Below, piece after piece: positions 1-64,000 of a DNA stretch of 64,000 nt. Origin of the DNA: a virus. The stretch lies in IMG/VR virus record IMGVR_UViG_3300005573_000070. One strand, 5' to 3'. Numbering within the stretch: the stretch's first letter is position 1; the number at the start of each line of letters is the position of its first letter. Both the position numbers and the translations under genes were made by a program. The notes beneath the pieces were generated by a model. It saw nothing but the letters and a program-made list of their open reading frames with translations, was not told the DNA's origin and ran no database searches.

Positions 1-88
1 TCGAGGTTAAAACCGACAATTTTGAGGCGAGTTCGCTAGCGGGTATAGATGGGTCCTTTGTTGTGTGAGATACAGACGGATCGACCAT
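1..88 (-). CDS. 5' end of probable tape measure protein (runs off window)
   Basis: ATG at 88 opens MVDPSVSHTTKDPSIP..., open to the window edge; lies directly after the chaperone pair. Call is positional only. Confidence 0.4.
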   Translation of the reverse strand, partial: MVDPSVSHTTKDPSIPASELASKLSVLTS

Positions 89-90
89 AG

Positions 91-339
91 TTACTTCTTA
101 AGTTGACTAATAAGCTGGCGAAATGAATCGGCATCGAGTTCGAACTTCTCGGTCTCTTTACCGAACTTACCTGCTACTTCTTCTAATTCTTCAGCGTCTT
201 TCCTCAGGTTACCAAGTATCCAGGCTAACTGGAACGGTTGTAAAGATTTTAGTAATGGATCGTTTGGCAGTACACCAAATGTTTTGCATACGATCCATAA
301 TGCTCGGGAATAGGGTATGTCAATTAGCGCCCCCTTTTT
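91..339 (-). CDS. -1 frameshift extension of tail assembly chaperone (lambda G-T type)
   Basis: Open -1 frame with no start codon of its own (KKGALIDIPYSRALWIVCKTFGVLPNDPLLKSLQPFQLAWILGNL...QLKK*), overlapping AAAAAGGGGG at 330-339. Confidence 0.55.
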   Translation of the reverse strand, partial: KKGALIDIPYSRALWIVCKTFGVLPNDPLLKSLQPFQLAWILGNLRKDAEELEEVAGKFGKETEKFELDADSFRQLISQLKK

Positions 340-752
340 ACGCTCTGCTCCGTTAACGCCATTTGATCACTTACTATTTCCATATACTTGATAAACAACT
401 GGTCTAGTACATAACTCTGCATCTTGTAAAGTGTGTCCATCAATTGAGGTCTCTTCTCCGACGGAACCGGTTTACCATTAATTTTTGTGATAGCGAACGA
501 CAACATTGGTACCTTCGAATTTAACACGTGTTTTGGGTCGTCAATTGGTAACCCGTCGTTTGTCAGTTCTTCAACTTTCCGGCGTTCTTCTTCTGTCAAG
601 GTCCTCAACGTAAATTTGATTCCCGCAACTTCAACTTCTCTTTCTATAACCCCGACTTTTACCAACAGATCAAGATCAACTTCAATATAATCCTGCTCGG
701 GCTTTTGTGGTACCTGTATTTCTTTTTCTGTTTTGATCTCCTTGATTTCCAT
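324..752 (-). CDS. tail assembly chaperone
   Basis: 142 aa, FTLRTLT..E pattern; lies between tube genes and putative tape measure. Confidence 0.65.
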   Translation of the reverse strand: MEIKEIKTEKEIQVPQKPEQDYIEVDLDLLVKVGVIEREVEVAGIKFTLRTLTEEERRKVEELTNDGLPIDDPKHVLNSKVPMLSFAITKINGKPVPSEKRPQLMDTLYKMQSYVLDQLFIKYMEIVSDQMALTEQSVKRGR

Positions 753-781
753 ACTTCCATCTCCTCCTTTTCGTTAAGTCT

Positions 782-1456
782 TCATTTCAGGCCAAGAAAA
801 CCTTTGAACCAGCTCGTAGCAGCTGTTGAGATATCTTCGAAAAGACGTGTCGATTTTTCCTCCGTTGTGGTAACAAGGCCAACTTCAACTTCAAATTCAG
901 GTATCAATATCATGTCGTTTGACATAATATCGTACGTGATATTGTTGTTTTTTAACCAGCAGTCATGGTATACAATAGACCGGGCAAGAGTAACATTCCA
1001 TTTGGTAACTTTTGGCTGTTCTATCTCAAGTCGAGTCCAGGTCCATTCAAATTTACCCCCGCTTAATTCCGCAGGAGTTAATTTGTACTGATCCTCTATT
1101 ATGACAAACGGGTTTTCTTGTGTTAGTAGATTTCCACGGATAAATCCTAACTCTTGTAAAAGATCAGTCTCGTGAAATACTATTCTTTTGAGGCGCAGGC
1201 GAACATCAATTTGACCAGGAACGACCCAAGCAGGGTACATTTCGTTACCATTGAAACCGTAAATTTTGGTTACTTCACGGGTCTGGTCACGTGAGAAACT
1301 AGTAATACCTTGTGCAACACCTACGAACTTGAGACTGTTGAAAAAGGGAACAGTAGATGCTATACGTTGCTTTGTCGTGGGAACATACAGTCGTATAGTT
1401 ATGAACTGCGGTGTTTGGATGTTTGTTAACGGTACCCGGACAAATCTTGGATCCAT
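782..1456 (-). CDS. tail tube-like protein (paralog 3)
   Basis: Shares YHDCWL/YDCWF motif and layout with the two adjacent paralogs. Confidence 0.6.
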   Translation of the reverse strand: MDPRFVRVPLTNIQTPQFITIRLYVPTTKQRIASTVPFFNSLKFVGVAQGITSFSRDQTREVTKIYGFNGNEMYPAWVVPGQIDVRLRLKRIVFHETDLLQELGFIRGNLLTQENPFVIIEDQYKLTPAELSGGKFEWTWTRLEIEQPKVTKWNVTLARSIVYHDCWLKNNNITYDIMSNDMILIPEFEVEVGLVTTTEEKSTRLFEDISTAATSWFKGFLGLK

Positions 1457-1514
1457 TCGTTTAGGGCCTAGTATTTTAGGGTCAGTTTACAATTACAATG
1501 CGATATCAGTTTTG

Positions 1515-2105
1515 TTATGGTCTGGCTACATATATTCCAGCTGCTGTCAATGTTGCCTCTTGTGCAATTGCGAGATCGTTATCAGTCACGTCGAATTCTA
1601 TCTCTGATTTGTCAAACCAACAATCATATATCAGTACCTTAAGGGTAGTTTCTTGAGATTGATTATTCTCAAGTTTTCTGTCAAGTAATTCCACTATAAT
1701 ATGGATCGGGGCAATTTGGTTGTAAATATTAAACGATGCCCCGACTTTGTCAGTAGTCCCAGCTGTTGTACTGAAAATATCTCCTTTTTCAACTGCTTTA
1801 AACGCATCTAATAGATGGTTTGTAAAGAAAGCGATCTTTTCAACTGCTACTTCAAATTCGCCAAGGGATGGGTATACTTCCATTATACGACCTAAAGTCT
1901 CGTAATTTAGTTCCCTCCACACATTCAGGTCACGAGACGATGTTATCCTAAGGGATTGGATACCTCCTATTGGGTCTCCTAGATCCCTTATAAGGTCGCT
2001 TAAATTTGCGGTGTAGGCATCAAACGGAACACTCGCAGGAGTCGAATATACTTTAATCAAATGTCTTGGGCGCATATTAAGTAAAGGAACTCTCTCTATA
2101 ACCAT
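1515..2105 (-). CDS. tail tube protein (paralog 2)
   Basis: MVIERVP..N.RP.HL.KVY, FNIYNQIAP, DCWFDKSEIEF shared with 2119..2775; downstream of sheath. Confidence 0.7.
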   Translation of the reverse strand: MVIERVPLLNMRPRHLIKVYSTPASVPFDAYTANLSDLIRDLGDPIGGIQSLRITSSRDLNVWRELNYETLGRIMEVYPSLGEFEVAVEKIAFFTNHLLDAFKAVEKGDIFSTTAGTTDKVGASFNIYNQIAPIHIIVELLDRKLENNQSQETTLKVLIYDCWFDKSEIEFDVTDNDLAIAQEATLTAAGIYVARP

Positions 2106-2118
2106 GTTAGTCCCTCCG

Positions 2119-2775
2119 TTATGCCGAGACCGGCATTAACCATGCAAATTTCATTCCGGCTTCTTGTACTAAGAAAATGTCTTCTTCGATAGAAAACTCA
2201 ATTTCTGATTTGTCAAACCAGCAGTCCCACAAAATGAGAGACCTTACTTTATCTTGATTGTCGCCCCCTTTCTCTAGCATATCTACTTTTATAATCAGGG
2301 GCGCGATTTGGTTGTAGATATTAAAGGTAGGATCAATAGATGTGTTCGGGTTCGCTTCTGGTAACTTTGTAAAAACGTCGCCTTGTTTGGTTGCTTGGAA
2401 CGCGTTCAGTAAGTGTTGGGAATAAAAAGCAACGTTTTTAACAGACGCAGAATAATTTGGCAAATGAGGATATGTCTCTCTTATCTTGCCCAAGTTCTGA
2501 TAGTCCAGGTTCCTATAGAACCCAACACCGCGATCAGTTGTCAGTGTAATACTCTGAATGGTTCCTACCTGGACAAGGTCCAACGTATATGGTTTGGTCT
2601 CTTTCCCTTCTGTGATTGTAAGTGTAAGAACAGTTCTGCCGTTCAGTACAGAAGTGGTTGCTGAAACAGAGCTAATGTTCCTGAGCAACGGAATTGGACT
2701 GTCCAAGTTGCTTGCGTAAACCTTAACTAAATGTTTTGGTCTTATATTGAGTTTGGGAACTCTTTCTATAACCAT
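2119..2775 (-). CDS. tail tube protein (paralog 1)
   Basis: Immediately follows sheath; paralog of 1515..2105. Confidence 0.7.
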   Translation of the reverse strand: MVIERVPKLNIRPKHLVKVYASNLDSPIPLLRNISSVSATTSVLNGRTVLTLTITEGKETKPYTLDLVQVGTIQSITLTTDRGVGFYRNLDYQNLGKIRETYPHLPNYSASVKNVAFYSQHLLNAFQATKQGDVFTKLPEANPNTSIDPTFNIYNQIAPLIIKVDMLEKGGDNQDKVRSLILWDCWFDKSEIEFSIEEDIFLVQEAGMKFAWLMPVSA

Positions 2776-2791
2776 ACACTGGGTCCTCCGG

Positions 2792-4201
2792 TTATGCTTC
2801 TACTGTAAACTTCACATAAATCCAGTTAATATCAAATGTTGGCCTGACTGCAAAAGAAACATCTACTTGTCTTGGTTCGGTACTGTTCCTTACAACATTT
2901 ATGTCTCTGTAGTCAATGATTATGTTCGCGTTCGCGAGTTGTGTTAGTATTAACTTAACTGACATCGAAATTGTACTTAACAGTCCAGCACTATACGGCT
3001 GGTTAACAAAAGCAGTCAATGAATTCCTCATTAGTCTCATCAAATAGTCAACAATACGTGTGATTTTGAGCTCACCAGTTATAGGATTGGTTTGGTCGGT
3101 CGTTAAGGCATGACGAATCCTGAAGTTATCTTCGACAATCAAACAACCAGCACTTGCAATACTATTTTTCTGTACTCTTAACAAAGGATCAACAATTTCA
3201 TTGAAACCAGCAACGATTTGACCAGTTAAAGGTGCGTTCATTGCTAACGAATCAATTAATCCTGCAATTGCCGCGCCAAGATAATAACCACCAACTGTAA
3301 CTGTTGTTGTACCAACTGTTACTTTTACATTTGCTGGATAACAATATATAACTCTGCGATCTTTCAATTCACCAATCGTGGTTCGATAGTTAGTTTCATT
3401 TTCAGTTACACCAGCAGGTGGCCCAAAGATAGCTATTCTTTCTTTTTGTTCATCAACAGATGACATTTGTCTGACATGATTTATAATAGCAAGTACATCG
3501 CTAGAACTTAGGTCGCTTGTTTGACCGGACATATACCCACCTAAGAATATGATACTATATGGATATGACCCGTCAGGATTTTTGAGTGTTTGTAATTCGG
3601 TCAATATAGTATTAACATCTCTTTTGGAACCACTTATATCTTTCCAAGACACGCACCACACTGAAGATGCTCCGTTGGCAATTGCTATAGAAAATCCTAA
3701 AGGCAATGAATACTTGATATTTCCAGAATTGTCGGTTTCAACCTGACCCAAAAAGTTAGAAGCTTCTTCCACTTGAGTCGAATAGAAGAATTTAGGTTGG
3801 TAATCAGTTGTGGATTTTTTAAGATAGAAATACACAACGTAAGTAGTACCTTGTTGGGGTTTTTTACCGCCTGTCAACCAGGTTATCTGTAAATTACCAT
3901 CACCATCATTCCCTAACTCAAAGTCTGTACCAATTGTATAAATGTCAGAAGTTGTTAGATTAACTGCGCTTCCCCTGGCTGTATCTACCAGTGTAACATC
4001 AACATTTTCCCCATTCAATTTTACTAAGTTTGAATCACTACTTCCTTTCGTTATAGTATCAGATTCTGTTCTGGTGTAAGAATCCCATGTCCCAATTAAT
4101 ATCGGTACAAAGTTGCCCACAGTACCAATCACAGGCATCGGTTTTATTTCTGACTCTACGTAGACACCTGGTTCAATATATCCTTTAACAAATGTAGCCA
4201 T
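2792..4201 (-). CDS. tail sheath protein
   Basis: N-terminal PGVYVE; C-terminal RHALTTD...ELKITRIVDY...VDVSFAVRP typical of contractile sheaths. Confidence 0.9.
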   Translation of the reverse strand: MATFVKGYIEPGVYVESEIKPMPVIGTVGNFVPILIGTWDSYTRTESDTITKGSSDSNLVKLNGENVDVTLVDTARGSAVNLTTSDIYTIGTDFELGNDGDGNLQITWLTGGKKPQQGTTYVVYFYLKKSTTDYQPKFFYSTQVEEASNFLGQVETDNSGNIKYSLPLGFSIAIANGASSVWCVSWKDISGSKRDVNTILTELQTLKNPDGSYPYSIIFLGGYMSGQTSDLSSSDVLAIINHVRQMSSVDEQKERIAIFGPPAGVTENETNYRTTIGELKDRRVIYCYPANVKVTVGTTTVTVGGYYLGAAIAGLIDSLAMNAPLTGQIVAGFNEIVDPLLRVQKNSIASAGCLIVEDNFRIRHALTTDQTNPITGELKITRIVDYLMRLMRNSLTAFVNQPYSAGLLSTISMSVKLILTQLANANIIIDYRDINVVRNSTEPRQVDVSFAVRPTFDINWIYVKFTVEA

Positions 4202-4227
4202 TAGTTATTCCCTCCCATTAATAAATT

Positions 4228-5427
4228 TTATACATATACAAAACCTCTCTGGTACTTAACCAGAGATACTTTTGAAATCGGTACGTTTTTTACTTCATTA
4301 CCATCATCTATTCTTACATACTTACCATAACTATGTACACTCCTAACTCTGTACATTTTATTTTCCATCTTTATCAAATCTTCAGGATGATACTGATATC
4401 TTACCTTCCTTATACCAGGTTTATACCCCTTTCTGTTACACCGTAAAGTTCTATTGTTTCTCCTGCTTTGCCTAACCATGAAAGGTTCACATCTTGATAT
4501 ATTACCAGTGCCAACCATTGCAAAAGCATCATTGATATGAGATTTTTCCAAACCCAACAATATCCTGTTACTCTTGGTTACATAACCAAATGTAGGTACA
4601 ACAAGAATATTTGGGTAAATTTCTTTAAGTTTGTTAACAAGTAACCATCTAACAGTTGACATAAAAGTTTCTGCTTTAAATTCTTTGGGTACTTTAACAT
4701 CTAAAGTAATCTTTCCTTCAGTAACTTTTTTATGACATGTTCTACATAATGTTATAAGATTATCAGGACTGTTACTACCTACTTGTCTGGATATAAGATG
4801 ATGTACTTCTAATACCCTATCTCCTGATTTACCTTTACAGTATTGACAAACATGACCATCTCTGTGTAAGACATATTCTCTAACATTCCAGAAACCTTTC
4901 TGCTCACCATTCTGGTACTCTGCACCTTCTATATCAGGATTCTTTATCCTTTGAATGTCAAATGATGCAACTTCAATCACAATCTTTGATATAGGTAATA
5001 TTTGTTTTATCTGGTTGATTGCTTTAATATGACTATCTAACTTGTGTTGTATTGATGGAGCTAACCATCCTTTGTCTTTTTTCCTGTTAAGAAATCTGGG
5101 TTCACGATACCATGCCTTACGATTTCTGCGACATCTACGATATTGTCTCCGTTCAGAGTTAAGTTTTACAATATCATCTCTTAAAACAATTTCAGCACTA
5201 TATACTTCTCTTTTATCAGTAACAGCGGACAATCCAATACGTTCATAGCCATTATCAACGCCCAAAACTATTGGTTGTGTCGTTCCACCATTCATAACCG
5301 TTAACTGGATTGTGAATGGTTTTCTTTTGACCACTTTTGCCAAACCTTTCTTTAGCAATCTTCTTGCTTTACCAGAACTACACGGCATAAGTGGTAAACC
5401 TGATTTGTTTAATACATAAACTAGCAT
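4228..5427 (-). CDS. iscB: IscB RNA-guided endonuclease
   Basis: PLMP N-terminus, RuvC-I LGVDNG, Arg-rich bridge helix, RuvC-II IEVASFD, HNH (CQYC...HH...NLITLCRTCH), RuvC-III HINDA. Confidence 0.95.
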   Translation of the reverse strand: MLVYVLNKSGLPLMPCSSGKARRLLKKGLAKVVKRKPFTIQLTVMNGGTTQPIVLGVDNGYERIGLSAVTDKREVYSAEIVLRDDIVKLNSERRQYRRCRRNRKAWYREPRFLNRKKDKGWLAPSIQHKLDSHIKAINQIKQILPISKIVIEVASFDIQRIKNPDIEGAEYQNGEQKGFWNVREYVLHRDGHVCQYCKGKSGDRVLEVHHLISRQVGSNSPDNLITLCRTCHKKVTEGKITLDVKVPKEFKAETFMSTVRWLLVNKLKEIYPNILVVPTFGYVTKSNRILLGLEKSHINDAFAMVGTGNISRCEPFMVRQSRRNNRTLRCNRKGYKPGIRKVRYQYHPEDLIKMENKMYRVRSVHSYGKYVRIDDGNEVKNVPISKVSLVKYQRGFVYV

Positions 5428-5674
5428 AATTTGCTGAGAAGGTTTTTATGACAGGTACCTACACGGACCTGTCCAGGAACCTTCCCAAAACCTGTTGGTC
5501 CACATCGGGATTGTTATCCAAGGTTTTTAAACCTGTTACACTGAGAGTTTCCTCTCCGTTTAATAACAGGTCACAGTTGCATGGAACTTGTGGAACATTC
5601 CATGGTGTGTATGTATTTCACTTGGATAACTGCTGCTCTGGTTTTGTCACAGAGCCCCCTAAGGGGCTAGTTAC
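4232..5674 (-). mobile_element. IS200/IS605-family IscB element without tnpA
   Basis: iscB plus omegaRNA; bounded on + by TTTAT (4227-4231) and TTAC (5671-5674). Boundaries inferred. Confidence 0.65.
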
Positions 5675-5690
5675 CCTTACCTCTCACGAG
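5428..5690 (-). ncRNA. IscB omegaRNA (HEARO-like); predicted guide about 5675-5690
   Basis: About 250 nt upstream of iscB starting GTAACTAGCCCC-tta-GGGGGCT, with long-range pair GTTATCCAAG/CTTGGATAAC, CATGGAA..TTCCATG and GAGAG-gaaa-CTCTC stems. Confidence 0.8.
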
Positions 5691-5706
5691 GTAAGACCAA
5701 GATTAA

Positions 5707-6546
5707 TTACTTGGCTGACCCCTCGGCCAAGATCTGGTTAATAGTACTTTCGATGTTGATCTGGTTAATATAACCGAGTAACGATTCAGGAAATACTAAC
5801 TCGTACTCGGTATGACAGTTCCCTATTGTTATTGACGCACTGTACAACAATTCACCGTTCCATTCTATCGTACTTATTCCCGAAACATCCATCTTGGTAT
5901 AAGTTATCTTTAGCTCGGCCAGTTTATCTCTGAGAAAGAACCTTAAAAATATGGTAACAAGGTCAACAAGCCTTTCAACGTCAGTAACAGTAGATGCAAA
6001 TATCGAGATCTTTATACTTAACCGTAATATACCCGTGAAGTAAAGGTAAGGGATTGGGTTCTTCAAAATCAATGAAATTTCAAACGGAACTTCTTCGTTA
6101 AACACGGACTCTGACCATCTGATCTGAGCATATCCGGTCTGACCATCTTTAATTATTTCATATTTGTCGGGGTCAATTCCTGGAATAGTAACAGCTTCAA
6201 CTTCGTCATACAAAACAGGCTCATCATCTAACAAAACGGTGTCGGTATCACCGGGCCCCTTTACCATCCTTGACCTGAATTCCTTCAGTTCGACCCGTCT
6301 GACTTGCTCCTGGGGTCCTACATAAGATACGTCAATATTACTATGCTCGGCATCGACCACGATTATAGGAGTTTTAAAATATCTGTATGGAAACGCAGTA
6401 TAAATCAGAATCTTGGTCTGTTCCTCGTCGTCAACAAACTTGTATTCAGGAGGAACATAGTCGGAACCAAACACGGCTCTCAGCGACGCAACCCACGCCG
6501 CTTTTACCCAGTTGTAATGTTGTATGTCAAATCTTGGTTTTACCAT
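5707..6546 (-). CDS. putative tail terminator/completion protein
   Basis: 279 aa, upstream of sheath; positional call. Confidence 0.45.
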   Translation of the reverse strand: MVKPRFDIQHYNWVKAAWVASLRAVFGSDYVPPEYKFVDDEEQTKILIYTAFPYRYFKTPIIVVDAEHSNIDVSYVGPQEQVRRVELKEFRSRMVKGPGDTDTVLLDDEPVLYDEVEAVTIPGIDPDKYEIIKDGQTGYAQIRWSESVFNEEVPFEISLILKNPIPYLYFTGILRLSIKISIFASTVTDVERLVDLVTIFLRFFLRDKLAELKITYTKMDVSGISTIEWNGELLYSASITIGNCHTEYELVFPESLLGYINQINIESTINQILAEGSAK

Positions 6547-6549
6547 CGT

Positions 6550-6648
6550 AAAATCTCAAAAATTTTAAGTTGACCCGTATAGGCTAATATGTTTATATTG
6601 TTTTGATGCAGATCGCTTTTATTTTTTTGCGATTTTTGATGAGTGACC
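6550..6648 (+). repeat. ~100-bp repeat, copy 1 (inverted copy at 60076-60178)
   Basis: Near-identical to reverse complement of 60076-60178; contains TTGACC-N18-TATATT promoter-like sequence. Confidence 0.9.
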
Positions 6649-6662
6649 GTCAACTTTTTATC

Positions 6663-6739
6663 AAATCTTGTTGAAAAATCAAAGATGTTTGCAATAAACA
6701 GTTAAATTTTCAGTTCTTGTTCATTTTTCAACAAGGTTT
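6663..6739. repeat. TTGAAAAAT...ATTTTTCAA inverted-arm element, copy 1
   Basis: Arms cttgttgaaaaat / atttttcaacaag around a unique spacer of about 40 nt. Confidence 0.8.
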
Positions 6740-6769
6740 GATATCAAAGCAAATTCATCTAAAAAATGC

Positions 6770-7816
6770 CTAAATCCATAGTGGTACTTCTTCCTCACTG
6801 TCAATCAGATTGTATTTTCTTAACGCATTCGTTATTTTGTCGCGGTTAATACGGACCCTGATATCATCCGGGTCAACACATTCAAAAGATAGACCTTGTC
6901 TTAACATAACCCCTTGCCAGGTTGACACTTTAGTTTCTTTAACCGTGAACCGTTCGCCAGATACGACCCTGTGTAAAACATCATGTTGTGCAACGAGCGG
7001 GGTCCACAAAGTCCACGCATCCGGTGTTCTGTCTACCTCTAACCCGCTTTCTTTTATCTTTAACTCTAACTTTGGCATGCCCCAGTAACTTAACTTTATT
7101 CTAATTGGGTAATAGTACCCGCCTATGATACCAGTACCAAAACAAATTTCGCATCGTGCACGACCACTAAATCTCGGGCTTTCTTGATCATTCTTGATAG
7201 TGGGATCAAATGGTATCGGTTTAGATGAACCAACCGGGGTAACGTTGCCGGTTAACTTCGGCTCGACACATTCTGGACATACCGGACCTTCTCTACGTCT
7301 TTTGTACAAGATAAACTCTTCCCCGCCTATTTCCATCATCGCTATATGTCTTCTACGTATTTCATCTCTATAGAAAGTCATCATTTCGTAAGGAATTGTA
7401 GCTTTAACATAATCCGGAGCAGTAGCCTGGTTCGGAGCTATAACTGGGTTAAGTTGGGAGTAAGTGTTAAACATCTCTTCTTGTTTATCAGAAGCGGTAA
7501 AGTACGTAGCTGGTTCCTCTTGTAAAAACACTTCTTGACCATTTTTCTGGTAACTTACCCAAATATGAACGATTAACTCTTCTGGTAATATAATCTTCGA
7601 CGCTGGGAACTTTATCCTGAACGGAGGAGTCCCGCTAAAAGTACCAATTAACGTTCTGACGGTTGGAGTCAAAGAACCATAAATTTTGTACTCTGTTACG
7701 CCAGGTACCGGAGGAAAAGATACAGTTATATCCTTCGGATAACCTTCTTCCTTTACCAACTTTATAATAGTTGGTTTGTAAGATGGGTAAAATACACCAT
7801 AATGATCCCATTTCAT
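6770..7816 (-). CDS. putative head closure/neck protein with Zn-ribbon
   Basis: CPEC...CEICFGTG motifs; lies between head and tail modules. Confidence 0.45.
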   Translation of the reverse strand: MKWDHYGVFYPSYKPTIIKLVKEEGYPKDITVSFPPVPGVTEYKIYGSLTPTVRTLIGTFSGTPPFRIKFPASKIILPEELIVHIWVSYQKNGQEVFLQEEPATYFTASDKQEEMFNTYSQLNPVIAPNQATAPDYVKATIPYEMMTFYRDEIRRRHIAMMEIGGEEFILYKRRREGPVCPECVEPKLTGNVTPVGSSKPIPFDPTIKNDQESPRFSGRARCEICFGTGIIGGYYYPIRIKLSYWGMPKLELKIKESGLEVDRTPDAWTLWTPLVAQHDVLHRVVSGERFTVKETKVSTWQGVMLRQGLSFECVDPDDIRVRINRDKITNALRKYNLIDSEEEVPLWI

Positions 7817-7891
7817 TCTTCAGTTACTTCTTTCCTTTTACTAACTTTTTTTCCACTCAGTTTCATTCTTTTTCATTACCTCCTTTCTTTA

Positions 7892-8004
7892 ACCTTGACA
7901 TCCAGGGGATACTGTTTGTAATTATACAGGATATATTATGGGCTGGGGTCCAGCCTTATCTCAGGCTTAGTTCCTGAGAAGGTCCATTATTTGGACCGGA
8001 CCAC
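7892..8004 (+). mobile_element. miniature IS200/IS605 derivative, 113 bp
   Basis: TTTA|accttgacatccaggggata left end; three hairpins; ends GGACCGGACCAC; collinear with the tnpB-remnant copy at 50051-50248. Confidence 0.8.
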
Positions 8005-8391
8005 TTTGGTCAAGAGATACTGGTCATCTCTCAGGTAAACTATAGTATATTTTCCCTTCACTTTTTCTCCTTCAAATTCTACGACCATCCGTTTTGGGTC
8101 CGCATCCACGACTTTATAAAAACCCTTGTCATAAATTTTAACGGAACCGCCACCGTACTCACCTTTCGGAATTTCCCCTTCGAAATGTATATACTCTGAA
8201 GGATGTTCCTCGACTTGGACCATCAAAACCTTTTCACCTTCTTCCGGTAATTTAGCTTTCGGAATGGCGTAAGATATTAACACAGTATCCTCGGACTCGG
8301 GTACAGGTTCTGGGGTTCGGTCAAACCTACGTTTCTTTACATATCTCTCGAACAAATTCTTTTCTTCTCTATCTAAAACATCCCTGGTCAT
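7987..8391 (-). CDS. C-terminal part of LigD-type 3'-phosphoesterase
   Basis: KRRFDRTPEP, SYAIPK, QVEEHPSEY..FEG.IP.GEYGGG.V.IYD.G motifs; lacks the QxH...HYDxRLE segment. Confidence 0.85.
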   Translation of the reverse strand: MTRDVLDREEKNLFERYVKKRRFDRTPEPVPESEDTVLISYAIPKAKLPEEGEKVLMVQVEEHPSEYIHFEGEIPKGEYGGGSVKIYDKGFYKVVDADPKRMVVEFEGEKVKGKYTIVYLRDDQYLLTKVVRSK

Positions 8392-8392
8392 A

Positions 8393-8414
8393 GTAGTCTG
8401 GCCCGATAATAGGC
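8393..8414 (-). repeat. solo right-end copy of miniature element
   Basis: ttatcgggccagactac matches ttatcggaccagaccac at 15/17. Confidence 0.7.
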
Positions 8415-8442
8415 TTTGACGAAAAGATGTGACTTATTGTCG

Positions 8443-10698
8443 TTACAAGGACTCTTCGTCAACCTTGACAACTTCTTGTTCCCAGACAGGTACTTCTTTA
8501 CCGGTACTGGCCCATACAACTTTCAGTGCCCCGTCGACTTTTTTCTCAACTACAACACCTAGCTCGCCAGTTTTGCGATGCATTACACAATCATAAACAA
8601 ATATAGGCTCGTTAGCGGTCTTGATTTGTTTCTTCTCCGGTTTGAATGAAACACTATCTAACAAACCATCAATTATCGCATTCTTAGTAATCTCAACTTT
8701 AGGAGTTTTTGACTTCAACTGAGCTTCTTTCTCAAGAGTACCATATAAGCAAGTTGAACAATTAGGGTACTCAAGACCGTAAGGGCATGATGAACACAAC
8801 GTCGCTCGCCTGACAACCATTCCGCTAACAGGGCACTCTACCAACGTTTCTTCTATTCTGTCGTTCGTTTCCTCAAAATCAAAAGATCCAGAACTGACAA
8901 TGAGCTCTGATGTACCGTCACTTAATAGTTCGTCATAATTCGTAAGTAGTACCTGGTCACCGTCAGTACCTAGATAAACATACCTGTCTTTACCAACTGT
9001 TATTACACTTCCTACTTTCTTCATAGACCATTTTATAATTGAGATCATTTCTTTTATCCGTTCTCTAACTTCTGGTGGTTCGATCCGATCAAGACCCGAA
9101 TAAATCTTGTCTAAGAAACTGTTCCATAAGTAAGTTGCTGCGGCATATATCGTATCCAATGTTGGGAACGAAGAAAGGAACTGATGAATCCAATCTACTA
9201 CATTTGTTGCGGATTCCCTGATCTTTCTGGCATAGAGACGAATCTCGTTCTTATCTATCTTTGCCTGATAATTTTCACCGTAGTAAGATCGGAACAAGTT
9301 ATCAAGGATCGTGGCAACAGTCTCGTCTGATATAATACCGCTTCCCTTAAACCTGTTATATATTTTGACCATTTCGTCTCGGGTATCTTGCAAAATTCTT
9401 CGTTCTCTTTCTTCAGTGCGTGGAACAGGTCCCTGTTTTCTTCGTTTAAAAAGCTTTGACGCCTGGTCTCTGAAAAATGAGTCAATAGCGTTTTTTACTG
9501 GAATGGCTAACAAGATCTGAGCACCAAATGCGTCAAGAATCTGTTTCTGCGGATCTTCATACTGCATCAACTTACTTATGTCGAGGGCCTCGACAAGATT
9601 TGGTTTCAATATGTTATCGTACCATTTGTCGAACGCGTCTGGACTAACAAAAGAGATCCTGTTCTTGGAAAAATAGTTTTCTATTTCCTGTTTAATGTTG
9701 GCCTTCTTGCTATCAATATCCTGAATGGACCGAATATGGTTCTTAATAATCTCGTATAACTGGGGTTCGAAGTCATGGGGAACCAGCTTACCTGGGGTCA
9801 ATTCTATATATTGTTCTCTTGTCGGATTTAGAAGCTCGTTTATGGCCAAAGCTATCGCACTACGTACCCGATTAACTTTCTGACCACCAACAAATACCGG
9901 AATTATCTTAGTTGTAATAGTTTCTACTATGGCTGGCTCAACGTAATCCTTCATCAACTGACTAAGAGCAACATCGTTGTTTGGCTCAAGATTGACACCG
10001 TTTGCGTTAAGTAACTCAAGAATCAGCGACTTAAGACTATCTAAAAATTTAGTAATATCGTCTTTTTTGTCGGTTACCAAGTACGATTCGACAAGGCTAA
10101 CGAGAACATCTTTGTGCAACTGCTCATAAAACGCGCCCAGAACAAGGTTATACGCCGTTTTGAACATGTTGAGAACCCATTCTCCCCTTTCTGATCTAGG
10201 CGTCTTTGAAATTATCGTTTTTGTTGACAACAATGCCATAATGTTCGACAAGTATTGTAAAACAGGCCTGAACCTAATAAACGGCATGGCCGCGTTCGCG
10301 AGAGTACCGGGTCGGGCTCGTCCCTTTTTGTGTTCGGTAACCAATTGAGAAGCAGCCTGGTCTATTTCGGCAAACAAATCTTTCATTTTTCGGTCTGCTT
10401 CTGATATCATTCGTTGTAAGTCGCTACCAGTCGAAACTTCACCTTCAGCCTCACCACCCGGTAATTCTTCATAAACACTAAAACCGGACTCACCAGGAAC
10501 ATATACGTCCAAATCCTCCTCTTCAAACTGAGCTTTCTTGGTAAAATAGTACAGTTTGAAGATAAGAGGGTCAACAAGTTCGGCCTGGACAACAAACCCA
10601 CGGCCGTCATTATAGACGACCAGATAATCAGGTCCTATATAATAAGCGGTACCACGTTGTCCCGAAATGCTAGAGATTTTAATCCCATAGTCCGACAT
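8443..10698 (-). CDS. large multidomain hypothetical protein (helical core, Cys cluster, C-terminal SH3-like domain); candidate internal head protein
   Basis: Start reassigned to ATG 10698 (GGAGGG RBS). Confidence 0.6.
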   Translation of the reverse strand: MSDYGIKISSISGQRGTAYYIGPDYLVVYNDGRGFVVQAELVDPLIFKLYYFTKKAQFEEEDLDVYVPGESGFSVYEELPGGEAEGEVSTGSDLQRMISEADRKMKDLFAEIDQAASQLVTEHKKGRARPGTLANAAMPFIRFRPVLQYLSNIMALLSTKTIISKTPRSERGEWVLNMFKTAYNLVLGAFYEQLHKDVLVSLVESYLVTDKKDDITKFLDSLKSLILELLNANGVNLEPNNDVALSQLMKDYVEPAIVETITTKIIPVFVGGQKVNRVRSAIALAINELLNPTREQYIELTPGKLVPHDFEPQLYEIIKNHIRSIQDIDSKKANIKQEIENYFSKNRISFVSPDAFDKWYDNILKPNLVEALDISKLMQYEDPQKQILDAFGAQILLAIPVKNAIDSFFRDQASKLFKRRKQGPVPRTEERERRILQDTRDEMVKIYNRFKGSGIISDETVATILDNLFRSYYGENYQAKIDKNEIRLYARKIRESATNVVDWIHQFLSSFPTLDTIYAAATYLWNSFLDKIYSGLDRIEPPEVRERIKEMISIIKWSMKKVGSVITVGKDRYVYLGTDGDQVLLTNYDELLSDGTSELIVSSGSFDFEETNDRIEETLVECPVSGMVVRRATLCSSCPYGLEYPNCSTCLYGTLEKEAQLKSKTPKVEITKNAIIDGLLDSVSFKPEKKQIKTANEPIFVYDCVMHRKTGELGVVVEKKVDGALKVVWASTGKEVPVWEQEVVKVDEESL

Positions 10699-13378
10699 GG
10701 TCTGTCCCTCCCAATATCTCTTCGATTGTTTCAGGCCTTGCAAAGGATTCGTCAAGACCGCCACTCTCGACAGTACCAACTACTTCAGCTTCTGGTGTTT
10801 CTGGTATTTCGGTTTCCGGTTTCTCTTCCTCTTCTACTCCTTCTTCTGTTTCCTGACGAATCTTTTCATATTCTTCAACGTATTCTTGTTTTTCAGCCTC
10901 GACCCTAGCCTTTTCGTATTTCTCTTCCAGATCTTGCTTACGTTTACGAAGGTCACTAATTATTGTGTCCAAACGAGATACAAGATCGTCTAGACCGGTT
11001 CCTTCAGCTCGTTGCTTTTGACGGGACACAACATCAATTTCGGTATCGACTTCTTCAACGGTCTTCTCGTAGATATCAGTTATTTTTTCTGGGTCTCGAC
11101 TGATCTCGTCGGAAACAGCTTGTGCGAAATCATCAGCCGACATTCTTGAGAAATCCTCCGGAGAAAATCTATACAAGACCGGCAAACTACCAATTAAGAA
11201 CTTGGTACCACGAGTACCTTCAGGATACTGGAACACGGTCTTACGAAGGTCTCTTATTACCGTGTTTATTGTGTCAATATACGGAGCAATTGACGTAACT
11301 GCACTATCAAAATCAGGGCCCTTTTTGTCCCTTGCTACCAAAGCCGAAACGTTAGAAACTAGTGCAATCGCTTCTGGAACAATTGTAGATTCTATTTCCT
11401 TCTCTGCTTTCTCTACAACATACATTGTCTTTGTACCTAACGACAAAAGTATACCATCAATAGAAGATACTAGTTTGTCGTAATGTGGTTTTATGTTTTT
11501 ATCGACAATCTCTGTATTAAGATTTTTTGACGCCCAGTCATAAAGAGAACTAACGGCGTCTCTCAATGTACGCAATGTGTTTTCCAACCGGCTTGTGTTG
11601 TCAATAACAGAAGATATCCGATCTATCTCGTTGAAAACGCTCGCAATTTCGTAAACCGTTCTTAGGAAAGGAACATAAAGCATTCCGTATGACCTTGGAA
11701 CCTGTAACCGTCTATGCAATGTAACAGATGTAGGTATATATTCTTTCCACAGATATTTTTCCCTTTCGAAAACTTCTTTGGTTGGAACAGTTTTAGATTT
11801 TGGTTTTTCGGCCCCGAACAAAACTTCCTTAACTCCGAACGATCCGGCTATCTCAACGATTGCAGACCTAACAGCTTTTTCCAAATCAGTTCCGGGACGA
11901 GCCATAACTTTAGCAAGGTTCGACGATATAGTCTTATATGCGTTAATAAAACTCTTGCGGTCAAGAACGTTCCAAGTTGCACTAAAAGTTTGACCAGCAT
12001 ACTCTACAACTGCTGTTACGAAATGGGCGCTCTCTTTAAGTGATGGATTGTACACTTTCCTCATGATCAATTTAACGGCAATGGTCGGAATCACTTGGTT
12101 CGCAACATTTACGACTTTGTTCCGGTAAGTTGTCCTGTACGCATGACGAATACTTTCCTTAACTTTTGGTGGTAAGTCGGCTCTATCTAGAACAGCATCG
12201 AACGTGTCAAGAACAGCACGAATTGCAATTAACCGTCTCAACGCCATAACAGTTGCCGAACTAAGATCAGATAACGCGGAACGAACTTGTTTGTGATAAT
12301 GCTTAGCCAAATCAACGACATTTTTAATGTAAAGAGCAGCCTGGTCAATTCTTTGGCGTTTCTCAAGCGTTGTAGACGCCTTACGAGCCTCTTCAAGAGC
12401 GTCTATTGCATTTTGTAGATCCCCTCTGAAATGGATCCCTGGATAATGCTCTGTCAAGGTTCGTAAATCGTTTACCGCCGTGTCTAACACAGAATCCGTT
12501 TGCTGAATCTCTTTTCGGACCTCTTCAGGAGTTCCGGCCTGTTCTGCGTTGTACAACCGGCGAGATTGGTCTTCCAGGTCCCGATGTAGTTTTCTTAACT
12601 GTTTGATGAAAGGACCAACGTCCCAACCGGTTCCCTCTTCTGGTGATCCAAGAACTTCCGTTTCTATATCTGAGTAAATATCTGGTATAACATTACGGAG
12701 ATCGGACAAAAGACCGAACAACAGTTCGTGTCCCGGACTTTCTTCAGAAAGGGGTCGTGGTTTGAAGGGAAGAGGACTACCTTCAGGCATGTCAAGTAAA
12801 TTACCCAATGTTGTGTATATCGGTTCGCCTACCTTTGCGAAGAAATTGCGCAAAGCTTCTTTCAAGTCTTCAGGTATTGGCCCCGTTTCCTTTATCGTGG
12901 TCAGCTGGTCTATCAAATAGTTCTGTAAAGAATCACAAAGAGCTGTTCTCTGGTCTCGTGGTAAGGACTTTATAAACTGGACAAAAGAATTCTCTGTAAT
13001 GAATGGAAGAGCGCCAACAGGTTTTTTCTCGAGAAAGGAAACGACAACATCGTATGGAAAATTGTCTTTTACTATCGGGATGGTATTGTAGAGACCGATC
13101 CATTTCTTGAGAGTTGTCGTGGGTACTCCTTTGCGGAGATCATGTTCGAACAAAGCCTTGATTATCTCTGGAATGCCTAAAGTATAGCCGGCATCTGACA
13201 ACGATTGTAACCATAACAAAACACGGTCAATATTACCAGAATCACGATTGACCAGTTCTTGTACCTTTTCGAGATGGTCCGGAGTAACTTGGTTAACCGA
13301 TTTAATGTCGTCGAGTAGACCCTTCCATTCGTCAAAACGACTTGCACCACTTTTCAACCATTTACTAAGAACGCTCAC
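10679..13378 (-). CDS. 899-aa helical hypothetical protein; candidate internal head protein
   Basis: GTG start overlaps the ligase TGA; N-terminal SKWLKSG motif; acidic C-terminus. Confidence 0.6.
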   Translation of the reverse strand: MSVLSKWLKSGASRFDEWKGLLDDIKSVNQVTPDHLEKVQELVNRDSGNIDRVLLWLQSLSDAGYTLGIPEIIKALFEHDLRKGVPTTTLKKWIGLYNTIPIVKDNFPYDVVVSFLEKKPVGALPFITENSFVQFIKSLPRDQRTALCDSLQNYLIDQLTTIKETGPIPEDLKEALRNFFAKVGEPIYTTLGNLLDMPEGSPLPFKPRPLSEESPGHELLFGLLSDLRNVIPDIYSDIETEVLGSPEEGTGWDVGPFIKQLRKLHRDLEDQSRRLYNAEQAGTPEEVRKEIQQTDSVLDTAVNDLRTLTEHYPGIHFRGDLQNAIDALEEARKASTTLEKRQRIDQAALYIKNVVDLAKHYHKQVRSALSDLSSATVMALRRLIAIRAVLDTFDAVLDRADLPPKVKESIRHAYRTTYRNKVVNVANQVIPTIAVKLIMRKVYNPSLKESAHFVTAVVEYAGQTFSATWNVLDRKSFINAYKTISSNLAKVMARPGTDLEKAVRSAIVEIAGSFGVKEVLFGAEKPKSKTVPTKEVFEREKYLWKEYIPTSVTLHRRLQVPRSYGMLYVPFLRTVYEIASVFNEIDRISSVIDNTSRLENTLRTLRDAVSSLYDWASKNLNTEIVDKNIKPHYDKLVSSIDGILLSLGTKTMYVVEKAEKEIESTIVPEAIALVSNVSALVARDKKGPDFDSAVTSIAPYIDTINTVIRDLRKTVFQYPEGTRGTKFLIGSLPVLYRFSPEDFSRMSADDFAQAVSDEISRDPEKITDIYEKTVEEVDTEIDVVSRQKQRAEGTGLDDLVSRLDTIISDLRKRKQDLEEKYEKARVEAEKQEYVEEYEKIRQETEEGVEEEEKPETEIPETPEAEVVGTVESGGLDESFARPETIEEILGGTDHVGLWD

Positions 13379-15741
13379 GACCGTACCCTCTCAACAGGGA
13401 CTTCTAATCTTAAATCATAATGGTTTCGGTTTCGTTTGTATGAAAAATGGTCCTGAATAACAAATCGCCCTCTATACCCAATCAAATTCTTAAAGTCCGT
13501 ATTACGGAACGCTTTCTTGGCAAAGTTTGTAATTTTAGCATCTTCTTTTTCGAATTCATCAATTTTTTCAATTTTAATTGGTAACGTAACCAATCCTGTT
13601 CTCCACGATAACGAATACGGTACCTTTATTGACCCGTTATATTTCAACGTACTAACGTCCAACCTAATCATTCTTGGGTCGTGTGTTATTCCAGTTGTTA
13701 GACCAGAATAACCAGACGAGCTGATGAAATCCTCGAGTAATAGTACTAAAGTATGCCGCAAATCGTTAACATTCATCTTCCGTTTCAACTTTCCGAGGAT
13801 GTGAAAACCACGATTACCACTAAATTGTACAGAAAGATCTCTGACCATATCCCACCCTTCTAAAAATTCGTAAAGGTCTTTTGTAACCTGTTTAACTTTT
13901 TTAAACGGAACCTCTTCTCGCGGGTCAATATCAACAAAGAAATAGTCAATGTTTTTACTGTCAATTACTTTGTGAATCTCGACGGTCCGTCCGTGGTTAA
14001 TCTCGTCAAACAGATCCTCAGTTAGAACCATCGGTTCCCCGTCTATATTACGTTTCAGAACAGGACCTTTGTCCGTCTTAATAACGATAAATATCCTTGA
14101 TCCGAAGGGCAATTTGTCTTTGACACTGTTGAAATAGTCATATATTTGTTTCTTGGTCAGTTTGCCATATTCTGATTCTATCACAACATCATTTTCAGTC
14201 CCTGGTTTTAATCCGCTCGTGACCAACCAAGCCCTACTCACCCGTCTGATTTCAGTAGGATGTGCTTCACTTACATACAAATGCCCTTCATCTATTGGTT
14301 CGTCCCATAGAACTAAATAATCGATATCGGTCCGTTCAAGATAATTACCACATTCGGGGCATACATAATAAACTGAAAACATTGGAAAGTTCCGTCTAGG
14401 AACAGGTATCGTTTGCACGTTACAATTAGGACACCAAATCTGTTCGTAATCTATGATCGTTCCTGTAATCCCTTTAGCTATACTTACGATGCGGTCGCCC
14501 GGTTTATACCCTTCGTACGAATCATTACCCATATCAATTTGCAGACAGTGCAAACCATCATTTACTGGGTACATAAGTCCGTTCACAAAACAACCACATT
14601 TCTCAAGTAACGCTTTATCTTCTGATAAAATGTATGTGTACTGTTTAGCTACTATCGGTATCAACTGACCACTGTGTTTCTTTACTACATCTGGTGGTAA
14701 AACCTGGGTTATCCGCAGATCTTCTGGTGTTAACTGTTTGTCTTCACGGATACGTTTGAAAGAAGGCTGTCTTAACGTACCAGCAGGATAATCATCTACA
14801 TAAACCCATTTTTTATTTTTTCTATCGAACTTCATGCCAGGACCTTCCTCAATATGAATCTCTCGGGCCTCAACTTCCACAACCTTAGGATCCTCAAATG
14901 GGTCCACATAAATCATCCTTCCCTTGCGGAAAACCTCGTGTTCTTCAGCCCATTCCAACCACTCTTCACGCTCTTTGTCAGTAAAACCAGATCCTACCAT
15001 GGAGTCAAAGATAAATAACCCTTCTTCGTTCATATAAGCAAGCTGTAAGGCGCCCATTCTGGTAGGATCTTTCTTGGACAATTCAACACCTACAACCGCG
15101 AAGTCTACAGTTAAAACAGGTTTCACTTTTATTCGAGTTCCGTCTTCAAAGACAATTACCAGTCCCTCCCACATACTTTTTTCAGATAATACTGTCTTCC
15201 ATGCCTTACCAAAATCCCTTGTTTGGAACACAGTAACAGGAGACACTCTTGTACCTTTAAACAACCGTTGTACCAAGTTAATACGGTCAAATATGGGTTT
15301 CTCCAAATAGTTTTTGCCATCAATTGAAATAATATCGAAGATCATCAGATGGATTTTGTTTTCGTCTTCTAGATCTTTTGGTGCGCGGAGAATACTGATC
15401 GCTTTCGGATAAGACATCACAACACCCGGTCTCTCAAGAACATATAGCTCACCAACCGCGACCAGTTCGTTCGTTCTCTTACCATCTAGTAAAGCCTTGA
15501 ATTCGTTCGTAACTGGTAGATCGGTCCGGACACGACCATTTTTCGACAACAAGTAACATTGATCTTTTTTGCGAGAATAATGGACCAAAGATAGTTCACC
15601 GTCAATCTTTCCGGTTATCAAATAGTTGCCCTTGAGATACTTTGGGGCATCTTTGTAATCAACCGTATCAATAGGCCATTCCTTCTTGTATGCATGTAGA
15701 ACCGGTAATAAAGGATGATCTTTGTTAATAAACTGCTTCAT
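13375..15741 (-). CDS. ligD: LigD-like fusion: ATP-dependent DNA ligase + SH3/Zn-ribbon + AEP primase-polymerase + N-terminal part of phosphoesterase
   Basis: KIDG, GELY, FDI, EGLV, RIKVK ligase motifs and OB domain; VDIDP, SGNRGFH, KVPYSL AEP motifs; ends FVIQDH...HYDLRLE. Confidence 0.88.
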   Translation of the reverse strand: MKQFINKDHPLLPVLHAYKKEWPIDTVDYKDAPKYLKGNYLITGKIDGELSLVHYSRKKDQCYLLSKNGRVRTDLPVTNEFKALLDGKRTNELVAVGELYVLERPGVVMSYPKAISILRAPKDLEDENKIHLMIFDIISIDGKNYLEKPIFDRINLVQRLFKGTRVSPVTVFQTRDFGKAWKTVLSEKSMWEGLVIVFEDGTRIKVKPVLTVDFAVVGVELSKKDPTRMGALQLAYMNEEGLFIFDSMVGSGFTDKEREEWLEWAEEHEVFRKGRMIYVDPFEDPKVVEVEAREIHIEEGPGMKFDRKNKKWVYVDDYPAGTLRQPSFKRIREDKQLTPEDLRITQVLPPDVVKKHSGQLIPIVAKQYTYILSEDKALLEKCGCFVNGLMYPVNDGLHCLQIDMGNDSYEGYKPGDRIVSIAKGITGTIIDYEQIWCPNCNVQTIPVPRRNFPMFSVYYVCPECGNYLERTDIDYLVLWDEPIDEGHLYVSEAHPTEIRRVSRAWLVTSGLKPGTENDVVIESEYGKLTKKQIYDYFNSVKDKLPFGSRIFIVIKTDKGPVLKRNIDGEPMVLTEDLFDEINHGRTVEIHKVIDSKNIDYFFVDIDPREEVPFKKVKQVTKDLYEFLEGWDMVRDLSVQFSGNRGFHILGKLKRKMNVNDLRHTLVLLLEDFISSSGYSGLTTGITHDPRMIRLDVSTLKYNGSIKVPYSLSWRTGLVTLPIKIEKIDEFEKEDAKITNFAKKAFRNTDFKNLIGYRGRFVIQDHFSYKRNRNHYDLRLEVPVERVRS

Positions 15742-17972
15742 TGAGATTTATTTGTGATCTGGTCCGCCAAATCGGCCGCTCCGAAAGCTCTCAAACTATC
15801 AGCAATCTCCTCAAGATTAACTGGAAATGCGCTTATGCCTAATTTGATCTCTCGCACAAGGTCCCTTACTCGGTCCTCGAGCTGTTCTCGGACCTGAACT
15901 AGAATATCGTTCGCTGTTCCGTTAGCAAAATGGTGGAGATCTTCCAAAGCAGTCTTCTTCTCCTCAAGGTCAGCAATACCAAGTACGGTAATAAATTGAC
16001 TTTTGGTGGTTTCATAAAGAGAATCGGATAATTCGGCTTTCAAAGATTCGAACTGATACTTTGACCCATTCATTATCTCGGTAGCGATACTGTCCGCAAT
16101 GTCCAAAACCGCGCCAATATACTGTTGCTTAAGCTGTTCAATGTCCGATTTCGGTTCTACCTTTCCTCGTTGAAAGTCCCACTCTCCTACCAAAGAAGGA
16201 AACAGTAAAACGGACCGAATCTGGTAAATTTTGTGGTACAAATTCCCTGGTTCGGAACTCGAACTAATATATCCTTTTCCTTTGAGAAACTCGAAAAAAT
16301 CATTCAGTATATCGCGAGCGGTACGACCTAATCTCAGATTTTGAAGATCGTCGCTCCGTAATACTTCAGTAATCGTATCATAAACATTCTTAATAAAAGC
16401 TCGTGCCTCCGAATTCAAATTGGGCACGACATCAAGAAGAACCTTGCGTGTCTCAGACGTATCATATTGCGGAACAATTTTCTCGAGACCAAATGATGGT
16501 GCCTCAGTTATAGACTCTTCCACATACTTTTTGAACTGAATGATTTCGTTGACCTTAGTTTCCAGTGTACTGATTTGGTCTTTGAGGTCGTCAAAATCTT
16601 TGTCTAGCTCAGGAAAATTGATCTTTTCCGTACCAGCACGCCGGATCGATTTGATAAGGTCTAATGACTCGCTTACAATCTCCTTGATCCTGTTGATTTT
16701 ATTTGCCGCCTCATTAACATTGAACTGGTCATCAAAGTACGTGTTAAGTATATGATATATCCGATCAATGTTTCGACCCAGACGATTAACAATTTCCGAC
16801 TGAGCAATATCCACAAGATTACCTATCCTAAGAAGAGCTTCCGACAGAAACTCGTCAAGTTCTTCAACATATTCCTCAACCGCCATAGAAGACTGACCCA
16901 CAGATGTGACATCAAAAGACGGACCTAGCTTGTTTGGTAGATCAAGCTTCTTGACAGATTCAACAACGGACCTGATCTTATCATGCGCGGCTTCGGGAGT
17001 AATGCGCTTGAACGTGACACTGTCTCTAATAACACGAACTTGGCGTTGCAAGTCGTTCAGTACATCTTCCAGGTCAAAGATATCTGAGGAAGTAATCAAA
17101 TGCTCGTACGGCTCCGTTTCCGAAGGCATAGAATACGACACCTGTTTTACCGCCTTCAACTTTTCATAAATGGAGAAAAGTATCTCGCGAATTCTGGACA
17201 CAATACTTGATACTTCTTCCTTTTCCGGATTTGACAGTTTAGTGACAGTAACTTTCTCTGATGTGTATCGGGGCAATCGGTCTTTGATGTACTCGAGAAG
17301 AAGGGTGTCTCGTTTCGCCTCATCTATCCGAAAATATTTCCTGTTTTTAATACTCCCGGTAACTTTGTATAATGTAACAAAATACTTGACAAAGAGGTCT
17401 TTATAAACGTTCGAGATAAGAAACTTAAAAAAAGGACCTTCGTATTCTGGTCCTGGCATCTTAGTTGGTTTGACCTGCTTGGTCGGGGTCCTTGGAGACA
17501 GAGGACGAACCGTAACCTTCTCAAGTTCCGATCCTAAAATAGTCCGTAGCTGTTCCGCAACATCGGAAAAAGAATCTCGCATTTCTTTGTACAAATCATT
17601 TAAACTATCTATCTTTGATGTGTCGGCATCTGAAATTGCTTCCTTAACCTTTTTTCTCAACAACTTTATAACATAGTTAAACGAAGTATTACTAATTTTC
17701 GAAAGGGTACCTAAGAACGAAGCCATTAGAGCAAGACCCTCTCCGTAAGCACCTTCGCGTAAAGCCTCGAAAAATCCTTCTAAATCAACCAAGTTGACAA
17801 AATTAGGATCAAGTGTTCGGACAAGAAATGGTCGGACCATATCAGGATCCCATACCTGGTACTCATTATACGTCTCAAGAAGATCACTCCAATTTACAGG
17901 TCTCGTTAATTGGCCCGGAGGAATGATAACGGACTGTTTTGTCTTAACATCAACCTTGTGTACCTTCGCCAT
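15738..17972 (-). CDS. 744-aa helical hypothetical protein
   Basis: Long ORF coupled to neighbours; no recognised catalytic motif. Confidence 0.6.
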   Translation of the reverse strand: MAKVHKVDVKTKQSVIIPPGQLTRPVNWSDLLETYNEYQVWDPDMVRPFLVRTLDPNFVNLVDLEGFFEALREGAYGEGLALMASFLGTLSKISNTSFNYVIKLLRKKVKEAISDADTSKIDSLNDLYKEMRDSFSDVAEQLRTILGSELEKVTVRPLSPRTPTKQVKPTKMPGPEYEGPFFKFLISNVYKDLFVKYFVTLYKVTGSIKNRKYFRIDEAKRDTLLLEYIKDRLPRYTSEKVTVTKLSNPEKEEVSSIVSRIREILFSIYEKLKAVKQVSYSMPSETEPYEHLITSSDIFDLEDVLNDLQRQVRVIRDSVTFKRITPEAAHDKIRSVVESVKKLDLPNKLGPSFDVTSVGQSSMAVEEYVEELDEFLSEALLRIGNLVDIAQSEIVNRLGRNIDRIYHILNTYFDDQFNVNEAANKINRIKEIVSESLDLIKSIRRAGTEKINFPELDKDFDDLKDQISTLETKVNEIIQFKKYVEESITEAPSFGLEKIVPQYDTSETRKVLLDVVPNLNSEARAFIKNVYDTITEVLRSDDLQNLRLGRTARDILNDFFEFLKGKGYISSSSEPGNLYHKIYQIRSVLLFPSLVGEWDFQRGKVEPKSDIEQLKQQYIGAVLDIADSIATEIMNGSKYQFESLKAELSDSLYETTKSQFITVLGIADLEEKKTALEDLHHFANGTANDILVQVREQLEDRVRDLVREIKLGISAFPVNLEEIADSLRAFGAADLADQITNKSQ

Positions 17973-19662
17973 TTTTGTCTGCCTCCCCCTGGGAAAGCCC
18001 TAACTTGGAAACAAAAGAATGATACAAATTGACTAATTCCTTAAGTCCTTCCGTAATAATACCAATAATTCTTGTAACTTTCTCAAAGGAATCTTCTATT
18101 ATCCTTCGAGATATGATGTCTTCAATTTTCTGTACCTTTCCTTCAAAGTCGATCATCAACCGGGTCAGTTCTTCCCTTGTCTTCGCATTTCCCGAAGAAA
18201 GCTCTAACGCTTCGTCGTACAGTTCACCTAACCAACCAGGAAGTTTCTGGACTTCTGGATCTTGCCAAGATGATACTCGATCTATATAATCACGAACTTG
18301 TTCGATCGCCTTCTCAATCTGTCGTGCGATTTCGTCGAATCGTTCACGAACAGTACCCAACTGAACTAGCCGTTCCTCGAAGGCTTGGTATCCCGGTTTA
18401 CTTTTCTGTATCTTTTCCCAATCTTTGAAAGAGAAACCTTCGGGAGATATCGGCAGTTCAGTGAGGACATCGGGAGTTACTGACCGAATTTGCGGCATAT
18501 CAGGTGACGGAAACTGCTCACTCAATATTTTACGAATCTTGCGCATTTCGGTGTTAATATTTTCGCGCATTTCTTCAATTACTGGCGAAATATTAGGTAG
18601 CCCCTCACGAAGCATGGTTAATCGCTGAACAGTACCAGGAAACGTTAGTTCTTTAAGATAGTCAGATACTGTCTTTTTAATATATGACTCCATGTCAGAA
18701 GCCCCACTCCCTTCAACTAAAGATATCAACGAATCCACAGTTAAAACGCCACGAGCTATTTTGTCAAATTTATCAACTACTTGACGGACCCAATTAACAA
18801 AGTCATTATGTACCTGGATGATGGGTTTCAACTGATCAAGTTGTCCGGCAATAAGAAGGGGGTTATAAGGGCCGTATCTTTGGGGCAACTCGACCGTTTG
18901 TGCGTTTTGTCTAAACTGAGGTGTTTCCGTAAATTCCCATCGAGGGTACAATTCTTTATCCTTCTTCAACAACCCGCTACCAAATTCTGTATCTATGTGT
19001 GGACCAAAAACGTCACGACGATCTAAGTGATCCTTTGGGCCAGACAACCATTTACGTCTTAACTCAGTATCGTCCTTAGTAAAAGGATGTTCATCTCTCC
19101 GATCAGTAATTGGTATCTCTTCAACGAGCCAGCTGTTCTTAATAGAGCCCTTGTGCTTAAACCACTGAACTCTGCGTTCTTCTGACAGTACTCGTTCTTT
19201 GGACGGTTTACGAGGACCGAACCATCTAAGAACTTTTTTGGGATTAGATCTTGAAACTAAAGCCCATTCGACACGATTATGGTTTTTGTTATATCTGCGG
19301 ACCAACCTTGCTTCTTTTTTCGTCCCCTCAGTGACTATATAAATCTCAAGAAAAGAACTACCCATAATATTGTCAGAAACGTTCGGATTTTCGTAAAAGA
19401 AACGACCTAGTTTCTCCTTGTACTGACTAACGTCTATTCCGGGAGTCTTCCCGTTAACAATGATCAATTTCGTTCCATCATCAAGTTCACTAAAATAGCC
19501 TTTTGCATATATACGTTTCCCGGTCGGTAGCTCGGACGCTGTTTCTGCCGTAGCAAGGTCTGGCTCACTATTTTCGGTCTCTTTGAAAAGTAGCCAGTAC
19601 TTGACCGGCTTCATTTTGTCCAAAGGCGTGTTTAATACGTCACGAACACTTCGAGGAGCCAT
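17950..19662 (-). CDS. 570-aa hypothetical protein with coiled-coil C-terminus
   Basis: Long ORF in head-associated cluster. Confidence 0.6.
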   Translation of the reverse strand: MAPRSVRDVLNTPLDKMKPVKYWLLFKETENSEPDLATAETASELPTGKRIYAKGYFSELDDGTKLIIVNGKTPGIDVSQYKEKLGRFFYENPNVSDNIMGSSFLEIYIVTEGTKKEARLVRRYNKNHNRVEWALVSRSNPKKVLRWFGPRKPSKERVLSEERRVQWFKHKGSIKNSWLVEEIPITDRRDEHPFTKDDTELRRKWLSGPKDHLDRRDVFGPHIDTEFGSGLLKKDKELYPRWEFTETPQFRQNAQTVELPQRYGPYNPLLIAGQLDQLKPIIQVHNDFVNWVRQVVDKFDKIARGVLTVDSLISLVEGSGASDMESYIKKTVSDYLKELTFPGTVQRLTMLREGLPNISPVIEEMRENINTEMRKIRKILSEQFPSPDMPQIRSVTPDVLTELPISPEGFSFKDWEKIQKSKPGYQAFEERLVQLGTVRERFDEIARQIEKAIEQVRDYIDRVSSWQDPEVQKLPGWLGELYDEALELSSGNAKTREELTRLMIDFEGKVQKIEDIISRRIIEDSFEKVTRIIGIITEGLKELVNLYHSFVSKLGLSQGEADKNGEGTQG

Positions 19663-19684
19663 AATTAACTCCGGCGCCCGAAAA

Positions 19685-20695
19685 TTACATAGTTACTTTC
19701 GATGCTTCTTCAGCTTTCTTGGCTTGTAGTTCGGCCAATTCCTTTTGTAAATCTGCTATTTTTTCTTGCAATTCAGCAATTTGTCTCTGTTTCTCTTGAA
19801 TGTCTTCGTCCAAACCACCTTTCTTTATTGGACCAGTTTTCCCCTTACCATGATATTCGGTTGGTTTCTCTAAAGCTTTTTTAGGTAATATATCTATAGC
19901 CGCTCTTGCAGCATATTCTTCTGATTCTCCACGTTCTAACGCAGATTCCCATATGTGTTTGAACTGCCTACGGACTCTTCTTGGTACCTTTTTCTCTTTA
20001 AGAACTTTTAACCATTCTTCTAATGTTCTCCCGGCCATCTTTTGTAATGTAGCTTCTTTACGAATAGATACTTCCTCAGGAGTCAAAAATTGAGAAGTTT
20101 CCACAACACTAGCAAGTTTCTCGAACTGCGCCGGTTCTTCCTTTGCAAATTTTAACAAACTAAGAACTGTGTACCCGATAACATCTGGCAAAGCAACTTC
20201 GGGAATACTGGATCTCTTTTTGATTGGGCCATGATACTTGGTCGATTTTTCTGAAACTTTACTGAACTGCTTTTGGAACGGCTTCGTTTTTTCGAATGAT
20301 AGGAAGTATTTGTTAATATCGACTTTTTCGGCAGGTTGTGCTTCGTCAACTTTAAATTCTTTTGCTTTTTGTATGTCACCACTTTCACCTTTCGACATAT
20401 ATTTTTCAGGAAGTTTGGTATCAGTAGTTACTTTTACGTCTCCTTCACTCGGAAAACTTACTTTCTTGTCAAAAACCAGTTTCTCTCTAGTACCTGGTTC
20501 CATTACATCCTCGAGTCTGAATTTAAACTCTTCTACGGCCATTTTTTTAGTAGGATACTGGAGATCGCTTTTCATCTCTGGTTCCGATATATACTCTGAC
20601 TTGCTAGGTTTCGGCGGTTTTGGGTATTGTAACTTTTCAACTTCACCCGGAGTTATGTATTTCTCCGTATCTATTTTTACTTTTGTTGAGCTCAT
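19685..20695 (-). CDS. hypothetical protein, K/E-rich with C-terminal coiled coil
   Basis: Start reassigned to ATG 20695 (AGAGGGGG RBS). Confidence 0.6.
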   Translation of the reverse strand: MSSTKVKIDTEKYITPGEVEKLQYPKPPKPSKSEYISEPEMKSDLQYPTKKMAVEEFKFRLEDVMEPGTREKLVFDKKVSFPSEGDVKVTTDTKLPEKYMSKGESGDIQKAKEFKVDEAQPAEKVDINKYFLSFEKTKPFQKQFSKVSEKSTKYHGPIKKRSSIPEVALPDVIGYTVLSLLKFAKEEPAQFEKLASVVETSQFLTPEEVSIRKEATLQKMAGRTLEEWLKVLKEKKVPRRVRRQFKHIWESALERGESEEYAARAAIDILPKKALEKPTEYHGKGKTGPIKKGGLDEDIQEKQRQIAELQEKIADLQKELAELQAKKAEEASKVTM

Positions 20696-20712
20696 GTTTG
20701 AACCCCCTCTTT

Positions 20713-21519
20713 TTAGATAGATTTCGTTACTTGATGGACCGGTCGCCACAATTCGGGTTCATTCTTGTTCTTATTTACGTATTCGTCCCCCGTAACATCA
20801 CCCCAGTCAAACTCTTCCGGTAAAAAGTGCTCAATATAAACTTTTTCCTTCTCAGTCAACGGGAATACTATCTTCAGTTTCGTCCTTCTTCCAGACGTTC
20901 TATATATAGATACTGGTCCTTTCTGGTAAAGGAACGTCGCGGTAGATTTGTCCGGAAAATGACCAGCAAGTCGGTCTATGAAAGGACCAACATCAAGACC
21001 GTTCTGACCAGTTACGATGACCATAATTTCACCGGTATCTCTCTCAACAGCAAAAACGCCTTTCGTGTACTTAGCATCTGGCAGAAACCGTCCCAAATGG
21101 TTTACTACCATGTCCCGATGACTTATAGACGGGTCCGTTTCTATCAACAGGACGGGTTCTTTAGTTGGTAAAAGGTCATCGTAATATATAATCCAACGAC
21201 CAATATAGTCGGCGTTTCGAACATACTCGGACTGACCATGTCGACGAATTATTGGTTCGGACAACTTGGGTATTTTCTTTGACTCAATAAGAACCGTCTT
21301 GATACGATTGCCATATTTCTCTTCAACTTTTTTAAGTGCGTTTCTTAGGTACGGCTCCTCCCCGAAACCTATCAAAATATCACCTATTTTAGTAATATAT
21401 GAGGACGAATCCCAGGGAACGGGTACATAATTGTCGTCGAATAATTCAGAATATGATATCCTAAGATCTCTTACGTTTATATTTCTTGGAACTCCTACTT
21501 TCTTGTTTTGGTTTGTCAT
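20713..21519 (-). CDS. hypothetical protein
   Basis: 268-aa ORF with RBS. Confidence 0.55.
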   Translation of the reverse strand: MTNQNKKVGVPRNINVRDLRISYSELFDDNYVPVPWDSSSYITKIGDILIGFGEEPYLRNALKKVEEKYGNRIKTVLIESKKIPKLSEPIIRRHGQSEYVRNADYIGRWIIYYDDLLPTKEPVLLIETDPSISHRDMVVNHLGRFLPDAKYTKGVFAVERDTGEIMVIVTGQNGLDVGPFIDRLAGHFPDKSTATFLYQKGPVSIYRTSGRRTKLKIVFPLTEKEKVYIEHFLPEEFDWGDVTGDEYVNKNKNEPELWRPVHQVTKSI

Positions 21520-21655
21520 TGCTGCCCTCAGTGGTACTCACTCTTAAATTCATTTCGAGATGCACTAGAAAATCAGATATCTTGTACGCAATATGGATAA
21601 CTTGTGTTCGAAGTCCTAAGATAAAATCTGCCAGGACTCGTTTTACTTTTTTCAT
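21461..21655 (-). CDS. small basic hypothetical protein
   Basis: 64-aa ORF coupled in operon. Confidence 0.4.
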   Translation of the reverse strand: MKKVKRVLADFILGLRTQVIHIAYKISDFLVHLEMNLRVSTTEGSNDKPKQESRSSKKYKRKRS

Positions 21656-21663
21656 TTGACTAT

Positions 21664-21957
21664 TTATTTTATCTCAACTGGCCCTCGACCAGTGTTCGTC
21701 AGACTGGTAAAAATCAGATCAGTTATCATTTTCGCCAAGCTCTCCTCGGACAGTACCTTGGTCTTTTTACCCAAATGGTGCGACATGATTCTGATCAGAA
21801 AATGGATCATTTCCTCTGTAAACGCTAAAACTTTCTGATCAGAATCAAGTCGGGAGTCTATTTCTATTACAAACTCGTGATTTTGTTCAAAGAACTTCCC
21901 AAGTTCCTTTAACTTTCTCCGAGTCTTTAGCTCACTGAACCGAACATGCACCTTCAT
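21664..21957 (-). CDS. hypothetical protein resembling a degenerate HExxH family member
   Basis: FVIEID...EEMIH aligns by eye with YVIEID...HEFCH of 61587-61885. Confidence 0.45.
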   Translation of the reverse strand: MKVHVRFSELKTRRKLKELGKFFEQNHEFVIEIDSRLDSDQKVLAFTEEMIHFLIRIMSHHLGKKTKVLSEESLAKMITDLIFTSLTNTGRGPVEIK

Positions 21958-22337
21958 TTTTTCAGCAAGGTGGTTAAAATATTGATCAAAATATCAGCAA
22001 ACAGTCCAATAAGTACAAATATGAACTGAGTCGTCACTTTTCTCAGGAAATCAATATTGCCTTGGGCTTGTTTATCATACCTATCACGCAATTCTTTAAC
22101 ATCACAATCGTGGTTGTTTGTAATAGCCTCGACCTCAGCAAGACGTTCTCGTAACGACTCAACCTTCTCGAGACGTAAATTGATCTTTTCCAGTTCGGCA
22201 ACAAACCGCCCCTCCATGGAATCTAACCGTTTCGACATTTCCTCAAGTTTAACAACAATAACAGGAACCTGCGACAGACTTCCAAGGTCTTCTTTGCGTC
22301 GCAATTCCATTGTCATGCTTGTCTCCTTCTTTTTCAA
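21954..22337 (-). CDS. coiled-coil protein with C-terminal transmembrane helix (holin/XhlA-like candidate)
   Basis: Heptads followed by FIFVLIGLFADILINILTTLL; likely start ATG 22316. Confidence 0.5.
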   Translation of the reverse strand: MKKKETSMTMELRRKEDLGSLSQVPVIVVKLEEMSKRLDSMEGRFVAELEKINLRLEKVESLRERLAEVEAITNNHDCDVKELRDRYDKQAQGNIDFLRKVTTQFIFVLIGLFADILINILTTLLKK

Positions 22338-22397
22338 TCTAGGGCCTGGATTACAGGCCCTAGATTATGTCCTGGGATAAAGTTGAAACCTTTCGAT

Positions 22398-23183
22398 TTA
22401 GATCTTAAACCAATTAGAACCGTCACTCTGCACTCTAACAGAACCCCACTGTGTAGACAGAGATACAGACGTTGCACCATCTATAGTTTCCGACCCACTA
22501 GCAGCAACAGTTACAGCATTAGTAGAATTATCTATCTTCTTAACAACATAAACTCTGCCAGCTATTCCTGCAGCACTGGGTAAGGTTATAGTAATTGCTC
22601 CAGATGTAGCATCTCCAAGTATTGTATGGTCACCTGCAGTTGCAGTATAGTTTGCAGTTTTTGTTACAATAGGTAATGCAATTGAACCAGCAACGTGTAA
22701 TTTACTATTTGGACTTGTTGTTCCGATGCCAACATTAGTTCCGTCGTCAGAGATAACAGAATCAGCGATCGTTGATGCACCAGAAAACTTTGCAATAGTA
22801 CCAGTTGTACCGGTACCACTAATATTACCTGCTGCTGCGATCGCTACTTTCTCTATTCCACCAGTACCAGTTTGTTTCGATATCGTTACGTTATCCCCTG
22901 CTACAACCTTGTTAAGTAAATAATCAAAGCTCGTGTCGGTACTTGATACCTTAACAAGACCACGACCATGTTCGGACGCGTCAACATCAATTCCGGTTGC
23001 TTGTTCATAAGGTTCCTCGTCTGTTACTCTTACTAACTTACCACTTCCTATGAGAGATAGTATGCCTGGTGATTTTTCAATATCTTCGTCAAATAGCACG
23101 ACAGTCTCGTTTGGTCCTATAGTTGTTCCTTTCCCGTTAATGGTAATCATGATTGGGTTCGAAGAGTTGTTTCTTAGTTTCAT
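22398..23183 (-). CDS. head or tail fibre / decoration protein
   Basis: GIGTTSP..KLHV repeat, G/T/A-rich, C-terminal TITLPSAA..GR.Y.VKK.D...SDGSNW; N-terminus resembles 25134..25610. Confidence 0.7.
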   Translation of the reverse strand: MKLRNNSSNPIMITINGKGTTIGPNETVVLFDEDIEKSPGILSLIGSGKLVRVTDEEPYEQATGIDVDASEHGRGLVKVSSTDTSFDYLLNKVVAGDNVTISKQTGTGGIEKVAIAAAGNISGTGTTGTIAKFSGASTIADSVISDDGTNVGIGTTSPNSKLHVAGSIALPIVTKTANYTATAGDHTILGDATSGAITITLPSAAGIAGRVYVVKKIDNSTNAVTVAASGSETIDGATSVSLSTQWGSVRVQSDGSNWFKI

Positions 23184-23196
23184 CTTTTGGCCTCCT

Positions 23197-23739
23197 TTAA
23201 CTAAGTTTGTTAATAATTTCTTTCAGGGTTCTGAGATGCTTTTCCTCGTCCCGAATTATTTCCTCTATTTTCTCCTTAATTTCAGGATCATCTATTGTGT
23301 CTAACAATCGGCGATACTCTGAAATTCCGCTTTCCTCTTCTTGCATGAATTCTACAATATCATGCTTAAAAACAGATCGCCTCAACCATTTCGCACTAAC
23401 CGATTTTTGGGGGACCATCTCAATAATAAAATACCTAAACTTCGCGTTTTTGATCTCGTCTTCGGTAAACTCGCGAGCTACGTCTACTCTAAACTGGGGT
23501 ACCGCGACGAATAATTTAACGGCTGGTGTCAAGGTAATATTTGCCCTGTTAAACGAGATTTCCTTACCAAACTTCGCGCTTAGCAACTTCGCAGTCGCCT
23601 CATGTCCAACATAGCTCTCAAAATCATCCCCTAATTCACGATTAAACGTTTCCTCATTTACCTCTCTGACGCGCAAATTCGCTTCTTCTGAAGCTGGCAG
23701 CATACTGATACTGAAAGTAGTAGTTATAACGTTTTTCAT
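23197..23739 (-). CDS. acrIII-1: AcrIII-1 (DUF1874) ring-nuclease domain fused to ferritin/rubrerythrin-like domain
   Basis: FSISML, SYVGHEATAKLL, NRANITL, QFR match DUF1874; C-terminal EEE.GI..Y...DEEKH; start ATG 23739 (GGAGGT RBS). Confidence 0.82.
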   Translation of the reverse strand: MKNVITTTFSISMLPASEEANLRVREVNEETFNRELGDDFESYVGHEATAKLLSAKFGKEISFNRANITLTPAVKLFVAVPQFRVDVAREFTEDEIKNAKFRYFIIEMVPQKSVSAKWLRRSVFKHDIVEFMQEEESGISEYRRLLDTIDDPEIKEKIEEIIRDEEKHLRTLKEIINKLS

Positions 23740-23740
23740 G

Positions 23741-24502
23741 CTACCTCCCAGTAACGTTAAATATATCAAGTATGTTCAACAACTGAGCTGTCATTTTGCC
23801 GCCTAAAGATAATGGAATTGGTATAGAACCAAAACCAGATCCCATTGGTGTATAGTTCCATTTATATGGTAAAATATATTTGTCAACAAAAGCGTTTATC
23901 ATATCAATAGCCGTCTTGATTTTTGATCCACGATCTATAGACAAAGACAAACCGTTATCGGAGTATGACAAATCTGTAATAGCCACCGGTACATATTTCT
24001 GAACCAGGGCAAACATTGCGGACATCATTAAAACTAATGGTTCCAAATCAGGAGGTAAATTAGCAATAGTAAAACTAGTCTGGGGCGGATACAAATTAAA
24101 GGCCCTTAACCCTAACCATAACCCGGCCTGTATATCTTCCTCGGACAACATCGCTGACAAAAATGGGGACAACATCTTGCGCAATGAAGTGCATAAACGC
24201 AACTCTTTTGGCGACAAATGGGTGTACGCGAGATAGTAAGTGGTTTCCGAACCGTCCGATCTTACGAACCTGATCAAATAATGGTACCCATCCTTTGACG
24301 AGACTGGTACCTGAGTATCTTCGTACTCAGTCTGGTTCAGAGGTATAGGAGTACTATTTAACTTGACATAATCGCCTTCCTCGGACTGGCTCCTGTACAA
24401 GTTCACACCAACATAAGGATCGGGTTGACCTTGAGCTCTGGCCTGATCTATTTCTTCTTGTATTTCTGGAGGTATGTACCAGTAAACAATGGTATTAAAC
24501 AT
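23741..24502 (-). CDS. putative head-tail adaptor
   Basis: Fn3-like N-terminus, LSYSDNGLSLSIDR segment; located after capsid genes. Confidence 0.55.
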   Translation of the reverse strand: MFNTIVYWYIPPEIQEEIDQARAQGQPDPYVGVNLYRSQSEEGDYVKLNSTPIPLNQTEYEDTQVPVSSKDGYHYLIRFVRSDGSETTYYLAYTHLSPKELRLCTSLRKMLSPFLSAMLSEEDIQAGLWLGLRAFNLYPPQTSFTIANLPPDLEPLVLMMSAMFALVQKYVPVAITDLSYSDNGLSLSIDRGSKIKTAIDMINAFVDKYILPYKWNYTPMGSGFGSIPIPLSLGGKMTAQLLNILDIFNVTGR

Positions 24503-24503
24503 A

Positions 24504-24944
24504 TTACTTATTAATCACTTTAACTAAAATTGCAAATCCGCGTTCTGTTTCTACACCACAAACTTTTTGCCAGCGCTGCTTCTCGGGGTTCCATGCCATC
24601 AGTTGTAAATGCCTCTCTTTTTCGTCTTTCTCTATTTCTGGTAAGACACCATAAGGGTACACCCTAACATCTTGCTGAATGTTACCAACCTCCACCGTGA
24701 GGACGTACTCTTTATTTGGGTCGAGTTCGTTTTCTTCGTGGTTGATCAAACATACTTCAGTATTATCCGGGACTGTCAAAGTCTCATCAGTTACCTCTTG
24801 TATAGAACCGGCTATTCTTGCTTTTAAAACTTTACCTTCACGATGAATCTTGACTTTTTTTTGATCTTCGGGCGGTACGTTCTTCTTATCCCATAACAAT
24901 ATTATGTTTTCTTTTGACCGCCTACATACCCGTGCGTTTAACAT
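24504..24944 (-). CDS. hypothetical virion-module protein
   Basis: 146-aa ORF with GGAGG RBS. Confidence 0.55.
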   Translation of the reverse strand: MLNARVCRRSKENIILLWDKKNVPPEDQKKVKIHREGKVLKARIAGSIQEVTDETLTVPDNTEVCLINHEENELDPNKEYVLTVEVGNIQQDVRVYPYGVLPEIEKDEKERHLQLMAWNPEKQRWQKVCGVETERGFAILVKVINK

Positions 24945-24948
24945 AACC

Positions 24949-25140
24949 TTATCCTCCCTCTTCCTCGATCTCTTTTATTCGTTGTAATATCAAGTTTCGA
25001 CATACAATTCGTTTTTCGAGTGTTAAAATGTTAGTAAGAAGTACCTTATCGTGCACGTTTACCAAAAAATATTTCATAGAACTAACGTTTGGAAGTAAAA
25101 ACCACTTTTCGATAAGATCCGCGTTTAATAATCTTAACTT
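24949..25140 (-). CDS. -1 frame C-terminal extension of 25134..25610
   Basis: Open frame KLRLLNADLIEKWFLLP...RIKEIEEEGG* reached by a -1 slip at A9 (25139-25147). Confidence 0.55.
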   Translation of the reverse strand, partial: KLRLLNADLIEKWFLLPNVSSMKYFLVNVHDKVLLTNILTLEKRIVCRNLILQRIKEIEEEGG

Positions 25141-25610
25141 TTTTTTTGCACAGGAGTTCCGGTTCCTGATTCCGTTAAACTTTCTAACTCTTTCTTAAGA
25201 TCTCCAAGGTCCTGTTCAACGACAACATTTACCGGTTTAACCTCTTTAACAACGGGACTTTCCGCTGATGTAGTAACAATCGAAGGAGTATCAGTAACAA
25301 CAGGAGAATCCTGAGTACCTACAAAAGGGATCGCGTGCTGTGGTTCCGGGAAAACCTCGGGTTCTTCGGTTTCCTTAGGAAGCGTTGAAGCAACAACATT
25401 CTCGTTTTTAGCACTTTCTTTGACCGACTCTTCTTTTTCTGATTTGGTTTCAGTTTCGGTCTCTTCTTTGATAACTAACGACCCTTTTTCGACAAAACTT
25501 TTAATTCGTGGGTCATTTTCCATTTCGGAAGTATACAAAGTACCATCCTTTGGGATGTAAAACTTCCCTATAATGATACCATTCCCCTTGGTGTAATAGA
25601 TCTTTTTCAT
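25134..25610 (-). CDS. putative capsid-associated protein with low-complexity linker
   Basis: 158 aa ending in an A9 tract. Confidence 0.55.
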   Translation of the reverse strand: MKKIYYTKGNGIIIGKFYIPKDGTLYTSEMENDPRIKSFVEKGSLVIKEETETETKSEKEESVKESAKNENVVASTLPKETEEPEVFPEPQHAIPFVGTQDSPVVTDTPSIVTTSAESPVVKEVKPVNVVVEQDLGDLKKELESLTESGTGTPVQKKS

Positions 25611-25615
25611 ATTCG

Positions 25616-26029
25616 TTATCCCTCCTTTTTCGCTTTAATGACCTGACCCTTGATCTTGGTCGGTCTCTTGGCTTCAAGCAATGGGTACATAAGTTTGAGG
25701 CGAAGGCCTCGTTTTTTGACCTCTTCTAAAGTAGGAACATAATTTTCTATAAAGACATAATCATTTAAGGCTTGGACCTCGTAAACTGTAGTACACTGGT
25801 CAAGAATAGACTGAATTTGGTCAATCTTTTCCTGGGTCATCAGGGGCTTGATATTATGTACCTGACAATATTCTCGTTCCGCCTTGATACAGGAAAGGAG
25901 GTTGTCAAGGAAAACGTTCTTGAGATGATTTAATGCGGCTGTTCTGTACTCAAAATAGAGAAGAGGAATAAGGTTTGGAAACTTGATGCTATGCTCGTTA
26001 GTTTTATTATTTCCGTTATCCTCGGTCAT
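25616..26029 (-). CDS. hypothetical protein
   Basis: 137-aa ORF with GAGG RBS. Confidence 0.55.
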   Translation of the reverse strand: MTEDNGNNKTNEHSIKFPNLIPLLYFEYRTAALNHLKNVFLDNLLSCIKAEREYCQVHNIKPLMTQEKIDQIQSILDQCTTVYEVQALNDYVFIENYVPTLEEVKKRGLRLKLMYPLLEAKRPTKIKGQVIKAKKEG

Positions 26030-26039
26030 TTTATTAACC

Positions 26040-26153
26040 TCTTTAAAAAATAAGGCCCGCCAAGCCTATCTTTTCAGGCAAACGTCCCTTTGCAGGGCGG
26101 TGTCGCGGGCCACAAACCTGTTCTAGAGGCCCCTATGAGCCGCGTTTCAGGCG
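26040..26153 (-). ncRNA. candidate structured RNA or multi-stem terminator downstream of the major capsid gene
   Basis: GGCCCGC/GCGGGCC closing stem enclosing CCCT-GCAA-AGGG and GCCT..AGGC, followed by TTATTTTTT. Confidence 0.35.
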
Positions 26154-26297
26154 GTGGTCTGGTCCAATAACGGACCCTAATGACCCCAAAGGGGCCTCTT
26201 GAGTTTAATTTAACCCCTTATTCAGACGGTCTGGTCCAATAAACGGACCTTCTCAGGACAAATAACCTGAGGTAAGGCTAGACCCTAGCCCATAATA
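26154..26297 (-). mobile_element. two tandem miniature-element right-end copies (26154-26178 and 26226-26297)
   Basis: ggtccgttattggaccagaccac, plus a three-hairpin copy directly after the MCP stop. Confidence 0.8.
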
Positions 26298-26302
26298 TAA
26301 CC

Positions 26303-27223
26303 TTATCCGGTTATGTCTAATCTTGCAACACCAGCAGTGTTGTGAATACCCATACCGATTTGTTCCCAGGCAACGATATCAAACTGCTGCTGCGGAACAT
26401 TGTCCCATATCTTAATTTCAACAGCTTTCCTTTCTGGGAGCCTTCCAAGTTTGTCTGGTGTTGTTACACAGTAAATATATCCTTCTTCTAATTTGGTTGC
26501 AAGGATCAGTCTTACCCCGTGTAATACACCAAATTGGCCGGTCTCAATTATTACGTTTAATGAGACCTGATCTAAGTCTTTGGCGTCCCAGCTAAGGACG
26601 TCTTCATAGTATGCGGGATTCATTAAATATGCGAAAGGAACGAGTTGCATTTTAGCGATGGTCGCATATAATTTTGCGAAAGCACTTCTCGCTAAAGGTC
26701 TTGTAACATCAACAGGGATATTTGGACTAACATCAGAAGCTTTTTTGACTAGTTTGAAGATTTCCAAATCTTCTGCTATTGCTACTGCTATAGCTGTTCT
26801 TTCTTTTGCTCTGTCAAATACAGGGTATCTTCTGATTGTTATCTCTTCCCATTTTATGGTTTCGTTGACTGAAATTGGGAAGGTTGGGAACTCAACCCTT
26901 TTTACGTTTGTTTCAACGATAGGTGCTGTACCCCTTGCTGCAATTTTTACAGCACCATACTCAGGAATATCGAGATCGTATACTGGAATCTCGCCCTGAG
27001 GAAGCTCGTCAACAAGTAGCAGTTTTCTACCAACTGCTACGTAATCCAGCCTGTTCTTTAAAGGTGTTTGCATCACGAAAGCTACCCTTTTTGCCCAGTT
27101 TGGAGAAGCAAGCAATTTTGCCCACGCTTGCTCTGCAATTTCTGGACTTACGGGAACAGTTTCGGAAGCTGCTTTCTTTACAAAAGATGAACCTGACCAA
27201 ACTTGTTCAAAATTTGCAGGCAT
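26303..27223 (-). CDS. major capsid protein (HK97-fold)
   Basis: 306 aa after protease and decoration genes; DELPQG..PVYD, FDRAK....AED, G.LHG patterns. Confidence 0.8.
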   Translation of the reverse strand: MPANFEQVWSGSSFVKKAASETVPVSPEIAEQAWAKLLASPNWAKRVAFVMQTPLKNRLDYVAVGRKLLLVDELPQGEIPVYDLDIPEYGAVKIAARGTAPIVETNVKRVEFPTFPISVNETIKWEEITIRRYPVFDRAKERTAIAVAIAEDLEIFKLVKKASDVSPNIPVDVTRPLARSAFAKLYATIAKMQLVPFAYLMNPAYYEDVLSWDAKDLDQVSLNVIIETGQFGVLHGVRLILATKLEEGYIYCVTTPDKLGRLPERKAVEIKIWDNVPQQQFDIVAWEQIGMGIHNTAGVARLDITG

Positions 27224-27297
27224 TTTCGGACACCTCCGACTCCTAAAATCTTTATCATACCTTCTTCGGGATCAACTCGTGTTCAGCTAGTTTAAAT

Positions 27298-27807
27298 CTA
27301 CTTCAATAGTATCAAACATGTTGGATTGTCTGCTGTTGGTTTTCTGAGCAAATACCCAACAAATGTTTTCTCGTTCGTACCATTAGTTACGGATGTTGTT
27401 AAGGTTCCGTGTGTCACATCCACATACACTGCTGCCATCAAGCTAGCGTTCAAGAAATCGTTCTCGTAATTATCAACCACTACTTCAGAACCATCTGCGG
27501 CTGTGAAATAGTTTGGCGCTATTTCAACTAATCCGGACACAATAACTGTTACTAGTCCGGACCCGTACATACCATAATCATCTGAAACTTCGTTTACATA
27601 GGAATTTTTGTGGCATTTCACTAATCCAAGTACCTTGGTATTTGAAGTTACGGGAACAACTTCGCCGTTTGCGTTTAATGTTACAGGTCTTCCGGCATAT
27701 AATACAGCATCAGATTTTGGAGGAAGTGAAACTGGTATGTACGCCGGGCTCTTTACTTCGATACCTATCTTTCTTCCCCAGCTTGAAAATGTTAATGCGT
27801 TTGCCAT
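27298..27807 (-). CDS. capsid decoration/cement protein
   Basis: AGRPV.L...G, GSG.VTV; lies between protease and MCP. Confidence 0.6.
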   Translation of the reverse strand: MANALTFSSWGRKIGIEVKSPAYIPVSLPPKSDAVLYAGRPVTLNANGEVVPVTSNTKVLGLVKCHKNSYVNEVSDDYGMYGSGLVTVIVSGLVEIAPNYFTAADGSEVVVDNYENDFLNASLMAAVYVDVTHGTLTTSVTNGTNEKTFVGYLLRKPTADNPTCLILLK

Positions 27808-27823
27808 CTCCGGTTACCTCCAA

Positions 27824-30145
27824 TTATCTCTCTAGTGATTTCTGTGCGATTTCGATTATATCAAGGTCGGTATCTTCGTTGGATATAAAGATTTGCGGAA
27901 TTGATGCTTCTTTCTTTGTTGGTTCCTCTGGTTTCTTTCTCGCTGGCATTTCTTCTAAGCCTGGTAATGTACCACCAATTGGTAATTTCTCGAGTGATTT
28001 TTCTGCTAAGTTTTCGGTGGCTTTCTCGATTGGTTTTGCGGACAATATGTCAATTATCTGGCTAAGAATGTTCAATTGTGGTACTGCGAACTTGTTCAAA
28101 AGTTCTGCCAATTTTGTTTTCTGCGCATCTTCTAATTCGGTCATTCCTGACACTTTATCAATAAGCTCTTCGATAATGACCGCTTTGTCTCTCTTCTCAG
28201 TCTTCTCTTTCAGTTCTGTAAGTTCTTTCTCGGCTTTCTCACGTTTCTCTTTCTCCTCTTCCAAAGCCTTCTTTAAGAGGTCAATTTTTGCTTTGATGAC
28301 GAGATCCTCTGAAGTTGAAGATTGTACATTTATAGTTTGGGCTGGTTCACCAACACCTTTGCCTGGTAATTTACTAAAATACTGTTTTACCTTAACAGAG
28401 GGACCAGATTCTGGTTTTTCAACACTTTCTTTTACTTCTTCAGAACTAACTGAAGCAATGGGTCCTTCTGCTGGTGAAGGTTTCTTCATGGAAGGGATCT
28501 CTTCCTCGTTAAAAGACCATTCTGCTTTCTTTGTGAATTTTTGATTTTCTAAATAAGCCCTCTTTGCCAATGCAGGTAAAACTTCGCCTTTTAACTTATC
28601 GTAAGATCCTTGGGACATCTTCACAACCTGGTCAATAATATCTTCTGGTTCTATAACTGTTTTGTCATCATTGAGAATCCTTTTTTGAATGTTTTCCGGT
28701 ATAATATCGCTTGCACGTACTTTTATTGATCTGTTAGCGTCCGAGAAAACAAAATAACTGTCCTCGAACGTCTTCCCACGTATATAAGTCCCTTGCATTA
28801 CCTTTTTCCCTCCTAGTGATGCTGATGTTGTGGTTTCTGGTTTCAACTTTTGCGCTTTTTCGAACAAAAATTTTTCTTTACTTTTTCGTGGTAAAATTCC
28901 AAATTCTTTTGGAACCGGAATAGACCCGATCTCTTGGTTCCCTGTAAAAACAACATATCTGTCATCTTTCAATCTAAAGGTATACGGACCTATCGTAATT
29001 TCTTCAGGATACTCCTTTAGTTTAATCTTTTCGGGCGATTTTAACAAAAATTCGCTGGCCTCGCCGGGATCAGTTATAGCGGATTTCTTCTCGGTACCAA
29101 CAAATTCCGGTACCGTCTTCTCAAGCTCTTCGGACGATTTCTCTGGTTCCTTTTTTGGTTCTGGTTCCTTCTCTGGTTCCTCTTCCACAATCGGTAACTT
29201 TTCACTCTTTTCTTCCACTTTTTCTTTCACAATGGGTTCGACAACAGGAGTAATCTGTTGGTCAATCTTCTGAAGAACTGGGTCAATTACCTTACGAACC
29301 TGCTCGTCAACCACTCGTTTAACACGCTGTTCTATCTTGTTTTCTATTACTGTATCAACCAGTTCCCCTAAGGAGGTTGGTCTCCGAGGATCTGGCTCTG
29401 CGCTCTTTAACATAGCTTCTTTCACCATACTATATTTCTTAAAATGTTCTGCCAATTTGGGATTTTGAATATCGCGGCTTGCAAATATCTGAAATATATA
29501 AGCTGTAGGATCAGCCGGTACATCTACGATAGAATCTTCTATAAATGTCAAACCTCGGTTAATTTCGTAAACCTTTTTACCATTGGCAGTACGACCCTTA
29601 ACGTACCCGGGAGATTTTGGGTTCATGTGCGAACAAAGATCTTCAGGACTTTTCGCAACGTTGCCACAGACTGAACATATACATTCTTGGACCAATACAG
29701 ACATCGAAGTTGTTCTTAACTGACCAGATACGATACGATTCAACAAACCGGGTCTTTTCTTCTCAGCATCCTCTTTATCAATTGCAGCTAGAATTTGAAC
29801 ATATTTATCGTCAGGGAATTCGTGGTAAGTTGCGTCCAAAATGATACCAAAGGCCTTATCAGGACTGTCTGAATCGTGGTTGTAATAAACGCCTTTGCCG
29901 ATAAAAGTATGGTAAGATTTCTCCAGTTCGGTATCCTCGAAGTAATCCCCGTTTTGATTTGCCGCGTTTGCGGTAATAGCCCTTGCCCTATAATAAACAA
30001 AGTTTTCTGGATCCCACTCAAATTCGAAGTCGTTATATGGTAAGGTCCCCGCTCTTACAAAGTTGACCCAGTCATGTTTCAAGGACTCAATTTGATTCCC
30101 TGTGTAGAAACTTCCTATTATTGTTGCCCTCTTTATGAACGCCAT
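27824..30145 (-). CDS. prohead protease-scaffold fusion
   Basis: NQNGDYF, YNH, TSMS, CSVC Zn-ribbon, FIEDSIVDVPADPTA; long charged scaffold-like C-terminus. Confidence 0.75.
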   Translation of the reverse strand: MAFIKRATIIGSFYTGNQIESLKHDWVNFVRAGTLPYNDFEFEWDPENFVYYRARAITANAANQNGDYFEDTELEKSYHTFIGKGVYYNHDSDSPDKAFGIILDATYHEFPDDKYVQILAAIDKEDAEKKRPGLLNRIVSGQLRTTSMSVLVQECICSVCGNVAKSPEDLCSHMNPKSPGYVKGRTANGKKVYEINRGLTFIEDSIVDVPADPTAYIFQIFASRDIQNPKLAEHFKKYSMVKEAMLKSAEPDPRRPTSLGELVDTVIENKIEQRVKRVVDEQVRKVIDPVLQKIDQQITPVVEPIVKEKVEEKSEKLPIVEEEPEKEPEPKKEPEKSSEELEKTVPEFVGTEKKSAITDPGEASEFLLKSPEKIKLKEYPEEITIGPYTFRLKDDRYVVFTGNQEIGSIPVPKEFGILPRKSKEKFLFEKAQKLKPETTTSASLGGKKVMQGTYIRGKTFEDSYFVFSDANRSIKVRASDIIPENIQKRILNDDKTVIEPEDIIDQVVKMSQGSYDKLKGEVLPALAKRAYLENQKFTKKAEWSFNEEEIPSMKKPSPAEGPIASVSSEEVKESVEKPESGPSVKVKQYFSKLPGKGVGEPAQTINVQSSTSEDLVIKAKIDLLKKALEEEKEKREKAEKELTELKEKTEKRDKAVIIEELIDKVSGMTELEDAQKTKLAELLNKFAVPQLNILSQIIDILSAKPIEKATENLAEKSLEKLPIGGTLPGLEEMPARKKPEEPTKKEASIPQIFISNEDTDLDIIEIAQKSLER

Positions 30146-30263
30146 CTTTCTTGCCCTTTTTCTGTTTAAGATTGCAAGTACGTTTCTCTTTTGGGTTCAA
30201 ACATTTTGGACAAATTTCGATTACTTCAAGATCTGATGGTACTCCTCGTTTTATGAATGCCAT
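30087..30263 (-). CDS. small Cys-containing ORF starting MAFIKRG
   Basis: GGGAGGGT RBS; N-terminus duplicates the protease N-terminus MAFIKRA. Confidence 0.4.
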   Translation of the reverse strand: MAFIKRGVPSDLEVIEICPKCLNPKEKRTCNLKQKKGKKDGVHKEGNNNRKFLHRESN

Positions 30264-30329
30264 CTTTACCCTCCCGGTTCTGTTTAACATTTCAGATACC
30301 CGCGATGTCAAGGCAACGGTTTGACCAAC

Positions 30330-30629
30330 TCAATACAACTCACTTGGCTTGGTTCCAATGACAGGACCATTAACATAATCATAATATCTGATATCGGTAC
30401 GAATCCCATAGTAAGGAGGCTGATTCATGTACGGGGCGTCATAAACAGTAGGATGGTCCTTAACGTACGGATTGAATCTGGTCGGCGATTCTCTGTAATC
30501 GGTAATATCTTTCAACCTTACCGGAACAAATTTAATTTTAACGGGGATCTTCTTCCTAAAACTACTTGAAAAATAGCGAGAAATTGCCGGAATAAGGATA
30601 TTACCAGCTTTGTAAACAGGAATTTTCAT
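30330..30629 (-). CDS. Pro/Tyr-rich hypothetical protein
   Basis: 99 aa between portal and protease. Confidence 0.45.
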   Translation of the reverse strand: MKIPVYKAGNILIPAISRYFSSSFRKKIPVKIKFVPVRLKDITDYRESPTRFNPYVKDHPTVYDAPYMNQPPYYGIRTDIRYYDYVNGPVIGTKPSELY

Positions 30630-30633
30630 TTAC

Positions 30634-30658
30634 GTGGTCTGGCCCAATAACGGGCCGC
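30634..30658 (-). repeat. solo right-end copy of miniature element
   Basis: gcggcccgttattgggccagaccac, with compensatory GGCCC/GGGCC stem. Confidence 0.75.
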
Positions 30659-30682
30659 TTCTCCAAAACGAGGTAAAGAACC

Positions 30683-32449
30683 TCAACTTCTCGTGCCCGG
30701 TACCGTTTCAGGACCTGTACTGGTCGCGGCCGGGGTTTCGGGTTTTGTTTCAGGTTTCTCTACCCCAACGGGTTTGGTCTCAGTTCCCTTCTCAAGAGGT
30801 TCAGCTCTTGGTGGTATAGCTGTTTTACCAGTTGGTGTCGGAATATATGGTGGAGCTTTCAGTTCTTCTAGTACCGAAGGACGACCTGGTTTCGTAACAC
30901 GCTCGCCTAGTTCCGCCCCTTTCTTAACGGCTTCAGGAACAGGCACTCCGTTAATAACCTCGTTCATTATACCTTTATCTTTGGACTTTTCGCGTATAGC
31001 TTCTTTATAAACTATGTCAAACACTGTTGACTGTTCATTTTCAAGGTCTTTCTTAACCTGTTCGTAATCAAAATTGAACACTTCGCATAAGAGTTTGAAT
31101 GGTATCTCTTGTTTGTCACGCAACCTCATTAGTAATTCGCGCTCTGCTTGTTCGTTAAGGAGATTGCGTTGTTTCCATTTGAAAACGGGAAGGATCAAAT
31201 TACCATTTTTGTCTTTGTACCCTCTGGCAACAGCTATTGGTCTAAAGACCTTGTTAAGAACAACGTTTTCAACTCTCTTCCTGAAAGCAAGATATCTCAT
31301 CATAACAAGACGGGTACTAACAGTAGCAGATGCGTAAGGGGAAACGGATCCTTTCAAGAACTCGTCGCTCGCCATTAAGCCAACTAGAATTCGTTTGTAG
31401 ACAAACTCGAGTAAATTTATCGGATTTTCAAACTTACCAACTGGTGTTGGAAAGTCAATATTCACGAACGGATGTGTAACAATAGTAAATGAAGGGTCAC
31501 TTTGAGCTTGCATCAATAACCTTCTGATCTCTTCAATTTGTCTCTTGCTTGGGATTATACCTTTACCAGCGTCACCGACTTTTACCAACTTTATCGGAAA
31601 CATACTCGTATCTATATACGTGAACAATAAAAGCAACAACTTCTCTTCAAGTAACAAGTATTTGAGAACTCTCGTGACTAAAGAACTTCCTCTAGCAATG
31701 TACGCGGCCGGTTTCCTTGACAAGACTATCAAATTATTGTTGTTTAGAATGTAGGGCTTCCCCTTGAGGATTGATTCTTTAAGATCGTCTGGTATTAACT
31801 TGGCTACGGCACGGTCGGTTGCCTTTGGAGACGACAAAACACGTTTTAATTCTTCGTCAGGTTTCAGTGCGTAAACAACACCGGGCCCAACGTACGTTTT
31901 AAACACTTCGATATTCTCCGGAGGATATTGAACAAAACTTTTCCAGGTCAGATCAGTATCATCCCAATCACCGTACCCTATCGCTTCACCAACCAAAAAA
32001 TAATCCCTACCTAATTGCATCAAAAACTCGTGCAAAGAGGTACGGTCCTTAAGGTCATTATATTCTTTCTCAATTGCCGGGTCCGAACAACCCAGTTCAA
32101 AGTCACATAAACTGAACTCGACATGGGTATCAATAACAGTACCAACAACAGGATGATAGTTGTAATAATGACGAAGACGACGGTTTAGTTCACGAATGTT
32201 TTCTTTCGGGAACAGAACAAGTACAGGATCGAATAGCGGATCAACATAGGTAAGAGGTAGCCGCATCGTGTCAGATCCGGTTCCCCAGATATCTCCCGCT
32301 GCGGCACGTTTTTCGAAGGAAGCTTTTTTAAGAAGGGCTGCATCTTTTATAGTTTCACCGTCGGGGACAAAGTTGACATGAACACCAGCAGGTGCCGGCA
32401 ATCTCTTCTTTCCTCCGGATTGGTTTTCGGGCGCGTTTTTCTCGGTCAT
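30683..32449 (-). CDS. portal protein
   Basis: RHYY...P.V..VID.H, DYFLVGEA...G.W; follows terL. Confidence 0.8.
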   Translation of the reverse strand: MTEKNAPENQSGGKKRLPAPAGVHVNFVPDGETIKDAALLKKASFEKRAAAGDIWGTGSDTMRLPLTYVDPLFDPVLVLFPKENIRELNRRLRHYYNYHPVVGTVIDTHVEFSLCDFELGCSDPAIEKEYNDLKDRTSLHEFLMQLGRDYFLVGEAIGYGDWDDTDLTWKSFVQYPPENIEVFKTYVGPGVVYALKPDEELKRVLSSPKATDRAVAKLIPDDLKESILKGKPYILNNNNLIVLSRKPAAYIARGSSLVTRVLKYLLLEEKLLLLLFTYIDTSMFPIKLVKVGDAGKGIIPSKRQIEEIRRLLMQAQSDPSFTIVTHPFVNIDFPTPVGKFENPINLLEFVYKRILVGLMASDEFLKGSVSPYASATVSTRLVMMRYLAFRKRVENVVLNKVFRPIAVARGYKDKNGNLILPVFKWKQRNLLNEQAERELLMRLRDKQEIPFKLLCEVFNFDYEQVKKDLENEQSTVFDIVYKEAIREKSKDKGIMNEVINGVPVPEAVKKGAELGERVTKPGRPSVLEELKAPPYIPTPTGKTAIPPRAEPLEKGTETKPVGVEKPETKPETPAATSTGPETVPGTRS

Positions 32450-32461
32450 GTTTCACCCCCA

Positions 32462-33559
32462 TCACACATTAAAATACTGATTTAATCCTTCAAGGTTTAA
32501 ACCGTACAACTTACCATCCTCTCCTTTAAAAGTGCCCCTGGTTTCTAATGTGTTATCTTTAAGATTATGTACAAATATTGTTAGTCCCTTTTTGGAAATA
32601 TCATCCTTAGTAAAAAGCAATACTACTGCAAAGTATGCGGGAACTTCAAAAGTAGTCTTAGTAATTTCGACACCTTCAACAGACGGCTGTGTTTCAAAAA
32701 CCTCGCCCTTCTGGGACCTGTACATTAGATCTTTTACCTGGACAGTGTAGCCAGGAATATTCAAGGACTCGACATAGTCAAAGATGGTCCTGACAGCATC
32801 CACAACGTCTGGGGTAATCTCTTCAGAAGTTTCCTCAAAAAACTCTGCCGGGGTCTTTTCGTCGACAAACTCTTCTTGTTCGGTCAGTTCGGTAACAACG
32901 TCTTTAGGTTGTTTCTCATCCTGAGCCGTTTTGATACCCATTGGCATATCTTCTGGTGAATGAATATTTTTGCGAGACACCAGATCTTTTTCGGTCAGAA
33001 CGCGGTCAAAAGTATACAATTTTTTAACCTTACCTTCAAGTTCTTTCAAAGCAGACTCTAACGTATAATGCTCACTAACAATCTCACGATCTATATCCTT
33101 CTGACCAAAGATACAGTATCTATCAGTCCATGGCATTATAAAGTAATATTCATACTTGTTGTCCTTGGACTCACCCCATCCATAATTTATGCCGGGAATT
33201 GTCGGGGGCGTATCTAAATAAGGCTGTGCGTCTAAATAGACGTCCGGATCAACTCCAGTCAGCTTCTTAAAAACTCTCCGAATTTTGTTTAGATTGTACC
33301 CGAGACTGATCAAGAAGTTCTCGATGTACTTGTAACTGTACTTACCTTCGGCAATAAGGTCACGCATATATTGCTCTAGTTCCAACATTTCTTGTTGGGT
33401 AGAAGAACCACTATAAGGAACTTTTTGAAGAATACGAGAAATATCCCAAGTAAAACCACCTTCTTTCTTAATATGTTGTCTTAAGACGGGGTCGTTTTCG
33501 TAGTCAAAGTATACATCATCTTCTCCCAAATCGATCCATTTTAACGATTTAGTTACCAT
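32462..33559 (-). CDS. hypothetical protein between terL and portal
   Basis: 365-aa ORF with GGAGGT RBS. Confidence 0.6.
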   Translation of the reverse strand: MVTKSLKWIDLGEDDVYFDYENDPVLRQHIKKEGGFTWDISRILQKVPYSGSSTQQEMLELEQYMRDLIAEGKYSYKYIENFLISLGYNLNKIRRVFKKLTGVDPDVYLDAQPYLDTPPTIPGINYGWGESKDNKYEYYFIMPWTDRYCIFGQKDIDREIVSEHYTLESALKELEGKVKKLYTFDRVLTEKDLVSRKNIHSPEDMPMGIKTAQDEKQPKDVVTELTEQEEFVDEKTPAEFFEETSEEITPDVVDAVRTIFDYVESLNIPGYTVQVKDLMYRSQKGEVFETQPSVEGVEITKTTFEVPAYFAVVLLFTKDDISKKGLTIFVHNLKDNTLETRGTFKGEDGKLYGLNLEGLNQYFNV

Positions 33560-33574
33560 TTTGTTTACCTCCTG

Positions 33575-33850
33575 TTAGCGGACCTCTGACACAAATAAAG
33601 TTTCTTCGGGTACGGCCAATCTAACACCGTCAAGTTCGATCTCGTACATACCATTTTCCATAACTCTAGCTACTTTAACTTTACAAACGCCCATTCCGCC
33701 GTCGTAACAAACAACGTCTCCTTCGTCATATTTAGAATAAAAACCCTGTTTTTGAACTTTCTCAATGATCCTTCTCAATTTCCTGCTTTTTTTGTCTAAT
33801 TGCCAGGATGAACCTGCTTTGTCAAACTGAGACGGGTCTACAAATCTCAT
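33575..33850 (-). CDS. small protein with SH3-like C-terminus
   Basis: YDEGDVV....CKVKV...YEIE pattern. Confidence 0.5.
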   Translation of the reverse strand: MRFVDPSQFDKAGSSWQLDKKSRKLRRIIEKVQKQGFYSKYDEGDVVCYDGGMGVCKVKVARVMENGMYEIELDGVRLAVPEETLFVSEVR

Positions 33851-33864
33851 CTCAAGTACCCCTG

Positions 33865-34269
33865 TTAAAATTCTTCGCGGGCAATTGAAGGTTTACTTTC
33901 AGTGGTTCCTCTTCCAAGATATGGTTCCAAATCAGTTATATGAGACGAGGTTCCGGGACCGGTTCCTTGGGTATGTTCCCGTGGTACAAATTCTTCGTCG
34001 AGTACCCCAGGACTTGCTGGCAAACCAATACCAGGTTCACGGCGCCAGGTCATCGAGCCCCAAGGAAATCTTCTGGGGTCAAACCTCCAATATTGTCTTG
34101 GTATACGGAATCTCACTGGAAAATAAGGACACAGTCGAGGATCTCTCAAACGGAGACGGAGTCCTTGACCAGGACCAATAGTTCTGCCCAGACCCCGACC
34201 TCCGGTTAAGCTTTGACCCAATCCAGGACCAAGATACAAATTCCTTACTGGTTGACCATGCCTTTTCAT
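33865..34269 (-). CDS. G/P/R-rich hypothetical protein
   Basis: 134 aa, coupled to the terL stop. Confidence 0.45.
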   Translation of the reverse strand: MKRHGQPVRNLYLGPGLGQSLTGGRGLGRTIGPGQGLRLRLRDPRLCPYFPVRFRIPRQYWRFDPRRFPWGSMTWRREPGIGLPASPGVLDEEFVPREHTQGTGPGTSSHITDLEPYLGRGTTESKPSIAREEF

Positions 34270-35876
34270 TTTTGAACGACAAAACCTCCTTGTTCGACCG
34301 GAATAAAATCGGGTGAACTATCGATAGATATCCAGCCCGACTCGGTTTTAGATACTATCTTTTGTTCACGAAACAATCTAAGAGCACAACACAAAGAATC
34401 GACCCTGTCTTTAGAATATTGTGGTAAATGGTCGACTTTGCTTCCCTTGAGAACGACCAACCTCTTAAGTTCTTCTAAAAACAAAGAATCCGGGATTAAC
34501 TCTATCCTTTTCTGGTAAATCTGTTCCTTTAAAAACGCAAAATCTTGGAACGTCAAGTTTATATCATACGACGGGATACCTCTGGATGTTAATTCCTCTA
34601 TTATCATGACCGAATTCCATCGGTCGAAAACAACTGCTAATATCTTAATCTTTCTAGACAGTTCCAATATTATCTCAGCAACGTTCTTAAACGAGACAAT
34701 TTCGCCCTTAGCATAATCTGGGGTCCATGATAGTAATAAATCGTGCACATAATAAGGTTGTCCGTCCTTAAGTTCACAATGGACTACAGATAGACAAGCC
34801 GAATCGGAACGCCAGCCAAGATCGACCCCGATTATATGTGGATGTGGACATTCTCGTACCTGACTTATAATTTTCTTTTTAACATGAAGTCCGTCAGTCA
34901 CGTCTTCGCATAAAACAAGAGGTACGGACATAGCACATTCGTCGACCTTGGATGGTACCTCGATAAACGGGCTCTCAACCTCGGTAGGTTGGCACATGTA
35001 GCATGTCATTGACCCGAATGGGTCACGATCAAAGTCTTCTTTAAACTCTATCGGGATCAAGTGGTCTTTGAATCTGAAAAATTTTCCAGAAAAACAAGTT
35101 GGCGGTTTTACTTCCCAAGTAGCCGCTTTATCTGTATAAACGTTCAAATCGTCGAGATATTTCTTAAAGAGCCGTATGGAAAAAGAGTCTTTTGACCGCG
35201 GATATGTTATCACGAAGCCTTTGAACTTGGTACCGAAACGAGAAACGGAAGATGTTCTCAAGAGACGGTACAGTTCGTCCGCGACGTCCCCTTTTTCGGT
35301 CTTCATACCATCAGCTTCATCTAGAACCCAGACCAAGACATTGCGGCCTTCCAAACTGGCTAAATTAGTATGACCACTAAAGAGACGAATTCCTTTCGGG
35401 AAAACGACCACGTTCTTTTGAATGCTAACGGTGTCACTTTTGCTCATTGGAGGCGTAACGGAAGATATGGCTATTTTGTACCGATTACGTAACCACGGCC
35501 AATTCATGATCCTTTTCTTGAGCATTTCAAAGAACACCTGAGTCGCTTGTTCACGACTGGCTGCGACGTTTATTATATCGATTGTATCACTTTGGTGTAA
35601 TCCAAAAGCTGCAGCAGGAGACTCTAGACAAAGCAGCCAATACACAAAATAACAAAAAAGCATTGAAATAATAGTATCTTTGCCGCTTCCCTTTCCCCAA
35701 CAGACAACGGCAAAGTTCCGTCCATTATCAAAAACTTTTGTAATATCCGACCCGCACACGTACTCCATTAAACGGAGCTGTCTGTCAGACAGGGTCTTAA
35801 AATCCATGTGCGAGGGGGAAAAAATGAAGTCCTTTATAGTCAAAGGAACTTCTTCGAACTGGTTCAAAGATACCAT
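34266..35876 (-). CDS. terL: terminase large subunit
   Basis: Walker A WGKGSGKD, Walker B VLDEAD, nuclease GVDLG, FDRWNS, KDRVDS. Confidence 0.92.
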   Translation of the reverse strand: MVSLNQFEEVPLTIKDFIFSPSHMDFKTLSDRQLRLMEYVCGSDITKVFDNGRNFAVVCWGKGSGKDTIISMLFCYFVYWLLCLESPAAAFGLHQSDTIDIINVAASREQATQVFFEMLKKRIMNWPWLRNRYKIAISSVTPPMSKSDTVSIQKNVVVFPKGIRLFSGHTNLASLEGRNVLVWVLDEADGMKTEKGDVADELYRLLRTSSVSRFGTKFKGFVITYPRSKDSFSIRLFKKYLDDLNVYTDKAATWEVKPPTCFSGKFFRFKDHLIPIEFKEDFDRDPFGSMTCYMCQPTEVESPFIEVPSKVDECAMSVPLVLCEDVTDGLHVKKKIISQVRECPHPHIIGVDLGWRSDSACLSVVHCELKDGQPYYVHDLLLSWTPDYAKGEIVSFKNVAEIILELSRKIKILAVVFDRWNSVMIIEELTSRGIPSYDINLTFQDFAFLKEQIYQKRIELIPDSLFLEELKRLVVLKGSKVDHLPQYSKDRVDSLCCALRLFREQKIVSKTESGWISIDSSPDFIPVEQGGFVVQK

Positions 35877-35878
35877 GG

Positions 35879-36889
35879 TTATTTCTCGGTATTGTTGTTA
35901 TTCCTGACAAACTTTTGTAATAAGGATACGAATAAGTTACGATATAAAATGTCGTCAACTGACGAATCTTTCCGCAACAATTCCTTTAACTGAGCATTAA
36001 AAATGGTCTCGTCCGAATCGTCCAATTTCCTGATCTTCTCAATATACCGATCCGCGTACTTCCAGAACACATAATTCTTGTAATTAGACCTTACGAAGGA
36101 CCGGAAAGAATCGAGACCGGCTTTGGTCCTAAATATCTGGACAGCCGATGATACACGAGCCGACCAAGCCTCGGCAAGTTCGCCAACCAATCGTGCGATT
36201 TCCGCGCGATTGAAAAGATCGCCCAAAGACGCCTCATTGACATCAAAATCGTTGTACAAAGGCAATGTTTCGTCGTATCCGTGTACGGTAGGTAGCGGGA
36301 ACGCAGTTTGGTAAATGCGCAACAAGACGTCATCCCTATCAACAAGGTCCTTATAGCGGTATAGTGTAAGGGCGGCCTCGAACCCGGTCGGTTTTTTTGA
36401 TTCTACGGCTATATCGGCACCGGATCCTTTTCCTTCTTCCAACAAGGACTTAGCTTGATTAATAAGGTCCTTAAAAGTATCTGATATCTTTTTCCGGTAA
36501 TTTTTAATAGATGCGGCTTCGGTACCATGAAACTGGAGCGGTGTTCCAAGCTCCTGCGCCCGAACAAAACCGGTAGCCAATGTCTCGAGAAAAGTCTCTA
36601 TATCTCCGATGTACTTTTCAAATGCCGTTCTGAACTCAATCAATTTCTTATCCCATTCTAGTTCGGGAGCCTGTTTCTGGTAAGTCGTAATAGAATTGGT
36701 AAGCGGTTCGGCAGCTATTTGGATTAATTTTTCGAACTTTCTGGACACCACACCGTCGGAAAATAGACTTGCAAGTTGAAAAGGACCAACATTTGGGACC
36801 TCGTGTTCAGGATTGTCTTTATCTGGAGCCTGGTACTTGTAGATATCTTCACCAACCGGTAATACCCTGTTGGTACGTTCTCCGACCAT
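35879..36889 (-). CDS. hypothetical protein upstream of terL
   Basis: Start reassigned to ATG 36889 (GGGGAGGG RBS). Confidence 0.55.
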   Translation of the reverse strand: MVGERTNRVLPVGEDIYKYQAPDKDNPEHEVPNVGPFQLASLFSDGVVSRKFEKLIQIAAEPLTNSITTYQKQAPELEWDKKLIEFRTAFEKYIGDIETFLETLATGFVRAQELGTPLQFHGTEAASIKNYRKKISDTFKDLINQAKSLLEEGKGSGADIAVESKKPTGFEAALTLYRYKDLVDRDDVLLRIYQTAFPLPTVHGYDETLPLYNDFDVNEASLGDLFNRAEIARLVGELAEAWSARVSSAVQIFRTKAGLDSFRSFVRSNYKNYVFWKYADRYIEKIRKLDDSDETIFNAQLKELLRKDSSVDDILYRNLFVSLLQKFVRNNNNTEK

Positions 36890-36934
36890 ATTCCCTCCCC
36901 ACGACCGGACCCACAACGATAAACCACTTGGCTC

Positions 36935-37096
36935 GTGACCTGGTCCAATAAAGGACCTTCTAAGGAACTAAGCCTGAGATAAGGCTAGGTCCCCGGCCCA
37001 TAATATGTTCTGTTTGGATGTCAAGGGTAAATAAAGTGGTCCGGACCGATATAATGTGGTCTGGTCCAAATAAAGGCCAGACCCTGTCCCATAATA
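36935..37096 (-). mobile_element. stack of miniature elements (36935-37027 full; 37036-37055 and 37056-37096 partial)
   Basis: TTTA|cccttgacatcc left end; ends GGACCAGGTCAC; two further ...GGACCAC/AGACCAC ends. Confidence 0.8.
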
Positions 37097-37102
37097 GAAA
37101 TT

Positions 37103-37615
37103 TTATCCCCGGGAAGGTAAATTCGATCGAATGGTACCGATCATGCTCAACAAAGTAAAAACCCAATTAAAAGTGTCTGGGTCCGTTCGCTTAAGCTTTC
37201 TAAGGGTGTTGCTACAAATGAGAGATATATTGAAGACTGTACATTTCCGTCTCCTTGCAATTTCTGCAAACTTAGTACCGGCCAGGGCCTCTACCAAGAC
37301 CTCATATGCCTTCGGAGAACACCTTTCCTTCATGACGGCAAGATGCTTCGGAGCTGTTCGTATTAACTCGTTAATGGTCCTTATCTTGGTACGACATCGT
37401 TTCATTATATAGCTAACGGCAGGCTGCGCCATGTTCAGAAGGTAACCAATCTTAGCTTGGGTACGACCTTGTAAATACAACGGGTAACAATCAAACACTT
37501 TTCTCTCGCGTCTTGTAAAATAACATTGGCGACACACCTCGATAATACTATGCTCCGAATAGTTGAAAAGACTAAGAAACTCGACTATTTCTATAATTGT
37601 TCTAAATCTTGACAT
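37103..37615 (-). CDS. tandem-HTH (sigma70 region 4-like) DNA-binding protein
   Basis: TQAKIGYLLNMAQPAVS and FAEIARRRKCTVFNIS helix-turn-helix patterns. Confidence 0.6.
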   Translation of the reverse strand: MSRFRTIIEIVEFLSLFNYSEHSIIEVCRQCYFTRRERKVFDCYPLYLQGRTQAKIGYLLNMAQPAVSYIMKRCRTKIRTINELIRTAPKHLAVMKERCSPKAYEVLVEALAGTKFAEIARRRKCTVFNISLICSNTLRKLKRTDPDTFNWVFTLLSMIGTIRSNLPSRG

Positions 37616-37926
37616 AATTCTTTAGGAACGGCGATCTCGTACTCTTTATATCGGAATCGGTACGTATTCTTCGTTTGGGATACCAGTCGAATTTCAGGAA
37701 AGTCAAATATTGTAAAAGAGTCCTTATACTTTTTACCAATATCTAACCGTCGAACGAAAACAGGAACGTCTTTCGGATCAACGCGGTCGAGAGTAATGAC
37801 TCGGATTTGCCGGTCCATCAAATATTGCAACGCCGCGGAACTTACAACGTAATAGTTGTCGTATATAGTTTTAACGGCATATGAGGACAAATCATAATCC
37901 GAATATACTAACCAATAGTCTTCCAT
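37591..37926 (-). CDS. hypothetical protein
   Basis: 111-aa ORF. Confidence 0.5.
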   Translation of the reverse strand: MEDYWLVYSDYDLSSYAVKTIYDNYYVVSSAALQYLMDRQIRVITLDRVDPKDVPVFVRRLDIGKKYKDSFTIFDFPEIRLVSQTKNTYRFRYKEYEIAVPKELCQDLEQL

Positions 37927-38528
37927 CCGATGTCTCCTTCCGGCAACGACCCGTACTGAGCAACGTACGAGTCAGGATCGTATCCGGATGGTAGTCGAAT
38001 AACTTCGGCCTCGAACCCGTACTGAATGAGCTTATTATAAATTTCTGCGCTCTTTACACGACCGATAGGATCACCGTCCAACATAACAAAACATTTGTCT
38101 GTAAACCGCTTAAGCAACGAAATTTGGTAAACATTGATATTTGTGCCCAGCAGAGCACAAACGTTATAAATGCCGCACGTAATAAGAGCGAAAACGTCAA
38201 ACGGACCTTCCACCAAAATGGCTCCTTTCTTGTAAATGAACGGGAACGTCTTATCGAGACCAAATAAAACATTTTTATTGAAAGGTAGCGAATCATACTT
38301 TGGTCCGGATTTAGTTAATCGTCTCAGATAAACAGATATAATATGACCGTATAAATCTCTTACAGGAAAAAGAAGGCCGGTATCGTTCAAAAATTTGGGA
38401 GGAGGATCACTTGGAAAATGACCAATAACACGACCTTTTATAAGAAGACCTATCTCAAACATCTCGGCAACTTTGTCAGATATTGCTTTCTTGGCCAAAA
38501 TTTTAGAGAATAATTCTTCGGGGGTCAT
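37908..38528 (-). CDS. dnaG: DNA primase catalytic/TOPRIM part
   Basis: FPV, PKY, LVEGPFD, DGDPIG, DPD motifs; no Zn-binding domain. Confidence 0.85.
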   Translation of the reverse strand: MTPEELFSKILAKKAISDKVAEMFEIGLLIKGRVIGHFPSDPPPKFLNDTGLLFPVRDLYGHIISVYLRRLTKSGPKYDSLPFNKNVLFGLDKTFPFIYKKGAILVEGPFDVFALITCGIYNVCALLGTNINVYQISLLKRFTDKCFVMLDGDPIGRVKSAEIYNKLIQYGFEAEVIRLPSGYDPDSYVAQYGSLPEGDIGWKTIG

Positions 38529-39262
38529 GATATTATACGTTTGAAATTATCAATGTTTCTCTTTGCGAGGTTAAGTTGTTCTTTGCTCAACCGGAGATCA
38601 AAAAACGCAGGGGGTCTTCCTTCTTTTATGGACTTGTCAGTAAACTCTTTCCCGTAAACAGCCAAAGCAACAGGCATAGATGTATCAATAGATTCGATAC
38701 TAAGATATTTCTTGTACTCGTACAGGAAACTTGACCGATATAAACCCAGTAAATGTATCTTCTTATTGGGCTCAGCGTTTACGATAGATTGTACCTTTTT
38801 GAGTCTGAGATCTTCGGATTCGAATAACGGGCCTGGTATGTAAAAAGAAACACCTATCATATCGTATGGAAATCCCCTCATTTTGTAGTAACACATCAAA
38901 TATTCGGAATAAGTAGTTCCTTGAGGAACGACCATGGTCTTGACACCTTTTAGATTAGGTCTTTTTGTAAATTCTTTATAAAATTCTTCTGTTACTTTCA
39001 AGGTTTCGTCAGCATCTCCTAGAACGTCCGGAACAACTATTACGTCCGCTTTAATCTCCTCGGCAACATCACACACCTGACTAGCCGGTACGGACCTCTT
39101 CAGCTCATATGCCGAATTATCCAAAATCTTGAACTTGTTACTAGACATGACATAGCTTTTATACAACGAATTTTCGCACAAGTGGCTAAGTACAAAGAGA
39201 TAATCTTGGTACTCATCAAAATCGTAGAGATGCGCTAATGGCGCCTCGAACGAAACTTTCAT
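38525..39262 (-). CDS. TGT/DpdA-like TIM-barrel protein, putative DNA deazaguanine transglycosylase
   Basis: ILDNSAYE, PD, QG, HLLG, SIDTS motifs; directly downstream of queC. Confidence 0.55.
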   Translation of the reverse strand: MKVSFEAPLAHLYDFDEYQDYLFVLSHLCENSLYKSYVMSSNKFKILDNSAYELKRSVPASQVCDVAEEIKADVIVVPDVLGDADETLKVTEEFYKEFTKRPNLKGVKTMVVPQGTTYSEYLMCYYKMRGFPYDMIGVSFYIPGPLFESEDLRLKKVQSIVNAEPNKKIHLLGLYRSSFLYEYKKYLSIESIDTSMPVALAVYGKEFTDKSIKEGRPPAFFDLRLSKEQLNLAKRNIDNFKRIIS

Positions 39263-39263
39263 T

Positions 39264-40115
39264 TTAGCCTTCCTCCTGAAATTTAAAAATTGGGAATGTT
39301 AATTGGTTATCGATCAGGTCCTTTAACTCGAGCATGATCTTGTCAAAAACTTCTTTATAAGTAATGTTAAGATTGTATGTTTTAATAAGTTCGGGCCAGT
39401 TTATTTCGGTGTTGTACCTGATCGGGTCAACTAGTCCGGCTTGTGCAAAAGCTAAAATACGTTCCTGACTGGTTGGGTTGGAACTATCCGCGATTAAGTT
39501 TTTCTCGTCAACAACGGCATATGACGACCACGTTTTAGAATAATCGACGCCCAGACCGGTTCCAAGTACGACAACTTCACATTTCTTGAGATTAATAAAC
39601 GGAGCAATAACTTTTATCCTATTTCTGCGGTTAAGTTTTGTGATATTGTTGATCGCTTCAACATATTCCGGAGTACAGTCCCAGTAACCATAAACATCTC
39701 GCAACTGCGCACCATAGTACACAACATTACATCCAACAGCTTCAGCATAAGATAAACAGATACTTAGTAAAACAGTATTCCTAAAAGGAACGTAGGTAAT
39801 GGGTTGGTCTTCGTTACCTTTGATCTCCTCCAAAGTAGGAACCTTTACATCGTTACTAACCAAAGCTGTGCTCTTGCCAAGCAGGTCCTTCATAAAAGAA
39901 ACGTCAATTATTTTGTGATCATGAACTTCAACCCCAATTGATTCGCCTATTTTCTTAAGTTCGTTTATTTGATGTTTGGCCATTTCTAGTTCTATTTTGT
40001 GCTTCTGACCGTAGTAGAATGACACTGGGTATATTTCGTTTCGTAACTCCTTGACAACGAAATGCACCAAAGTCGTTGAGTCTAAACCGCCAGATATTGA
40101 AACTACTGCTTTCAT
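39264..40115 (-). CDS. queC: 7-cyano-7-deazaguanine synthase
   Basis: SGGLDS PP-loop, YGQKH, TYVPFRN, YWDC.PEY. Confidence 0.92.
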   Translation of the reverse strand: MKAVVSISGGLDSTTLVHFVVKELRNEIYPVSFYYGQKHKIELEMAKHQINELKKIGESIGVEVHDHKIIDVSFMKDLLGKSTALVSNDVKVPTLEEIKGNEDQPITYVPFRNTVLLSICLSYAEAVGCNVVYYGAQLRDVYGYWDCTPEYVEAINNITKLNRRNRIKVIAPFINLKKCEVVVLGTGLGVDYSKTWSSYAVVDEKNLIADSSNPTSQERILAFAQAGLVDPIRYNTEINWPELIKTYNLNITYKEVFDKIMLELKDLIDNQLTFPIFKFQEEG

Positions 40116-40116
40116 A

Positions 40117-40827
40117 TTACTTTACCTCCTTTCTTTTATTAACTGGTGTCCGCTCTTGAGGAATCGACCAAGTCACAATCTCGAGACCGTTTATAGAAAA
40201 AAGATTGTTACCAAAGAATATCCTTGTCTGATTCAGACCTGAATCGTTGATAGCTTCTTCAAAAGTGGTGTACTCCTTCTCGGAAAGAATAATGCACGGT
40301 ATTTTCCCGGATTTCATATCATTTTTTGAATAAAGCGAATTCGTATGTCCATGACATGGTTCATAAATGTTCAACTTATAAGGAACTAGAACTGTTACAA
40401 CTCCCTCGACAAACTCGTTGTAAACTGGACTTGCATTATGTTCGTACGGAACGGCGTCCCAATCATCACCAGACTGCGGACCATTTTTACCTAAATAAAA
40501 TGTAATATAGCTCCTTTTGACCTCAAAATCAATTATTTCTTTGTCTTTCAACGTTTCTGGAATCTGTAGTTCGTACAAAACAAGGGCCTCTTTCAGGTAA
40601 TATTTTTTGAACTTTTCCGAAGACTCGTAGTAAACGTTAGTGCTGTAAATGACGTTAACAACATTTATGCCCGGGTTTAGTTTCAACCAGTTGTTGACCA
40701 TTTCATCGAGGGCCAAGTTACCTTTTGATAAATTGTCTTCTTTGACAACGAAAGATTTAACGAAACAATTTTTTACGATTTGACCGTTTATAAGCATAAC
40801 ACTACTGCGCCCTCCTCTTGAGCTCAT
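40117..40827 (-). CDS. two-domain hypothetical protein
   Basis: 236 aa; C-terminal GDDWD..PYEHNA motif. Confidence 0.5.
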   Translation of the reverse strand: MSSRGGRSSVMLINGQIVKNCFVKSFVVKEDNLSKGNLALDEMVNNWLKLNPGINVVNVIYSTNVYYESSEKFKKYYLKEALVLYELQIPETLKDKEIIDFEVKRSYITFYLGKNGPQSGDDWDAVPYEHNASPVYNEFVEGVVTVLVPYKLNIYEPCHGHTNSLYSKNDMKSGKIPCIILSEKEYTTFEEAINDSGLNQTRIFFGNNLFSINGLEIVTWSIPQERTPVNKRKEVK

Positions 40828-41104
40828 TTTCTATTTCCTTCTTTAGAAACTGCAAAAATTCCGTCCTTTGGTTCTTAAAGAATTCTTCAAAAAACACGAG
40901 GTCGTTTCTGACAATTTTCTGTTCAACAACTTCTTTCATGCGAACAGCTTGCATTAAGACCCACCCCACAAGATCAACTAACTCCTCTTCCCATTCCCGA
41001 GACATGTCGTTCAACAGGTACGCATCCTTATATTTCTTACTACTTTTTTCGACCTTCTTGACAACTTTCTGTAACAAATCCTTGAAAATCTTCCTGTTAT
41101 ACAT
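40802..41104 (-). CDS. all-alpha protein, possible MazG-like NTP pyrophosphohydrolase
   Basis: KKY...EWEEELVD pattern; lies among nucleotide-modification genes. Confidence 0.3.
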   Translation of the reverse strand: MYNRKIFKDLLQKVVKKVEKSSKKYKDAYLLNDMSREWEEELVDLVGWVLMQAVRMKEVVEQKIVRNDLVFFEEFFKNQRTEFLQFLKKEIENELKRRAQ

Positions 41105-41116
41105 AGGACCCCCTCC

Positions 41117-41971
41117 TTATACAAACCCGCGGTTGCTCTTGTACCACCTGTTTCCTTTTTTGACACGACCAATATACGCGATCGCGTTGTGTTTATGAAT
41201 CGATTCAAAACTCACCACTTTAACACGGAACCATTTAACGTTCTTAAGCCCCGATAATTTGTCAGCGACCCTTCTTGCAAGTCCTTCTACAAAAACAGGG
41301 TTATCATAAGCGTGTTCTGTAACGTATTTCTCGTCCGGTCTTTTAAGGATAGCGTAAACGGGTGAACTCGCTGACTGCTCCGCAATATCAATTAATGTTT
41401 CAAAGTAAACACCAGGAACTTTAGAAACTTCGACTTGTATTGTTACCTCGGCGCGCTGGTTGTGCGCACCCTTCCCAATCTGTTTTTCATGATCGACTAA
41501 ACACATTGCCCGAGAGCACGGACAAACCGTTTGCACTGGAACTGTTACTTGGACAAAATGACGATACGGCGGATAAATTACTGTTATTGCGGAATCGTAA
41601 ACAAGAACTGCTTTCTTCTTAGTTACCGGCGCAATAGATGGTCTTGCAAACCCAAAAGAAAACTTCATATATATATCTTCCAACCCAAGACGATCTCTCA
41701 ACCGCTTCGCCATCCCTTTAAAAGATCGAGGTGATAGAAACTTCCCCGAATGCTCAAACAAAACTTCCGGTAACCGAGACATATCCACACCTTTACGGGT
41801 GCGCGGTAACCTCGCGTAAGCATCAACTCGAGCAAGAACGTGGCTAACCACAAGATCTTGAGCCGAACTGTAAATCAGTGACAGCGGAACTTCCACGTTT
41901 GATACACCTGCTTTGTCGACGACCATTCTTATAGGGTCTGGTTTATGTTGTTCGTCAACAAGTTCCTTCAT
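41117..41971 (-). CDS. folE2: GTP cyclohydrolase IB
   Basis: KGVDMSR, CPCS, HNQR, KRPDE, NPVFVE, ESIH.HNA. Confidence 0.92.
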   Translation of the reverse strand: MKELVDEQHKPDPIRMVVDKAGVSNVEVPLSLIYSSAQDLVVSHVLARVDAYARLPRTRKGVDMSRLPEVLFEHSGKFLSPRSFKGMAKRLRDRLGLEDIYMKFSFGFARPSIAPVTKKKAVLVYDSAITVIYPPYRHFVQVTVPVQTVCPCSRAMCLVDHEKQIGKGAHNQRAEVTIQVEVSKVPGVYFETLIDIAEQSASSPVYAILKRPDEKYVTEHAYDNPVFVEGLARRVADKLSGLKNVKWFRVKVVSFESIHKHNAIAYIGRVKKGNRWYKSNRGFV

Positions 41972-44346
41972 AGACTGACCTCCTTCAGCTTGGTCCTAAA
42001 TTCTGATGGGTTACCGAGTTCGGCGGTCGACCCTAAACGATATCCTATTTCACAGTCAAACGGGATGTCTACGAAAAATCCTTTTATACGCTTTCCCAAA
42101 ATACCAAACATTATAGTTAGCGCTTCCTCACCTTTGTCTTCCGGAATCTCGTATGTAAGAGAATCATGAACAGTTAGTACTAGATAACAGCCTAAGTGCT
42201 TGATTTTTTCATAGACTAAAGCGCCTTTGAACATGGTATAATCGGCCACGGTACTCTGTGGTAAAAAGTTAAGAGCTTGGCGTTCTTCAGAAGCCCGGAC
42301 CTCAAAATCTGACGAGTTTATACCTGGGAACCTGCGAATTCGTCCGAAAAAGTTCTGGAGATACCCGCGCTGTTTCGCGATCGCAATTACTTCCTTACAG
42401 AACTGGTATGTCTTTGGAAAGGATCTAAAGAACGAATCTATAATACCTTGGGCTTCCTCAATGGACATATTATGTTCTTCGGCTATAGATTTTGCTCTCC
42501 GGCCGTACATGATCCCGTACACTACAAATTTTGCAAGCCTTCGACGCTCATCATCAACTTCCTCGACCGGAATATGAAACACCAAAGAAGCAATGACTTT
42601 GAGAGGATCATATCCACTCTCGAATGCCTCCTTCAGTTTGTCATCTTTCGCGTAATGGCAAAGGGCTCGGAGTTCGGCCTGCTTAAAATCAATGCTTGCT
42701 AGAAAGTATCCTTTTTCTGAGATAAAGACGTCCTTAACCTCTTTATCTCTCGGAATGTTCTGGAGATTTGGTTCGCGGCTAGCAAGACGACCAGTAGTAG
42801 TCCCAACTAACGTATAATTTGTGTGTAACCGATTATTGCTGTCACACAATTCGAGGAAGTTCTTAAAGTACGTGCTTAGTAACTTTTTCTTTTTGCGGTA
42901 ATCTAGTATCAGATCTATTACCGGATGGTAGTTACGTAACTTCTCAAGGGTAAATGTATCGGTTGACGGGTTTCCAGATGATGTTTTATAAAATGCGGGT
43001 AGCTTCAACTTCTCATAAAGAACTTTTGATAGGTCTCGAACCGAGTTAATATTAATCTTTTCACCGATCAAGTCAAAAATGCGCTGTTCGATCATACTAA
43101 GATCCTGCTCATATTGCGAGGACAGCTGTTTAACGTAATCAATATCTATCTTAACGCCATGTATTCGTGTATCAACGAGCATCTGTATAGTTGGAATATT
43201 TAACTTGAGGTGAAGTTTCGCGAGAGAATCCGGCAACAGCTTTACCATTTCTTGGTATAAAAGAAACGTTGCGTGGGCATCTGCGCAATTATACTTGAGA
43301 ACGATATCCGTATCAACGCCACCGGGCCTATCTTCGTCAGCAAGAGCGACGTAATCACTTTCGTACCCACCTTTTCCAAGATACTTCCAAATGATGTTTT
43401 TAAGTCCATATTTTCGAGCCGTTTCGTCCAATAAATGTGCGATGATCATAGTATCGCCGTAAAGGTTTCTACATTCTATACCAAATTCTTTCTTGAGATA
43501 CATTAAGTCGAACATTGCGTTGTGAAATATCTTCTTGGATTCGTTACTAAATAACCGTTTGAGATGATCTGCGATCTGACAAAGGTCAGAATCGGACCAG
43601 TACAGCGAACCGTCTGGTTTTCTGACGGGAAATCCGAATGTAAGATCGCCAGATGAAAATGCAATCGTAAAAATTACAGATTCGTACAAAATGTCTGATG
43701 TTTCGGTGTCGCAACTCCACAACGGTTTTTGCTCCAGCAATTTTATACACCGAATAATTTCGTCCTTGTCAAAAAGCACTTTGTAACTTTCGAAGGACCA
43801 GTTATATGGATCCGCCCCACGCCATTCAACAACCCGTTTGAGTGTCTGTTCAACAATTTTCGTCTTGGAAGGGTCACGCAAAAGAGCGGCCGGATGATAA
43901 GTTGGTACGAAGATAGTACCGTTCTGTTTAAAAGGAATTCCTTCCGAATTTTGTAAATTGCGCCTGTTCCCGAGGAAACGTTTAATAGCAACGTTCCCGA
44001 GCAACAAAACAATTTTTGGTTTAACTCTGAACAGCTCTTGATCTAGTCGGGCACTACACGCTTCTATTATATCAGCAGAAGGAGCAACATTGTTGCCGTT
44101 TTCATCTGTTGGTCGGCACGCAACAACATTCGTGATAAAGCATTTGGATCGATCTATTCCAACTTTCTGTAGCAATGACGTAAGAAGTTGACCAGATCGA
44201 CCAACAAAAGGAAGTCCTTGCTTCTCCTCTTCAGCACCGGGAGCCTCTCCAACAATGACCAATTCGGCATTTACCGGTCCGGTACCAGGAACAGGTTTCT
44301 TCCCGTACAAAGGACAACCTTTACAAGTTAACGTAATTTCTTCCAT
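41968..44346 (-). CDS. polA: family A DNA polymerase with N-terminal family-4 uracil-DNA glycosylase domain and 3'-5' exonuclease
   Basis: CxxC, GEAPG, PFVGRSG, CRP, YHPA; DTET, HNAMFD; DFKQAELR, R..AK...YG..YG, VHDS. Confidence 0.93.
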   Translation of the reverse strand: MEEITLTCKGCPLYGKKPVPGTGPVNAELVIVGEAPGAEEEKQGLPFVGRSGQLLTSLLQKVGIDRSKCFITNVVACRPTDENGNNVAPSADIIEACSARLDQELFRVKPKIVLLLGNVAIKRFLGNRRNLQNSEGIPFKQNGTIFVPTYHPAALLRDPSKTKIVEQTLKRVVEWRGADPYNWSFESYKVLFDKDEIIRCIKLLEQKPLWSCDTETSDILYESVIFTIAFSSGDLTFGFPVRKPDGSLYWSDSDLCQIADHLKRLFSNESKKIFHNAMFDLMYLKKEFGIECRNLYGDTMIIAHLLDETARKYGLKNIIWKYLGKGGYESDYVALADEDRPGGVDTDIVLKYNCADAHATFLLYQEMVKLLPDSLAKLHLKLNIPTIQMLVDTRIHGVKIDIDYVKQLSSQYEQDLSMIEQRIFDLIGEKININSVRDLSKVLYEKLKLPAFYKTSSGNPSTDTFTLEKLRNYHPVIDLILDYRKKKKLLSTYFKNFLELCDSNNRLHTNYTLVGTTTGRLASREPNLQNIPRDKEVKDVFISEKGYFLASIDFKQAELRALCHYAKDDKLKEAFESGYDPLKVIASLVFHIPVEEVDDERRRLAKFVVYGIMYGRRAKSIAEEHNMSIEEAQGIIDSFFRSFPKTYQFCKEVIAIAKQRGYLQNFFGRIRRFPGINSSDFEVRASEERQALNFLPQSTVADYTMFKGALVYEKIKHLGCYLVLTVHDSLTYEIPEDKGEEALTIMFGILGKRIKGFFVDIPFDCEIGYRLGSTAELGNPSEFRTKLKEVSL

Positions 44347-44543
44347 CTCTGAACTATCTCCTTCACTTCTCTAATAAATCCTTTATGTTTATACAAAAAA
44401 GCGACACCGTCTAGTTTCTTATTCTTGTACACAATGTACCAGATCCGGAAATCCTTGGACTTCATCAAGTACTTAATAAGTTCGCGATCGTTCGTATAAA
44501 GTCCAGGAAATTTCTTATATCTAACATACACACTAAGTCTCAT
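44328..44543 (-). CDS. hypothetical protein
   Basis: 71-aa coupled ORF. Confidence 0.45.
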   Translation of the reverse strand: MRLSVYVRYKKFPGLYTNDRELIKYLMKSKDFRIWYIVYKNKKLDGVAFLYKHKGFIREVKEIVQRWKKLR

Positions 44544-45061
44544 TTATGAACCTTCTCGAGTTTCTTAATCAGAGTATCAAGTTTTACGACAAGAAACTTA
44601 CCACATAAAGAGTGCTCTTGTAACGTGCGATGGTAAAGTATAAAACTTTTTCTGGACTTCTTGACCGTACTTGACACCTTGATCGGTTCGCCGAAGATCG
44701 ATTCGTAATCACTTTTACGGACGCAACACCAAATCCGGTCCTTCTTTACACCTTTGAATGAAAACACTAGTAATGGGACCTTATTCGCTTTCGAAGCTTC
44801 TTCCTCGAGTTTCGGAAACCATTCGGCGTTAAGTCTAAAGACGGGTCCCTTCTTCGACAACGTCTTCCGGGACTTGCACTCTATCAAGAATTGGAAGGGT
44901 AAAAAGGGAACGTTCGTAATAATATCGCCTTTGAGACCTCGGATACTCCCAGATTGTGGTACTCTAAATGTTCTTTCGGACAATGGACTATTTCGATCTT
45001 GTTTGGCAAACCGTAAAAAGACCTCCTCAATCTCATGCTCAAGAGCGTATCCTTTGTTCAT
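44540..45061 (-). CDS. Holliday junction resolvase (Hjc-like PD-(D/E)xK)
   Basis: G...E, RVPQSG, GD, IECK. Confidence 0.75.
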   Translation of the reverse strand: MNKGYALEHEIEEVFLRFAKQDRNSPLSERTFRVPQSGSIRGLKGDIITNVPFLPFQFLIECKSRKTLSKKGPVFRLNAEWFPKLEEEASKANKVPLLVFSFKGVKKDRIWCCVRKSDYESIFGEPIKVSSTVKKSRKSFILYHRTLQEHSLCGKFLVVKLDTLIKKLEKVHK

Positions 45062-45636
45062 AGTATTATTGATCTTGTTCCATCAGAACTAACGTGTATT
45101 ATCTTGTCTGAGAATTCTGCGACTCGTTCTTGATGTGTAATAAGGATAATCTGTGTATCAAACTTTTGTGAAAAAGTCTTGAGTAATAATCCAAACTGCG
45201 ATTGGTACTCTTTACTAATATTACTGCCCACCTCATCAAGAATAAAAGGAAACTTGTTTGGTAAATAATTTGAGAGAATAAATCGTAATACGGTAGATAC
45301 TGTGTTACGAATACCACCACCAAAACACAATAAACTCCTAAAATGATCCTCTTTACCAATTTTAAAAACATAACCTGGACGACCTGCACTTGAAACGTCT
45401 TCGACCTTAAAAGACAATCCTTCCTGATAAATAGATGATAAACTTTCAGTTACAAGTTGTTCAATTGTTGTTTTTATATTTTCGTTACCAACAACAATAG
45501 ATTGAGCAAGCACGTTCTTAACCTTATATAAAAGGGCGAGATAATCGCGACGTTGTACAATTTGCTCAGATAATTCTTTGTATTTCTTTTCAAGAAGTTC
45601 TCTTTTTAACTTTAGTTGTGAAATAATATTTTTCAT
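45058..45636 (-). CDS. sbcC: Rad50/SbcC C-terminal part
   Basis: Signature-like FGGG, Walker B ILDE, ITHQ. Confidence 0.85.
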   Translation of the reverse strand: MKNIISQLKLKRELLEKKYKELSEQIVQRRDYLALLYKVKNVLAQSIVVGNENIKTTIEQLVTESLSSIYQEGLSFKVEDVSSAGRPGYVFKIGKEDHFRSLLCFGGGIRNTVSTVLRFILSNYLPNKFPFILDEVGSNISKEYQSQFGLLLKTFSQKFDTQIILITHQERVAEFSDKIIHVSSDGTRSIIL

Positions 45637-45638
45637 AG

Positions 45639-45902
45639 TTAGATATTGAGGGACTCTAGATACTTTTCGAAAATTTGTTTTATCTCTGCAACTTTAGCTG
45701 AAATTTTTTCGATCTTTTTTCGGTTTTGTTCAATAACCTGGTCAATCTGATCGAAAGAAACGCCTCTTTTTTCGAGTTCATTAATATATCTTTCTTTTTC
45801 CTTTTCGAGAACTGATAAAGTTGTTTGTAAAGAAACTTTCTTTTCTTTTAACTTAACAATTTCGTTTCTTAAACCAATGATTTCTCCGTATTCCTTATCC
45901 AT
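45639..45902 (-). CDS. small coiled-coil protein
   Basis: 87 aa with heptad pattern. Confidence 0.55.
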   Translation of the reverse strand: MDKEYGEIIGLRNEIVKLKEKKVSLQTTLSVLEKEKERYINELEKRGVSFDQIDQVIEQNRKKIEKISAKVAEIKQIFEKYLESLNI

Positions 45903-46759
45903 GTAAAAGTTTCCTCCTTAACTTTATTATCATTGGGATACAACCGGTTCAAAATCTCTTCAATGACATCATCTATTTTGTAAAAAGAACGAGTTTCTTG
46001 TTTACCAAATTTAGATACTAAACTGACAGTTTCTTGTTCAAATGTTCTAACAGTAAAAGGCACATCTGGAAAAACATTTTTCTTAAACTTAAACGAAAAT
46101 GCCGTCGGATCAAAAACAACTTCCAAAAATCCGGATTCGTTATATTCAGACGAATCAATTCTCATTAAAGGACCTGGATTGAAAAAAGCACAGTTCTCAT
46201 ACACTTCATAAAATGAAAAATGAAGATCACCACATAAGAATATACATTGATCTATTTTGTCTACCAAATCAGAAATTAAAGTCACTTTATAGGGAAGCGG
46301 TTTTGGTGAAATAAGGTTATGAGTTACAACCAAACAATTCTTAAGACCCTTATATAAATCAGGAGTATGATTTTTTGTGGGGTAAACAACATAAAAAGAA
46401 ACGTTGTCAATAATGTTAAGACCTGGGTTAAGAATTTTAACCAAACCAGCGCTCGCTAAAGTTCCAATAGAGGCCCAACGAATACTTTTTGGCTCGTACC
46501 CAACTAGATCGTGATTCCCCGGAACTATATAAATCCTTTTTCCAAATTGTCTAAATAAATCTATTACCTGATTTAGAAAATTAACGTCGTCACAAACATA
46601 TGTATCGAAAAGGTCGCCCCCGTGTAAAATAAAATCGACTTTACTGGACAAAATCGTTGAAACACGATCTGTTATAATATTTCCAAAATTGTTAATTTCA
46701 ATAGATTGCGAAGGTAAACTTTTAAGATGCCAGTCAGTTGTATAAATAAATGAGACCAT
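45869..46759 (-). CDS. sbcD: Mre11/SbcD nuclease
   Basis: DWH, GDLFD, GNHD, GDLH, NPG. Confidence 0.88.
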   Translation of the reverse strand: MVSFIYTTDWHLKSLPSQSIEINNFGNIITDRVSTILSSKVDFILHGGDLFDTYVCDDVNFLNQVIDLFRQFGKRIYIVPGNHDLVGYEPKSIRWASIGTLASAGLVKILNPGLNIIDNVSFYVVYPTKNHTPDLYKGLKNCLVVTHNLISPKPLPYKVTLISDLVDKIDQCIFLCGDLHFSFYEVYENCAFFNPGPLMRIDSSEYNESGFLEVVFDPTAFSFKFKKNVFPDVPFTVRTFEQETVSLVSKFGKQETRSFYKIDDVIEEILNRLYPNDNKVKEETFTWIRNTEKSLV

Positions 46760-46768
46760 GAATCCTCC

Positions 46769-47746
46769 TTAAATAAGATCTTGAAATATATAATCTATAG
46801 AGGAACTATCTAAATGAGAACCACACAATGGACAAATTCCTTTCTCCTTAAGTAACGTTATCAAACTTGTTATTTTATCGTCAATCTCTGAAATAGTATT
46901 TTTCAAAAGAGTTTGGTTCCTTTCGATACTAACATCAACTCTTTGAATATCCCCATAAGCATTAAGAAGATTAAGAAAATTTTCACAAGTTTGATAATAA
47001 CTATCAAAATCTACGGAACCGAGCTTATCGAGAATATCTTGAACTTTGGCAATTCGGTTATCCAAGTTTCTGATCGTTTCTTTGTAAAATGAAAAAGTTT
47101 TATTTTGTTCTTGAAGATCGACTATTTTCTTTTCAAGTTTTTCAAGTTTATCAACAAGAGCTTCTAGTTTATCAAGAACCCGAAGTTTCTTAAGATCTTG
47201 TTCAATATCTCTCTTTTCGCGTTCAGTCTGTTCAATTTCTTCATTAACTTTCCTAATTTCAAGAGATACGTTCTTAATTGTCTCATTAAGAAGATTTAGA
47301 CCAGTAATCTTTCCGATATAAGAACTACGAACTGTAGATGGTTCATGAATTAGAAAAGAATTATTATCTTGAAATCCTATAAAAGCTAAATAATCATCAA
47401 GATCGGACATATTTAACAAATTCTTTATTTCGTCGGGATAACTTTTACCAAAATTGTCAAATTTATATTCCTGACCATCTTTCCTGACAATAACAGAATT
47501 AACGGTCTCGCCACGAATTCGTTCTATCGTAAAAGAATCGGTTTCTACAATAACTTTACAAAGATCGGTACCTTTTCGAATAAAACCGGGGTCCCATTCG
47601 TTAAACAGAGCAAACAAAATTGCATTAAAAATGGCAGTTTTACCAACGTTAGTAGGACCAACAATACAGTTAAAATTCGGGTTAAATTCTACAACTGTAT
47701 TTTCGTGAGATTCAAAGTTTTCTAGTTGAATTTTTAAGATTTTCAT
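46769..47746 (-). CDS. sbcC: Rad50/SbcC N-terminal part ending at the Zn hook
   Basis: NFESH, Walker A GPTNVGKT, coiled coil, CPLCG. Confidence 0.88.
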   Translation of the reverse strand: MKILKIQLENFESHENTVVEFNPNFNCIVGPTNVGKTAIFNAILFALFNEWDPGFIRKGTDLCKVIVETDSFTIERIRGETVNSVIVRKDGQEYKFDNFGKSYPDEIKNLLNMSDLDDYLAFIGFQDNNSFLIHEPSTVRSSYIGKITGLNLLNETIKNVSLEIRKVNEEIEQTEREKRDIEQDLKKLRVLDKLEALVDKLEKLEKKIVDLQEQNKTFSFYKETIRNLDNRIAKVQDILDKLGSVDFDSYYQTCENFLNLLNAYGDIQRVDVSIERNQTLLKNTISEIDDKITSLITLLKEKGICPLCGSHLDSSSIDYIFQDLI

Positions 47747-47988
47747 TTCTTGTTTTTACTTTTGGGCAGTGGTTCTGAAGTTGTTGAAGCACTAGAAACC
47801 CACCACACTTGTCGCGACAGAAACGGTTCTGGTATCACGTACGGGTAACGGTAAGGATAAACTACCACGTTCCCGCTCGCGTTTTTATATTCACCCAAAC
47901 ATTTTGGGCAAACATAACAAAGCAGCTCGTAGGAATAATAATTCGTCGGTCGTCCACAAAAAGCACATTCATTCTTTTTTTGTTTCAT
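47743..47988 (-). CDS. small Zn-finger protein
   Basis: CAFC...CPKC. Confidence 0.5.
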   Translation of the reverse strand: MKQKKNECAFCGRPTNYYSYELLCYVCPKCLGEYKNASGNVVVYPYRYPYVIPEPFLSRQVWWVSSASTTSEPLPKSKNKK

Positions 47989-48275
47989 TTCGAAGATTCC
48001 TCCTGCTTTAAAAACTTAGAAGCTTTTTCGAGACAATCTAGAACTCGAGACCGAACTTCATTTAACTTCCTAAGAATCAATATCGTTCCCTCTAATGGTA
48101 AACCAGATGTAAGTACATACAATTCGATGTCCGATAATTTCCTGACTTTCTCGACAAGTATTTTAAATGTACTATTGATAGCCTTCCTGTCACCACAAGT
48201 TACCAAAGACTTTAATATAAGACTTTTCTGATTCAGTTCGTCAATAATTTGAGTAACTTCTTTTTCAATGTTCAT
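47985..48275 (-). CDS. hypothetical protein
   Basis: 96-aa ORF. Confidence 0.5.
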   Translation of the reverse strand: MNIEKEVTQIIDELNQKSLILKSLVTCGDRKAINSTFKILVEKVRKLSDIELYVLTSGLPLEGTILILRKLNEVRSRVLDCLEKASKFLKQEESSK

Positions 48276-48276
48276 A

Positions 48277-49251
48277 TCATACTAAAAATTTAGTTAAATC
48301 TTCTATTTGTACAGAATTGTACATTTCATCATAACTTAACCAAGATTGATCTCCGAGAACATACTTACGACCAGATTGTGTGATTATACCTTTTTCTAGT
48401 AAATAGTCAAGAATGGATTGTTTCTCATCTATTCCCCTACCATAATAAAAATTAAGTCTTGCTTCGCGGTATGGAATACCTACTTTGTTCTTTACAACTT
48501 TTACAACTATTTGATGACCAATTTTGTTTTTATTTTCATCCTTAATAGTAGTACTTTTCTCGACACGGATCCTCACAGACGCGTAAAATTTAAGAGCGCG
48601 TCCACCAGGAGAATCTGCTGGGTCACCAAAAAACATGGTTGGACCGCGTTCTATCTTCTCACGAAGTTGATTGATAAAAATAGCAGTACATTTATTCTTG
48701 GCAAGAACTGGTGTTATCATACGTAATGCTTTAGAAAGCATTCTGGCTTGAACACCCATTGTCTGATCTTCTATATCACCTTCAAATTCACTTTTTGGTA
48801 GTAAAGCAGCTGTTGAATCAACTACAACCAAATTAAATCCGTTTTCTGCCAATGTTTTTATTCCTTCGAAAACTTGTTCACCATAGTCAGCTTGTAATAC
48901 TAACAAGTCCTTACCAACACCTATTTGCGCGGCCCAGTTCGGATCATAACTATTCTCTATGTCGAATAACGCGACCTTCTTGCCCAAACGTTGGGCGGTG
49001 GCAAGAGCAAGTAAACTAACATAAGATTTACCGCTACCCTCGCTACCAAACAACTCTATAATTCGCCCTTCGGGATATCCCTTGCCAAGGAGGGAATCCA
49101 GCAACACAAGTCCTGAACTCAAAAATCCGATATCTTCCTCAACTACTGGGAGAAGTCCTAGTTTTTTAAGTTCCTTTAGAATGTCGTCCATATTAAATCC
49201 CCTTTGGTCCTTTCCTTCTAACGAAAGGAACACCGTTAAATGGGTTAACAA
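48277..49251 (-). CDS. recA: RecA recombinase
   Basis: GRIIELFGSEGSGKS, VVVDS, ARMLSKALR, INQLREK, PGGRALKFYASVRI. Confidence 0.95.
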   Translation of the reverse strand: MLTHLTVFLSLEGKDQRGFNMDDILKELKKLGLLPVVEEDIGFLSSGLVLLDSLLGKGYPEGRIIELFGSEGSGKSYVSLLALATAQRLGKKVALFDIENSYDPNWAAQIGVGKDLLVLQADYGEQVFEGIKTLAENGFNLVVVDSTAALLPKSEFEGDIEDQTMGVQARMLSKALRMITPVLAKNKCTAIFINQLREKIERGPTMFFGDPADSPGGRALKFYASVRIRVEKSTTIKDENKNKIGHQIVVKVVKNKVGIPYREARLNFYYGRGIDEKQSILDYLLEKGIITQSGRKYVLGDQSWLSYDEMYNSVQIEDLTKFLV

Positions 49252-49420
49252 CTACTTCAAGATCTTCTGGTAACGATATCGCGTCTGTTGGGTCCGTCGA
49301 AAAGTAATATATGTAATGTGTCTTTGCACCGTCAAGTTTCCGGTGCAAGAAATAAAACTTCTTTTGCTTCTCGCTGTAGTAAACACAAATTTCGTTATTG
49401 GAATTAGAACTCGAGTTCAT
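49193..49420 (-). CDS. small hypothetical protein
   Basis: FYFLH...IYYFS...LP...VV.NP..G.P pattern; overlaps the annotated recA start. Confidence 0.45.
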   Translation of the reverse strand: MNSSSNSNNEICVYYSEKQKKFYFLHRKLDGAKTHYIYYFSTDPTDAISLPEDLEVVVNPFNGVPFVRRKGPKGI

Positions 49421-50015
49421 CTAAACTGTTAATCTCCTCTATGAAAGGATTTTTTCTTCCCTGGGGGTTTGAGCTCGGGTTCGGGTTCGGGTTGGATACA
49501 GGTTGTTGATGCACCACTTGACCTTGATTGGGAGCAGGATTAGGTTGCGGTGAAACGGGACGCTGAACCGGATTAGGTTGTTGAACTGGATTGGGTTGCG
49601 GATTGAAGTGGACTGGGTTACTAGCGGACATCAATTCTGGATTTATATTAGGTACTCGTCTCATCTTAGCAGGCTTAACATCAATAATGTTTACGTACTC
49701 CTCTCCAGACGGGGTCGTAACTGTAGACACAACAACAATTGCAGATGCTCCCTTTAATGCTGTAACATCGAAAGTATCTGCTTGTGACAAATCAGCACCG
49801 AGAGCAACTAACCATCTGAACAGCTTTGATTTGGGTGTCGCAACTTTAGAGCAAAGACCAGAAACGGTCGTTTCGTACCCAGGCTCAACAATATCGAACC
49901 AGAACTTTAATACCGGACCATACTTTCCCTGCAGTTCTTGGACGTCCCGAAGAACCGCGTAGTACTCCCCCTCATCTATAGGTTTTTGCCTCTGTATTTC
50001 GACCACTACAGCCAT
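49404..50015 (-). CDS. single-stranded DNA-binding protein (phage type)
   Basis: EGEYYAVL beta-rich core, P/N/Q linker, acidic tail LDELEF; start ATG 50015 (GGAGGT RBS). Confidence 0.65.
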   Translation of the reverse strand: MAVVVEIQRQKPIDEGEYYAVLRDVQELQGKYGPVLKFWFDIVEPGYETTVSGLCSKVATPKSKLFRWLVALGADLSQADTFDVTALKGASAIVVVSTVTTPSGEEYVNIIDVKPAKMRRVPNINPELMSASNPVHFNPQPNPVQQPNPVQRPVSPQPNPAPNQGQVVHQQPVSNPNPNPSSNPQGRKNPFIEEINSLDELEF

Positions 50016-50050
50016 TTGTTTTGTACCTCCTTTTTTAAGTTTTTGTTTTG

Positions 50051-50248
50051 CCCTCGACATCCAAGGGATATTATCTATCAAAATATGAAGAAATCGTTCC
50101 AATACAGGATATATCCTAACAAAGAACAGATAGATATATTAAAGATTTTTGACAGAGACTACAACGCATCAAAGAACATATTATGGCTAGGGTCTAACCT
50201 CATCTCAGGTTATTTGTCCTGAGAAGGTCCGTTATCGGACCAGACCAC
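50051..50248 (+). mobile_element. 198-bp IS200/IS605 element with internally deleted tnpB
   Basis: TTTG|ccctcgacatccaagggata left end, tnpB remnant, three hairpins, GGACCAGACCAC end. Confidence 0.88.
50085..50222 (+). pseudogene. tnpB: tnpB remnant (N-terminus fused to RuvC-III)
   Basis: MKKSFQYRIYPNKEQIDIL joined to FDRDYNASKNIL. Confidence 0.88.
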
Positions 50249-50255
50249 TTTTCAT

Positions 50256-50768
50256 TTAGATTTGTTTCGTTTTTGTCTCTGCGCGAATAACTGCATCTTT
50301 TAGTGTTGGTTCTATGTTTAACATCGCTCGGACTGTTAAAAATTGTTGGATTAAATTATCATTTTTCGCTTTGAGTTCTTCATAAATGATCGTGACTGTC
50401 TTATAGTACGAATCGGCGACGGCCACTTCTTGTTCCTTCATTTTTATACTGTCGACCAATGACCTGAGCTCGTTATTGGCCACAGCTAACCGCAATTCGT
50501 TCGACTTAAGGGGCTTGACATCGTCGCGGACCAGAATCTGAGATAGTTTGGACTCGTACTCGTTTTGTAAAGCAGCGAGTTCTGAATTAAGAGTAGTACG
50601 GTTCCATATGGCCTCTATTAGAAGAGATAGGACGCGGTCTCGACAACTTTGGATCTCGTAAAACTTCTCATTAAAATAAGTCAGGCCCGCTGAAAGAGGG
50701 TCTTTCTCGAGCGCGGTACTCTGCCGTATAGTGTCCAGTTCTTTGAGTTTGGTACTATAGTCAATCAT
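50256..50768 (-). CDS. coiled-coil hypothetical protein (recombination-mediator-like position)
   Basis: Start ATG 50768; helical. Confidence 0.5.
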   Translation of the reverse strand: MIDYSTKLKELDTIRQSTALEKDPLSAGLTYFNEKFYEIQSCRDRVLSLLIEAIWNRTTLNSELAALQNEYESKLSQILVRDDVKPLKSNELRLAVANNELRSLVDSIKMKEQEVAVADSYYKTVTIIYEELKAKNDNLIQQFLTVRAMLNIEPTLKDAVIRAETKTKQI

Positions 50769-51007
50769 GACTGTTCCTCCCCAGGTAAATACTTTTCCGC
50801 GACTTTCTTCATATCCACCGTAACGCAATGAACCGCTTTCTTGAAAAGATCAGAAGACACTTTCTCAAGATCCTCGTCTGATTCAACATCTACATCTGCG
50901 GTCAGTTCTGTACTGAACTCCCACGACTTATAGTCGTAACTTATTTTTCTGGTATATCTTTTCGTTATTCGAACTATTTTCATGTTAAACACCTCTCTTT
51001 TTGTCAA
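50765..51007 (-). CDS. hypothetical protein
   Basis: 80-aa ORF. Confidence 0.5.
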   Translation of the reverse strand: MTKREVFNMKIVRITKRYTRKISYDYKSWEFSTELTADVDVESDEDLEKVSSDLFKKAVHCVTVDMKKVAEKYLPGEEQS

Positions 51008-51698
51008 AAGTGTCTATATGAAGGCGTGGTGATAAATTGAACCCATGAAATAAGGCAAACTCCCAGGCTGGAACTAAATGTTTGTGATAAACTGCTCTGG
51101 TTTCTCCTCTTGGCATTATCCATACCCTTTCCGGATCTATCCTATATCTCTCAACAGTCTTTAATATAAATACACCGCTTTGCTCGTCGTTGTACACAAA
51201 CTTAACAACATAATTTGTGCAACAACGGTTCGCACGAAACCATTCTAAGAGGTGTGGAGTAGTATCAACTTTCCGTTTCTGTGTAGCCGGGTCCTTGGGA
51301 GAAATGGTCCATAAAGAAATATGCTTTAGTAAAGACTGAATCTGTGACGGAACAATGGTACCGTTGGTCTCTACTTCGACATAGTTAGGCCGAATCATGT
51401 CAATAATGGTCATCATATATTCTGGTCCGTCCGAAAACAGGGGCTCGTTCCCGGTAAACACGATCCATGGATGAAATTTCATTAACTGGACATCTTCTTC
51501 TGACAACGGCCGCGATAACGATCTCGCGTAAGTAGAATCGCAGAAATTACACATAAGAGGACAACCAACAGCTAACCTAACGAATACCCTAGGATGCCCT
51601 GCGTTAACGCCCTCTCCCTGAAAGGACAAAAACACTTCAGATACTTTTACTTCTTTCTCTTGAGAATTTCTTCGATTGTTTTTAAAGTATCTGTCCAT
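50985..51698 (-). CDS. queE: 7-carboxy-7-deazaguanine synthase (radical SAM)
   Basis: SFQGEG..AG...VFVR, CxxxCxxCD, ETNG, SPK, PRLH. Confidence 0.9.
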   Translation of the reverse strand: MDRYFKNNRRNSQEKEVKVSEVFLSFQGEGVNAGHPRVFVRLAVGCPLMCNFCDSTYARSLSRPLSEEDVQLMKFHPWIVFTGNEPLFSDGPEYMMTIIDMIRPNYVEVETNGTIVPSQIQSLLKHISLWTISPKDPATQKRKVDTTPHLLEWFRANRCCTNYVVKFVYNDEQSGVFILKTVERYRIDPERVWIMPRGETRAVYHKHLVPAWEFALFHGFNLSPRLHIDTFDKKRGV

Positions 51699-52039
51699 GG
51701 TCCGTACCTCTCTATTACTTTTACAAATTCCTCGATATCATGTTTTTTGAGAGAAACTTTTCCGTCACTAACTTGTATGTGATAAAGTTCATGAAATACA
51801 AGCGCTTCTTTACCATTCTGGGACAATGAATCCCATACATCTTTGTTGATAAGAACTATCAGATCGTGCCCGGTCAAAAACTTTAATAGCGGCGATGCTT
51901 TTGACGCTCGACCAGCATATCTAATACGACCAGAAATGAGCAAAAACTTAATCTTCAGGGGCGCCTCTTTTAAAAGCTCGCCCGTCAGTTTGTCACCAAT
52001 CTGATTCAGTTCCTGTGACTCATAAAATGTCACTTTCAT
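51647..52039 (-). CDS. putative phage HExxH metallopeptidase
   Basis: EALVFHELYHI...HDIEEF. Confidence 0.7.
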   Translation of the reverse strand: MKVTFYESQELNQIGDKLTGELLKEAPLKIKFLLISGRIRYAGRASKASPLLKFLTGHDLIVLINKDVWDSLSQNGKEALVFHELYHIQVSDGKVSLKKHDIEEFVKVIERYGPWTDTLKTIEEILKRKK

Positions 52040-52488
52040 ATCACTTTACCTCCCACTGTTTTTAGTTTTTTGAGAACGCGCATCATTTCCTCAAAAGAGA
52101 TGATCTCTTTGGACGAAACAAACGCGTCAAACTTCTCCATTACTTTGAACACACAGCTTACCGGGTATTTTTTGAACATCTCTCTAAAAATTGACGCACT
52201 AGAAACCAGAAGATATTCTTTATAGTCACGTTTTTCTATTTGACTGATAAAATCTTGTAAAACTGATAAATCTAACGAAAATTGGTCTCGATAATGCGGA
52301 TCAATCAACTCTAAGAACCGGCGCCAATCACCAGTTATACCACATCCGAAACAATGAAATGTATTTGTATCAGGATAAACTGTAAAACTCGGATTGGTTT
52401 CTTCATGAAACGGACATAAACCTTGGTATACACGACCAACTTTTCTTAGTTCGATACCATATGATCTAACTATATCTACAATGTTCAT
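52036..52488 (-). CDS. CHC2 zinc-finger protein (primase Zn-binding domain)
   Basis: CPFH.E..PSF...HCFGCG. Confidence 0.88.
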   Translation of the reverse strand: MNIVDIVRSYGIELRKVGRVYQGLCPFHEETNPSFTVYPDTNTFHCFGCGITGDWRRFLELIDPHYRDQFSLDLSVLQDFISQIEKRDYKEYLLVSSASIFREMFKKYPVSCVFKVMEKFDAFVSSKEIISFEEMMRVLKKLKTVGGKVI

Positions 52489-53753
52489 GTTTCAATACTT
52501 GGTTCCGTAACCTTAAACGTACTAAAATCGGCTCGCAATAGAAAGGATGGTCTGGCGCCGTCCCTATCTTTTAAAAATTTACACTTCAACAAGCAAATTG
52601 GTGCCGCTGCTAAAACGTCCGGATCATCGATCCGCATCGAAAACACGATGTCGGAATGTTGAATTATCGAGAACGCAAGCGCAATGTCTTGTGCCTCGTA
52701 AAAATCGCGGTCTCGCTCAATTGCGTCGCGACGAACCTGGGCTGCTGTAACAAGAACCGACCCGTATCGCCGAGCAATATTTCGGACCTGTACCGTTATT
52801 GAGTTCAATGATTCCCACAACGATTTATACGAAACTTCGCTCCGAATAAGTGACAGGTAATCGATAATAATAAGGTCTGGTTTAAATCCAAGAGCAGATA
52901 ACTTCGAATCAATAAATGATGGGGTACAATCAGGACAATCTACAACATAAAAATGGTTTGGTTTCTTCTCAATTGCGGTAACAAGGTCCATAATATCCTT
53001 CTTGTGAGCAGCGTCAATATTGCCGGATTTGAGAATTGAGTACGGAATGCCAGTACATAACGAATCAAATCGGCGAACGACTTGGGTGTACGGCATTTCT
53101 AAAGTAAAATAAACAACATTCTTACCGGCCATAAAGACGTTATACGCGATGTTAAGTAGGAGGGTACTTTTCCCTTCCGCGAATCCAGAAACGATTACTA
53201 ACATTTCGCCAGGACGAAGACCGTTTGTTGCGCTGTCGATTGACGGGTACCCTATTTTGAACCCTTCCTTGTTCGTGAGCGCTTCCTCGTGAACATTCCG
53301 ATCTTTAATATCATACGAGGTCCTTCTCCCGGACACTTCTTGGAAATAATAAACTGTTTTCTGGAAGATATCAACTACCTTGACCGGGTCGCCTTTCTTC
53401 AGAAGAGACGCAGCTTTTTTAAGGGACTTCGTGACCAGTTTCGATAAAAATCTTTCTTTTGCTAGTCTAAGGGTAACGTCAAACGAATGGGCTGGTACCA
53501 AGGCCGCAACTTCTTCTACTAGCAATAAAAATTTAGTTCTTTCCGTGTCGTCGGGGATATAAATGTCAGCAAAATGGGACATTACACTAACCGGATCAGA
53601 TATCTCCTCGTCTCGGGAAGATTCGTACAAAGCAGATAAAAACTTTACAAACCATCTTTCCTCCGCCGTATCAAACCATTGAGATATAAGACCTTCTTCC
53701 TTTGCCTTGTAATAAAACGCGCGGTGTAGTAAGAATTTTAAAAGTTCTTTCAC
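52485..53753 (-). CDS. dnaB: replicative DnaB-like helicase
   Basis: SGFAEGKST, TLEM, IIDYL, AAQ. Confidence 0.88.
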   Translation of the reverse strand: MKELLKFLLHRAFYYKAKEEGLISQWFDTAEERWFVKFLSALYESSRDEEISDPVSVMSHFADIYIPDDTERTKFLLLVEEVAALVPAHSFDVTLRLAKERFLSKLVTKSLKKAASLLKKGDPVKVVDIFQKTVYYFQEVSGRRTSYDIKDRNVHEEALTNKEGFKIGYPSIDSATNGLRPGEMLVIVSGFAEGKSTLLLNIAYNVFMAGKNVVYFTLEMPYTQVVRRFDSLCTGIPYSILKSGNIDAAHKKDIMDLVTAIEKKPNHFYVVDCPDCTPSFIDSKLSALGFKPDLIIIDYLSLIRSEVSYKSLWESLNSITVQVRNIARRYGSVLVTAAQVRRDAIERDRDFYEAQDIALAFSIIQHSDIVFSMRIDDPDVLAAAPICLLKCKFLKDRDGARPSFLLRADFSTFKVTEPSIET

Positions 53754-54370
53754 TTCTTCTTTCTCCTCCAGTCATCTACTTTTCTATGGTCAATAAAATA
53801 AAAACATTCGAAAAGCAATGAGTAAAAACCTTTCCCAAACACTTCACCAAGACTAGCTGGTTCAAGGTACGATGTTATTATAGTAGGGTTCCCTTTGCTG
53901 TACCGCGACTTGATAAGGTGCTCGAATTCGTTCGTAAGAATCGATGGCACTGAATAACTGCCAAAATCATCTATGATAAGAAAGTTCGGTTTTATAAATT
54001 CGTAGAACCGGTCTCTGAAACTGTTCGCCATTTCCAAAAACGGAATATAGTAAACACTGTACGAGGTACGACGACGTATCTCTTTTGCAAAGACACATGC
54101 AAGAACTGTTTTCGCTGAACCATGAGACCCGTATATGTAAAACCCTTTCCCGCGTATCTTCGGACTGTACAACCCCTTGGTCACGAGCTCGTCCAGGTAG
54201 TTCGTCAGTTTTTTCTTGGACTGCTCAATCTGGGGATTTGTTAGATCACTAAACTCGAAACTGCGGTACTGCAACGGAATATTTGCGTTTACTAAATCGA
54301 CGTATATAAAATACTCTTTCTTGTTAGTGTTATAAATATGTTTGAGATATTCGATATCTTCTTGTCTCAT
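53750..54370 (-). CDS. DnaC/IstB-like helicase loader
   Basis: GSHGSAKT, IIDDFG, RY...TIITS. Confidence 0.75.
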   Translation of the reverse strand: MRQEDIEYLKHIYNTNKKEYFIYVDLVNANIPLQYRSFEFSDLTNPQIEQSKKKLTNYLDELVTKGLYSPKIRGKGFYIYGSHGSAKTVLACVFAKEIRRRTSYSVYYIPFLEMANSFRDRFYEFIKPNFLIIDDFGSYSVPSILTNEFEHLIKSRYSKGNPTIITSYLEPASLGEVFGKGFYSLLFECFYFIDHRKVDDWRRKKK

Positions 54371-54382
54371 TACAGTCCTCTC

Positions 54383-54412
54383 GAATCTAGATCGATCTCA
54401 ATAACGTAATTT
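54383..54412 (-). repeat. 30-bp exact copy of 61675-61704
   Basis: aaattacgttattgagatcgatctagattc is identical at both sites, in inverted orientation. Confidence 0.92.
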
Positions 54413-54420
54413 GGCCTTTC

Positions 54421-54451
54421 TTAGAAGGTTCATTATTTTGGACCAGGTCAC
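54421..54451 (+). repeat. right-end copy of miniature element
   Basis: agaaggttcattattttggaccaggtcac; its TCAC gives the TGA stop of 54448..54714. Confidence 0.75.
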
Positions 54452-54714
54452 TCTTTGGAAACACCTGTGTCAGAATATAGCCGCTTTACGACAGCGTACA
54501 GATGTTTCTCGATCCGGCCTAGTATACAGTTAGTACATATGGACATGTCGAGTTTGGCCTGATTGGTCTGTCTAAGACACGCTTTCAGGTCCGTAAAAGG
54601 ACATTCTGTTGCTTTTACGACTTGCACAGTTTGATCAGTTCTGTTCTTCATCGAACCTCCTCCTTCTTCTTTACCCTTTGCTAAAGTTTTAAAAAACCTC
54701 TGGTGTCCGAACAA
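54448..54714 (-). CDS. small Cys-rich hypothetical protein
   Basis: CP....C...C..C; likely start MKNRT after GGAGG. Confidence 0.45.
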   Translation of the reverse strand: MFGHQRFFKTLAKGKEEGGGSMKNRTDQTVQVVKATECPFTDLKACLRQTNQAKLDMSICTNCILGRIEKHLYAVVKRLYSDTGVSKE

Positions 54715-55645
54715 TCGCGTCTAATTTCTTACCATCATAATCTCTTACAACAACCCATCCTACGACGGACTGGATCCCTTTTTGCAATAAGTAAGAATTC
54801 TCTCGTTGTAAAGTTCCGGCCATAATCGTGTAATTGTTGGGTGGAAAAGACCATATGCCAAGCATATGTAAATGCCCCGCGATTAGAAAAGTAGGCCTCT
54901 CGACCAAATTACGTAATATTTTTTGGATCATATAAGACCATGCATAAGATGGTGCGCCAGAACCGTGTACCATTAGGATTGACCATCTACTCGCCACCAG
55001 CTTAGCCATATGCCCGAAATATTCACAATTCTCAACATTACTCGCAATATACTTGATCGGGTCATGCCCTACCTTCCAGGAACCTTTAAGCTTTTCCTCA
55101 TGGTTTCCGATAATCAGAACTTTATGAATGTCTTTCGGGATCTTATTAAGAAGCTTAATGGCGTATTCCTCCTGGACATCGATGGACGGCTCTGTAACGT
55201 CCATTGCCTCAACAGAATAAACGCCCAGACCTTGAAGTAAATCCCCCGCGTGAAGGACTGTCTTAATCTTAAAAGTAACGCAATCTTCGACCAGTTTATT
55301 GAAAGCGATCATAGAAAATCCTCGGCTACAAATGTGCCAATCGCTGGTAATTAGTATAGGGAATTCGACCTTACCAAGAACTTTATAGTATTTGTCCTTA
55401 TCGAAGGTACCGTACCTGACAAGACCTACTTTTTTATCGCGGCCAGAATATATGTACTTTAAATCATACCCTTCCGCCTCAATGTCTTTCAAAACATGTT
55501 CAATATTAGATACAACAATTCCGTTGCTTCTGAGCCTATTTTCCAGTTCCTTAATCGATACTGGAAATGTACTCTCAATAAGAATACGTAAAATGGCGTT
55601 CTTGGCTTCCTCTCTTGATCGTGATAACAAACTTTTTATATCCAT
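54689..55645 (-). CDS. HTH + calcineurin-like metallophosphoesterase
   Basis: SDWH, HAGD, GNHE, HG, GHLH. Confidence 0.8.
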   Translation of the reverse strand: MDIKSLLSRSREEAKNAILRILIESTFPVSIKELENRLRSNGIVVSNIEHVLKDIEAEGYDLKYIYSGRDKKVGLVRYGTFDKDKYYKVLGKVEFPILITSDWHICSRGFSMIAFNKLVEDCVTFKIKTVLHAGDLLQGLGVYSVEAMDVTEPSIDVQEEYAIKLLNKIPKDIHKVLIIGNHEEKLKGSWKVGHDPIKYIASNVENCEYFGHMAKLVASRWSILMVHGSGAPSYAWSYMIQKILRNLVERPTFLIAGHLHMLGIWSFPPNNYTIMAGTLQRENSYLLQKGIQSVVGWVVVRDYDGKKLDAIVRTPEVF

Positions 55646-56108
55646 CTTTCACGCTCCTGAAAGGAACTTTATTATCGGTCAGGTACTGTTCCAGTTTCGC
55701 GAGGCCTTTTTCATGACCATAAAAATATCTTCTAGGAGATAAAATTACCCTACGATTAAGATACGCGGAGAGAATCGCCTTAAGTTCCGATTTGGAAACA
55801 TCTTTAAATATTGAGAAAAGCTCATTTGCAGTAAAAACTTCGTCCTTGTGACTGTCGAAATAAAGGACGAGCCGGACTATTGCGGGTAAAGAAGGAACGT
55901 TGTACCATTCAGGCAAAAGCGGAAGATTTCCTCGGTAGAGGTAGATATACGTCCGGCCAAATTGACCATTTCCTTTGTCAAAAGATATAGCTATTATGTA
56001 ACAATCCGGGTACCAGTCAAGAAACCGAACTTTTTCACATGGAACCTTTATAAACTTGTTATCCTCAATAACAATAGGCGTTTCTATCTTCAAATCCTGT
56101 ACTTTCAT
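55575..56108 (-). CDS. hypothetical protein
   Basis: 177-aa ORF. Confidence 0.5.
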   Translation of the reverse strand: MKVQDLKIETPIVIEDNKFIKVPCEKVRFLDWYPDCYIIAISFDKGNGQFGRTYIYLYRGNLPLLPEWYNVPSLPAIVRLVLYFDSHKDEVFTANELFSIFKDVSKSELKAILSAYLNRRVILSPRRYFYGHEKGLAKLEQYLTDNKVPFRSVKDGYKKFVITIKRGSQERHFTYSY

Positions 56109-56950
56109 TTGACAATCTCTTCCGCCTTTCCATACCCGTGCTGTATAGCACGTCTTATTTTGGTAGGGGCAAACTCAAGCGAGTCGGAAACGTCAAAATC
56201 GGGTTCGATTACCTTTATATCGATCTTCCTATAATTATTGAGCGGTCCAAACTTGTCTATCATCTCGTTAATCCGGGTCGCCGTTTCAATATCATTTACA
56301 TAAATTTCGTTCAACAGGATATTGAGAACTCGTTCCAGTACCTCAACTACGTTTTTATATTCTTTATACACAACATCTGCGCGTCTTTGTGAACATAATA
56401 TTACAAAAATCTTATCCGCACCCAAATCAATTGCTTTTTTCAACGGAACGATATCTCGTACGCCCCCATCAACCCATTGTAACCCAGAACGGTTAACTGT
56501 TTGGAAAAAGACTGGAATGGTACAAGAAGACAGAACGTCATCTACCGTCATGTCTTTCTTATTTACATACACAATACCTGTCTCCTGTAAAGACACCTTC
56601 CCCACATAAAAATCAATCGGTGACAACATTAATTTATTTTTGTTAAAGAACCGATTCAGTATTCTTTTAAGCCCGTCAAATTCGTAAATTCCGTTCCTGA
56701 TACCTAACAAACACTTTACATAGTTCAATATACTCTTGGTGTAGATGTCCGAATCTTTCTTTATACCTAACCATACTTGTTCAAGGACATCAAGATCTTG
56801 CTGGGCAACGGCCAAACCTTGTAATGATCCCGTCGAAATACCAATAACAATATCCGGAACTATCCCTTTCACTCTGCACAAATATTTCAAGGCGCCTACC
56901 TGGAATGCGCCGCGTGAACCACCGCCTGATAACACAAAAGCCGTTTTCAT
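56105..56950 (-). CDS. patatin-like phospholipase
   Basis: GGGSRG, GISTG, DGG. Confidence 0.9.
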   Translation of the reverse strand: MKTAFVLSGGGSRGAFQVGALKYLCRVKGIVPDIVIGISTGSLQGLAVAQQDLDVLEQVWLGIKKDSDIYTKSILNYVKCLLGIRNGIYEFDGLKRILNRFFNKNKLMLSPIDFYVGKVSLQETGIVYVNKKDMTVDDVLSSCTIPVFFQTVNRSGLQWVDGGVRDIVPLKKAIDLGADKIFVILCSQRRADVVYKEYKNVVEVLERVLNILLNEIYVNDIETATRINEMIDKFGPLNNYRKIDIKVIEPDFDVSDSLEFAPTKIRRAIQHGYGKAEEIVK

Positions 56951-56952
56951 TG

Positions 56953-57618
56953 TTACTTACTCCCTACCACAATTTTTGGTGAGCAGAATTCTTTAACCTC
57001 ACAATAACTACATAGTTCGGATGGTTCCGGTTCTGGTAAAGTTCCTTTTTCAAGAGATGTACTAAGAATTTCTAGTCTCTTGCTTATATCGACTGGTTCT
57101 TCGTCAATATAAACGGTATAAATCATTTTGCCGACAAAAACAATAGCTATCTTTTCTACTGGTAGATCTAACATCTGTTTGTAAATGCTCAATTGTTTTT
57201 TGTACCAGGGTTTGACCGACGAACTTGTTTTAAAATCGTAAATTGTTTTTGTTTTGTAGCTATAAAGATCAAGGGTACCGGTCAATATGTTCGGTCCGTA
57301 CCTCTTCTCCATTTTATATTCGGACAAATATCCCTGTTTTGTTTTAAAATAGTCTGACAAACTTCTGTGAACAAGAATACCGTTAACTGCGGCGATCACT
57401 CCGTTAATACTCATGAAGTAATCCTTTGTTAACTGTAAAACGGTTCTACGTAAACAGCTTGTTATCTGAGAAACTGAGAACTGGGAATGTTCTTTGAAAT
57501 AACTAATCTGATTATCGACAAAAATATCGATAACAAAGGACGGGGTACATCGAGCGGAACATTTCAAACAATCCTTAAACAACACTTTTCCTTTTAAACA
57601 GTTAATCCCTTTGATCAT
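56953..57618 (-). CDS. Cas4-like PD-(D/E)xK exonuclease
   Basis: G.LD, DFKT, QLSIY, C.YC...C. Confidence 0.8.
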   Translation of the reverse strand: MIKGINCLKGKVLFKDCLKCSARCTPSFVIDIFVDNQISYFKEHSQFSVSQITSCLRRTVLQLTKDYFMSINGVIAAVNGILVHRSLSDYFKTKQGYLSEYKMEKRYGPNILTGTLDLYSYKTKTIYDFKTSSSVKPWYKKQLSIYKQMLDLPVEKIAIVFVGKMIYTVYIDEEPVDISKRLEILSTSLEKGTLPEPEPSELCSYCEVKEFCSPKIVVGSK

Positions 57619-57638
57619 TTGGTTCTTGTTCCCCTCTC

Positions 57639-57709
57639 ATCTGATTGAAAAATGAAAGGAACTGAGAGATCGTTGGTCCGAACACAAATCTTCCATTTTT
57701 CAATCGGAT
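57639..57709. repeat. TTGAAAAATG...CATTTTTCAA inverted-arm element, copy 2
   Basis: atctgattgaaaaatg / catttttcaatcggat. Confidence 0.8.
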
Positions 57710-57722
57710 TTCGAATCAAAAC

Positions 57723-57747
57723 AGGTCCATTTATCGGACCAGACCAC
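57723..57747 (+). repeat. solo right-end copy of miniature element
   Basis: aggtccatttatcggaccagaccac. Confidence 0.8.
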
Positions 57748-57811
57748 AACCATTTATTCCTGACAGGCAAAACTACCTTGTTTTTCAAATTCATTATGCT
57801 CTTGGTCAGAG

Positions 57812-59503
57812 TTAAAGTTTAGGGATATACTGGAGCAACTCGTACGGGATCGATTCGACCATATGTCTTGGTAACGTGATCTGACTACCAAGTTCCGTAG
57901 CTCGTCCTGTATCTCCTTTTTTATGGAAATGTTCTAACATCTCAAGCTGGACATCCAATGGTATCTGGATATTTTCTCTTGCGGCGAGATCAAAGGCTTG
58001 TTCATAAAGTTTGACCCCGACCATATTAGTTGAAGGATTGAGTAACCAGTCAAAAAGGGCAGGTGCTGTTACAAAATGCGACGCTTCATCAAAATCTTCA
58101 AAAAAGGACGCACTAAGGATATAAGCGTTCAAATGATCCTTAGGTACCTTCGTAAGGTCGAGGTTCCACCTCTTAACAAACTCTTTCGCAACGGGATAAT
58201 CCAGAGACAATCTCCCCGCGGGAACCAGTTGTTTAAAAATCTCTACTTTCTGGTTGTCTGACAACACACCAAGTTTTTCTGCTATCAAAAGAATATCGTT
58301 AACATCAACACCTTTCACCAAAAGGGAATTTATAATGTTAACTTTTTCTGCATCGGGAACTGGTCCTGCCGCATCCAAAAACTGTAAGATAAGGTCGCTA
58401 CGACCATGACGAACCAACTCCTTAAGGACCCTTACTTTTTGGTCGTCCGTTAGAACAGATGTTAGATTCGGGTCAAGAAGCTGGCGGTCCTTCCCCGAAG
58501 CTATAAGATAATTACAAATTAACAACGTGGTATCATCACCCGGCCTAAATTCTGGATTTATTGATTTTAACTTGTTGACAACACCCCAGATATTGTCGAC
58601 AAACCTCATTAAATTTCTTACAACATAATCAAAGGCTTTGTTCCAATCGACTTGATCCTTCAAAGACATATACACTAACTTAACCTTGTCCCATTCGTCC
58701 CTAAGGATATATTTTATAATTACACTCTGGACATCTTTCTGGACATCTCCTGACCCTCCCAAAGAAATATACTCTTTAACCAGTCGTACAACATCTTCCT
58801 TAGGTAACAGTTCGATCAACAGAGGATAAACTCTATCCCCGCCGGGTATAACTCCTCTGAGAATATCTCCGGCATAACTTTCTGCCAACTCTTGAAGTGT
58901 CCTTTCCTTCGTCCCTATTCTCAACACAGACGGCCTAAACACAGCAACGATCGCGGCCTGGTTTAACAAACTTGCCTTGGTAAATATAGACACAATCAAA
59001 TTCTTACCACTCTCTGACAAGGAATCGTAGTACAAATTGTACCTCTCAACAAGTTTCCTTGCTTCGTCGTACTCCCCAGCCGTAATCAAATCAAAGACCT
59101 GGTTAAGTACACCATAGATGATATGGTTTATAATAACCTCTCTCAAATTTTTATCCTCAAGTATTCTCTTAAGTGCCTCCATTATACTAACTAAATGACC
59201 AACTGCCTCTCTATCCCCGGCCTCGGATATCTCGACCTTTAACTCGTTCACCCTAGCTGAAATAATCTCCTCAACAAGACGATCGTATGATTTAACCCCC
59301 TTTTCTGAAACAGCTTTACCAATCTCAACCATTAACCGCTCTATTTCCTCTACCAACTGAGGTGTAACCTGAATACCCAAAGCCTTCAACTTTCTCTCAA
59401 TTACCGGTACTTCCCTAACCGAAAGCGATACAGGCCGCCCTCTGGGACCACTTTCTGGAACCTTAACCTCTTCTTCCTCCGCCACTTTTAACCACTGACT
59501 CAT
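57812..59503 (-). CDS. large helical-repeat hypothetical protein
   Basis: Start reassigned to ATG 59503 (AGGAGG RBS); begins MSQWLKVAEEEE. Confidence 0.6.
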   Translation of the reverse strand: MSQWLKVAEEEEVKVPESGPRGRPVSLSVREVPVIERKLKALGIQVTPQLVEEIERLMVEIGKAVSEKGVKSYDRLVEEIISARVNELKVEISEAGDREAVGHLVSIMEALKRILEDKNLREVIINHIIYGVLNQVFDLITAGEYDEARKLVERYNLYYDSLSESGKNLIVSIFTKASLLNQAAIVAVFRPSVLRIGTKERTLQELAESYAGDILRGVIPGGDRVYPLLIELLPKEDVVRLVKEYISLGGSGDVQKDVQSVIIKYILRDEWDKVKLVYMSLKDQVDWNKAFDYVVRNLMRFVDNIWGVVNKLKSINPEFRPGDDTTLLICNYLIASGKDRQLLDPNLTSVLTDDQKVRVLKELVRHGRSDLILQFLDAAGPVPDAEKVNIINSLLVKGVDVNDILLIAEKLGVLSDNQKVEIFKQLVPAGRLSLDYPVAKEFVKRWNLDLTKVPKDHLNAYILSASFFEDFDEASHFVTAPALFDWLLNPSTNMVGVKLYEQAFDLAARENIQIPLDVQLEMLEHFHKKGDTGRATELGSQITLPRHMVESIPYELLQYIPKL

Positions 59504-59687
59504 AACTCTCCTCCTATAATGCAAAATTCTGTACAGTCTTTAAAAACTACAAAATACCGCACTTGTCAAGTTATCCGGTAACAAAGCTCTGGAGGAGTAT
59601 GGAGGATGATGGAGGATGATATATCTCCCTCTATGATATGACATGATATGATAGATATAAATAAAATAAAAATATCTAGATTTTAAC

Positions 59688-59731
59688 TTTTTGGGGGAGT
59701 AATATTATAAATATATTACTCCACCCAAAAA
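59688..59731. repeat. long palindrome
   Basis: tttttgggggagtaatat-tataaat-atattactcc(a)cccaaaaa. Confidence 0.85.
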
Positions 59732-59987
59732 GAATATATTTAACCTGAAACATTTTTGGTCAAATGGTACCACGATGGACGGGTCCTTTGTTCTTTTACT
59801 TATCAACAATTGGGAACGTTTTATAGTCCGTTCTCTTTCACTCCCGGAGAAAAATATCGTTTTATAAAGAACTCATACATAACCACAGCCCTATCTAAGC
59901 TATCCATCCCGCCGCCACATTGAACCAGATATTGTACGCCCCGGCAAACTGAACTTGCCAACTTTTCATCCAATTTTCAAATCTATC

Positions 59988-60066
59988 AAATCTCATTGAA
60001 AAATGAAAGGAAATCGAGTGACTGGGGTGTCTAATCTCACATCTTGTTCATTTTTCAATAAGATTT
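59988..60066. repeat. TTGAAAAATGAA...TTCATTTTTCAA inverted-arm element, copy 3
   Basis: aaatctcattgaaaaatgaa / ttcatttttcaataagattt. Confidence 0.8.
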
Positions 60067-60075
60067 CGAACTAAA

Positions 60076-60178
60076 GGTCACTCAGACAATCAAAAATCGC
60101 AAAAAATAAAAGCGATCTGCATCAAAACAATATAAACATATTAGCCTATATGGGTCAACTTAAAATTTTTGAGATTTT
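60076..60178 (-). repeat. ~100-bp repeat, copy 2 (inverted relative to 6550-6648)
   Basis: Direct base comparison shows few differences. Confidence 0.9.
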
Positions 60179-60478
60179 TTAAAGTCTCTGTCCAATGTCT
60201 AATGGTCACCTAAAATACACCAATCTCCTGACCATAATACTCCCTAAGAAAGTCTATTATTGAGCCAGACCGTTTTTAAAATCGCATAAAACAAGTTAAA
60301 CTTCAACGACATTCAATTATTTTTTGTTCTTAATGTTTTCCTATTCAAAACCAAAAATATCTCAAAATATCGCAAATTTGACAGGTTTTTAGCGATTTGT
60401 ACCATATTATACCTTACTTACCAGTTAAAACCACTTTTAGAACCAGTTCTTTAGCGAAAGAACCGGTCTAAAACGGAG

Positions 60479-60512
60479 ATGATCGGTCCAATAACGGTCC
60501 TTTCTCAGGTTA
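60479..60512 (-). repeat. degenerate right-end copy of miniature element
   Basis: aacctgagaaaggaccgttattggaccgatcat. Confidence 0.6.
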
Positions 60513-60635
60513 TATCTTGCCAAAATTCCAGTCTCGTTAAAGGGACAGCTTGATTTCCAGTTTTGGTCTTTAACCAGAACTTTTACAGCTCCTTTACCTA
60601 GGCCATACCAGGTTTAAATGTCAGATTAATGACCT

Positions 60636-60766
60636 GGATCTTTACCAAATTTGTGACTGGGCTTGCCCGGTTTTATTATGGTCCGGAGTCTTTACCTCCT
60701 CTTGGGTCTTTACCGGACAAGTTCGGTCCTTACCAGGTCTTTACCAGATAAAATCTGGTCCTTACT
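60636..60766 (+). repeat. six iteron-like repeats, consensus GGTCYTTACC
   Basis: Copies at about 60636, 60686, 60705, 60725, 60736, 60757. Confidence 0.7.
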
Positions 60767-60900
60767 AGATAAAGACGGTGAGGGCGGATGGTTGGTAATG
60801 GACCAGCCATCCTTATTTGTTTTTTATCCGGACGAAACATTACCTCGGCCCCATTGGTACCGAGGGTTTAAAATTCTAAATAAAAAGGAGGTGAAATAAT

Positions 60901-61230
60901 ATGAACCTGAACGTCACCATCAATAACCTGGAACCGGATCGAGTTTATGCCTTGGTGGTAGAGCAACTGAAAGTCCATAAACTCGATCATTACGTTCCCG
61001 GTACCGGCACATACAATGAGTACGTTGATTGGATTGCGAAGACGTGGCCGTGTTCTCGTGATATAGCTGAAGCCATAGCGCGACATAATATCCGGTGTGT
61101 AATTCCGGCACTGGTCGGTTGTTGGCTTGAACCGTACCGTAAGTATGCCCAAGCCAATGTTGATTTTACAGAGAAGGAGCTGAGGGAACTGGCCCAAGAG
61201 TTCGACAAAATTTTCACAGAAAGGAGGTGA
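60901..61230 (+). CDS. hypothetical early protein
   Basis: AGGAGGTGA RBS. Confidence 0.65.
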   Translation: MNLNVTINNLEPDRVYALVVEQLKVHKLDHYVPGTGTYNEYVDWIAKTWPCSRDIAEAIARHNIRCVIPALVGCWLEPYRKYAQANVDFTEKELRELAQEFDKIFTERR

Positions 61231-61412
61231 TAAAAATGAAATCCGAGTTACTAATCTTGAAGTTGTACTTCTTCCTATGTGGGATCTTGTTAGTCATGTT
61301 GGGCATTACCCAATTCATCAACTGTTTCCCTCTGTTTGTGTTCAAGGCTTACTCTGTGATCATGGTAGTTCTTGGCGGAATGTTTATATATCTAGTACTG
61401 AAAAGGAGGTGA
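61227..61412 (+). CDS. small two-TM membrane protein
   Basis: Two hydrophobic helices; strong RBS. Confidence 0.6.
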   Translation: MIKMKSELLILKLYFFLCGILLVMLGITQFINCFPLFVFKAYSVIMVVLGGMFIYLVLKRR

Positions 61413-61417
61413 TAAAA

Positions 61418-61597
61418 ATGAAACTGAATCTATACCTGGAAGTCAGTTCTGGTCGCATCAAGAACATTTTCTTTGCGACCGGAACCAAAATATACAAGGA
61501 GATTGTAGGCAAAACAAATTTGGTAAAACTGGGACCAAGAGATATCAAGCATCTCTTGGCCGTGTTCAAAAAAGGGGGCTACAAAAATGAAAGGTAG
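61418..61597 (+). CDS. small basic hypothetical protein
   Basis: ATG 61418 with AGGAGGTGA RBS. Confidence 0.55.
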   Translation: MKLNLYLEVSSGRIKNIFFATGTKIYKEIVGKTNLVKLGPRDIKHLLAVFKKGGYKNER

Positions 61598-61885
61598 GAC
61601 AGTCATAACAATAATTCCGAAGAGATTGAGAAAGTACAGCGGTAAAGCGGTAAAGCTGTTAAAAAGAAAGGACTAAATTACGTTATTGAGATCGATCTAG
61701 ATTCCATTACGTGTTATCGGGACTTGTTCTCTGTCTTGGTTCACGAATTTTGCCATGTGGCGTTGTCCATGGTACAAGGCGGATCTAGATTCGATCCAAG
61801 AGAGGAGAAGTTATGCTCCAAAATTGGAGGTTTTGCGAGCTTGGTCCTCCAAAATTTCGTTAAAGGAGGACGGTCCGGTCCATAA
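61587..61885 (+). pseudogene. HExxH metalloprotease-like gene frameshifted by an 8-bp duplication
   Basis: Removing one AGCGGTAA unit gives MKGRTV...VKKKGLNYVIEID...LVHEFCHV...GP*. Confidence 0.7.
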
Positions 61886-61929
61886 TATGTTCTGTGCAAT
61901 TACAAATAGTATCCTCTGAATGTCAGGGG
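61870..61929 (-). mobile_element. 60-bp miniature element
   Basis: TTTA|cccctgacattcagaggatac...atattatggaccggaccgt. Confidence 0.75.
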
Positions 61930-61959
61930 TAAAACAAAAACAAAAGGAGGTACAAAACC

Positions 61960-62403
61960 ATGATGAGCAAAAACGAACAAATGAGGCAAATGTATAAACA
62001 AGGGCTATCAGTAAAAGAGATAGCCCAAAAGCTTGGTGTGCCCTATCAACGGGCGTACCAAGTAACACAAAGAATGCAAAGAACGCAAAATGACAAGAGC
62101 GACCAGGTTGTTCGCGGACCTAAAACATGTCACTTCTGTGGTACTGAGGTCGAATACTGGGTCGCAAAGAATGACTTAGCCATTTGTCCAAGTTGCCTCA
62201 GGGAATTAACAAAACTACTAGTTGCTACCGATTGGGACAACCTCGACCTCAAGGAAGGAGATTGTCCATACTGCAACTGTCACTATATTGGTGTGGAGTA
62301 CAATGGAAAGTTTATTTGCGCTGACTGTTTAACCGAGATGGTGCACGAATGGTTTGAGCCCGGTAGTGTGCGAGAGGAGGTCGACACATCAAACCAGGAT
62401 TAG
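61960..62403 (+). CDS. HTH + two C4 Zn-finger protein
   Basis: LSVKEIAQKLGV; CHFC..CPSC; CPYC..CADC. Confidence 0.7.
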   Translation: MMSKNEQMRQMYKQGLSVKEIAQKLGVPYQRAYQVTQRMQRTQNDKSDQVVRGPKTCHFCGTEVEYWVAKNDLAICPSCLRELTKLLVATDWDNLDLKEGDCPYCNCHYIGVEYNGKFICADCLTEMVHEWFEPGSVREEVDTSNQD

Positions 62404-62419
62404 TGACCTGACTAAAAAT

Positions 62420-62475
62420 GCGGCCTGGTCCAAATAATGGACCTTCTCAATGTATAATCCCCTGAATGTCGGGGT
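62420..62475 (-). mobile_element. 56-bp miniature element
   Basis: TTTA|accccgacattcaggggat...gagaaggtccattatttggaccaggccgc. Confidence 0.75.
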
Positions 62476-62493
62476 TAAAGGAGGTGATATGAA

Positions 62494-63816
62494 ATGAAAA
62501 CAGTAGAACAAAAAGTAAAAGAAGCAATAACAAAACTCAGCTTTTCGTCCTACAGTCCAATCTTCACTAACCTGATCCTGATGACCAAGTTCAAATATGT
62601 GACGAGCGAAGAGTTACCATTTGCTTTTGCTGCAGTGTTACCGAAAGCGGACGGTGTTCTCATTTACATCAACAGCGACCTGATGGGAAATCTTTCAGTT
62701 CCGGCTATTACCTCAGTTTTGGCGCATGAGTACTGGCATATTGTTAACGGTCATTGTTGGTGTCCGCTGCCAAACAGGGAAAAGGACAATGCTGCAGCCG
62801 ACATTGAGATAAACCAGAGTCCATATGTCGAACTTGATAAAATTGGATGTAGCGGCGGCGGCGGCGGCGGTAGTTTTGGCCTCGATCCAGTATTCAAACA
62901 ATACACACTAACCTATGACAAGTTCAATCTTCCAAGTGGTAGATCTCGTGAATTCTACTATGAGAAACTTCCTGATCGGCCTGGCAACGGAAACGGAAGA
63001 GGTAAAGGTAAAGGAGGTGATCAAAAAGGTCGTGGTGGAAGTGGAAATGACCAAAATGGTCAAAAGCAAGGTCGTGGTGGAAGTGGAAATGACCAAAATG
63101 ATCAAAAGCAAGGTCAAGACGAAAATGGTCAAGGTCAGGGCAAGATAAAAGTTGACTCTCATGATCACTGGAACGACTCAGATGTCAAGAACAGCAAAGA
63201 GATTTATAAGAAAATTGTTGAAGAGATCTTGGAGCACATCAAGAACAAAGGGTTGTTGCCTGGCGATGCTCTTGAAGAGATTAAGGCTCGTTGGGCAAAG
63301 AACAGAACACTTGAGCAAATACTCAGACGAATCATTGGTAAACATTACCGTGATTCGCTCAACGAGACTGTAACCAGAACAAGACCTGGCAGAAGAAACC
63401 CGCTTGTTCCTGGTACAAAGAACAATTACGGACCAATGTTCGTGTTCGCTATCGATACATCAGGTTCAATGTCAACTGAGATGTTGGAAGAGTTGATATC
63501 AGTGTTCAAATGGGTAACAAAGAAGTTTGGTCCAACTCCGTTGATACAATGTGATGCTGAGGTACACGAAATGTTAAAAGATATTGGTCACAAGACAGTA
63601 ATACCTGTTAGGGGGCGTGGCGGGACTGATTTTAGGCCAGTGTTCAAGTTCATTGAAGAAAAGTTCAAAAATAAGATTGATGCATTGATCTTTGGTACTG
63701 ATCTGAATGGTGAATATCCAAAATCAGCTCCACCATACAAAGTGTACTGGGTAGTACCAAAAGAAGCGGCAGGTGATAACATAAAACCACCGTTTGGAAC
63801 GGTTGTACAATTATAG
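62494..63816 (+). CDS. metallopeptidase-like (HExxH) + VWA domain protein (DUF2201-like)
   Basis: LAHEYWH, AADIEIN, G/D/Q linker with a 45-nt tandem repeat, MIDAS DTSGS, GRGGTDF. Confidence 0.85.
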   Translation: MKTVEQKVKEAITKLSFSSYSPIFTNLILMTKFKYVTSEELPFAFAAVLPKADGVLIYINSDLMGNLSVPAITSVLAHEYWHIVNGHCWCPLPNREKDNAAADIEINQSPYVELDKIGCSGGGGGGSFGLDPVFKQYTLTYDKFNLPSGRSREFYYEKLPDRPGNGNGRGKGKGGDQKGRGGSGNDQNGQKQGRGGSGNDQNDQKQGQDENGQGQGKIKVDSHDHWNDSDVKNSKEIYKKIVEEILEHIKNKGLLPGDALEEIKARWAKNRTLEQILRRIIGKHYRDSLNETVTRTRPGRRNPLVPGTKNNYGPMFVFAIDTSGSMSTEMLEELISVFKWVTKKFGPTPLIQCDAEVHEMLKDIGHKTVIPVRGRGGTDFRPVFKFIEEKFKNKIDALIFGTDLNGEYPKSAPPYKVYWVVPKEAAGDNIKPPFGTVVQL

Positions 63817-63899
63817 GGCATAACTTAAAGGAGGACAATACTAAGTCCGGGCCAGTAACTCAACTTAATTAAACTCTTGAAAAGGAGGTGAAAAAGAAA

Positions 63900-64000
63900 A
63901 TGAAAATAAGTACATACAAAAAAGTAATACAAAGTGCTATAAAACATAAAATCAAAACACCGATTGTTGCAGTTGGTGTTGCTGGAATTGGTAAAACCCA
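63900..64000 (+). CDS. 5' end of MoxR-like AAA+ ATPase (partial)
   Basis: ATG 63900, Walker A GVAGIGKT; follows VWA gene. Confidence 0.65.
   Translation, partial: MKISTYKKVIQSAIKHKIKTPIVAVGVAGIGKT

Follow-up and report, generated by a model that had tools for sequence, protein, structure and literature searches.

The nrdA gene of Aeromonas phage Aeh1 is split by mobE, and its two products, NrdA-a and NrdA-b, have been described as 'genes in pieces' (Crona et al. 2011, PMC3045599). Fractured genes that carry split inteins are also known from metagenomes (PMC2677866). The modules of LigD enzymes occur both fused in varied orders and as separate proteins, but in the known separations whole domains are parted, whereas at the locus described here a single 3'-phosphoesterase (PE) domain is divided. 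For the PE domain of P. aeruginosa (Pae) the catalytic roles of the residues have been assigned, including those of the Mn ligands H42, H48 and D50, and the role of the disordered N-terminal segment with the R14/D15/E21 module in 3'-monoesterase activity 'remains a mystery' (PMC3300020).

Here we analyse a locus of a hot-spring phage at which the two parts of a PE domain lie on either side of two other genes. By the window we mean the whole stretch of DNA that was analysed, 64,000 nt of IMG/VR record IMGVR_UViG_3300005573_000070.

Results

Layout of the locus

The features of the locus are as follows, listed from the ligase-polymerase (Lig-Pol) gene onwards:

13375..15741, minus strand: Lig-Pol gene, 788 aa (Pfam PF01068, PF04679, PF08271 and PF21686; PHROG 114)
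13396..13479, minus strand: PE N-fragment, aa 755-782 of Lig-Pol (local HMM match, the only one in the window)
13375..13395, minus strand: new C-terminus of Lig-Pol, VERVRS plus stop, read from the sequence and variable among relatives (tail ends of P0001-P0007)
10679..13378, minus strand: intervening gene 1, 899 aa, an ORFan with no Pfam or Atlas match and no reportable PHROGs match
8443..10698, minus strand: intervening gene 2, 751 aa, an ORFan with an ATG at 10698 and a GGGAGGG site upstream
8392..8442, minus strand: spacer of 51 nt without a Shine-Dalgarno site, with two in-frame TAA codons and a degenerate copy of a genome-wide hairpin motif at 8393-8416
7987..8391, minus strand: PE C-fragment (PE-C), 134 aa (Pfam PF13298, PDB alignments, invariant columns)
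7825..8001, unstranded: hairpin-rich miniature element of 177 nt (repeat families), directly 3' of PE-C and overlapping its stop codon

Lig-Pol holds an ATP-dependent DNA ligase (approximately aa 38-335) and an SH3-like/Zn-ribbon insert (approximately aa 437-481), and its C-terminal part runs from a LigD-type primase-polymerase (approximately aa 586-744) through a flexible linker to the β1-β2 hairpin of a PE barrel. AlphaFold models the tail as a hairpin of low confidence (strands 760-767 and 772-779) that lies exposed beyond a disordered linker (residues 736-749, pLDDT < 50). A phmmer search of the PDB with the 51-residue tail gave no match, the query being too short for this search. The new C-terminus that follows the hairpin also contains the sequence GAGAGGG, which we read as the Shine-Dalgarno site of intervening gene 1, and the GTGA at which the start of that gene overlaps the Lig-Pol stop; this 4-nt overlap is kept in the relatives L001, L002, L012 and L013.

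Intervening gene 1 encodes a protein with many predicted helices and charged residues, and it is fast-evolving and vertically inherited. Searches of Pfam, PHROGs and the ESM Atlas with it gave nothing reportable, the best PHROGs match being to a tape-measure family at E = 0.0084. The longest reading frame of intervening gene 2 extends to a TTG at 10779, and its product has a Cys-rich, SH3-like C-terminus and no match in the ESM Atlas. Read-through of the stop codon of intervening gene 2 into PE-C was considered and is ruled out by the two in-frame TAA codons in the spacer. A promoter and terminator scan of 7700-16000 gave nothing above shuffled background. Most genes of this genome are preceded by GGAGG, but no Shine-Dalgarno site precedes PE-C, which bears out an earlier remark that it lacks a clear ribosome-binding site, and because of this its expression may be low. 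The locus has the head genes (terminase, portal, protease) on one side and the neck and sheath genes on the other, and is surrounded by large fast-evolving proteins.

One PE domain on two polypeptides

A preliminary description of this DNA, made from the sequence alone, proposed that the Lig-Pol reading frame and the 134-aa reading frame jointly carry the PE motifs. Both the reading frames and the motifs are as it described, and the HMM matches of the two are unique and abut. Specifically, we built HMMs for the N-part and the C-part of the domain from 14 contiguous relatives outside the split clade. In a six-frame search of the window the sole match of the N-part model is the last ∼30 residues of Lig-Pol (E = 1.5e-11, next best 1.6), and the sole match of the C-part model in the window is the 134-aa reading frame (E = 2.9e-46). 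Against a model of the full PE domain, the two matches cover positions 6-35 (Lig-Pol tail) and 33-153 (PE-C), so that the break is clean, with no segment lost or duplicated. A contiguous orthologue, which the preliminary description suggested looking for among relatives, exists in the single-chain Lig-Pol-PE protein P0010.

The division also runs through the active site. The N-fragment, at the C-terminal end of Lig-Pol, corresponds to the first two strands of the LigD PE barrel, and its residues Q763, H765, H774, D776 and R778 are the equivalents of Pae Q40, H42, H48, D50 and R52, all three Mn ligands being located on it; H765, H774, D776 and R778 are invariant (n = 22 sequences). PE-C covers positions 17-106 of the 107 in the Pfam LigD_N profile (PF13298, E = 3.5e-19), and since the match begins at position 17, PE-C is without the first strands. 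It starts with a relocated LxxYxxKRxFxxTPEP module (R21, E28) and continues with β3-β8, which carry K45, E61, H63 and Y67; these six residues are the equivalents of Pae R14, E21, K66, E82, H84 and Y88, and R21, E28, E61, H63 and Y67 are invariant (n = 20 sequences). Equivalents of the H42/H48/D50 ligands and of R52, H84, Y88, E82 and R14/E21 are present across the two pieces, and neither piece alone holds the complete set. The earlier claim that the catalytic residues are retained across the pieces stands for these invariant positions but not for Pae D15, a position that is not conserved, with R22 in both the window and L001 and D in L002.

The unusual order of the motifs had been noted as well, as a permuted RD..TPEP motif. 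The order is indeed present, but it is not caused by the break, because contiguous PE domains from at least 22 clusters share it: of the 150 nearest representatives of clusters, 22 have the TPEP module between β2 and β3. P0010, an outgroup with a contiguous Lig-Pol-PE of 1162 aa, has the same order as the split forms, as do at least 21 further representatives, each in one chain. By these sequences, the module order is an inherited trait of the subfamily rather than a product of the break. P0038, a contiguous member of the subfamily, folds as a PE barrel (pLDDT 89), with a Foldseek probability of 1.0 to 3p4h, 3p43 and 3n9b and target-normalised TM scores of 0.84-0.87 to 3p4h and 3p43. The break falls at the end of β2, and the window holds no PE domain on a single polypeptide with the TPEP module N-terminal to β1.

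When the Lig-Pol tail and PE-C are folded together, as had been proposed, the ipSAE is 0.85 against 0.02 for the best of three controls, a score that indicates likeness, not binding, as it may reflect memory of the single-chain PE fold. Of 80 solved complexes 58 attain the mark used for co-folding, as do 2 of 110 mismatched pairs, counts that are only rough here since we supplied our own alignments. The predicted interface on PE-C, residues 34-48 (β3) and 80-102 (β5), matches the native barrel (topology from PMC3300020), and in the window the eight-strand fold is obtained only by the two chains together.

Conservation of the split

The layout of Lig-Pol with its tail, two genes and then a PE-C of 122-125 aa recurs in L012, L013, L001 and L002, whose Lig-Pol proteins are 90%, 87%, 83% and 50% identical to that of the window. 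In a tree of the ligase domain the split forms fall into one clade with 95/99 support, and the contiguous form lies outside it. Neither piece has a frameshift or stop in the five spanning genomes or in L010. By these comparisons the split is both old and stable.

Both PE pieces are under purifying selection, with dN/dS values of 0.04-0.09. Between the window and L012 the values are 0.043 for Lig-Pol and 0.074 for PE-C, at a dS of ∼1.1-1.3, which is saturating; for the Lig-Pol tail they are ∼0.06-0.09 against L012, L013 and L001. The identity ranks of the two pieces agree across genomes. The identity of intervening gene 1 to its orthologues is 76, 51, 23 and 19%, dropping along with that of the flanks (dN/dS 0.14-0.23); for intervening gene 2 it is 81, 59, 33 and 25% (dN/dS 0.12-0.15), and in L001 and L002 this gene is conserved at BLAST level in its C-terminal part only.

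Two departures from the common layout were observed. The nested lineage P0008/P0009 keeps Lig-Pol and has lost the tail, so that part of the relatives can do without the PE domain. The PE-C of L009 forms the C-terminal domain of a larger protein, fused to an upstream part for a total of at least 473 aa, so that the arrangement of the partners differs among relatives. Phage database searches with DNA and protein gave no match, and scans of IMG/VR with the Lig-Pol protein and with the PE-C alignment found no relatives; a scan of JGI metagenomes with the PE-C alignment gave mainly LigD PE matches of canonical length, as judged by match length. The contigs that carry P0024, P0148 and P0020 are short or hold no informative gene context.

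Discussion

The locus is probably a stable 'gene in pieces' whose products reassemble by strand complementation. One of two readings offered in the preliminary description, a split enzyme that reassembles in trans, is supported: synteny, purifying selection on both pieces, complementary sequences with the invariant residues divided between them and a predicted fit that passes its controls all argue for it. The ancestor would have been a contiguous Lig-Pol-PE gene from the subfamily with the KRxFxxTPEP module between β2 and β3. We infer that this gene was broken right after β2, with two late-operon genes now separating the pieces. Lig-Pol would then have a flexible linker at its C-terminus that presents the β1-β2 hairpin, with R778 and the three Mn ligands, and the 134-aa protein would give the other six strands together with H63, Y67, E61, K45 and the R21/E28 module. 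After translation the hairpin would bind by slotting between β3 and β5 of PE-C, and the barrel closed in this way would amount to a non-covalently rebuilt Lig-Pol-PE with PE activity, an enzyme for both end-healing and end-joining.

It is rather unlikely, though conceivable, that the break is more than a scar and that the hairpin works as a docking tag, with PE activity and a larger assembly arising only when the late-operon partners meet. The L009 protein of at least 473 aa would in that case be tethered to Lig-Pol via the reconstituted barrel. Because the locus lies between head and neck/sheath genes, among large fast-evolving proteins, the complex could then be a machine for the repair of DNA ends that is packaged or ejected.

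We regard it as improbable that the two pieces have taken on independent new functions, the 134-aa protein acting alone (e.g., in DNA-end or metal-free binding) or with some other partner and the tail being a structural appendage, with no shared active site. The fusion of PE-C to a different, large upstream protein in L009 and the persistence of Lig-Pol without the tail in P0008/P0009 would fit such a reading. However, in a tail of 30 residues for which no other role is evident, three metal ligands and the R52 equivalent are invariant, the complementary catalytic residues are invariant in PE-C, and the agreeing identity ranks of the pieces also speak against it.

Simple decay, in which an insertion destroyed the PE domain and left two remnants without function, is very improbable. 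The missing ribosome-binding site of PE-C, the loss of the tail in one lineage and the loss of D15 could all be read as signs of it, but at saturating dS the dN/dS of PE-C is 0.07 and that of the tail is below 0.1, the catalytic residues are invariant across relatives down to 50% identity, and the reading frames of both pieces are intact in all six genomes.

The second reading in the preliminary description was that of excisable cargo, i.e., a 5-kb mobile or programmed-excision element with IS200/IS605-type ends, whose removal restores a contiguous Lig-Pol-PE and switches the enzyme on. We now hold this to be extremely improbable. Its starting point was a miniature-element right end at 8393, 1 nt upstream of the PE-C start, and the genome does carry an IscB with its HEARO RNA as well as hairpin elements that form a family. 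This motif is real, with 10 family matches against 0.38 expected, but it is a weak member of its repeat family, with three mismatches. A related CGGACCAGAT precedes the PE-C ATG in L012 only; the motif is absent from L013 and L001, and also from L002, where the genes overlap. It is specific to this lineage, and the 5-kb block predates it. A polymorphic element does adjoin PE-C, namely the 177-nt miniature element, which is skipped (7825-8001) in a contig of a ∼92%-identical strain from run X3; it is, however, no part of the split. The proposed left end (13386-13399) is a CCCT-N6-AGGG hairpin of a kind to be expected by chance, as there are 301 such hairpins of 4 bp and 6 nt in the window and 10 in the Lig-Pol reading frame itself; it lies within conserved coding sequence, and its AGGG arm is inside GAGAGGG, the putative Shine-Dalgarno site mentioned above. 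The two pieces are in the same frame in the window, 7350 nt from start to start as had been calculated, but this is a matter of chance: the frame is shared in two of five genomes (the window and L013) and not in L001, L002 or L012.

The block itself does not look mobile either. Each of the four spanning relatives has it, even the one at 50% identity, and in them it diverges along with its flanks under purifying selection; contigs of the 92%-identical strain have it too; its 5' junction is the conserved 4-nt start/stop overlap in every spanning genome; and it contains no transposase, recombinase or nuclease domain by Pfam or PHROGs. The junction that excision would leave had been proposed as a check, and no such joint was found in the contigs of three hot-spring runs, including a strain at 115x depth, although these are contigs only and rare events could escape. 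Identical splits in relatives had been named beforehand as speaking against excision, and identical splits are what the relatives have. The idea of a genetic switch finds no support in the data and is corrected accordingly.

Joining at the RNA or protein level by an intron, a split intein or translational bypass has a negligible probability, as nothing beyond the split itself suggests it: Rfam finds no intron family in 7800-15900 even at E ≤ 1, there are 6 extra residues after the PE match in the tail and ∼12 before it in PE-C where an intein needs ∼100 + 35, the intervening genes are translated from their own ribosome-binding site or a start/stop overlap, and no bypass known to us comes anywhere near 5 kb, that of T4 gene 60 being 50 nt.

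If the gene-in-pieces reading is true, this is a natural enzyme in which a hairpin of ∼30 residues brings the metal ligands and a partial barrel of six strands the rest of the active site, and which has been kept in this form across a phage clade. It would be a thermophilic addition to the few known 'genes in pieces'. As far as sequence and model comparisons go, the divided domain shares its fold and catalytic set with the LigD PE domains of P. aeruginosa (3N9B, 2LJ6) and with the stand-alone archaeal forms (3P43, 3P4H, 5DMP). The KRxFxxTPEP module is N-terminal and disordered in PaePE, whereas in this subfamily it is found between β2 and β3, and its place in the β2-β3 loop beside the active site offers a testable clue to where the R14/D15/E21 module acts.

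With IS200/IS605 elements and their miniature derivatives (IscB/TnpB OMEGA) the genome has in common an IscB, a HEARO RNA, a hairpin family and one degenerate right-end-like motif, but unlike these elements the 5-kb block is without a second end, a transposase or presence/absence polymorphism. In split GFP 1-10/11 and NanoBiT a barrel that is short of one or two strands is completed by a peptide on another protein. Those are engineered reporters, whereas the present pair would be natural and catalytic, with metal ligands on the peptide; a thermostable self-assembling pair might also be of practical use as a complementation tag.

As in Aeh1 nrdA, inserted DNA would have broken a gene for a phage enzyme whose counterparts in relatives are contiguous, and short new tails are found at the break. 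In Aeh1 the fragmented active site is rebuilt from two polypeptides with neither RNA nor protein splicing and with no DNA rearrangement, and here such a reassembly is predicted. Unlike the homing endonuclease insert in nrdA, however, the 5-kb insert is made up of two late genes, both large ORFans; a single small barrel of eight strands contains the break, so that one 'half' is a hairpin of ∼30 residues; and the split is common to a whole clade at 50% identity.

The phosphoesterase domain is divided between two genes

The product of the Lig-Pol gene (13375-15741, minus strand, 788 aa) carries Pfam domains for a ligase (PF01068 and PF04679), a Zn ribbon and a LigD primase-polymerase (PF21686), and terminates in FVIQDH, nine further residues and HYDLRLEVPVERVRS before the stop. 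The 134-aa ORF (PE-C; 7987-8391, minus strand) matches only positions 17-106 of the 107 in the Pfam profile LigD_N (E 3.5e-19), and is thus a 3'-phosphoesterase (PE) domain without exactly those strands that the Lig-Pol gene encodes. Local HMMs were built on 14 contiguous PE domains from outside the window's clade and run against all six-frame peptides of the window. The N-part model matched the Lig-Pol tail alone (E 1.5e-11; the runner-up had 1.6) and the C-part model the 134-aa ORF alone (E 2.9e-46); in the full model these two matches lie end to end (positions 6-35 and 33-153). Because the matches are unique and abutting, the split of the PE across two genes, as proposed in the preliminary description, is real, far beyond chance. 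The break in the window's clade falls at the end of beta2. A KKAFRNTDF-like stretch ahead of beta1 (window 13480-13515, Lig-Pol aa ~743-754), kept in the split clade, is faintly like the N-terminal KRDFxxTPEP module of canonical PEs, though without the E-P; the likeness may be vestigial or coincidental.

Both pieces are under purifying selection and would share one active site

Even the closest relative, contig L012, is almost saturated for synonymous changes (dS about 1.1-1.3); dN/dS against it is nevertheless 0.043 (Lig-Pol) and 0.074 (PE-C), and the 34 terminal codons of the tail give about 0.06-0.09 against L012, L013 and L001. An alignment of 22 tails and contiguous N-parts shows no variation at the equivalents of H42, H48, D50 and R52 (P. 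aeruginosa LigD numbering), and one of 20 C-parts shows none at those of R14, E21, E82, H84 and Y88; the D15 equivalent is R in the window. The catalytic Mn ligands are H42, H48 and D50, and one face of the barrel is formed by beta1, beta2 and beta5 (PMC3300020). The equivalents of all three ligands thus belong to the Lig-Pol tail and those of the other catalytic residues to the 134-aa protein, so that neither piece by itself can be a complete enzyme.

Co-folding of the halves, suggested in the preliminary description, was done with the 134-aa protein and the last 51 Lig-Pol residues, using user-supplied alignments. The ipSAE was 0.85 in three of three runs, against 0.02 for the best of three controls; the tool's calibration puts 58 of 80 solved complexes and 2 of 110 mismatched pairs at its mark, a guide that is only rough with user-supplied alignments. 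The contacts on PE-C involve residues 34-48 (beta3) and 80-102 (beta5), the native neighbours of beta2 and beta1. The score may reflect the model recalling the single-chain fold, and what the predicted complex shows is structural complementarity of the two pieces, not binding. When the entire Lig-Pol protein is modelled, its tail forms a hairpin (E760-767, E772-779) of low confidence that follows a disordered linker (736-749) and is not packed against the polymerase domain.

Setting of the locus

The window comes from a hot-spring metagenome and is a contig of a tailed phage, with nearly all genes on the minus strand and the ribosome-binding site GGAGG in most of them. A Pfam scan of 47 ORFs found no Ku domain.

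Gene order in the direction of transcription, large terminase to tail sheath
34266-35876: large terminase
30683-32449: portal
773-aa protein with a head-protease domain
several genes with no assigned product
run of large proteins with no assigned family (570 aa, 744 aa), directly before Lig-Pol
13375-15741, minus: Lig-Pol
10679-13378, minus: intervening gene 1 (899 aa)
8443-10698, minus: intervening gene 2 (751 aa)
7987-8391, minus: PE-C (134 aa)
conserved genes (348 aa, 279 aa)
2792-4201: tail sheath
Farther upstream: UDG-PolA, RecA, DnaB, SbcCD-like proteins, QueC/FolE2

The large genes around Lig-Pol (15738-19662 and 8443-13378) have a much higher rate of evolution than Lig-Pol, PE-C and the neck genes downstream; in L001, for instance, a single 1031-aa gene (4318-7413) replaces the 570-aa and 744-aa genes, with 44% identity in the N-terminal part only. 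A virion-internal or ejected role is possible for this fast-evolving block, given its position between the head and tail modules. Elsewhere, 23197-23769 encodes a 190-aa protein with a STIV B116-like domain (PF08960, E 3e-9) and a rubrerythrin/ferritin-like C-terminal part; its counterpart in L001 is 85% identical.

The split is old and shared by relatives

In all seven clusters of Lig-Pol relatives (90-50% identity) the protein ends a few residues past H-x-DLRLE-[VI]-P, and the four relative contigs that span the locus all have the window's layout; an additional contig pair from a single sample agrees with it.

Product lengths (aa) in the relative contigs spanning the locus
Contig; Lig-Pol with tail; gene 1; gene 2; PE-C
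L012; 788; 899; 767; 125
L013; 785; 921; 744; 125
L001; 787; 905; 760; 125
L002; 795; 451; 837; 122

Intervening gene 1 overlaps the Lig-Pol stop by 4 nt in five of five genomes (GTGA in the window), and in the window its Shine-Dalgarno sequence (GAGAGGG) lies inside the tail's last, variable codons, as expected if a gene block with its own ribosome-binding site landed just after beta2. Both intervening genes are ORFans, yet orthologous among the relatives, with dN/dS of 0.12-0.23. Identity to the window's orthologue (gene 1: 76, 51, 23 and 19%; gene 2: 81, 59, 33 and 25%) drops in parallel with that of the flanks; the genes have thus been inherited with the locus rather than exchanged as a cassette. 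The shared frame of the two halves noted earlier is present in the window, but the start-to-start distance is divisible by three in only two of the five genomes, so that nothing hangs on it.

Relatives with a contiguous PE do exist: in the ligase-domain tree the split forms and the tail-less P0008 and P0009 make up one clade (support 95/99), and the contiguous protein P0010 falls outside it, with midpoint rooting only. The tail-less pair groups with P0006 and P0007 (support 90/90), suggesting that the tail was lost later in the P0008/P0009 lineage. A further small indel element between genes is a 171-nt hairpin-rich spacer in L012 (6468-6638), which separates the upstream 755-aa gene from Lig-Pol; the window counterparts overlap by 4 nt.

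The excisable-cassette proposal for the intervening block

Rfam found no intron in the split region, and joining by an intein is ruled out by the shortness of the new termini. The preliminary description had also considered an excisable switch, with a right-end motif at 8393 and a left-end hairpin. The motif does belong to an enriched family: GGNCC-N7-GGNCCAGACCAC has 10 matches in the window with at most 3 mismatches (7981, 8393, 15754, 26154, 26226, 30634, 37056, 50225, 57724 and 62420) against 0.38 expected, the family consisting of intergenic, hairpin-rich elements, and the copy at 8393-8416 has 3 mismatches. The closest relative keeps a related CGGACCAGAT ahead of the PE-C ATG; however, at this site nothing motif-like is found in L013 or L001, and in L002 the genes overlap there. 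Since these three are split without the motif, it came later than the split. The window contains 301 hairpins of the 4-bp/6-nt type, of which the proposed left end is one.

Contigs from three hot-spring runs are colinear over 7976-15800, including a ~92%-identical strain at depth 115, and hold no excision joint between the halves; the only joints there involve a 177-nt miniature element (7825-8001) 3' of PE-C, one copy of the hairpin-rich family. This element is missing in the ~92%-identical strain (run X3), a presence/absence polymorphism consistent with the putative 'miniature IS200/IS605' element described earlier. With the block shared by relatives, diverging in step with its flanks and giving no joint in these contigs, the excisable switch is not supported. 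A stable split enzyme is well supported, by the common layout, the low dN/dS, the invariant residues divided between the pieces and the fit in the co-fold.

At 4228-5715 (minus strand) a HEARO RNA (RF02033; its 84.3 bits exceed the gathering score) precedes a 399-aa RRXRR and HNH protein (Pfam E 4e-65 and 3e-11), and the two are read from these matches as a putative IscB with its omega-RNA. The segment, flanked by the 279-aa neck-region gene and the tail sheath, has a low GC of 0.335 and is not at the matching position in L001, L002 or L009, so that it looks like a recent insertion in the window's lineage.

A relocated TPEP module

In the P. aeruginosa and archaeal PEs the YxxKRDFxxTPEP module precedes beta1-beta2 (Q40/H42, H48/D50/R52), followed by beta3 (PMC3300020). 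In the window the module stands at the start of the 134-aa ORF, i.e., after beta2. The order had been described as permuted, and it does differ from the canonical one, but the break did not cause it: P0010, a 1162-aa Lig-Pol-PE protein, has in one chain the FVIQ-H and H-D-R-L-E strands, then LxxYxxKRxxxTPEP, then VLxSxA. Among the 150 cluster representatives (50% identity) closest to the 134-aa protein, classed by HxDxR-to-ExH spacing, 107 have the canonical 32-41 residues and 22 the longer, permuted 56-67, while 10 have no beta1-beta2 strand upstream and 11 are unclassified.

In the relocated-module subfamily, made up of these 22, KRxFxxTPEP has moved from the N-terminus to the beta2-beta3 loop of a contiguous PE (P0010, P0019-P0023, P0025, P0026, P0029-P0032, P0037, P0038, P0067, P0071, P0076, P0090, P0101, P0107, P0147 and P0153). 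Architectures vary and include Lig-Pol-PE proteins of ~1150 aa. One contiguous member, P0038, is predicted to form a PE barrel (pLDDT 89; Foldseek probability 1.0 to 3p4h, 3p43 and 3n9b). Among the titles and abstracts listed by paper searches on LigD PE, we found no description of the subfamily.

A fused PE-C and the nearest precedent

In L009, a contig from an NCBI metagenome-assembled genome, an upstream protein continues in frame, at its C-terminus, into a PE-C that shares 60% identity with that of the window (1-1424). The upstream protein has at least 350 residues, the contig beginning within the gene, and no detectable similarity to intervening gene 2 of the window. The fusion may be an assembly or indel artefact; it also gives a hint, on which we can only speculate, that the reconstituted barrel may tether partners.

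The nearest precedent is the nrdA gene of Aeh1, split by mobE, the halves of which reassemble as proteins (PMC3045599). What is new here by comparison is that the break cuts through one small barrel, that one 'half' is a ~30-residue hairpin with the metal ligands, that the insert consists of two large late genes, and that the PE belongs to a subfamily with a relocated TPEP module.

Follow-up and report, generated by a model that had tools for sequence, protein, structure and literature searches.

The window, a stretch of 64,000 nt of viral DNA, carries 15-16 pieces of a short repeat family at 12 gene junctions, as found by profile searches, and also encodes an intact IscB with its HEARO RNA (omegaRNA). 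We derived an nhmmer profile from 7 seed copies and searched the window with it. The pattern GTGGTCYGGTCC-N6-8-GGACC had 4 exact matches in the window and 0 in 100 shuffles, which, together with the profile result, indicates that the repeat family is genuine. All pieces are intergenic or overlap the last codons of a gene on the ORF map, and they occur in both orientations, as the earlier note had described. Most of the sites listed in that note were recovered by nhmmer, but the copy at 8393 was not reported, the item at 37036 is only a right-end fragment of 12-20 nt between two copies, and the piece at 60242-60276 was missing from the list. With lengths of 20-218 nt, the pieces are too short for a transposase, and the sole reading frame is a fused tnpB stub in element B. 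Their density is about 1 per 4 kb in the window and 1 per 1.5 kb in contig L034, with at least 28 pieces over about 111 kb of sequence from the phage lineage. A link of the family to the IscB element was considered and rejected, as the profile finds nothing in 4000-6000.

Table 1 Pieces of the repeat family in the window and the evidence for each.
Feature	Position	nhmmer span	Strand	Evidence
Element A, 121-nt miniature	7884-8004	7882-8007	+	nhmmer E 4e-39; sequence read
Degenerate right-end look-alike (GTAGTCTGGCCCGATAATAGGC), doubtful	8393-8414		-	Read directly; nhmmer silent at E<=10
Solo right end (HP1 + CCAC)	26154-26176	26153-26178	-	Exact pattern match; nhmmer E 5e-4
Element E, 5'-truncated	26226-26306	26224-26306	-	nhmmer E 7e-26; empty-site comparison
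Solo right end, compensated stem GGCCC/GGGCC	30634-30656	30632-30663	-	nhmmer; stem comparison
Element C, 101-nt miniature	36935-37035	36932-37035	-	nhmmer E 9e-27; junction; flank
Short right-end fragment (GTGGTCCGGACC...) between C and D	37036-37055		-	Read directly
Element D, decayed miniature without HP2	37056-37122	37052-37125	-	nhmmer E 3.5e-13
Element B, 218-nt miniature	50031-50248	50040-50252	+	nhmmer; tblastn; relatives compared
Solo right end (ends GTCAC)	54421-54451	54418-54453	+	nhmmer E 3e-4
Solo right end	57724-57747	57723-57748	+	nhmmer; exact pattern match
Decayed right end, new relative to the earlier list	60242-60276		+	nhmmer E 0.012; sequence
Weak decayed right end, mismatched stem	60478-60514	60483-60514	-	nhmmer E 0.023
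Element I, 76-nt miniature	61870-61945	61872-61940	-	nhmmer E 4e-15; flank; junction
Element H, 60-nt miniature	62420-62479	62417-62482	-	nhmmer E 8e-11; flank

Full-length elements with the same ends were found on other contigs. L026:2627-3834 is a complete LE-tnpB-RE element with the same ends as the miniatures. At L020:8850-9995 and L038:3774-4904, the encoded TnpB is 376 aa long and contains all three Pfam domains, and the same right end follows the gene. This TnpB has the RuvC D-E-D and CxxC motifs, the intact gene has a dN/dS of 0.12 against the L026 copy, and the protein shares about 40-48% identity or less with any named TnpB. Searches of IMG/VR with the TnpB protein and with the 1168-aa protein of L020 gave no matches. 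The parent element of ~1.2 kb begins with a T-rich LE start (TTTCTTTA), continues with a CCTTGACATYC motif and tnpB, and closes with three hairpins and a CCAC end. In the full-length element, the final codons of tnpB overlap with HP3 and HP2, the stop codon lying in HP2, and HP1 is the subterminal right-end hairpin.

The miniatures retain different parts of this parent. Element A consists of an LE (TTTCTTTA and the CCTTGACATCC motif), a tnpB 5' remnant, the tnpB 3' end and RE with hairpins HP3-HP2-HP1, and CCAC; its three RE hairpins were reproduced by RNA folding, and the copy in L031 is 100% identical. In element B, the LE is followed by tnpB codons 1-19 fused to codons 353-376 and then by the RE, and tblastn correspondingly aligned it to TnpB aa 1-19 and 353-376, while a copy in L019 aligned to aa 1-58 and 353-376. 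Element C carries a common deletion junction, at which ACAG is joined to AACATATTATGG, and its LE directly adjoins the CCAC end of the neighbouring fragment as a tandem insertion. Element E contains a tnpB 3' remnant and HP3-HP2-HP1 without an LE, element I an LE and tnpB 5' remnant joined to the final bases of the RE, and element H an LE motif joined to HP1. Deletions between short repeats removed tnpB and left miniatures of 60-218 nt, and copies decay further into solo right ends.

The window is part of ENA contig ERZ27247235:k141_150235, and the same assembly contains L038, which carries tnpB, and L034, which carries 8 further copies of the family. L031 is 100% identical to the window across 11.5 kb, and its metagenome also gave L022. 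The tnpB contig can be putatively assigned to the phage of the window by co-assembly, shared repeats, and pathway complementarity, without a physical join. The earlier statement that the window holds no intact tnpB is true, but an intact, selected tnpB sits on another contig of the same assembly.

To characterize the ends, we compared the copies with each other. The right-end boundary is sharp: in 21 copies, homology stops after ...GGACC(A/G)GACCAC or the variants TCAC, CCGC, and CCGT, in agreement with the CCAC/TCAC end after a GGACC stem that had been proposed. The three right-end hairpins were scored explicitly, as RNAalifold had proposed another middle helix. In HP1-HP3, 95.8% of cells are paired, compared with 25-55% when the partners are slid; four pairs show double changes, the covariation score was reached by 0 of 500 shuffles, and MFE folds return the same three hairpins. 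The compensatory changes noted earlier, including GGCCC/GGGCC at 30634, are therefore real, and the three hairpins are conserved as structure. The left hairpin described in the earlier note fared differently, as its motif is conserved but its fold is no better than that of shuffled sequence; it is thermodynamically weak, and it does not resemble HP1. Alignment of the ends revealed no terminal inverted repeats, with HP1 as a strongly supported subterminal palindrome. IS608-type elements have similar TnpA-binding hairpins at both ends.

The earlier note took TTTA as the target. This was rejected, as TTTA is conserved within the LE, at its inner end, while the outer flanks differ, and the empty alleles put the junction after CCTCC or TTCC. 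There are two clean insertions, TACCTCC/IS/Y and GTTCC/..RE/Y (slashes mark junctions), for which the empty alleles read TACCTCC/Y at the element B site and GTTCC/Y at the element E site. Of the 14 LE-bearing copies, 11 adjoin CCTCC or CCCC, with the complement of a start codon just beyond. Insertion appears to occur 3' of a YTCC motif, which, with genes so tightly packed, is nearly always the complement of the SD sequence GGAGG. An element inserted there comes to lie immediately before the ribosome-binding site of a gene and antisense to the gene, and the site stays intact. For example, the CCTCC on the left flank of element A complements the SD of the gene whose start lies near 7866-7816, and elements I and H lie immediately upstream of the SD of genes 61960-62403 and 62494-63816, respectively. 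The AT-rich HP1 loop provides a stop codon for the upstream gene, and the stop codon of the upstream gene 7987-8391 falls inside the HP1 loop of element A. At G001:14102 and G001:15950, CTCC/CCTCC is found on both sides of the element, which looks like a short target duplication or microhomology. Classical IS200/IS605 insertion makes no target duplication.

We compared the junctions of the window with those of four relatives, G001-G004. Element B is missing from all four, in which the site shows it to be a clean insertion 3' of TACCTCC. At the element E site, G003 is empty: its sequence runs ...GTTCC and then matches the E flank exactly over 16/16 positions. G004 has one decayed copy at the element D junction, and the solo right end at 54421 lies within a stretch of ~70 nt that is missing from G001 and G004. 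At the 57724 junction, G004 carries a full 121-nt miniature with the same flank (CAC/AACCATTTA), and other junctions that are empty or hold a relic in the window are filled by elements in G001 and G004. In four hot-spring DNA runs, we found no contig skipping an element, and the joints that were seen belonged to other copies of the family. The elements have moved between related phages and to new loci.

Empty sites, a cognate full-length IS, and covariation, three of the points on which the earlier note had made its reading depend, were each found. Full-length parents with the same ends, empty and filled alleles, and covarying right-end hairpins support its core reading of PATE-like, miniature, tnpB-derived IS200/IS605 elements. 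The two roles it suggested for them, as hotspots of recombination or as a dispersed omegaRNA set, would be additional, and the second is weakened by the short scaffold of the miniatures. It is likely that the family represents PATEs, that is, protein-less, internally deleted copies of a tnpB-only IS200/IS605-family (IS1341-like) IS, that have colonised a large hot-spring phage lineage. Points against this reading are the dissimilar left and right hairpins, the two G001 sites with CTCC/CCTCC on either side of the element, the putative nature of the link between the window contig and the tnpB contig, and the searches described below that found no Y1 transposase.

Two other origins for the pieces were weighed against this. 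Each miniature could be an inert scar, left in place by its own full-length tnpB insertion and never mobilised as a miniature. In-place decay does occur, as L021 has a full tnpB where L022 has a 36-nt relic, and one junction forms a series with a full miniature in G001, a half in G004, and a relic in the window; the deletions also fall between short repeats. However, the A-type junction (ACAG/AACATATTATGG) occurs together with the same derived LE variant at 5 non-homologous loci. The B-type junction is shared, with 95% identity, by 2 non-homologous loci of one phage (window element B and L034:11036). Independent deletions would not recur to the base, and identical deletion junctions at different loci show that miniatures were copied after the deletion, which makes inert scars very unlikely.

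The pieces might instead be mobile regulatory cassettes that combine a terminator, a promoter, and a ribosome-binding context. Recombination would then spread them, as with the PeSL of T4-type phages, or they could resemble REP sequences served by a RAYT. PeSL cassettes are short repeated promoter/stem-loop units between genes; they vary from one related phage to another, could favour the shuffling of modules, are oriented with transcription, and are not transposon-derived. The phage elements likewise occupy gene junctions, in most cases immediately before an SD, with stop codons within the HP1 loop and short repeats at some junctions, and on the strand entering the next gene, A-type copies contain TGTATAAT (an extended -10). 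Their sequence, however, is demonstrably that of the tnpB 5' and 3' ends plus the IS ends, seven pieces at four loci are oriented against transcription, no T-run follows any hairpin, and the promoter scan found nothing above shuffles. The elements are tnpB relics in both orientations, and a PeSL-type assignment was rejected on orientation and on a promoter/terminator scan that did not exceed shuffles. Membership in REP/RAYT was rejected as well: the pieces do have a GTGG head and a palindrome, but their sequence is that of the right end of a tnpB IS, and neither the window nor the relatives yielded a RAYT/Y1 gene. We regard an origin as regulatory cassettes as highly improbable, while regulatory side-effects of the elements may have been co-opted.

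A further proposal would supplement the identification as PATEs and not replace it. Each miniature with an intact right end could produce an omegaRNA-like RNA whose guide is the flank, and the TnpB of the phage could cut in trans relatives without the insertion, resulting in RNA-guided homing or exclusion during co-infection. In the full-length element, the scaffold overlaps the tnpB 3' end and RE and is followed by a flank-derived guide position, with HP3-HP2-HP1 preceding the CCAC. In favour are the intact, selected TnpB within the same assembly, the structural conservation of the right-end hairpins, and a phage RecA that could serve the repair step; PATEs reportedly often carry omegaRNAs that serve in trans (10.1101/2023.03.14.532601). 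We searched 16-nt flanks of 17 right ends against all collected sequence, allowing up to 2 mismatches. In this check, of a kind suggested in the earlier note, the clearest match was that of the element E flank to the orthologous empty allele of G003, at 16/16 (18/20) directly after TTCC, which also counts in favour; the remaining matches were low-complexity or unrelated, and no off-site target was found among these flanks.

Several observations weaken the guide-RNA proposal. ISDra2 TnpB requires a scaffold of 116 nt that ends in bases pairing around position -105 (PMC10097598). The miniatures fall short of this length, with ~78 nt left beside the right end in A-type and ~105 nt in B-type copies. 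Both types lack the GTGGTAT at about -109 (-105 to -111 segment), which is the candidate pairing strand in the full-length element, and many copies are solo HP1 ends. No Rfam model matches the elements: the window gave only HEARO at the gathering threshold, and L026 and L020 gave nothing at E<=1. Recognition of single-stranded DNA by a transposase would explain the hairpin conservation equally well. The sequencing runs that contain the phage are all DNA runs. An omegaRNA function of the miniatures appears rather unlikely on these grounds, and we judge the guide-RNA set as a whole to be improbable. Slightly more doubtful is an extended form in which the LE-less, selected tnpB would be kept as a resident gene and the right ends of 25-30 miniatures would form a guide library. 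Each guide would match its own junction, so that TnpB would cut the uninterrupted allele (YTCC and then the flank) in co-infecting relatives, with RecA repair copying the element and neighbouring markers. If true, this would parallel the marker exclusion that homing endonucleases cause between phages, with an RNA as the guide.

We searched for a mobilising enzyme and detected no Y1 transposase (PF01797) or serine recombinase in the window ORFs, in 119 kb of relatives, or in the called genes of L031, L034, and L038. The search of the ORFs for PF01797 bears out the earlier remark that no tnpA is in the window. The Y1 search covered about 102 kb of this phage, and CheckV estimates imply a genome of about 160-200 kb. 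Movement of the PATEs to new loci would be carried out by a Y1 TnpA acting in trans, from the host or from the unsequenced part of the phage, and its substrate would be single-stranded replicating phage DNA. Spread among co-infecting relatives would proceed by recombination, for which the phage encodes RecA, and may be aided by the intact TnpB of the phage if it cleaves alleles that lack the element, as has been demonstrated for IS605 elements of bacteria. A scan of bacterial genomes with the HP2/HP3 core gave one chance match in Hymenobacter (nhmmer E 6e-4, weak); neither a host nor a cellular carrier emerged from it. When 20 kb were compared by megablast with 50,697 phage records, there was no match.

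In cellular genomes, both PATEs and TnpB homing are well documented. PATEs have been described as deletion derivatives of IS605/IS1341 elements (PMC3119063), including the HqIRS families of Haloquadratum walsbyi and a 52-bp derivative of ISHwa23, an IS1341-type tnpB element (PMC3119063). Like these, the phage elements are protein-less and lack terminal inverted repeats, and they share a near-terminal palindrome at least at the right end (HP1), where the archaeal elements have near-terminal palindromes (PMC3119063); unlike these, which reside in an archaeal chromosome, they are carried by a large tailed phage at far higher density, with insertion tied to the SD complement. TnpB homing and omegaRNA-bearing PATEs have been reported for the PATE-like and tnpB-only ISGst elements of Geobacillus stearothermophilus (Meers et al., 10.1101/2023.03.14.532601), which are likewise non-autonomous IS605-family elements with a shared LE and RE, TAM-directed insertion, an omegaRNA overlapping the tnpB 3' end, and PATE omegaRNAs proposed for homing in trans. 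In Geobacillus, the cognate TnpA has been identified and excision and homing have been shown experimentally, whereas the phage family is known from sequence and keeps less scaffold. The phage TnpB resembles that of ISDra2 from Deinococcus radiodurans in its size class (~380-400 aa), RuvC triad, and zinc finger, and in a guide RNA scaffold that overlaps the gene 3' end and right end, with the guide taken from the flank (PMC8612924, PMC10097598). It differs in its putative TAM, YTCC compared with TTGAT, and in having no Rfam match. Precedents for phage tnpB are cyanophage A-1(L) (10.64898/2026.02.14.705889) and Thermus phage TSP4, a protein of which was among the TnpB matches. As in those phages, tnpB is resident and variably present among close relatives; the difference is that single tnpB genes, and no genome-wide miniature family, were described for them.

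PATEs are a known kind of element, while the very dense phage setting is unusual. We know of no earlier description of a phage lineage colonised at such density that also has a resident, selected TnpB and an intact IscB. The filled, half-decayed, and empty alleles in close relatives provide a natural system for studying tnpB-only movement without a visible TnpA and a possible role of OMEGA nucleases in gene conversion among co-infecting phages. The same system could show how, by inserting at the SD complement, a transposon can persist in a genome with almost no non-coding DNA. At a practical level, the elements disrupt short-read assemblies of these phages.

The repeat family described in the earlier note proved real in both exact-pattern and profile searches. 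The exact pattern GTGGTCYGGTCC-N6-8-GGACC occurred four times in the window and in none of 100 shuffles. A profile built from seven seed copies recovered 12 of the 14 positions first proposed (60479 weakly) and added a copy at 60242-60276; the piece at 37036 was read directly as a short right-end (RE) fragment, while 8393 is a mere degenerate look-alike. All pieces are intergenic or lie over the final codons of a gene in the ORF map, and both orientations are present. They comprise near-complete miniatures A (121 nt), B (218 nt) and C (101 nt), partial miniatures D, E, H and I, and five solo RE hairpins. The RE has the form GGTCC-loop-GGACCNGACCAC.

We scanned public metagenomes with the conserved core of the element and obtained copy-dense contigs. 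In one of these, a 376-aa ORF lies between the left and right halves of the element; it encodes a TnpB that matches all three Pfam domain models (HTH_OrfB_IS605, OrfB_IS605 and the Cas12f1-like TNB). By tblastn, element B fuses TnpB residues 1-19 to 353-376, the metagenomic copy L019 fuses residues 1-58 to 353-376, and a second full-length tnpB lies on contig L021. On contig L026, a 94% identical TnpB lies inside a complete element, which runs from a CCTCC flank through the T-rich start of the left end (LE), the motif ACCTTTAACATCC, tnpB and the RE hairpins HP3-HP2-HP1 (HP1 nearest the terminus) to a terminal CCAC. The residue maps of B and L019, together with this complete element, indicate that the miniatures arose by internal deletion from a tnpB-only IS200/IS605-family element. 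Such derivatives match the definition of protein-less palindrome-associated transposable elements, or PATEs (PMC3119063), a kind of element already known. The orientation assigned earlier was correct, with the left end at the CCTTGACATCC side and the right end at the CCAC/TCAC terminus.

Across 19 copies, 95.8% of cells in the three RE hairpins were paired, compared with 25-55% when the partners were slid, a comparison that partly favours the proposed structure, since the structure was read from the same sequences. Changes on both sides of the stem were counted in four pairs (stems listed: GGCTAG/CTAGCC, GGCTGG/CCAGCC, GGCCGG/CCGGCC, CTCGGG/CCCGAG and GGCCC/GGGCC), and the covariation score was reached by none of 500 shuffles. 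The compensatory changes claimed in the earlier note, including GGCCC/GGGCC, were thus borne out; its left hairpin found no support. The same three hairpins appeared in MFE folds of miniature A and of the 3' end of the full-length element. On contig L027, which encodes a 62%-identical TnpB, direct reading of the RE showed hairpins in equivalent positions, built from different sequences.

We compared the window with four related IMG/VR phage contigs, two at ~82-87% DNA identity (G001 and G004) and two at ~70% (G002 and G003); no family copies were found in the latter two. Empty-site alleles, raised earlier as a check, were found, with element B absent from all four relatives and the flanks otherwise aligning base for base. 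One junction holds a full miniature in G001, a half-deleted one in G004 and a 30-nt relic in the window, and two junctions uninterrupted in the window hold copies in G001. G004 carries a full miniature at the junction where the window retains only the RE hairpin at 57724, and contig L022 has a 36-nt relic at the same place as the full-length tnpB of L021. The ACAG|AACATATTATGG deletion junction, with a derived LE variant, was observed at five non-homologous loci, and the B-type junction at two loci of one phage. Because the same deletion junctions occur at several loci, we rejected the explanation that the miniatures are mere in-place scars. The shared junctions, combined with the filled and empty alleles, indicate that miniatures were copied after the loss of tnpB.

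In 21 right ends, homology stops right after ...GGACC(A/G)GACCAC. On the left, a T-rich stretch (typically TTTCTTTA) ends in a conserved TTTA across loci where the outer flanks differ; TTTA is therefore part of the element and not, as had been proposed, its target. The cleanest comparisons place the insertion after TACCTCC at site B and after GTTCC at site E versus G003, where 16 bases past the RE match exactly. The remaining left flanks mostly terminate in CCTCC, CCCC or TTCC. We infer a YTCC target, which makes YTCC the likely TAM. The left-flank motif is the Shine-Dalgarno complement of the gene reading away in 11 of the 14 LE-bearing copies. A YTCC target would explain the gene-junction position and antisense orientation of these copies, as well as why the downstream gene retains its ribosome-binding site. 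The AT-rich loop of HP1 gives the upstream gene its stop codon at three sites, in three different frames. At G001:14102 and G001:15950, CTCC/CCTCC is found on both sides of the element, a misfit to clean insertion that may reflect read-through to a TAM-like donor motif or microhomology copying at the ribosome-binding site. Miniatures of the A-type deletion class carry a perfect extended -10, TGTATAAT, on the strand entering the downstream phage gene, where the full-length element has TGTATTGG. This could act as a compensating outward promoter.

Contig L031 matches the window at 100% identity across 11.5 kb and comes from metagenome Ga0207433, also the source of L022 and L019. The ENA assembly of the window contig also includes L034, 100% identical to L022 and with eight further pieces, and L038, 99.99% identical to L020 and with an intact tnpB; L034 and L020 overlap at 100%. 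The PTPS/QueD gene on L038 complements the FolE2, QueC and radical-SAM genes of the window. We take the window, L031, L034 and L038 to be one phage; IMG/VR searches with TnpB and the 1168-aa protein of L020 did not yield a physical join between the tnpB contig and the window contig. A left end is missing from the resident tnpB, which starts directly against the preceding ORF. Its product keeps the RuvC D-E-D and zinc-finger motifs, and dN/dS against the L026 copy is 0.12; judged by its sequence, this is a working, selected gene. Directly past its right end is a second, degenerate RE-like stretch (CCTTCCATTATTGACCCGACCAGA), which looks like a tandem remnant.

The alignments show that the family derives from a tnpB element, has decayed through deletions and has moved among loci as well as from phage to phage, and they define the context in which it inserts; the mobilising enzyme we infer. 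Searches for a Y1 or serine transposase were negative for the window ORFs, in agreement with the earlier note that tnpA is missing there, for the relatives (119 kb; positive controls were detected) and for L031, L034 and L038. The elements resemble the Haloquadratum PATEs in this respect, for which the puzzle of a missing transposase was also noted (PMC3119063). Most likely, TnpA would be provided in trans, by the host or from a stretch of the phage genome outside the sequenced part, and recombination between co-infecting phages would follow. One hot-spring sequencing run (X3) lacks the window phage and contains element-like pieces at 45-230x depth, which points to another carrier in hot springs. 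The miniatures might also serve TnpB as a source of omegaRNA-like guides, since PATEs are reported often to encode omegaRNAs used in trans (Meers et al., 10.1101/2023.03.14.532601), but we consider this improbable, as the miniatures retain only ~78-105 nt and ISDra2 TnpB depends on a scaffold of 116 nt that includes a distal pairing partner (PMC10097598).

By its encoded genes, the window belongs to a large tailed phage. It encodes tail sheath, portal, large terminase and head protease proteins, a family-A DNA polymerase, ATP-dependent ligase, RecA, DnaB-type helicase and primase, as well as LigD-type phosphoesterase, SbcCD-like and Cas4-like proteins and 7-deazaguanine synthesis genes. Minus-strand genes extend to ~59.5 kb, and plus-strand genes begin at ~60.6 kb. 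A megablast search with a 20 kb query found no match among 50,697 phage records. The window is contained in a 77.7-kb ENA contig (ERZ27247235:k141_150235), and the phage is present in hot-spring metagenomes. An intact IscB and its HEARO omegaRNA, flanked by the tail sheath gene and a 279-aa ORF, form a second OMEGA system of the same phage and have no sequence in common with the miniatures. What is unusual here is the density of pieces (at least 28 in ~111 kb), their residence in a phage, their association with Shine-Dalgarno complements, and the resident selected TnpB and intact IscB/HEARO module alongside the miniatures.

Table. Coordinates of element pieces, OMEGA components and other features (window positions unless a contig is named).
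Feature	Position	Strand	Detail
Solo RE hairpins	26154, 30634, 54421, 57724, 60242		
TGTATAAT in A-type miniatures	7935-7925, 62450-62457; G001:2525; G004:8870		
Degenerate RE-like stretch	L038:4931-4975		
IscB	4228-5715	-	coordinates span IscB plus its HEARO RNA; IscB intact, 399 aa, RRXRR 4e-65 and HNH
HEARO omegaRNA	5494-5715	-	Rfam RF02033, 84.3 bits (gathering 83); IscB directly downstream
LigD-type 3'-phosphoesterase	7987-8391		
Ligase	13375-15741		788 aa
Second repeat family	6550-6689, 60047-60178; L020:7035-7174; G001:21676-21919		
TTCATTTTTCAACAAGRTTTGATA repeats	6659-6743, 57694, 59984-60075		near second repeat family
37-nt sequence (GAATCTAGATCGATCTCAATAACGTAATTTGGCCTTT)	54383-54419, 61668-61704		92% identical, inverted
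High-depth region	54673-55339		loose ends at 55129
22-mers (AAAGGAGGTGATAAAAATGAAA)	61220-61241, 61402-61423		identical
Two short frames	7816-7876	-	11 and 17 codons

The LigD-type phosphoesterase and the 788-aa ligase resemble end-joining repair. The 38-49 kb region encodes RecA, nucleases similar to SbcCD and Cas4, and enzymes of 7-deazaguanine DNA modification (FolE2, QueC and radical-SAM), with PTPS on L038; this modification could influence cutting by TnpB or IscB. The two short frames follow a strong Shine-Dalgarno sequence between element A and a 348-aa gene, and the second closes with ATGA, which overlaps that gene's annotated start; they are either a leader peptide or a sign of a mis-set start.

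The second repeat family has a 78-nt stretch, 99% identical and inverted, at the two ends of a minus-strand gene block, and related copies (80-94%) in the relatives and the tnpB contig. It may have a regulatory or replication-related role. The copy of the 37-nt sequence at 54383 is joined to a solo right end, and neither G001 nor G004 has it. In the high-depth region, contig depth was 3x baseline in hot-spring runs X1 and X2 and 20x in the phage-less X3, which suggests another repeated or mobile sequence in or beside the Metallophos gene. The 22-mers head two adjacent small genes, and X1 and X2 contigs join 61241 to 61399 or 63002, which suggests paralogous early genes recombining or varying between strains.

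Follow-up and report, generated by a model that had tools for sequence, protein, structure and literature searches.

A predicted ring nuclease fused to a half-ferritin hairpin among the head-tail genes of a hot-spring myovirus

Type III signalling is, to our knowledge, countered by only one widespread enzymatic anti-CRISPR, AcrIII-1. What it does in natural infections is a matter of dispute, since late expression is known for some viral copies. The described members of the family (SIRV1 gp29, STIV B116, AFV3-109 and THSA-485A, together with the cellular Crn2) are built on a domain of ~110 residues of viral origin. In gp29, His47 is the catalytic histidine, and the side chains of N8, S11, N13, S49, T50, R66, Q81 and R85 contact cA4 (10.1101/778746). 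A bacteriophage homologue, THSA-485A, blocks cA4-based immunity (10.1101/778746). The ring nuclease of SIRV2, gp37, is the product of a middle/late gene and showed no anti-CRISPR effect in native infection; it has a second, CRISPR-independent activity and binds a lysine methyltransferase, a partner restricted to Crenarchaeota (10.1101/2023.01.10.523387). An early anti-defence promoter precedes only 2 of the 24 crenarchaeal viral ring-nuclease genes (10.1101/2023.01.10.523387). The view of AcrIII-1 as usually a stand-alone early gene, taken in an earlier note on the DNA described here, is therefore contested, all the more as other DUF1874 fusions exist. In the Marinitoga Csx1-Crn2 protein (8y7f/8y7g) the nuclease is covalently joined to a cA4-activated RNase from the CRISPR locus of a host, and the product is an effector that limits itself (10.1101/2020.03.11.987685).

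Two further groups of proteins provide useful comparisons. Encapsulated ferritins (EncFtn; Rhodospirillum rubrum Rru_A0973, 5da5; Pyrococcus, 5n5e; Myxococcus xanthus EncB, 7s5c) and the designed peptide DF1 are two-helix half-ferritins that need a partner chain; in EncFtn, Glu32, Tyr39, Glu62 and His65 build a di-iron site across the dimer interface (PMC5012862). Anti-defence proteins packaged in virions, among them T4 Alt and IPI and P1 DarA, DarB and Hdf, are encoded among late morphogenesis genes, and the N4 virion RNA polymerase is a related precedent for packaging (PMC5512222).

The window, a 64,000-nucleotide stretch of viral DNA, carries on its minus strand a gene (P0001; 23197-23739) for a protein of 180 residues followed by a stop codon, with the ATG at 23737-23739 and the TAA at 23197-23199. 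The position of the start codon is kept in the relatives L001 and L021. The fused reading frame is unbroken in contigs from four independent hot-spring runs, which belong to four studies and date from 2017 to 2025, and is therefore neither an assembly nor a frameshift artefact. The earlier note had described the product as AcrIII-1 joined to a ferritin-like domain, and the motifs it quoted (FSISML, VGHEATAKLL, FNRANITL, QFRVDVARE, SAKWLRRSV, EEESGISEY and DEEKH) are all found in the translation. The fusion is real and, as the note had suspected, undescribed: a single cluster at 50% identity has its architecture in a set of 1.84 billion representatives, and a literature search found no paper that combines DUF1874 with ferritin.

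Residues 1-111 (23407-23739) are assigned by sequence and model to the DUF1874, or STIV_B116-like (AcrIII-1/Crn2), ring-nuclease family. Pfam PF08960 (STIV_B116-like, formerly DUF1874) matches residues 16-102 with 37.7 bits against a cut-off of 26, phrog_5063 matches at 3.6e-14, and sequence searches of the PDB recover AFV3-109, SIRV1 gp29 and STIV B116. The AlphaFold2 model of the full protein has a pLDDT of 87.9, with most of the N-terminal domain above 90. Its best Foldseek match is 6scf, the complex of SIRV1 gp29 with cA4 (E 6.6e-8); 2j6b, 2x4i, 2j85 and Csx1-Crn2 (8y7f/g) are also among the best, which span E 7e-8 to 4e-5. The top 16 matches are DUF1874 structures throughout, with target-normalised TM scores of 0.74-0.88, and the protein of phage THSA-485A is among the best viral fold matches in BFVD. 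Profiles, PDB sequence matches and fold matches thus agree on the family named in the note. The fusion is only ~19-28% identical to the solved proteins in structural alignments, and unlike AcrIII-1 and Crn2 it carries an additional C-terminal half-ferritin of 66 residues and is encoded by a tailed phage, within a late head-tail operon. The match to Csx1-Crn2 (E 2e-5) is to another DUF1874 nuclease covalently joined to a second module; there the nuclease is C-terminal, whereas in the phage protein it is N-terminal and its partner is a hairpin predicted to bind metal.

The residues expected of a working ring nuclease are largely in place. In the HMMER alignment to 2x4i, His46 (codon 23602-23604), the histidine of the GH motif, is the counterpart of gp29 His47, and it is invariant across 80 family members. 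Ser10, Thr49, Arg65 and Arg84 correspond to gp29 Ser11, Thr50, Arg66 and Arg85 and are invariant or nearly so in the 80 homologues. Three cA4-contact positions differ from gp29, with T7 in place of N8, S12 in place of N13 and A48 in place of S49, and Q82 lies two positions past the column of gp29 Q81, one residue later than expected. Purifying selection on both halves of the gene is evident, with a dN/dS of 0.02-0.03 for the nuclease domain (against L001 and L021) and ~0.1 for the hairpin.

The nuclease is followed by a short flexible segment, SVSAKWL (residues 113-119; 23383-23403), in which the pLDDT falls below 50 and which contains the fusion junction; it is the counterpart of the N terminus of the stand-alone proteins described below. 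The linker varies in length by one codon, with an extra Lys in run X3 and in P0008 and P0010.

The earlier note assigned the rest of the protein to a ferritin-like domain with metal-site motifs. The metal motif stands, with the spacing of EncFtn, but the domain is not whole: in the model, the profiles and the superpositions, residues 115-180 (23200-23397) form a single helix-loop-helix (helices 116-148 and 152-179), predicted to be half of a ferritin-like bundle. The Rubrerythrin family of Pfam scores 21.7 bits with the whole protein and 23.9 bits with residues 112-180 alone (cut-off 22.8), and the stand-alone homologue P0097 scores 26.3 bits with Rubrerythrin and 24.6 bits with Ferritin (cut-off 24.5). 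The profile of the hairpin matches 9viw, annotated as 'Bacterioferritin', at E 6.9e-8, as well as designed di-iron DF peptides. It superposes on EncFtn (5da5, 5n5e and 7s5c) and on DF1 to ~1 Å over 56-60 residues, which for so short a fold is weak evidence alone. Of the putative ligands, Glu135 in helix 1 (codon 23335-23337), Tyr142 (23314-23316) and the ExxH of helix 2, Glu165 to His168 (23236-23247), are invariant in every fused and stand-alone homologue, and they are offset from EncFtn Glu32, Tyr39, Glu62 and His65 by a constant 103. One chain has two helices and one E...ExxH set and lacks the complete four-helix bundle with its two E...ExxH pairs; the full metal site would therefore need two chains.

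In other respects the hairpin departs from EncFtn. It lacks the third helix and a C-terminal encapsulin localisation peptide, since the protein ends with helix 2, and no encapsulin shell gene adjoins it, the neighbours being phage head and tail genes. The Pfam EncFtn-like family (PF22277) gave no match to the fusion protein and 15 bits with P0097 (cut-off 27), and the closest relatives in sequence are Rubrerythrin- and Bfr-like (9viw and P0108). The closest cellular relative found is P0108 (34% identity, E 1e-8), a ferritin-like cargo of an encapsulin; its gene is directly followed by a Linocin_M18 shell gene, and the C terminus of P0108 is a TVGSL-type targeting peptide. Among phages, the hairpin is 52-78% identical to P0097 and to the stand-alone proteins of L022 and L024. 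Searches for further stand-alone hairpins returned P0097 only (word-indexed search with P0097) and the L001 contig only (scan of viral contigs). The hairpin points to ferritin-like proteins made of one hairpin as a class, so far uncharacterised, that phages encode in their head-tail operons.

As the earlier note had stated, the gene lies inside a structural block, tightly coupled between genes on the capsid side and genes of the tail. A co-directional series runs from portal, protease and capsid genes to a tail-sheath gene; the major capsid protein (26303-27223, minus strand; phrog_2522, 5.6e-36) is encoded 2.6 kb upstream of the fusion, with the portal and protease genes beyond. The stop codon of the gene immediately upstream (23741-23743) is 1 nt from the ATG of the fusion, and a GGGAGG ribosome-binding site (23744-23749) lies within the end of that gene, an arrangement that suggests translational coupling in a late head-tail block. 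Late expression of the fusion would follow from this gene position and operon anatomy; a scan for promoters and terminators between 20500 and 27500 gave no promoter- or terminator-like signal above chance. Of the two neighbours named in the note, the fibre gene holds: the 261-residue product of the downstream gene (22398-23183, minus strand), which begins 13 nt after the fusion stop, is fibre- or baseplate-like at its C terminus, with matches to phrog_37034 and phrog_20556. This gene is present in L024 and absent in L001 and L017. The upstream gene (23741-24502, minus strand), a syntenic anchor, encodes a 253-residue protein that is 76-89% identical in all relatives and that the note took for a head-tail adaptor. 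Neither Pfam nor PHROG gave a match to this protein, and its model (pLDDT 67) matches only Fn3-like folds, in the N-terminal domain. Adaptor and head-completion families appear as language-model leads only, and the protein is a possible rather than a proven adaptor.

The phage encodes bacterial-type RecA, PolA and DnaB, and its major capsid protein is 29% identical to the major head protein of Bacillus phage G; searches with capsid and polymerase in cultured phages gave matches below 30% identity only. Attempts to trace the host by scanning genome contigs with the family alignment returned one unrelated uncultured-bacterium MAG at 43% identity, and no mini-IS consensus fit for the purpose came out of a search for repeats.

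Comparison with relatives that have the same gene order brings out the history of the fusion. What is new here is that such phages encode the hairpin alone at the same position: L017/L018, L022 and L024 each have a stand-alone protein of 69-76 residues directly after the homologue of the 253-residue gene. The fusions have a single common junction, with QKSVSAKW present in both the window and L001, and in L021, whose contig ends there, the nuclease domain occupies the same site. L021 and L022 are sisters (support 100/99), with an adjacent gene that is 97% identical in nucleotides. At the DNA level, the L022 allele is the fusion minus exactly codons 5-114, a 330-nt in-frame segment (23398-23727 in the window) with GTTA microhomology at its borders, and it retains the second codon specific to L021. 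Since the hairpin stands alone in syntenic phages and the nuclease has been lost cleanly and in frame from L022, the fixed resident of the site is the hairpin, with the nuclease as a removable add-on. This reverses the earlier suggestion that the second domain is a tag acquired by the nuclease: the nuclease was grafted onto a resident small phage gene. No contig in the four runs examined has the 330-nt-deleted allele, although contigs drop rare variants and its absence from the samples is not implied.

The fused state has been maintained across considerable divergence. The window and L001 differ at synonymous sites to an extent close to saturation, and the fusion falls into at least nine distinct protein clusters. 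Neither a conserved internal start nor a separate copy of the hairpin was seen in the fusion-bearing phages, in which the tail of the nuclease is thus apparently the only form of the hairpin that is produced. Here a late-operon copy of the nuclease is strongly conserved, yet present or absent among closely related phages, and it is joined to a small predicted metal-binding protein that this phage clade has never given up. The fused and cleanly deleted alleles form a natural pair for comparison.

The reading to which we give a little better than an even chance is that a predicted, catalytically intact nuclease and a metal-pairing hairpin are made together from the late operon, with the hairpin serving as a second dimer interface. 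Two nuclease modules would form the cA4 pocket as elsewhere in the AcrIII-1/Crn2 family; His46 would act as general acid, cA4 would be cut into linear A2 products, and its removal would silence cA4-activated type III CRISPR effectors. Two hairpins would come together as a four-helix bundle, in which E135, E165 and H168 from both chains form a site for two metals and Y142 lies close by. AcrIII-1 assays were done in EDTA (10.1101/778746), and catalysis therefore does not require the metal site; the hairpin would instead add a second pairing interface, probably one that depends on metal, to hold together the obligate dimer of the nuclease or to build larger assemblies. A homodimer prediction with two full-length copies scored 0.18, against a mark of 0.32, and counts neither for nor against pairing. 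The nuclease gene would have joined the resident hairpin gene at its 5' end in a single event, with clean loss possible again. The benefit may lie in timing, as the nuclease would be made with the late transcripts, in a phase when type III defence relies on cyclic-oligoadenylate-activated effectors; for a late-expressed type III target, staphylococcal defence requires Csm6 (PMC11708336). Counting against this mechanism are the three changed cA4-contact positions (N8 to T, N13 to S and S49 to A) and the middle/late ring nuclease of SIRV2, with its lack of effect in native infection.

These same two observations would also fit a DUF1874 domain that is not an anti-CRISPR cA4 nuclease here and instead binds or cuts another nucleotide signal, acts as a sponge or binds a host protein, as SIRV2 gp37, with its second activity, binds a lysine methyltransferase. 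We consider this very improbable, given that the catalytic histidine and the Arg, Thr and Ser contacts, the most conserved positions of the family, are kept, that THSA-485A, active against cA4-based immunity, is among the best viral fold matches, and that the methyltransferase partner of gp37 is confined to Crenarchaeota whereas this phage has replication and recombination proteins of bacterial type. A different concern arises from L022, where the nuclease was cleanly lost: the hairpin can do without it, and the joining of the two may be incidental. In that case a mobile DUF1874 cassette inserted between two late genes would have lost its stop codon and be read on into the small gene that follows, giving a free cytoplasmic enzyme and a hairpin engaged in iron or peroxide handling or in assembly, two independent halves with shared expression as the sole benefit. 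The placement of the junction exactly at the N terminus of the resident gene, in a disordered linker, fits such an event, as do the many unrelated N- and C-terminal extensions with which DUF1874 occurs and the hairpin that works alone in L022. An accident of this kind is nonetheless unlikely to account for a fusion that has persisted through such divergence, with both halves under purifying selection and no stop codon or internal start regained. Both parts are also predicted to dimerise with two-fold symmetry, and cooperation between them is plausible on that ground.

The earlier note favoured a third possibility, a late-made anti-CRISPR packaged in the virion and injected with the DNA. In a sharper form of it, the half-ferritin would be a virion component, in the capsid interior like encapsulin cargo or at the neck, and the nuclease fused to it would be loaded ready-made and clear cA4 from the first minute in the next cell. 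In all relatives seen, the hairpin gene is indeed fixed in the head-tail block, directly after the gene for the putative adaptor or head-completion protein, and because the hairpin is apparently made only as a fusion, the nuclease of the fusion phages must follow it to its destination. The likeness to EncFtn and to the encapsulin cargo P0108 points the same way, and encapsulin shells and the phage capsid protein share one HK97-like lineage (PMC8229669). The packaged proteins of T4, P1 and N4 offer precedents, and like the T4 and P1 genes the predicted anti-defence gene here lies among late morphogenesis genes; for the fusion, packaging would be a reading of its gene position. Conservation of that position has been seen in a single shallow clade, whose neighbouring genes are 76-89% identical in protein, late operons often harbour morons and accessory genes, and the encapsulin-type localisation peptide is missing. 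An N-terminal [S/A][K/Q]WLK motif that the protein shares with two other proteins of the window is a lead. Counting gave no overall enrichment for the WL[K/R] 'protease/cargo code' proposed earlier: W[LIT][KR] occurs 9 times, and shuffles give 5.5 ± 2.4. Delivery of the nuclease in the virion is therefore quite unlikely, and the more specific version in which the hairpin is a virion-internal cargo or neck protein, equivalent in phages to the ferritin-like cargo that HK97-fold encapsulins carry, is more doubtful still. If delivery did occur, the fusion would be the first anti-CRISPR enzyme delivered by a virion and would answer the objection that late-expressed AcrIII-1 acts too late; we know of no anti-CRISPR enzyme delivered in this way, and a literature search for one found nothing relevant. 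The link to encapsulin cargo may in addition bear on the relationship between capsids and encapsulins. Dimer clamp, virion delivery and accidental join are testable alternatives.

A sister fusion in an unrelated myovirus, L002, also weighs against packaging and against the main reading. Its nuclease domain is 75% identical to that of the window and is fused to a different small domain, with 44 stand-alone relatives; the two contexts examined for these are early or accessory regions. We therefore set aside the notion that DUF1874 generally rides on small structural proteins. An assignment of the L002 partner as DUF2958-like was likewise dropped, as Pfam gave no support. The different partner of the L002 nuclease shows the partner to be interchangeable.

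The fusion gene occupies 180 codons on the minus strand (23197-23739). Its ATG lies 1 nt past the stop of the upstream 253-aa gene, within whose last codons the ribosome-binding site GGGAGG is found, and 13 nt separate its own stop from the start of the next gene. A longer, TTG-started reading (190 aa) is unlikely, as the related loci L001 and L021 share the ATG start and the family alignments set in at residue 4-5. The fused ORF is unbroken in contigs from four hot-spring metagenome runs (four studies, 2017-2025), two near-identical and two diverged relatives, and therefore is no artefact of assembly or frameshift. The linker shows a one-codon length polymorphism at 23401-23403: one metagenome run (X3) has TTT inserted after 23403, giving an extra lysine that is also present in the fusion variants P0008 and P0010 (QKKSVS or PKKSVS). 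In a further variant on a 681-bp ENA contig (P0009), the last ~20 residues are out of frame and lack ExxH, which may reflect a sequencing error or a decayed allele.

The earlier note had assigned the N-terminal ~110 residues to DUF1874, and sequence and structure searches bear this out. Residues 1-111 score 37.7 bits against Pfam PF08960 (STIV_B116-like, formerly DUF1874; curated cut-off 26), match phrog_5063 at 3.6e-14 and by sequence match the solved proteins AFV3-109, SIRV1 gp29 and STIV B116. An AlphaFold2 model of the window protein was built on 80 family members (mean pLDDT 87.9); Foldseek's top PDB matches for it are DUF1874 structures without exception, namely SIRV1 gp29 with cA4 (6scf, E 6.6e-8), 2j6b, 2x4i, 2j85 and the Csx1-Crn2 fusion 8y7f/8y7g. 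Matches in BFVD (viral structures) include a protein of Thermoanaerobacterium phage THSA-485A; the founding study (10.1101/778746) found cA4-based immunity abolished by its gene. In gp29, the general acid is His47, which is absolutely conserved, the closed dimer is locked by Arg85, and cA4 is contacted by N8, S11, N13, S49, T50, R66 and Q81 (10.1101/778746). In the HMMER alignment the GH-motif histidine pointed out earlier is retained, H46 taking the position of His47, and R84, R65, T49 and S10 correspond to Arg85, Arg66, Thr50 and Ser11; T7, S12 and A48 replace N8, N13 and S49. The positions invariant or nearly so across 80 homologues are exactly M13, H46, T49, S10, A50, R65, R84 and E95. Because catalytic and contact residues are kept and conserved in this way, the window protein is likely an active cA4 ring nuclease.

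The C-terminal part of the model consists of two long helices (116-148 and 152-179), with residues 113-119 disordered. Against the Rubrerythrin Pfam model (cut-off 22.8) the whole protein scores 21.7 bits, just under the threshold, and residues 112-180 alone reach 23.9; the stand-alone hairpin protein P0097 scores 26.3 with Rubrerythrin and 24.6 with Ferritin. The best PDB match of the hairpin profile is 9viw ('Bacterioferritin', 306 aa; E 6.9e-8), followed by the designed 'due ferri' peptides, helix-loop-helix units that form dimers around a two-metal site. The hairpin superimposes to ~1 Å over 56-60 residues on the encapsulated ferritins 5da5, 5n5e and 7s5c and on the designed peptide DF1. 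Since a helical hairpin is a simple fold, this says little by itself, and the ligand pattern is the stronger evidence: E135, Y142, E165 and H168, invariant in all fused and stand-alone homologues, keep a constant offset of 103 relative to Glu32, Tyr39, Glu62 and His65 of R. rubrum encapsulated ferritin (EncFtn), which form a di-iron centre across the dimer interface of a metal-dependent assembly (PMC5012862). The hairpin thus amounts to half of a ferritin-like bundle and is predicted to need pairing for metal binding. Unlike EncFtn, the window protein shows no encapsulin-type C-terminal localisation peptide in sequence or model, and the hairpin does not reach the EncFtn Pfam model in a Pfam scan. 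Of the ferritin-like domain proposed previously, the metal motifs are conserved, but only two helices, half a bundle, are present.

Among 1.84 billion representative proteins, 290 relatives were found, nearly all stand-alone DUF1874 proteins of ~105-115 aa, and the fusion architecture is confined to one 50%-identity cluster. The same search returned P0097 (69 aa), 53% identical to residues 117-176. Its phage has the gene order of the window's head-tail block (protease fusion, 167-aa, capsid, 146-aa, 243-aa, hairpin and next-gene homologues), with identities of 88% for the capsid protein, 73% for the 146-aa protein and 76% for the 243-aa protein. Scanning metagenomes with the 253-aa gene as anchor gave further cases: at L022 and L024, stand-alone hairpins (70 and 76 aa) directly follow its homologue, and L021 and L001 carry the nuclease domain at the hairpin site, the L021 contig ending inside that domain. 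The junction QKSVSAKW is common to the window and L001. The DNA reads ATG AGG AAC GTT / AGT GCG AAA TGG in L022, ATG AGG AAC GTT / ATA ACT... in L021 and ...TCG GTT / AGT GCG AAA TGG at the window junction. The L022 allele thus corresponds exactly to a fusion from which codons 5-114 (330 nt, window 23398-23727) are missing, and GTTA stands at each border. A tree built from the adjacent gene pairs fused L021 with stand-alone L022 as sisters (97% nucleotide identity, support 100/99); the stand-alone locus L017 roots outside, and L024 is less similar (73-77% nucleotide identity), its placement not settled. The L021-specific second codon is also kept in L022. An unrelated fusion in L002 starts with the same MKxVITTTFS; the first codons therefore belong to the nuclease gene itself. 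Most simply, a DUF1874 gene was grafted once onto the 5' end of a resident hairpin gene and was later lost again, precisely and in frame, on at least one occasion.

Both halves are under purifying selection, with dN/dS of 0.017-0.03 for the nuclease domain (window versus L001 and L021) and ~0.1 for the hairpin (dN 0.137, dS 1.40; window versus L022). The fusion has no conserved internal start: relatives carry I or T in place of M108. Fusion phages thus seem to produce the hairpin solely as a tail of the nuclease. AcrIII-1 in tailed phages and the Csx1-Crn2 fusion were already known; what adds most to this is the hairpin as a resident stand-alone gene, the one shared junction and a clean gain/loss polymorphism, which separates phages 97% identical in the one adjacent gene compared. 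A literature search found no paper mentioning DUF1874 together with ferritin, in keeping with the earlier view that the fusion is undescribed.

The gene lies, as first described, in the head module, in a co-directional block of portal (phrog_16240), protease-containing 773-aa protein, 169-aa protein, capsid protein (phrog_2522; 29% identity with the head protein of phage G), four small proteins, the fusion itself, a fibre/baseplate-like protein and many unknown proteins, ending with the tail sheath gene (2792-4201, same direction). The fibre gene named earlier corresponds to the fibre/baseplate-like protein; the upstream neighbour, taken before for a head-tail adaptor, is the 253-aa gene, a putative adaptor. 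Replication genes are bacterial-type: RecA, DnaB and a 792-aa family A DNA polymerase (41968-44346, minus) that combines an N-terminal uracil-DNA-glycosylase-superfamily domain with a 3'-5' exonuclease domain. A promoter scan found no promoter-like site standing out before the fusion gene; together with the co-directional structural block and the tight spacing, this strongly suggests late co-expression with the structural genes. The 158-aa gene (25134-25610) and a 42-aa ORF (24949-25077), both minus, correspond to one 237-aa ORF in L001 (8065-8778), and the gene at 24949-25610 appears to be split or truncated in the window. A terminator-like hairpin with a T-run (26053-26067, minus) separates the capsid gene from the one that follows and may attenuate transcription past the capsid gene; the overall count of terminator-like sites is not above chance.

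On balance, we lean towards a ring nuclease that is made late and whose hairpins reinforce its obligate dimer or build multimers of it. The enzyme would be made together with the structural transcripts, two hairpins would pair in a metal-dependent manner and strengthen or multimerise the dimer, and it would act exactly when defence against late-expressed targets depends on a Csm6-type effector. In the staphylococcal type III-A system such defence needs the cyclic-oligoadenylate-activated RNase Csm6 (PMC11708336), so late timing is not necessarily pointless. Against this counts SIRV2 gp37, a middle/late ring nuclease with no anti-CRISPR effect in native infection (10.1101/2023.01.10.523387).

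An incidental read-through fusion would fit the disordered junction and the fact that DUF1874 carries many other extensions. It would also fit the L002 protein P0011 (202 aa; L002:10001-10609, IMGVR_UViG_3300042965_000182), in which a DUF1874 domain 75% identical to the window's is joined to a different ~90-aa C-terminal domain. This myovirus has no other relation to the window phage, and the P0011 gene is flanked by a tail-sheath-like gene (phrog_279) and a probable tube gene. For the partner domain, 44 stand-alone relatives of 80-110 aa are found, with no Pfam family; in the two contexts examined they lie in early or accessory regions of phages or prophages, with integrase, RecT and endonuclease VII genes close by. 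The window fusion, however, persists through near-saturated synonymous divergence, which argues against pure accident, and we regard this explanation as unlikely. Ranked after it, and doubtful, is the proposal that the protein is packaged in the virion and injected as an anti-CRISPR. Indirectly in its favour, the hairpin is the fixed element of the head-tail block, packaged anti-defence proteins have precedents (PMC5512222), and the closest cellular relative, P0108 (308 aa), is a double ferritin-like cargo protein resembling 9viw, with a TVGSL-type tail (FTVGSLLNKK). In its region (L031:4001-5779) the P0108 gene is followed directly by an encapsulin shell gene (PF04454) and preceded by rubredoxin-like genes and a sigma factor, in what looks like a typical encapsulin cargo operon. 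The synteny is shallow, however, and no targeting signal is evident. Least likely, and improbable given the residue conservation, is a DUF1874 domain with a role outside CRISPR.

Single-hairpin ferritin-like proteins are an uncharacterised class. BFVD matches include small ferritin- or rubrerythrin-like proteins from other viruses, one of 87 aa in Pyrobaculum filamentous virus 1 and a 'ferritin-like protein' of 128 aa in an uncultured myovirus, and stand-alone Rubrerythrin mini-proteins of 64-73 aa cluster in Bacillota and other phyla. In the window, an 899-aa protein (10679-13378, minus; motif 13352-13378) starts MSVLSKWLKSGASRFD, an N-terminal motif like that of the stand-alone hairpins, and the protein at 57812-59503 (minus; motif 59477-59503) starts MSQWLKVAEEEE, with the same motif, its true start probably being an ATG that an AGGAGG site precedes; the counterparts in stand-alone hairpins are MRNVSAKWLKQS (L022) and NKWLK (L024). 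By a rough estimate, with the motif defined after the fact, ~0.03 such N-terminal matches are expected by chance. The shared motif could be a common N-terminal signal or just a helix cap.
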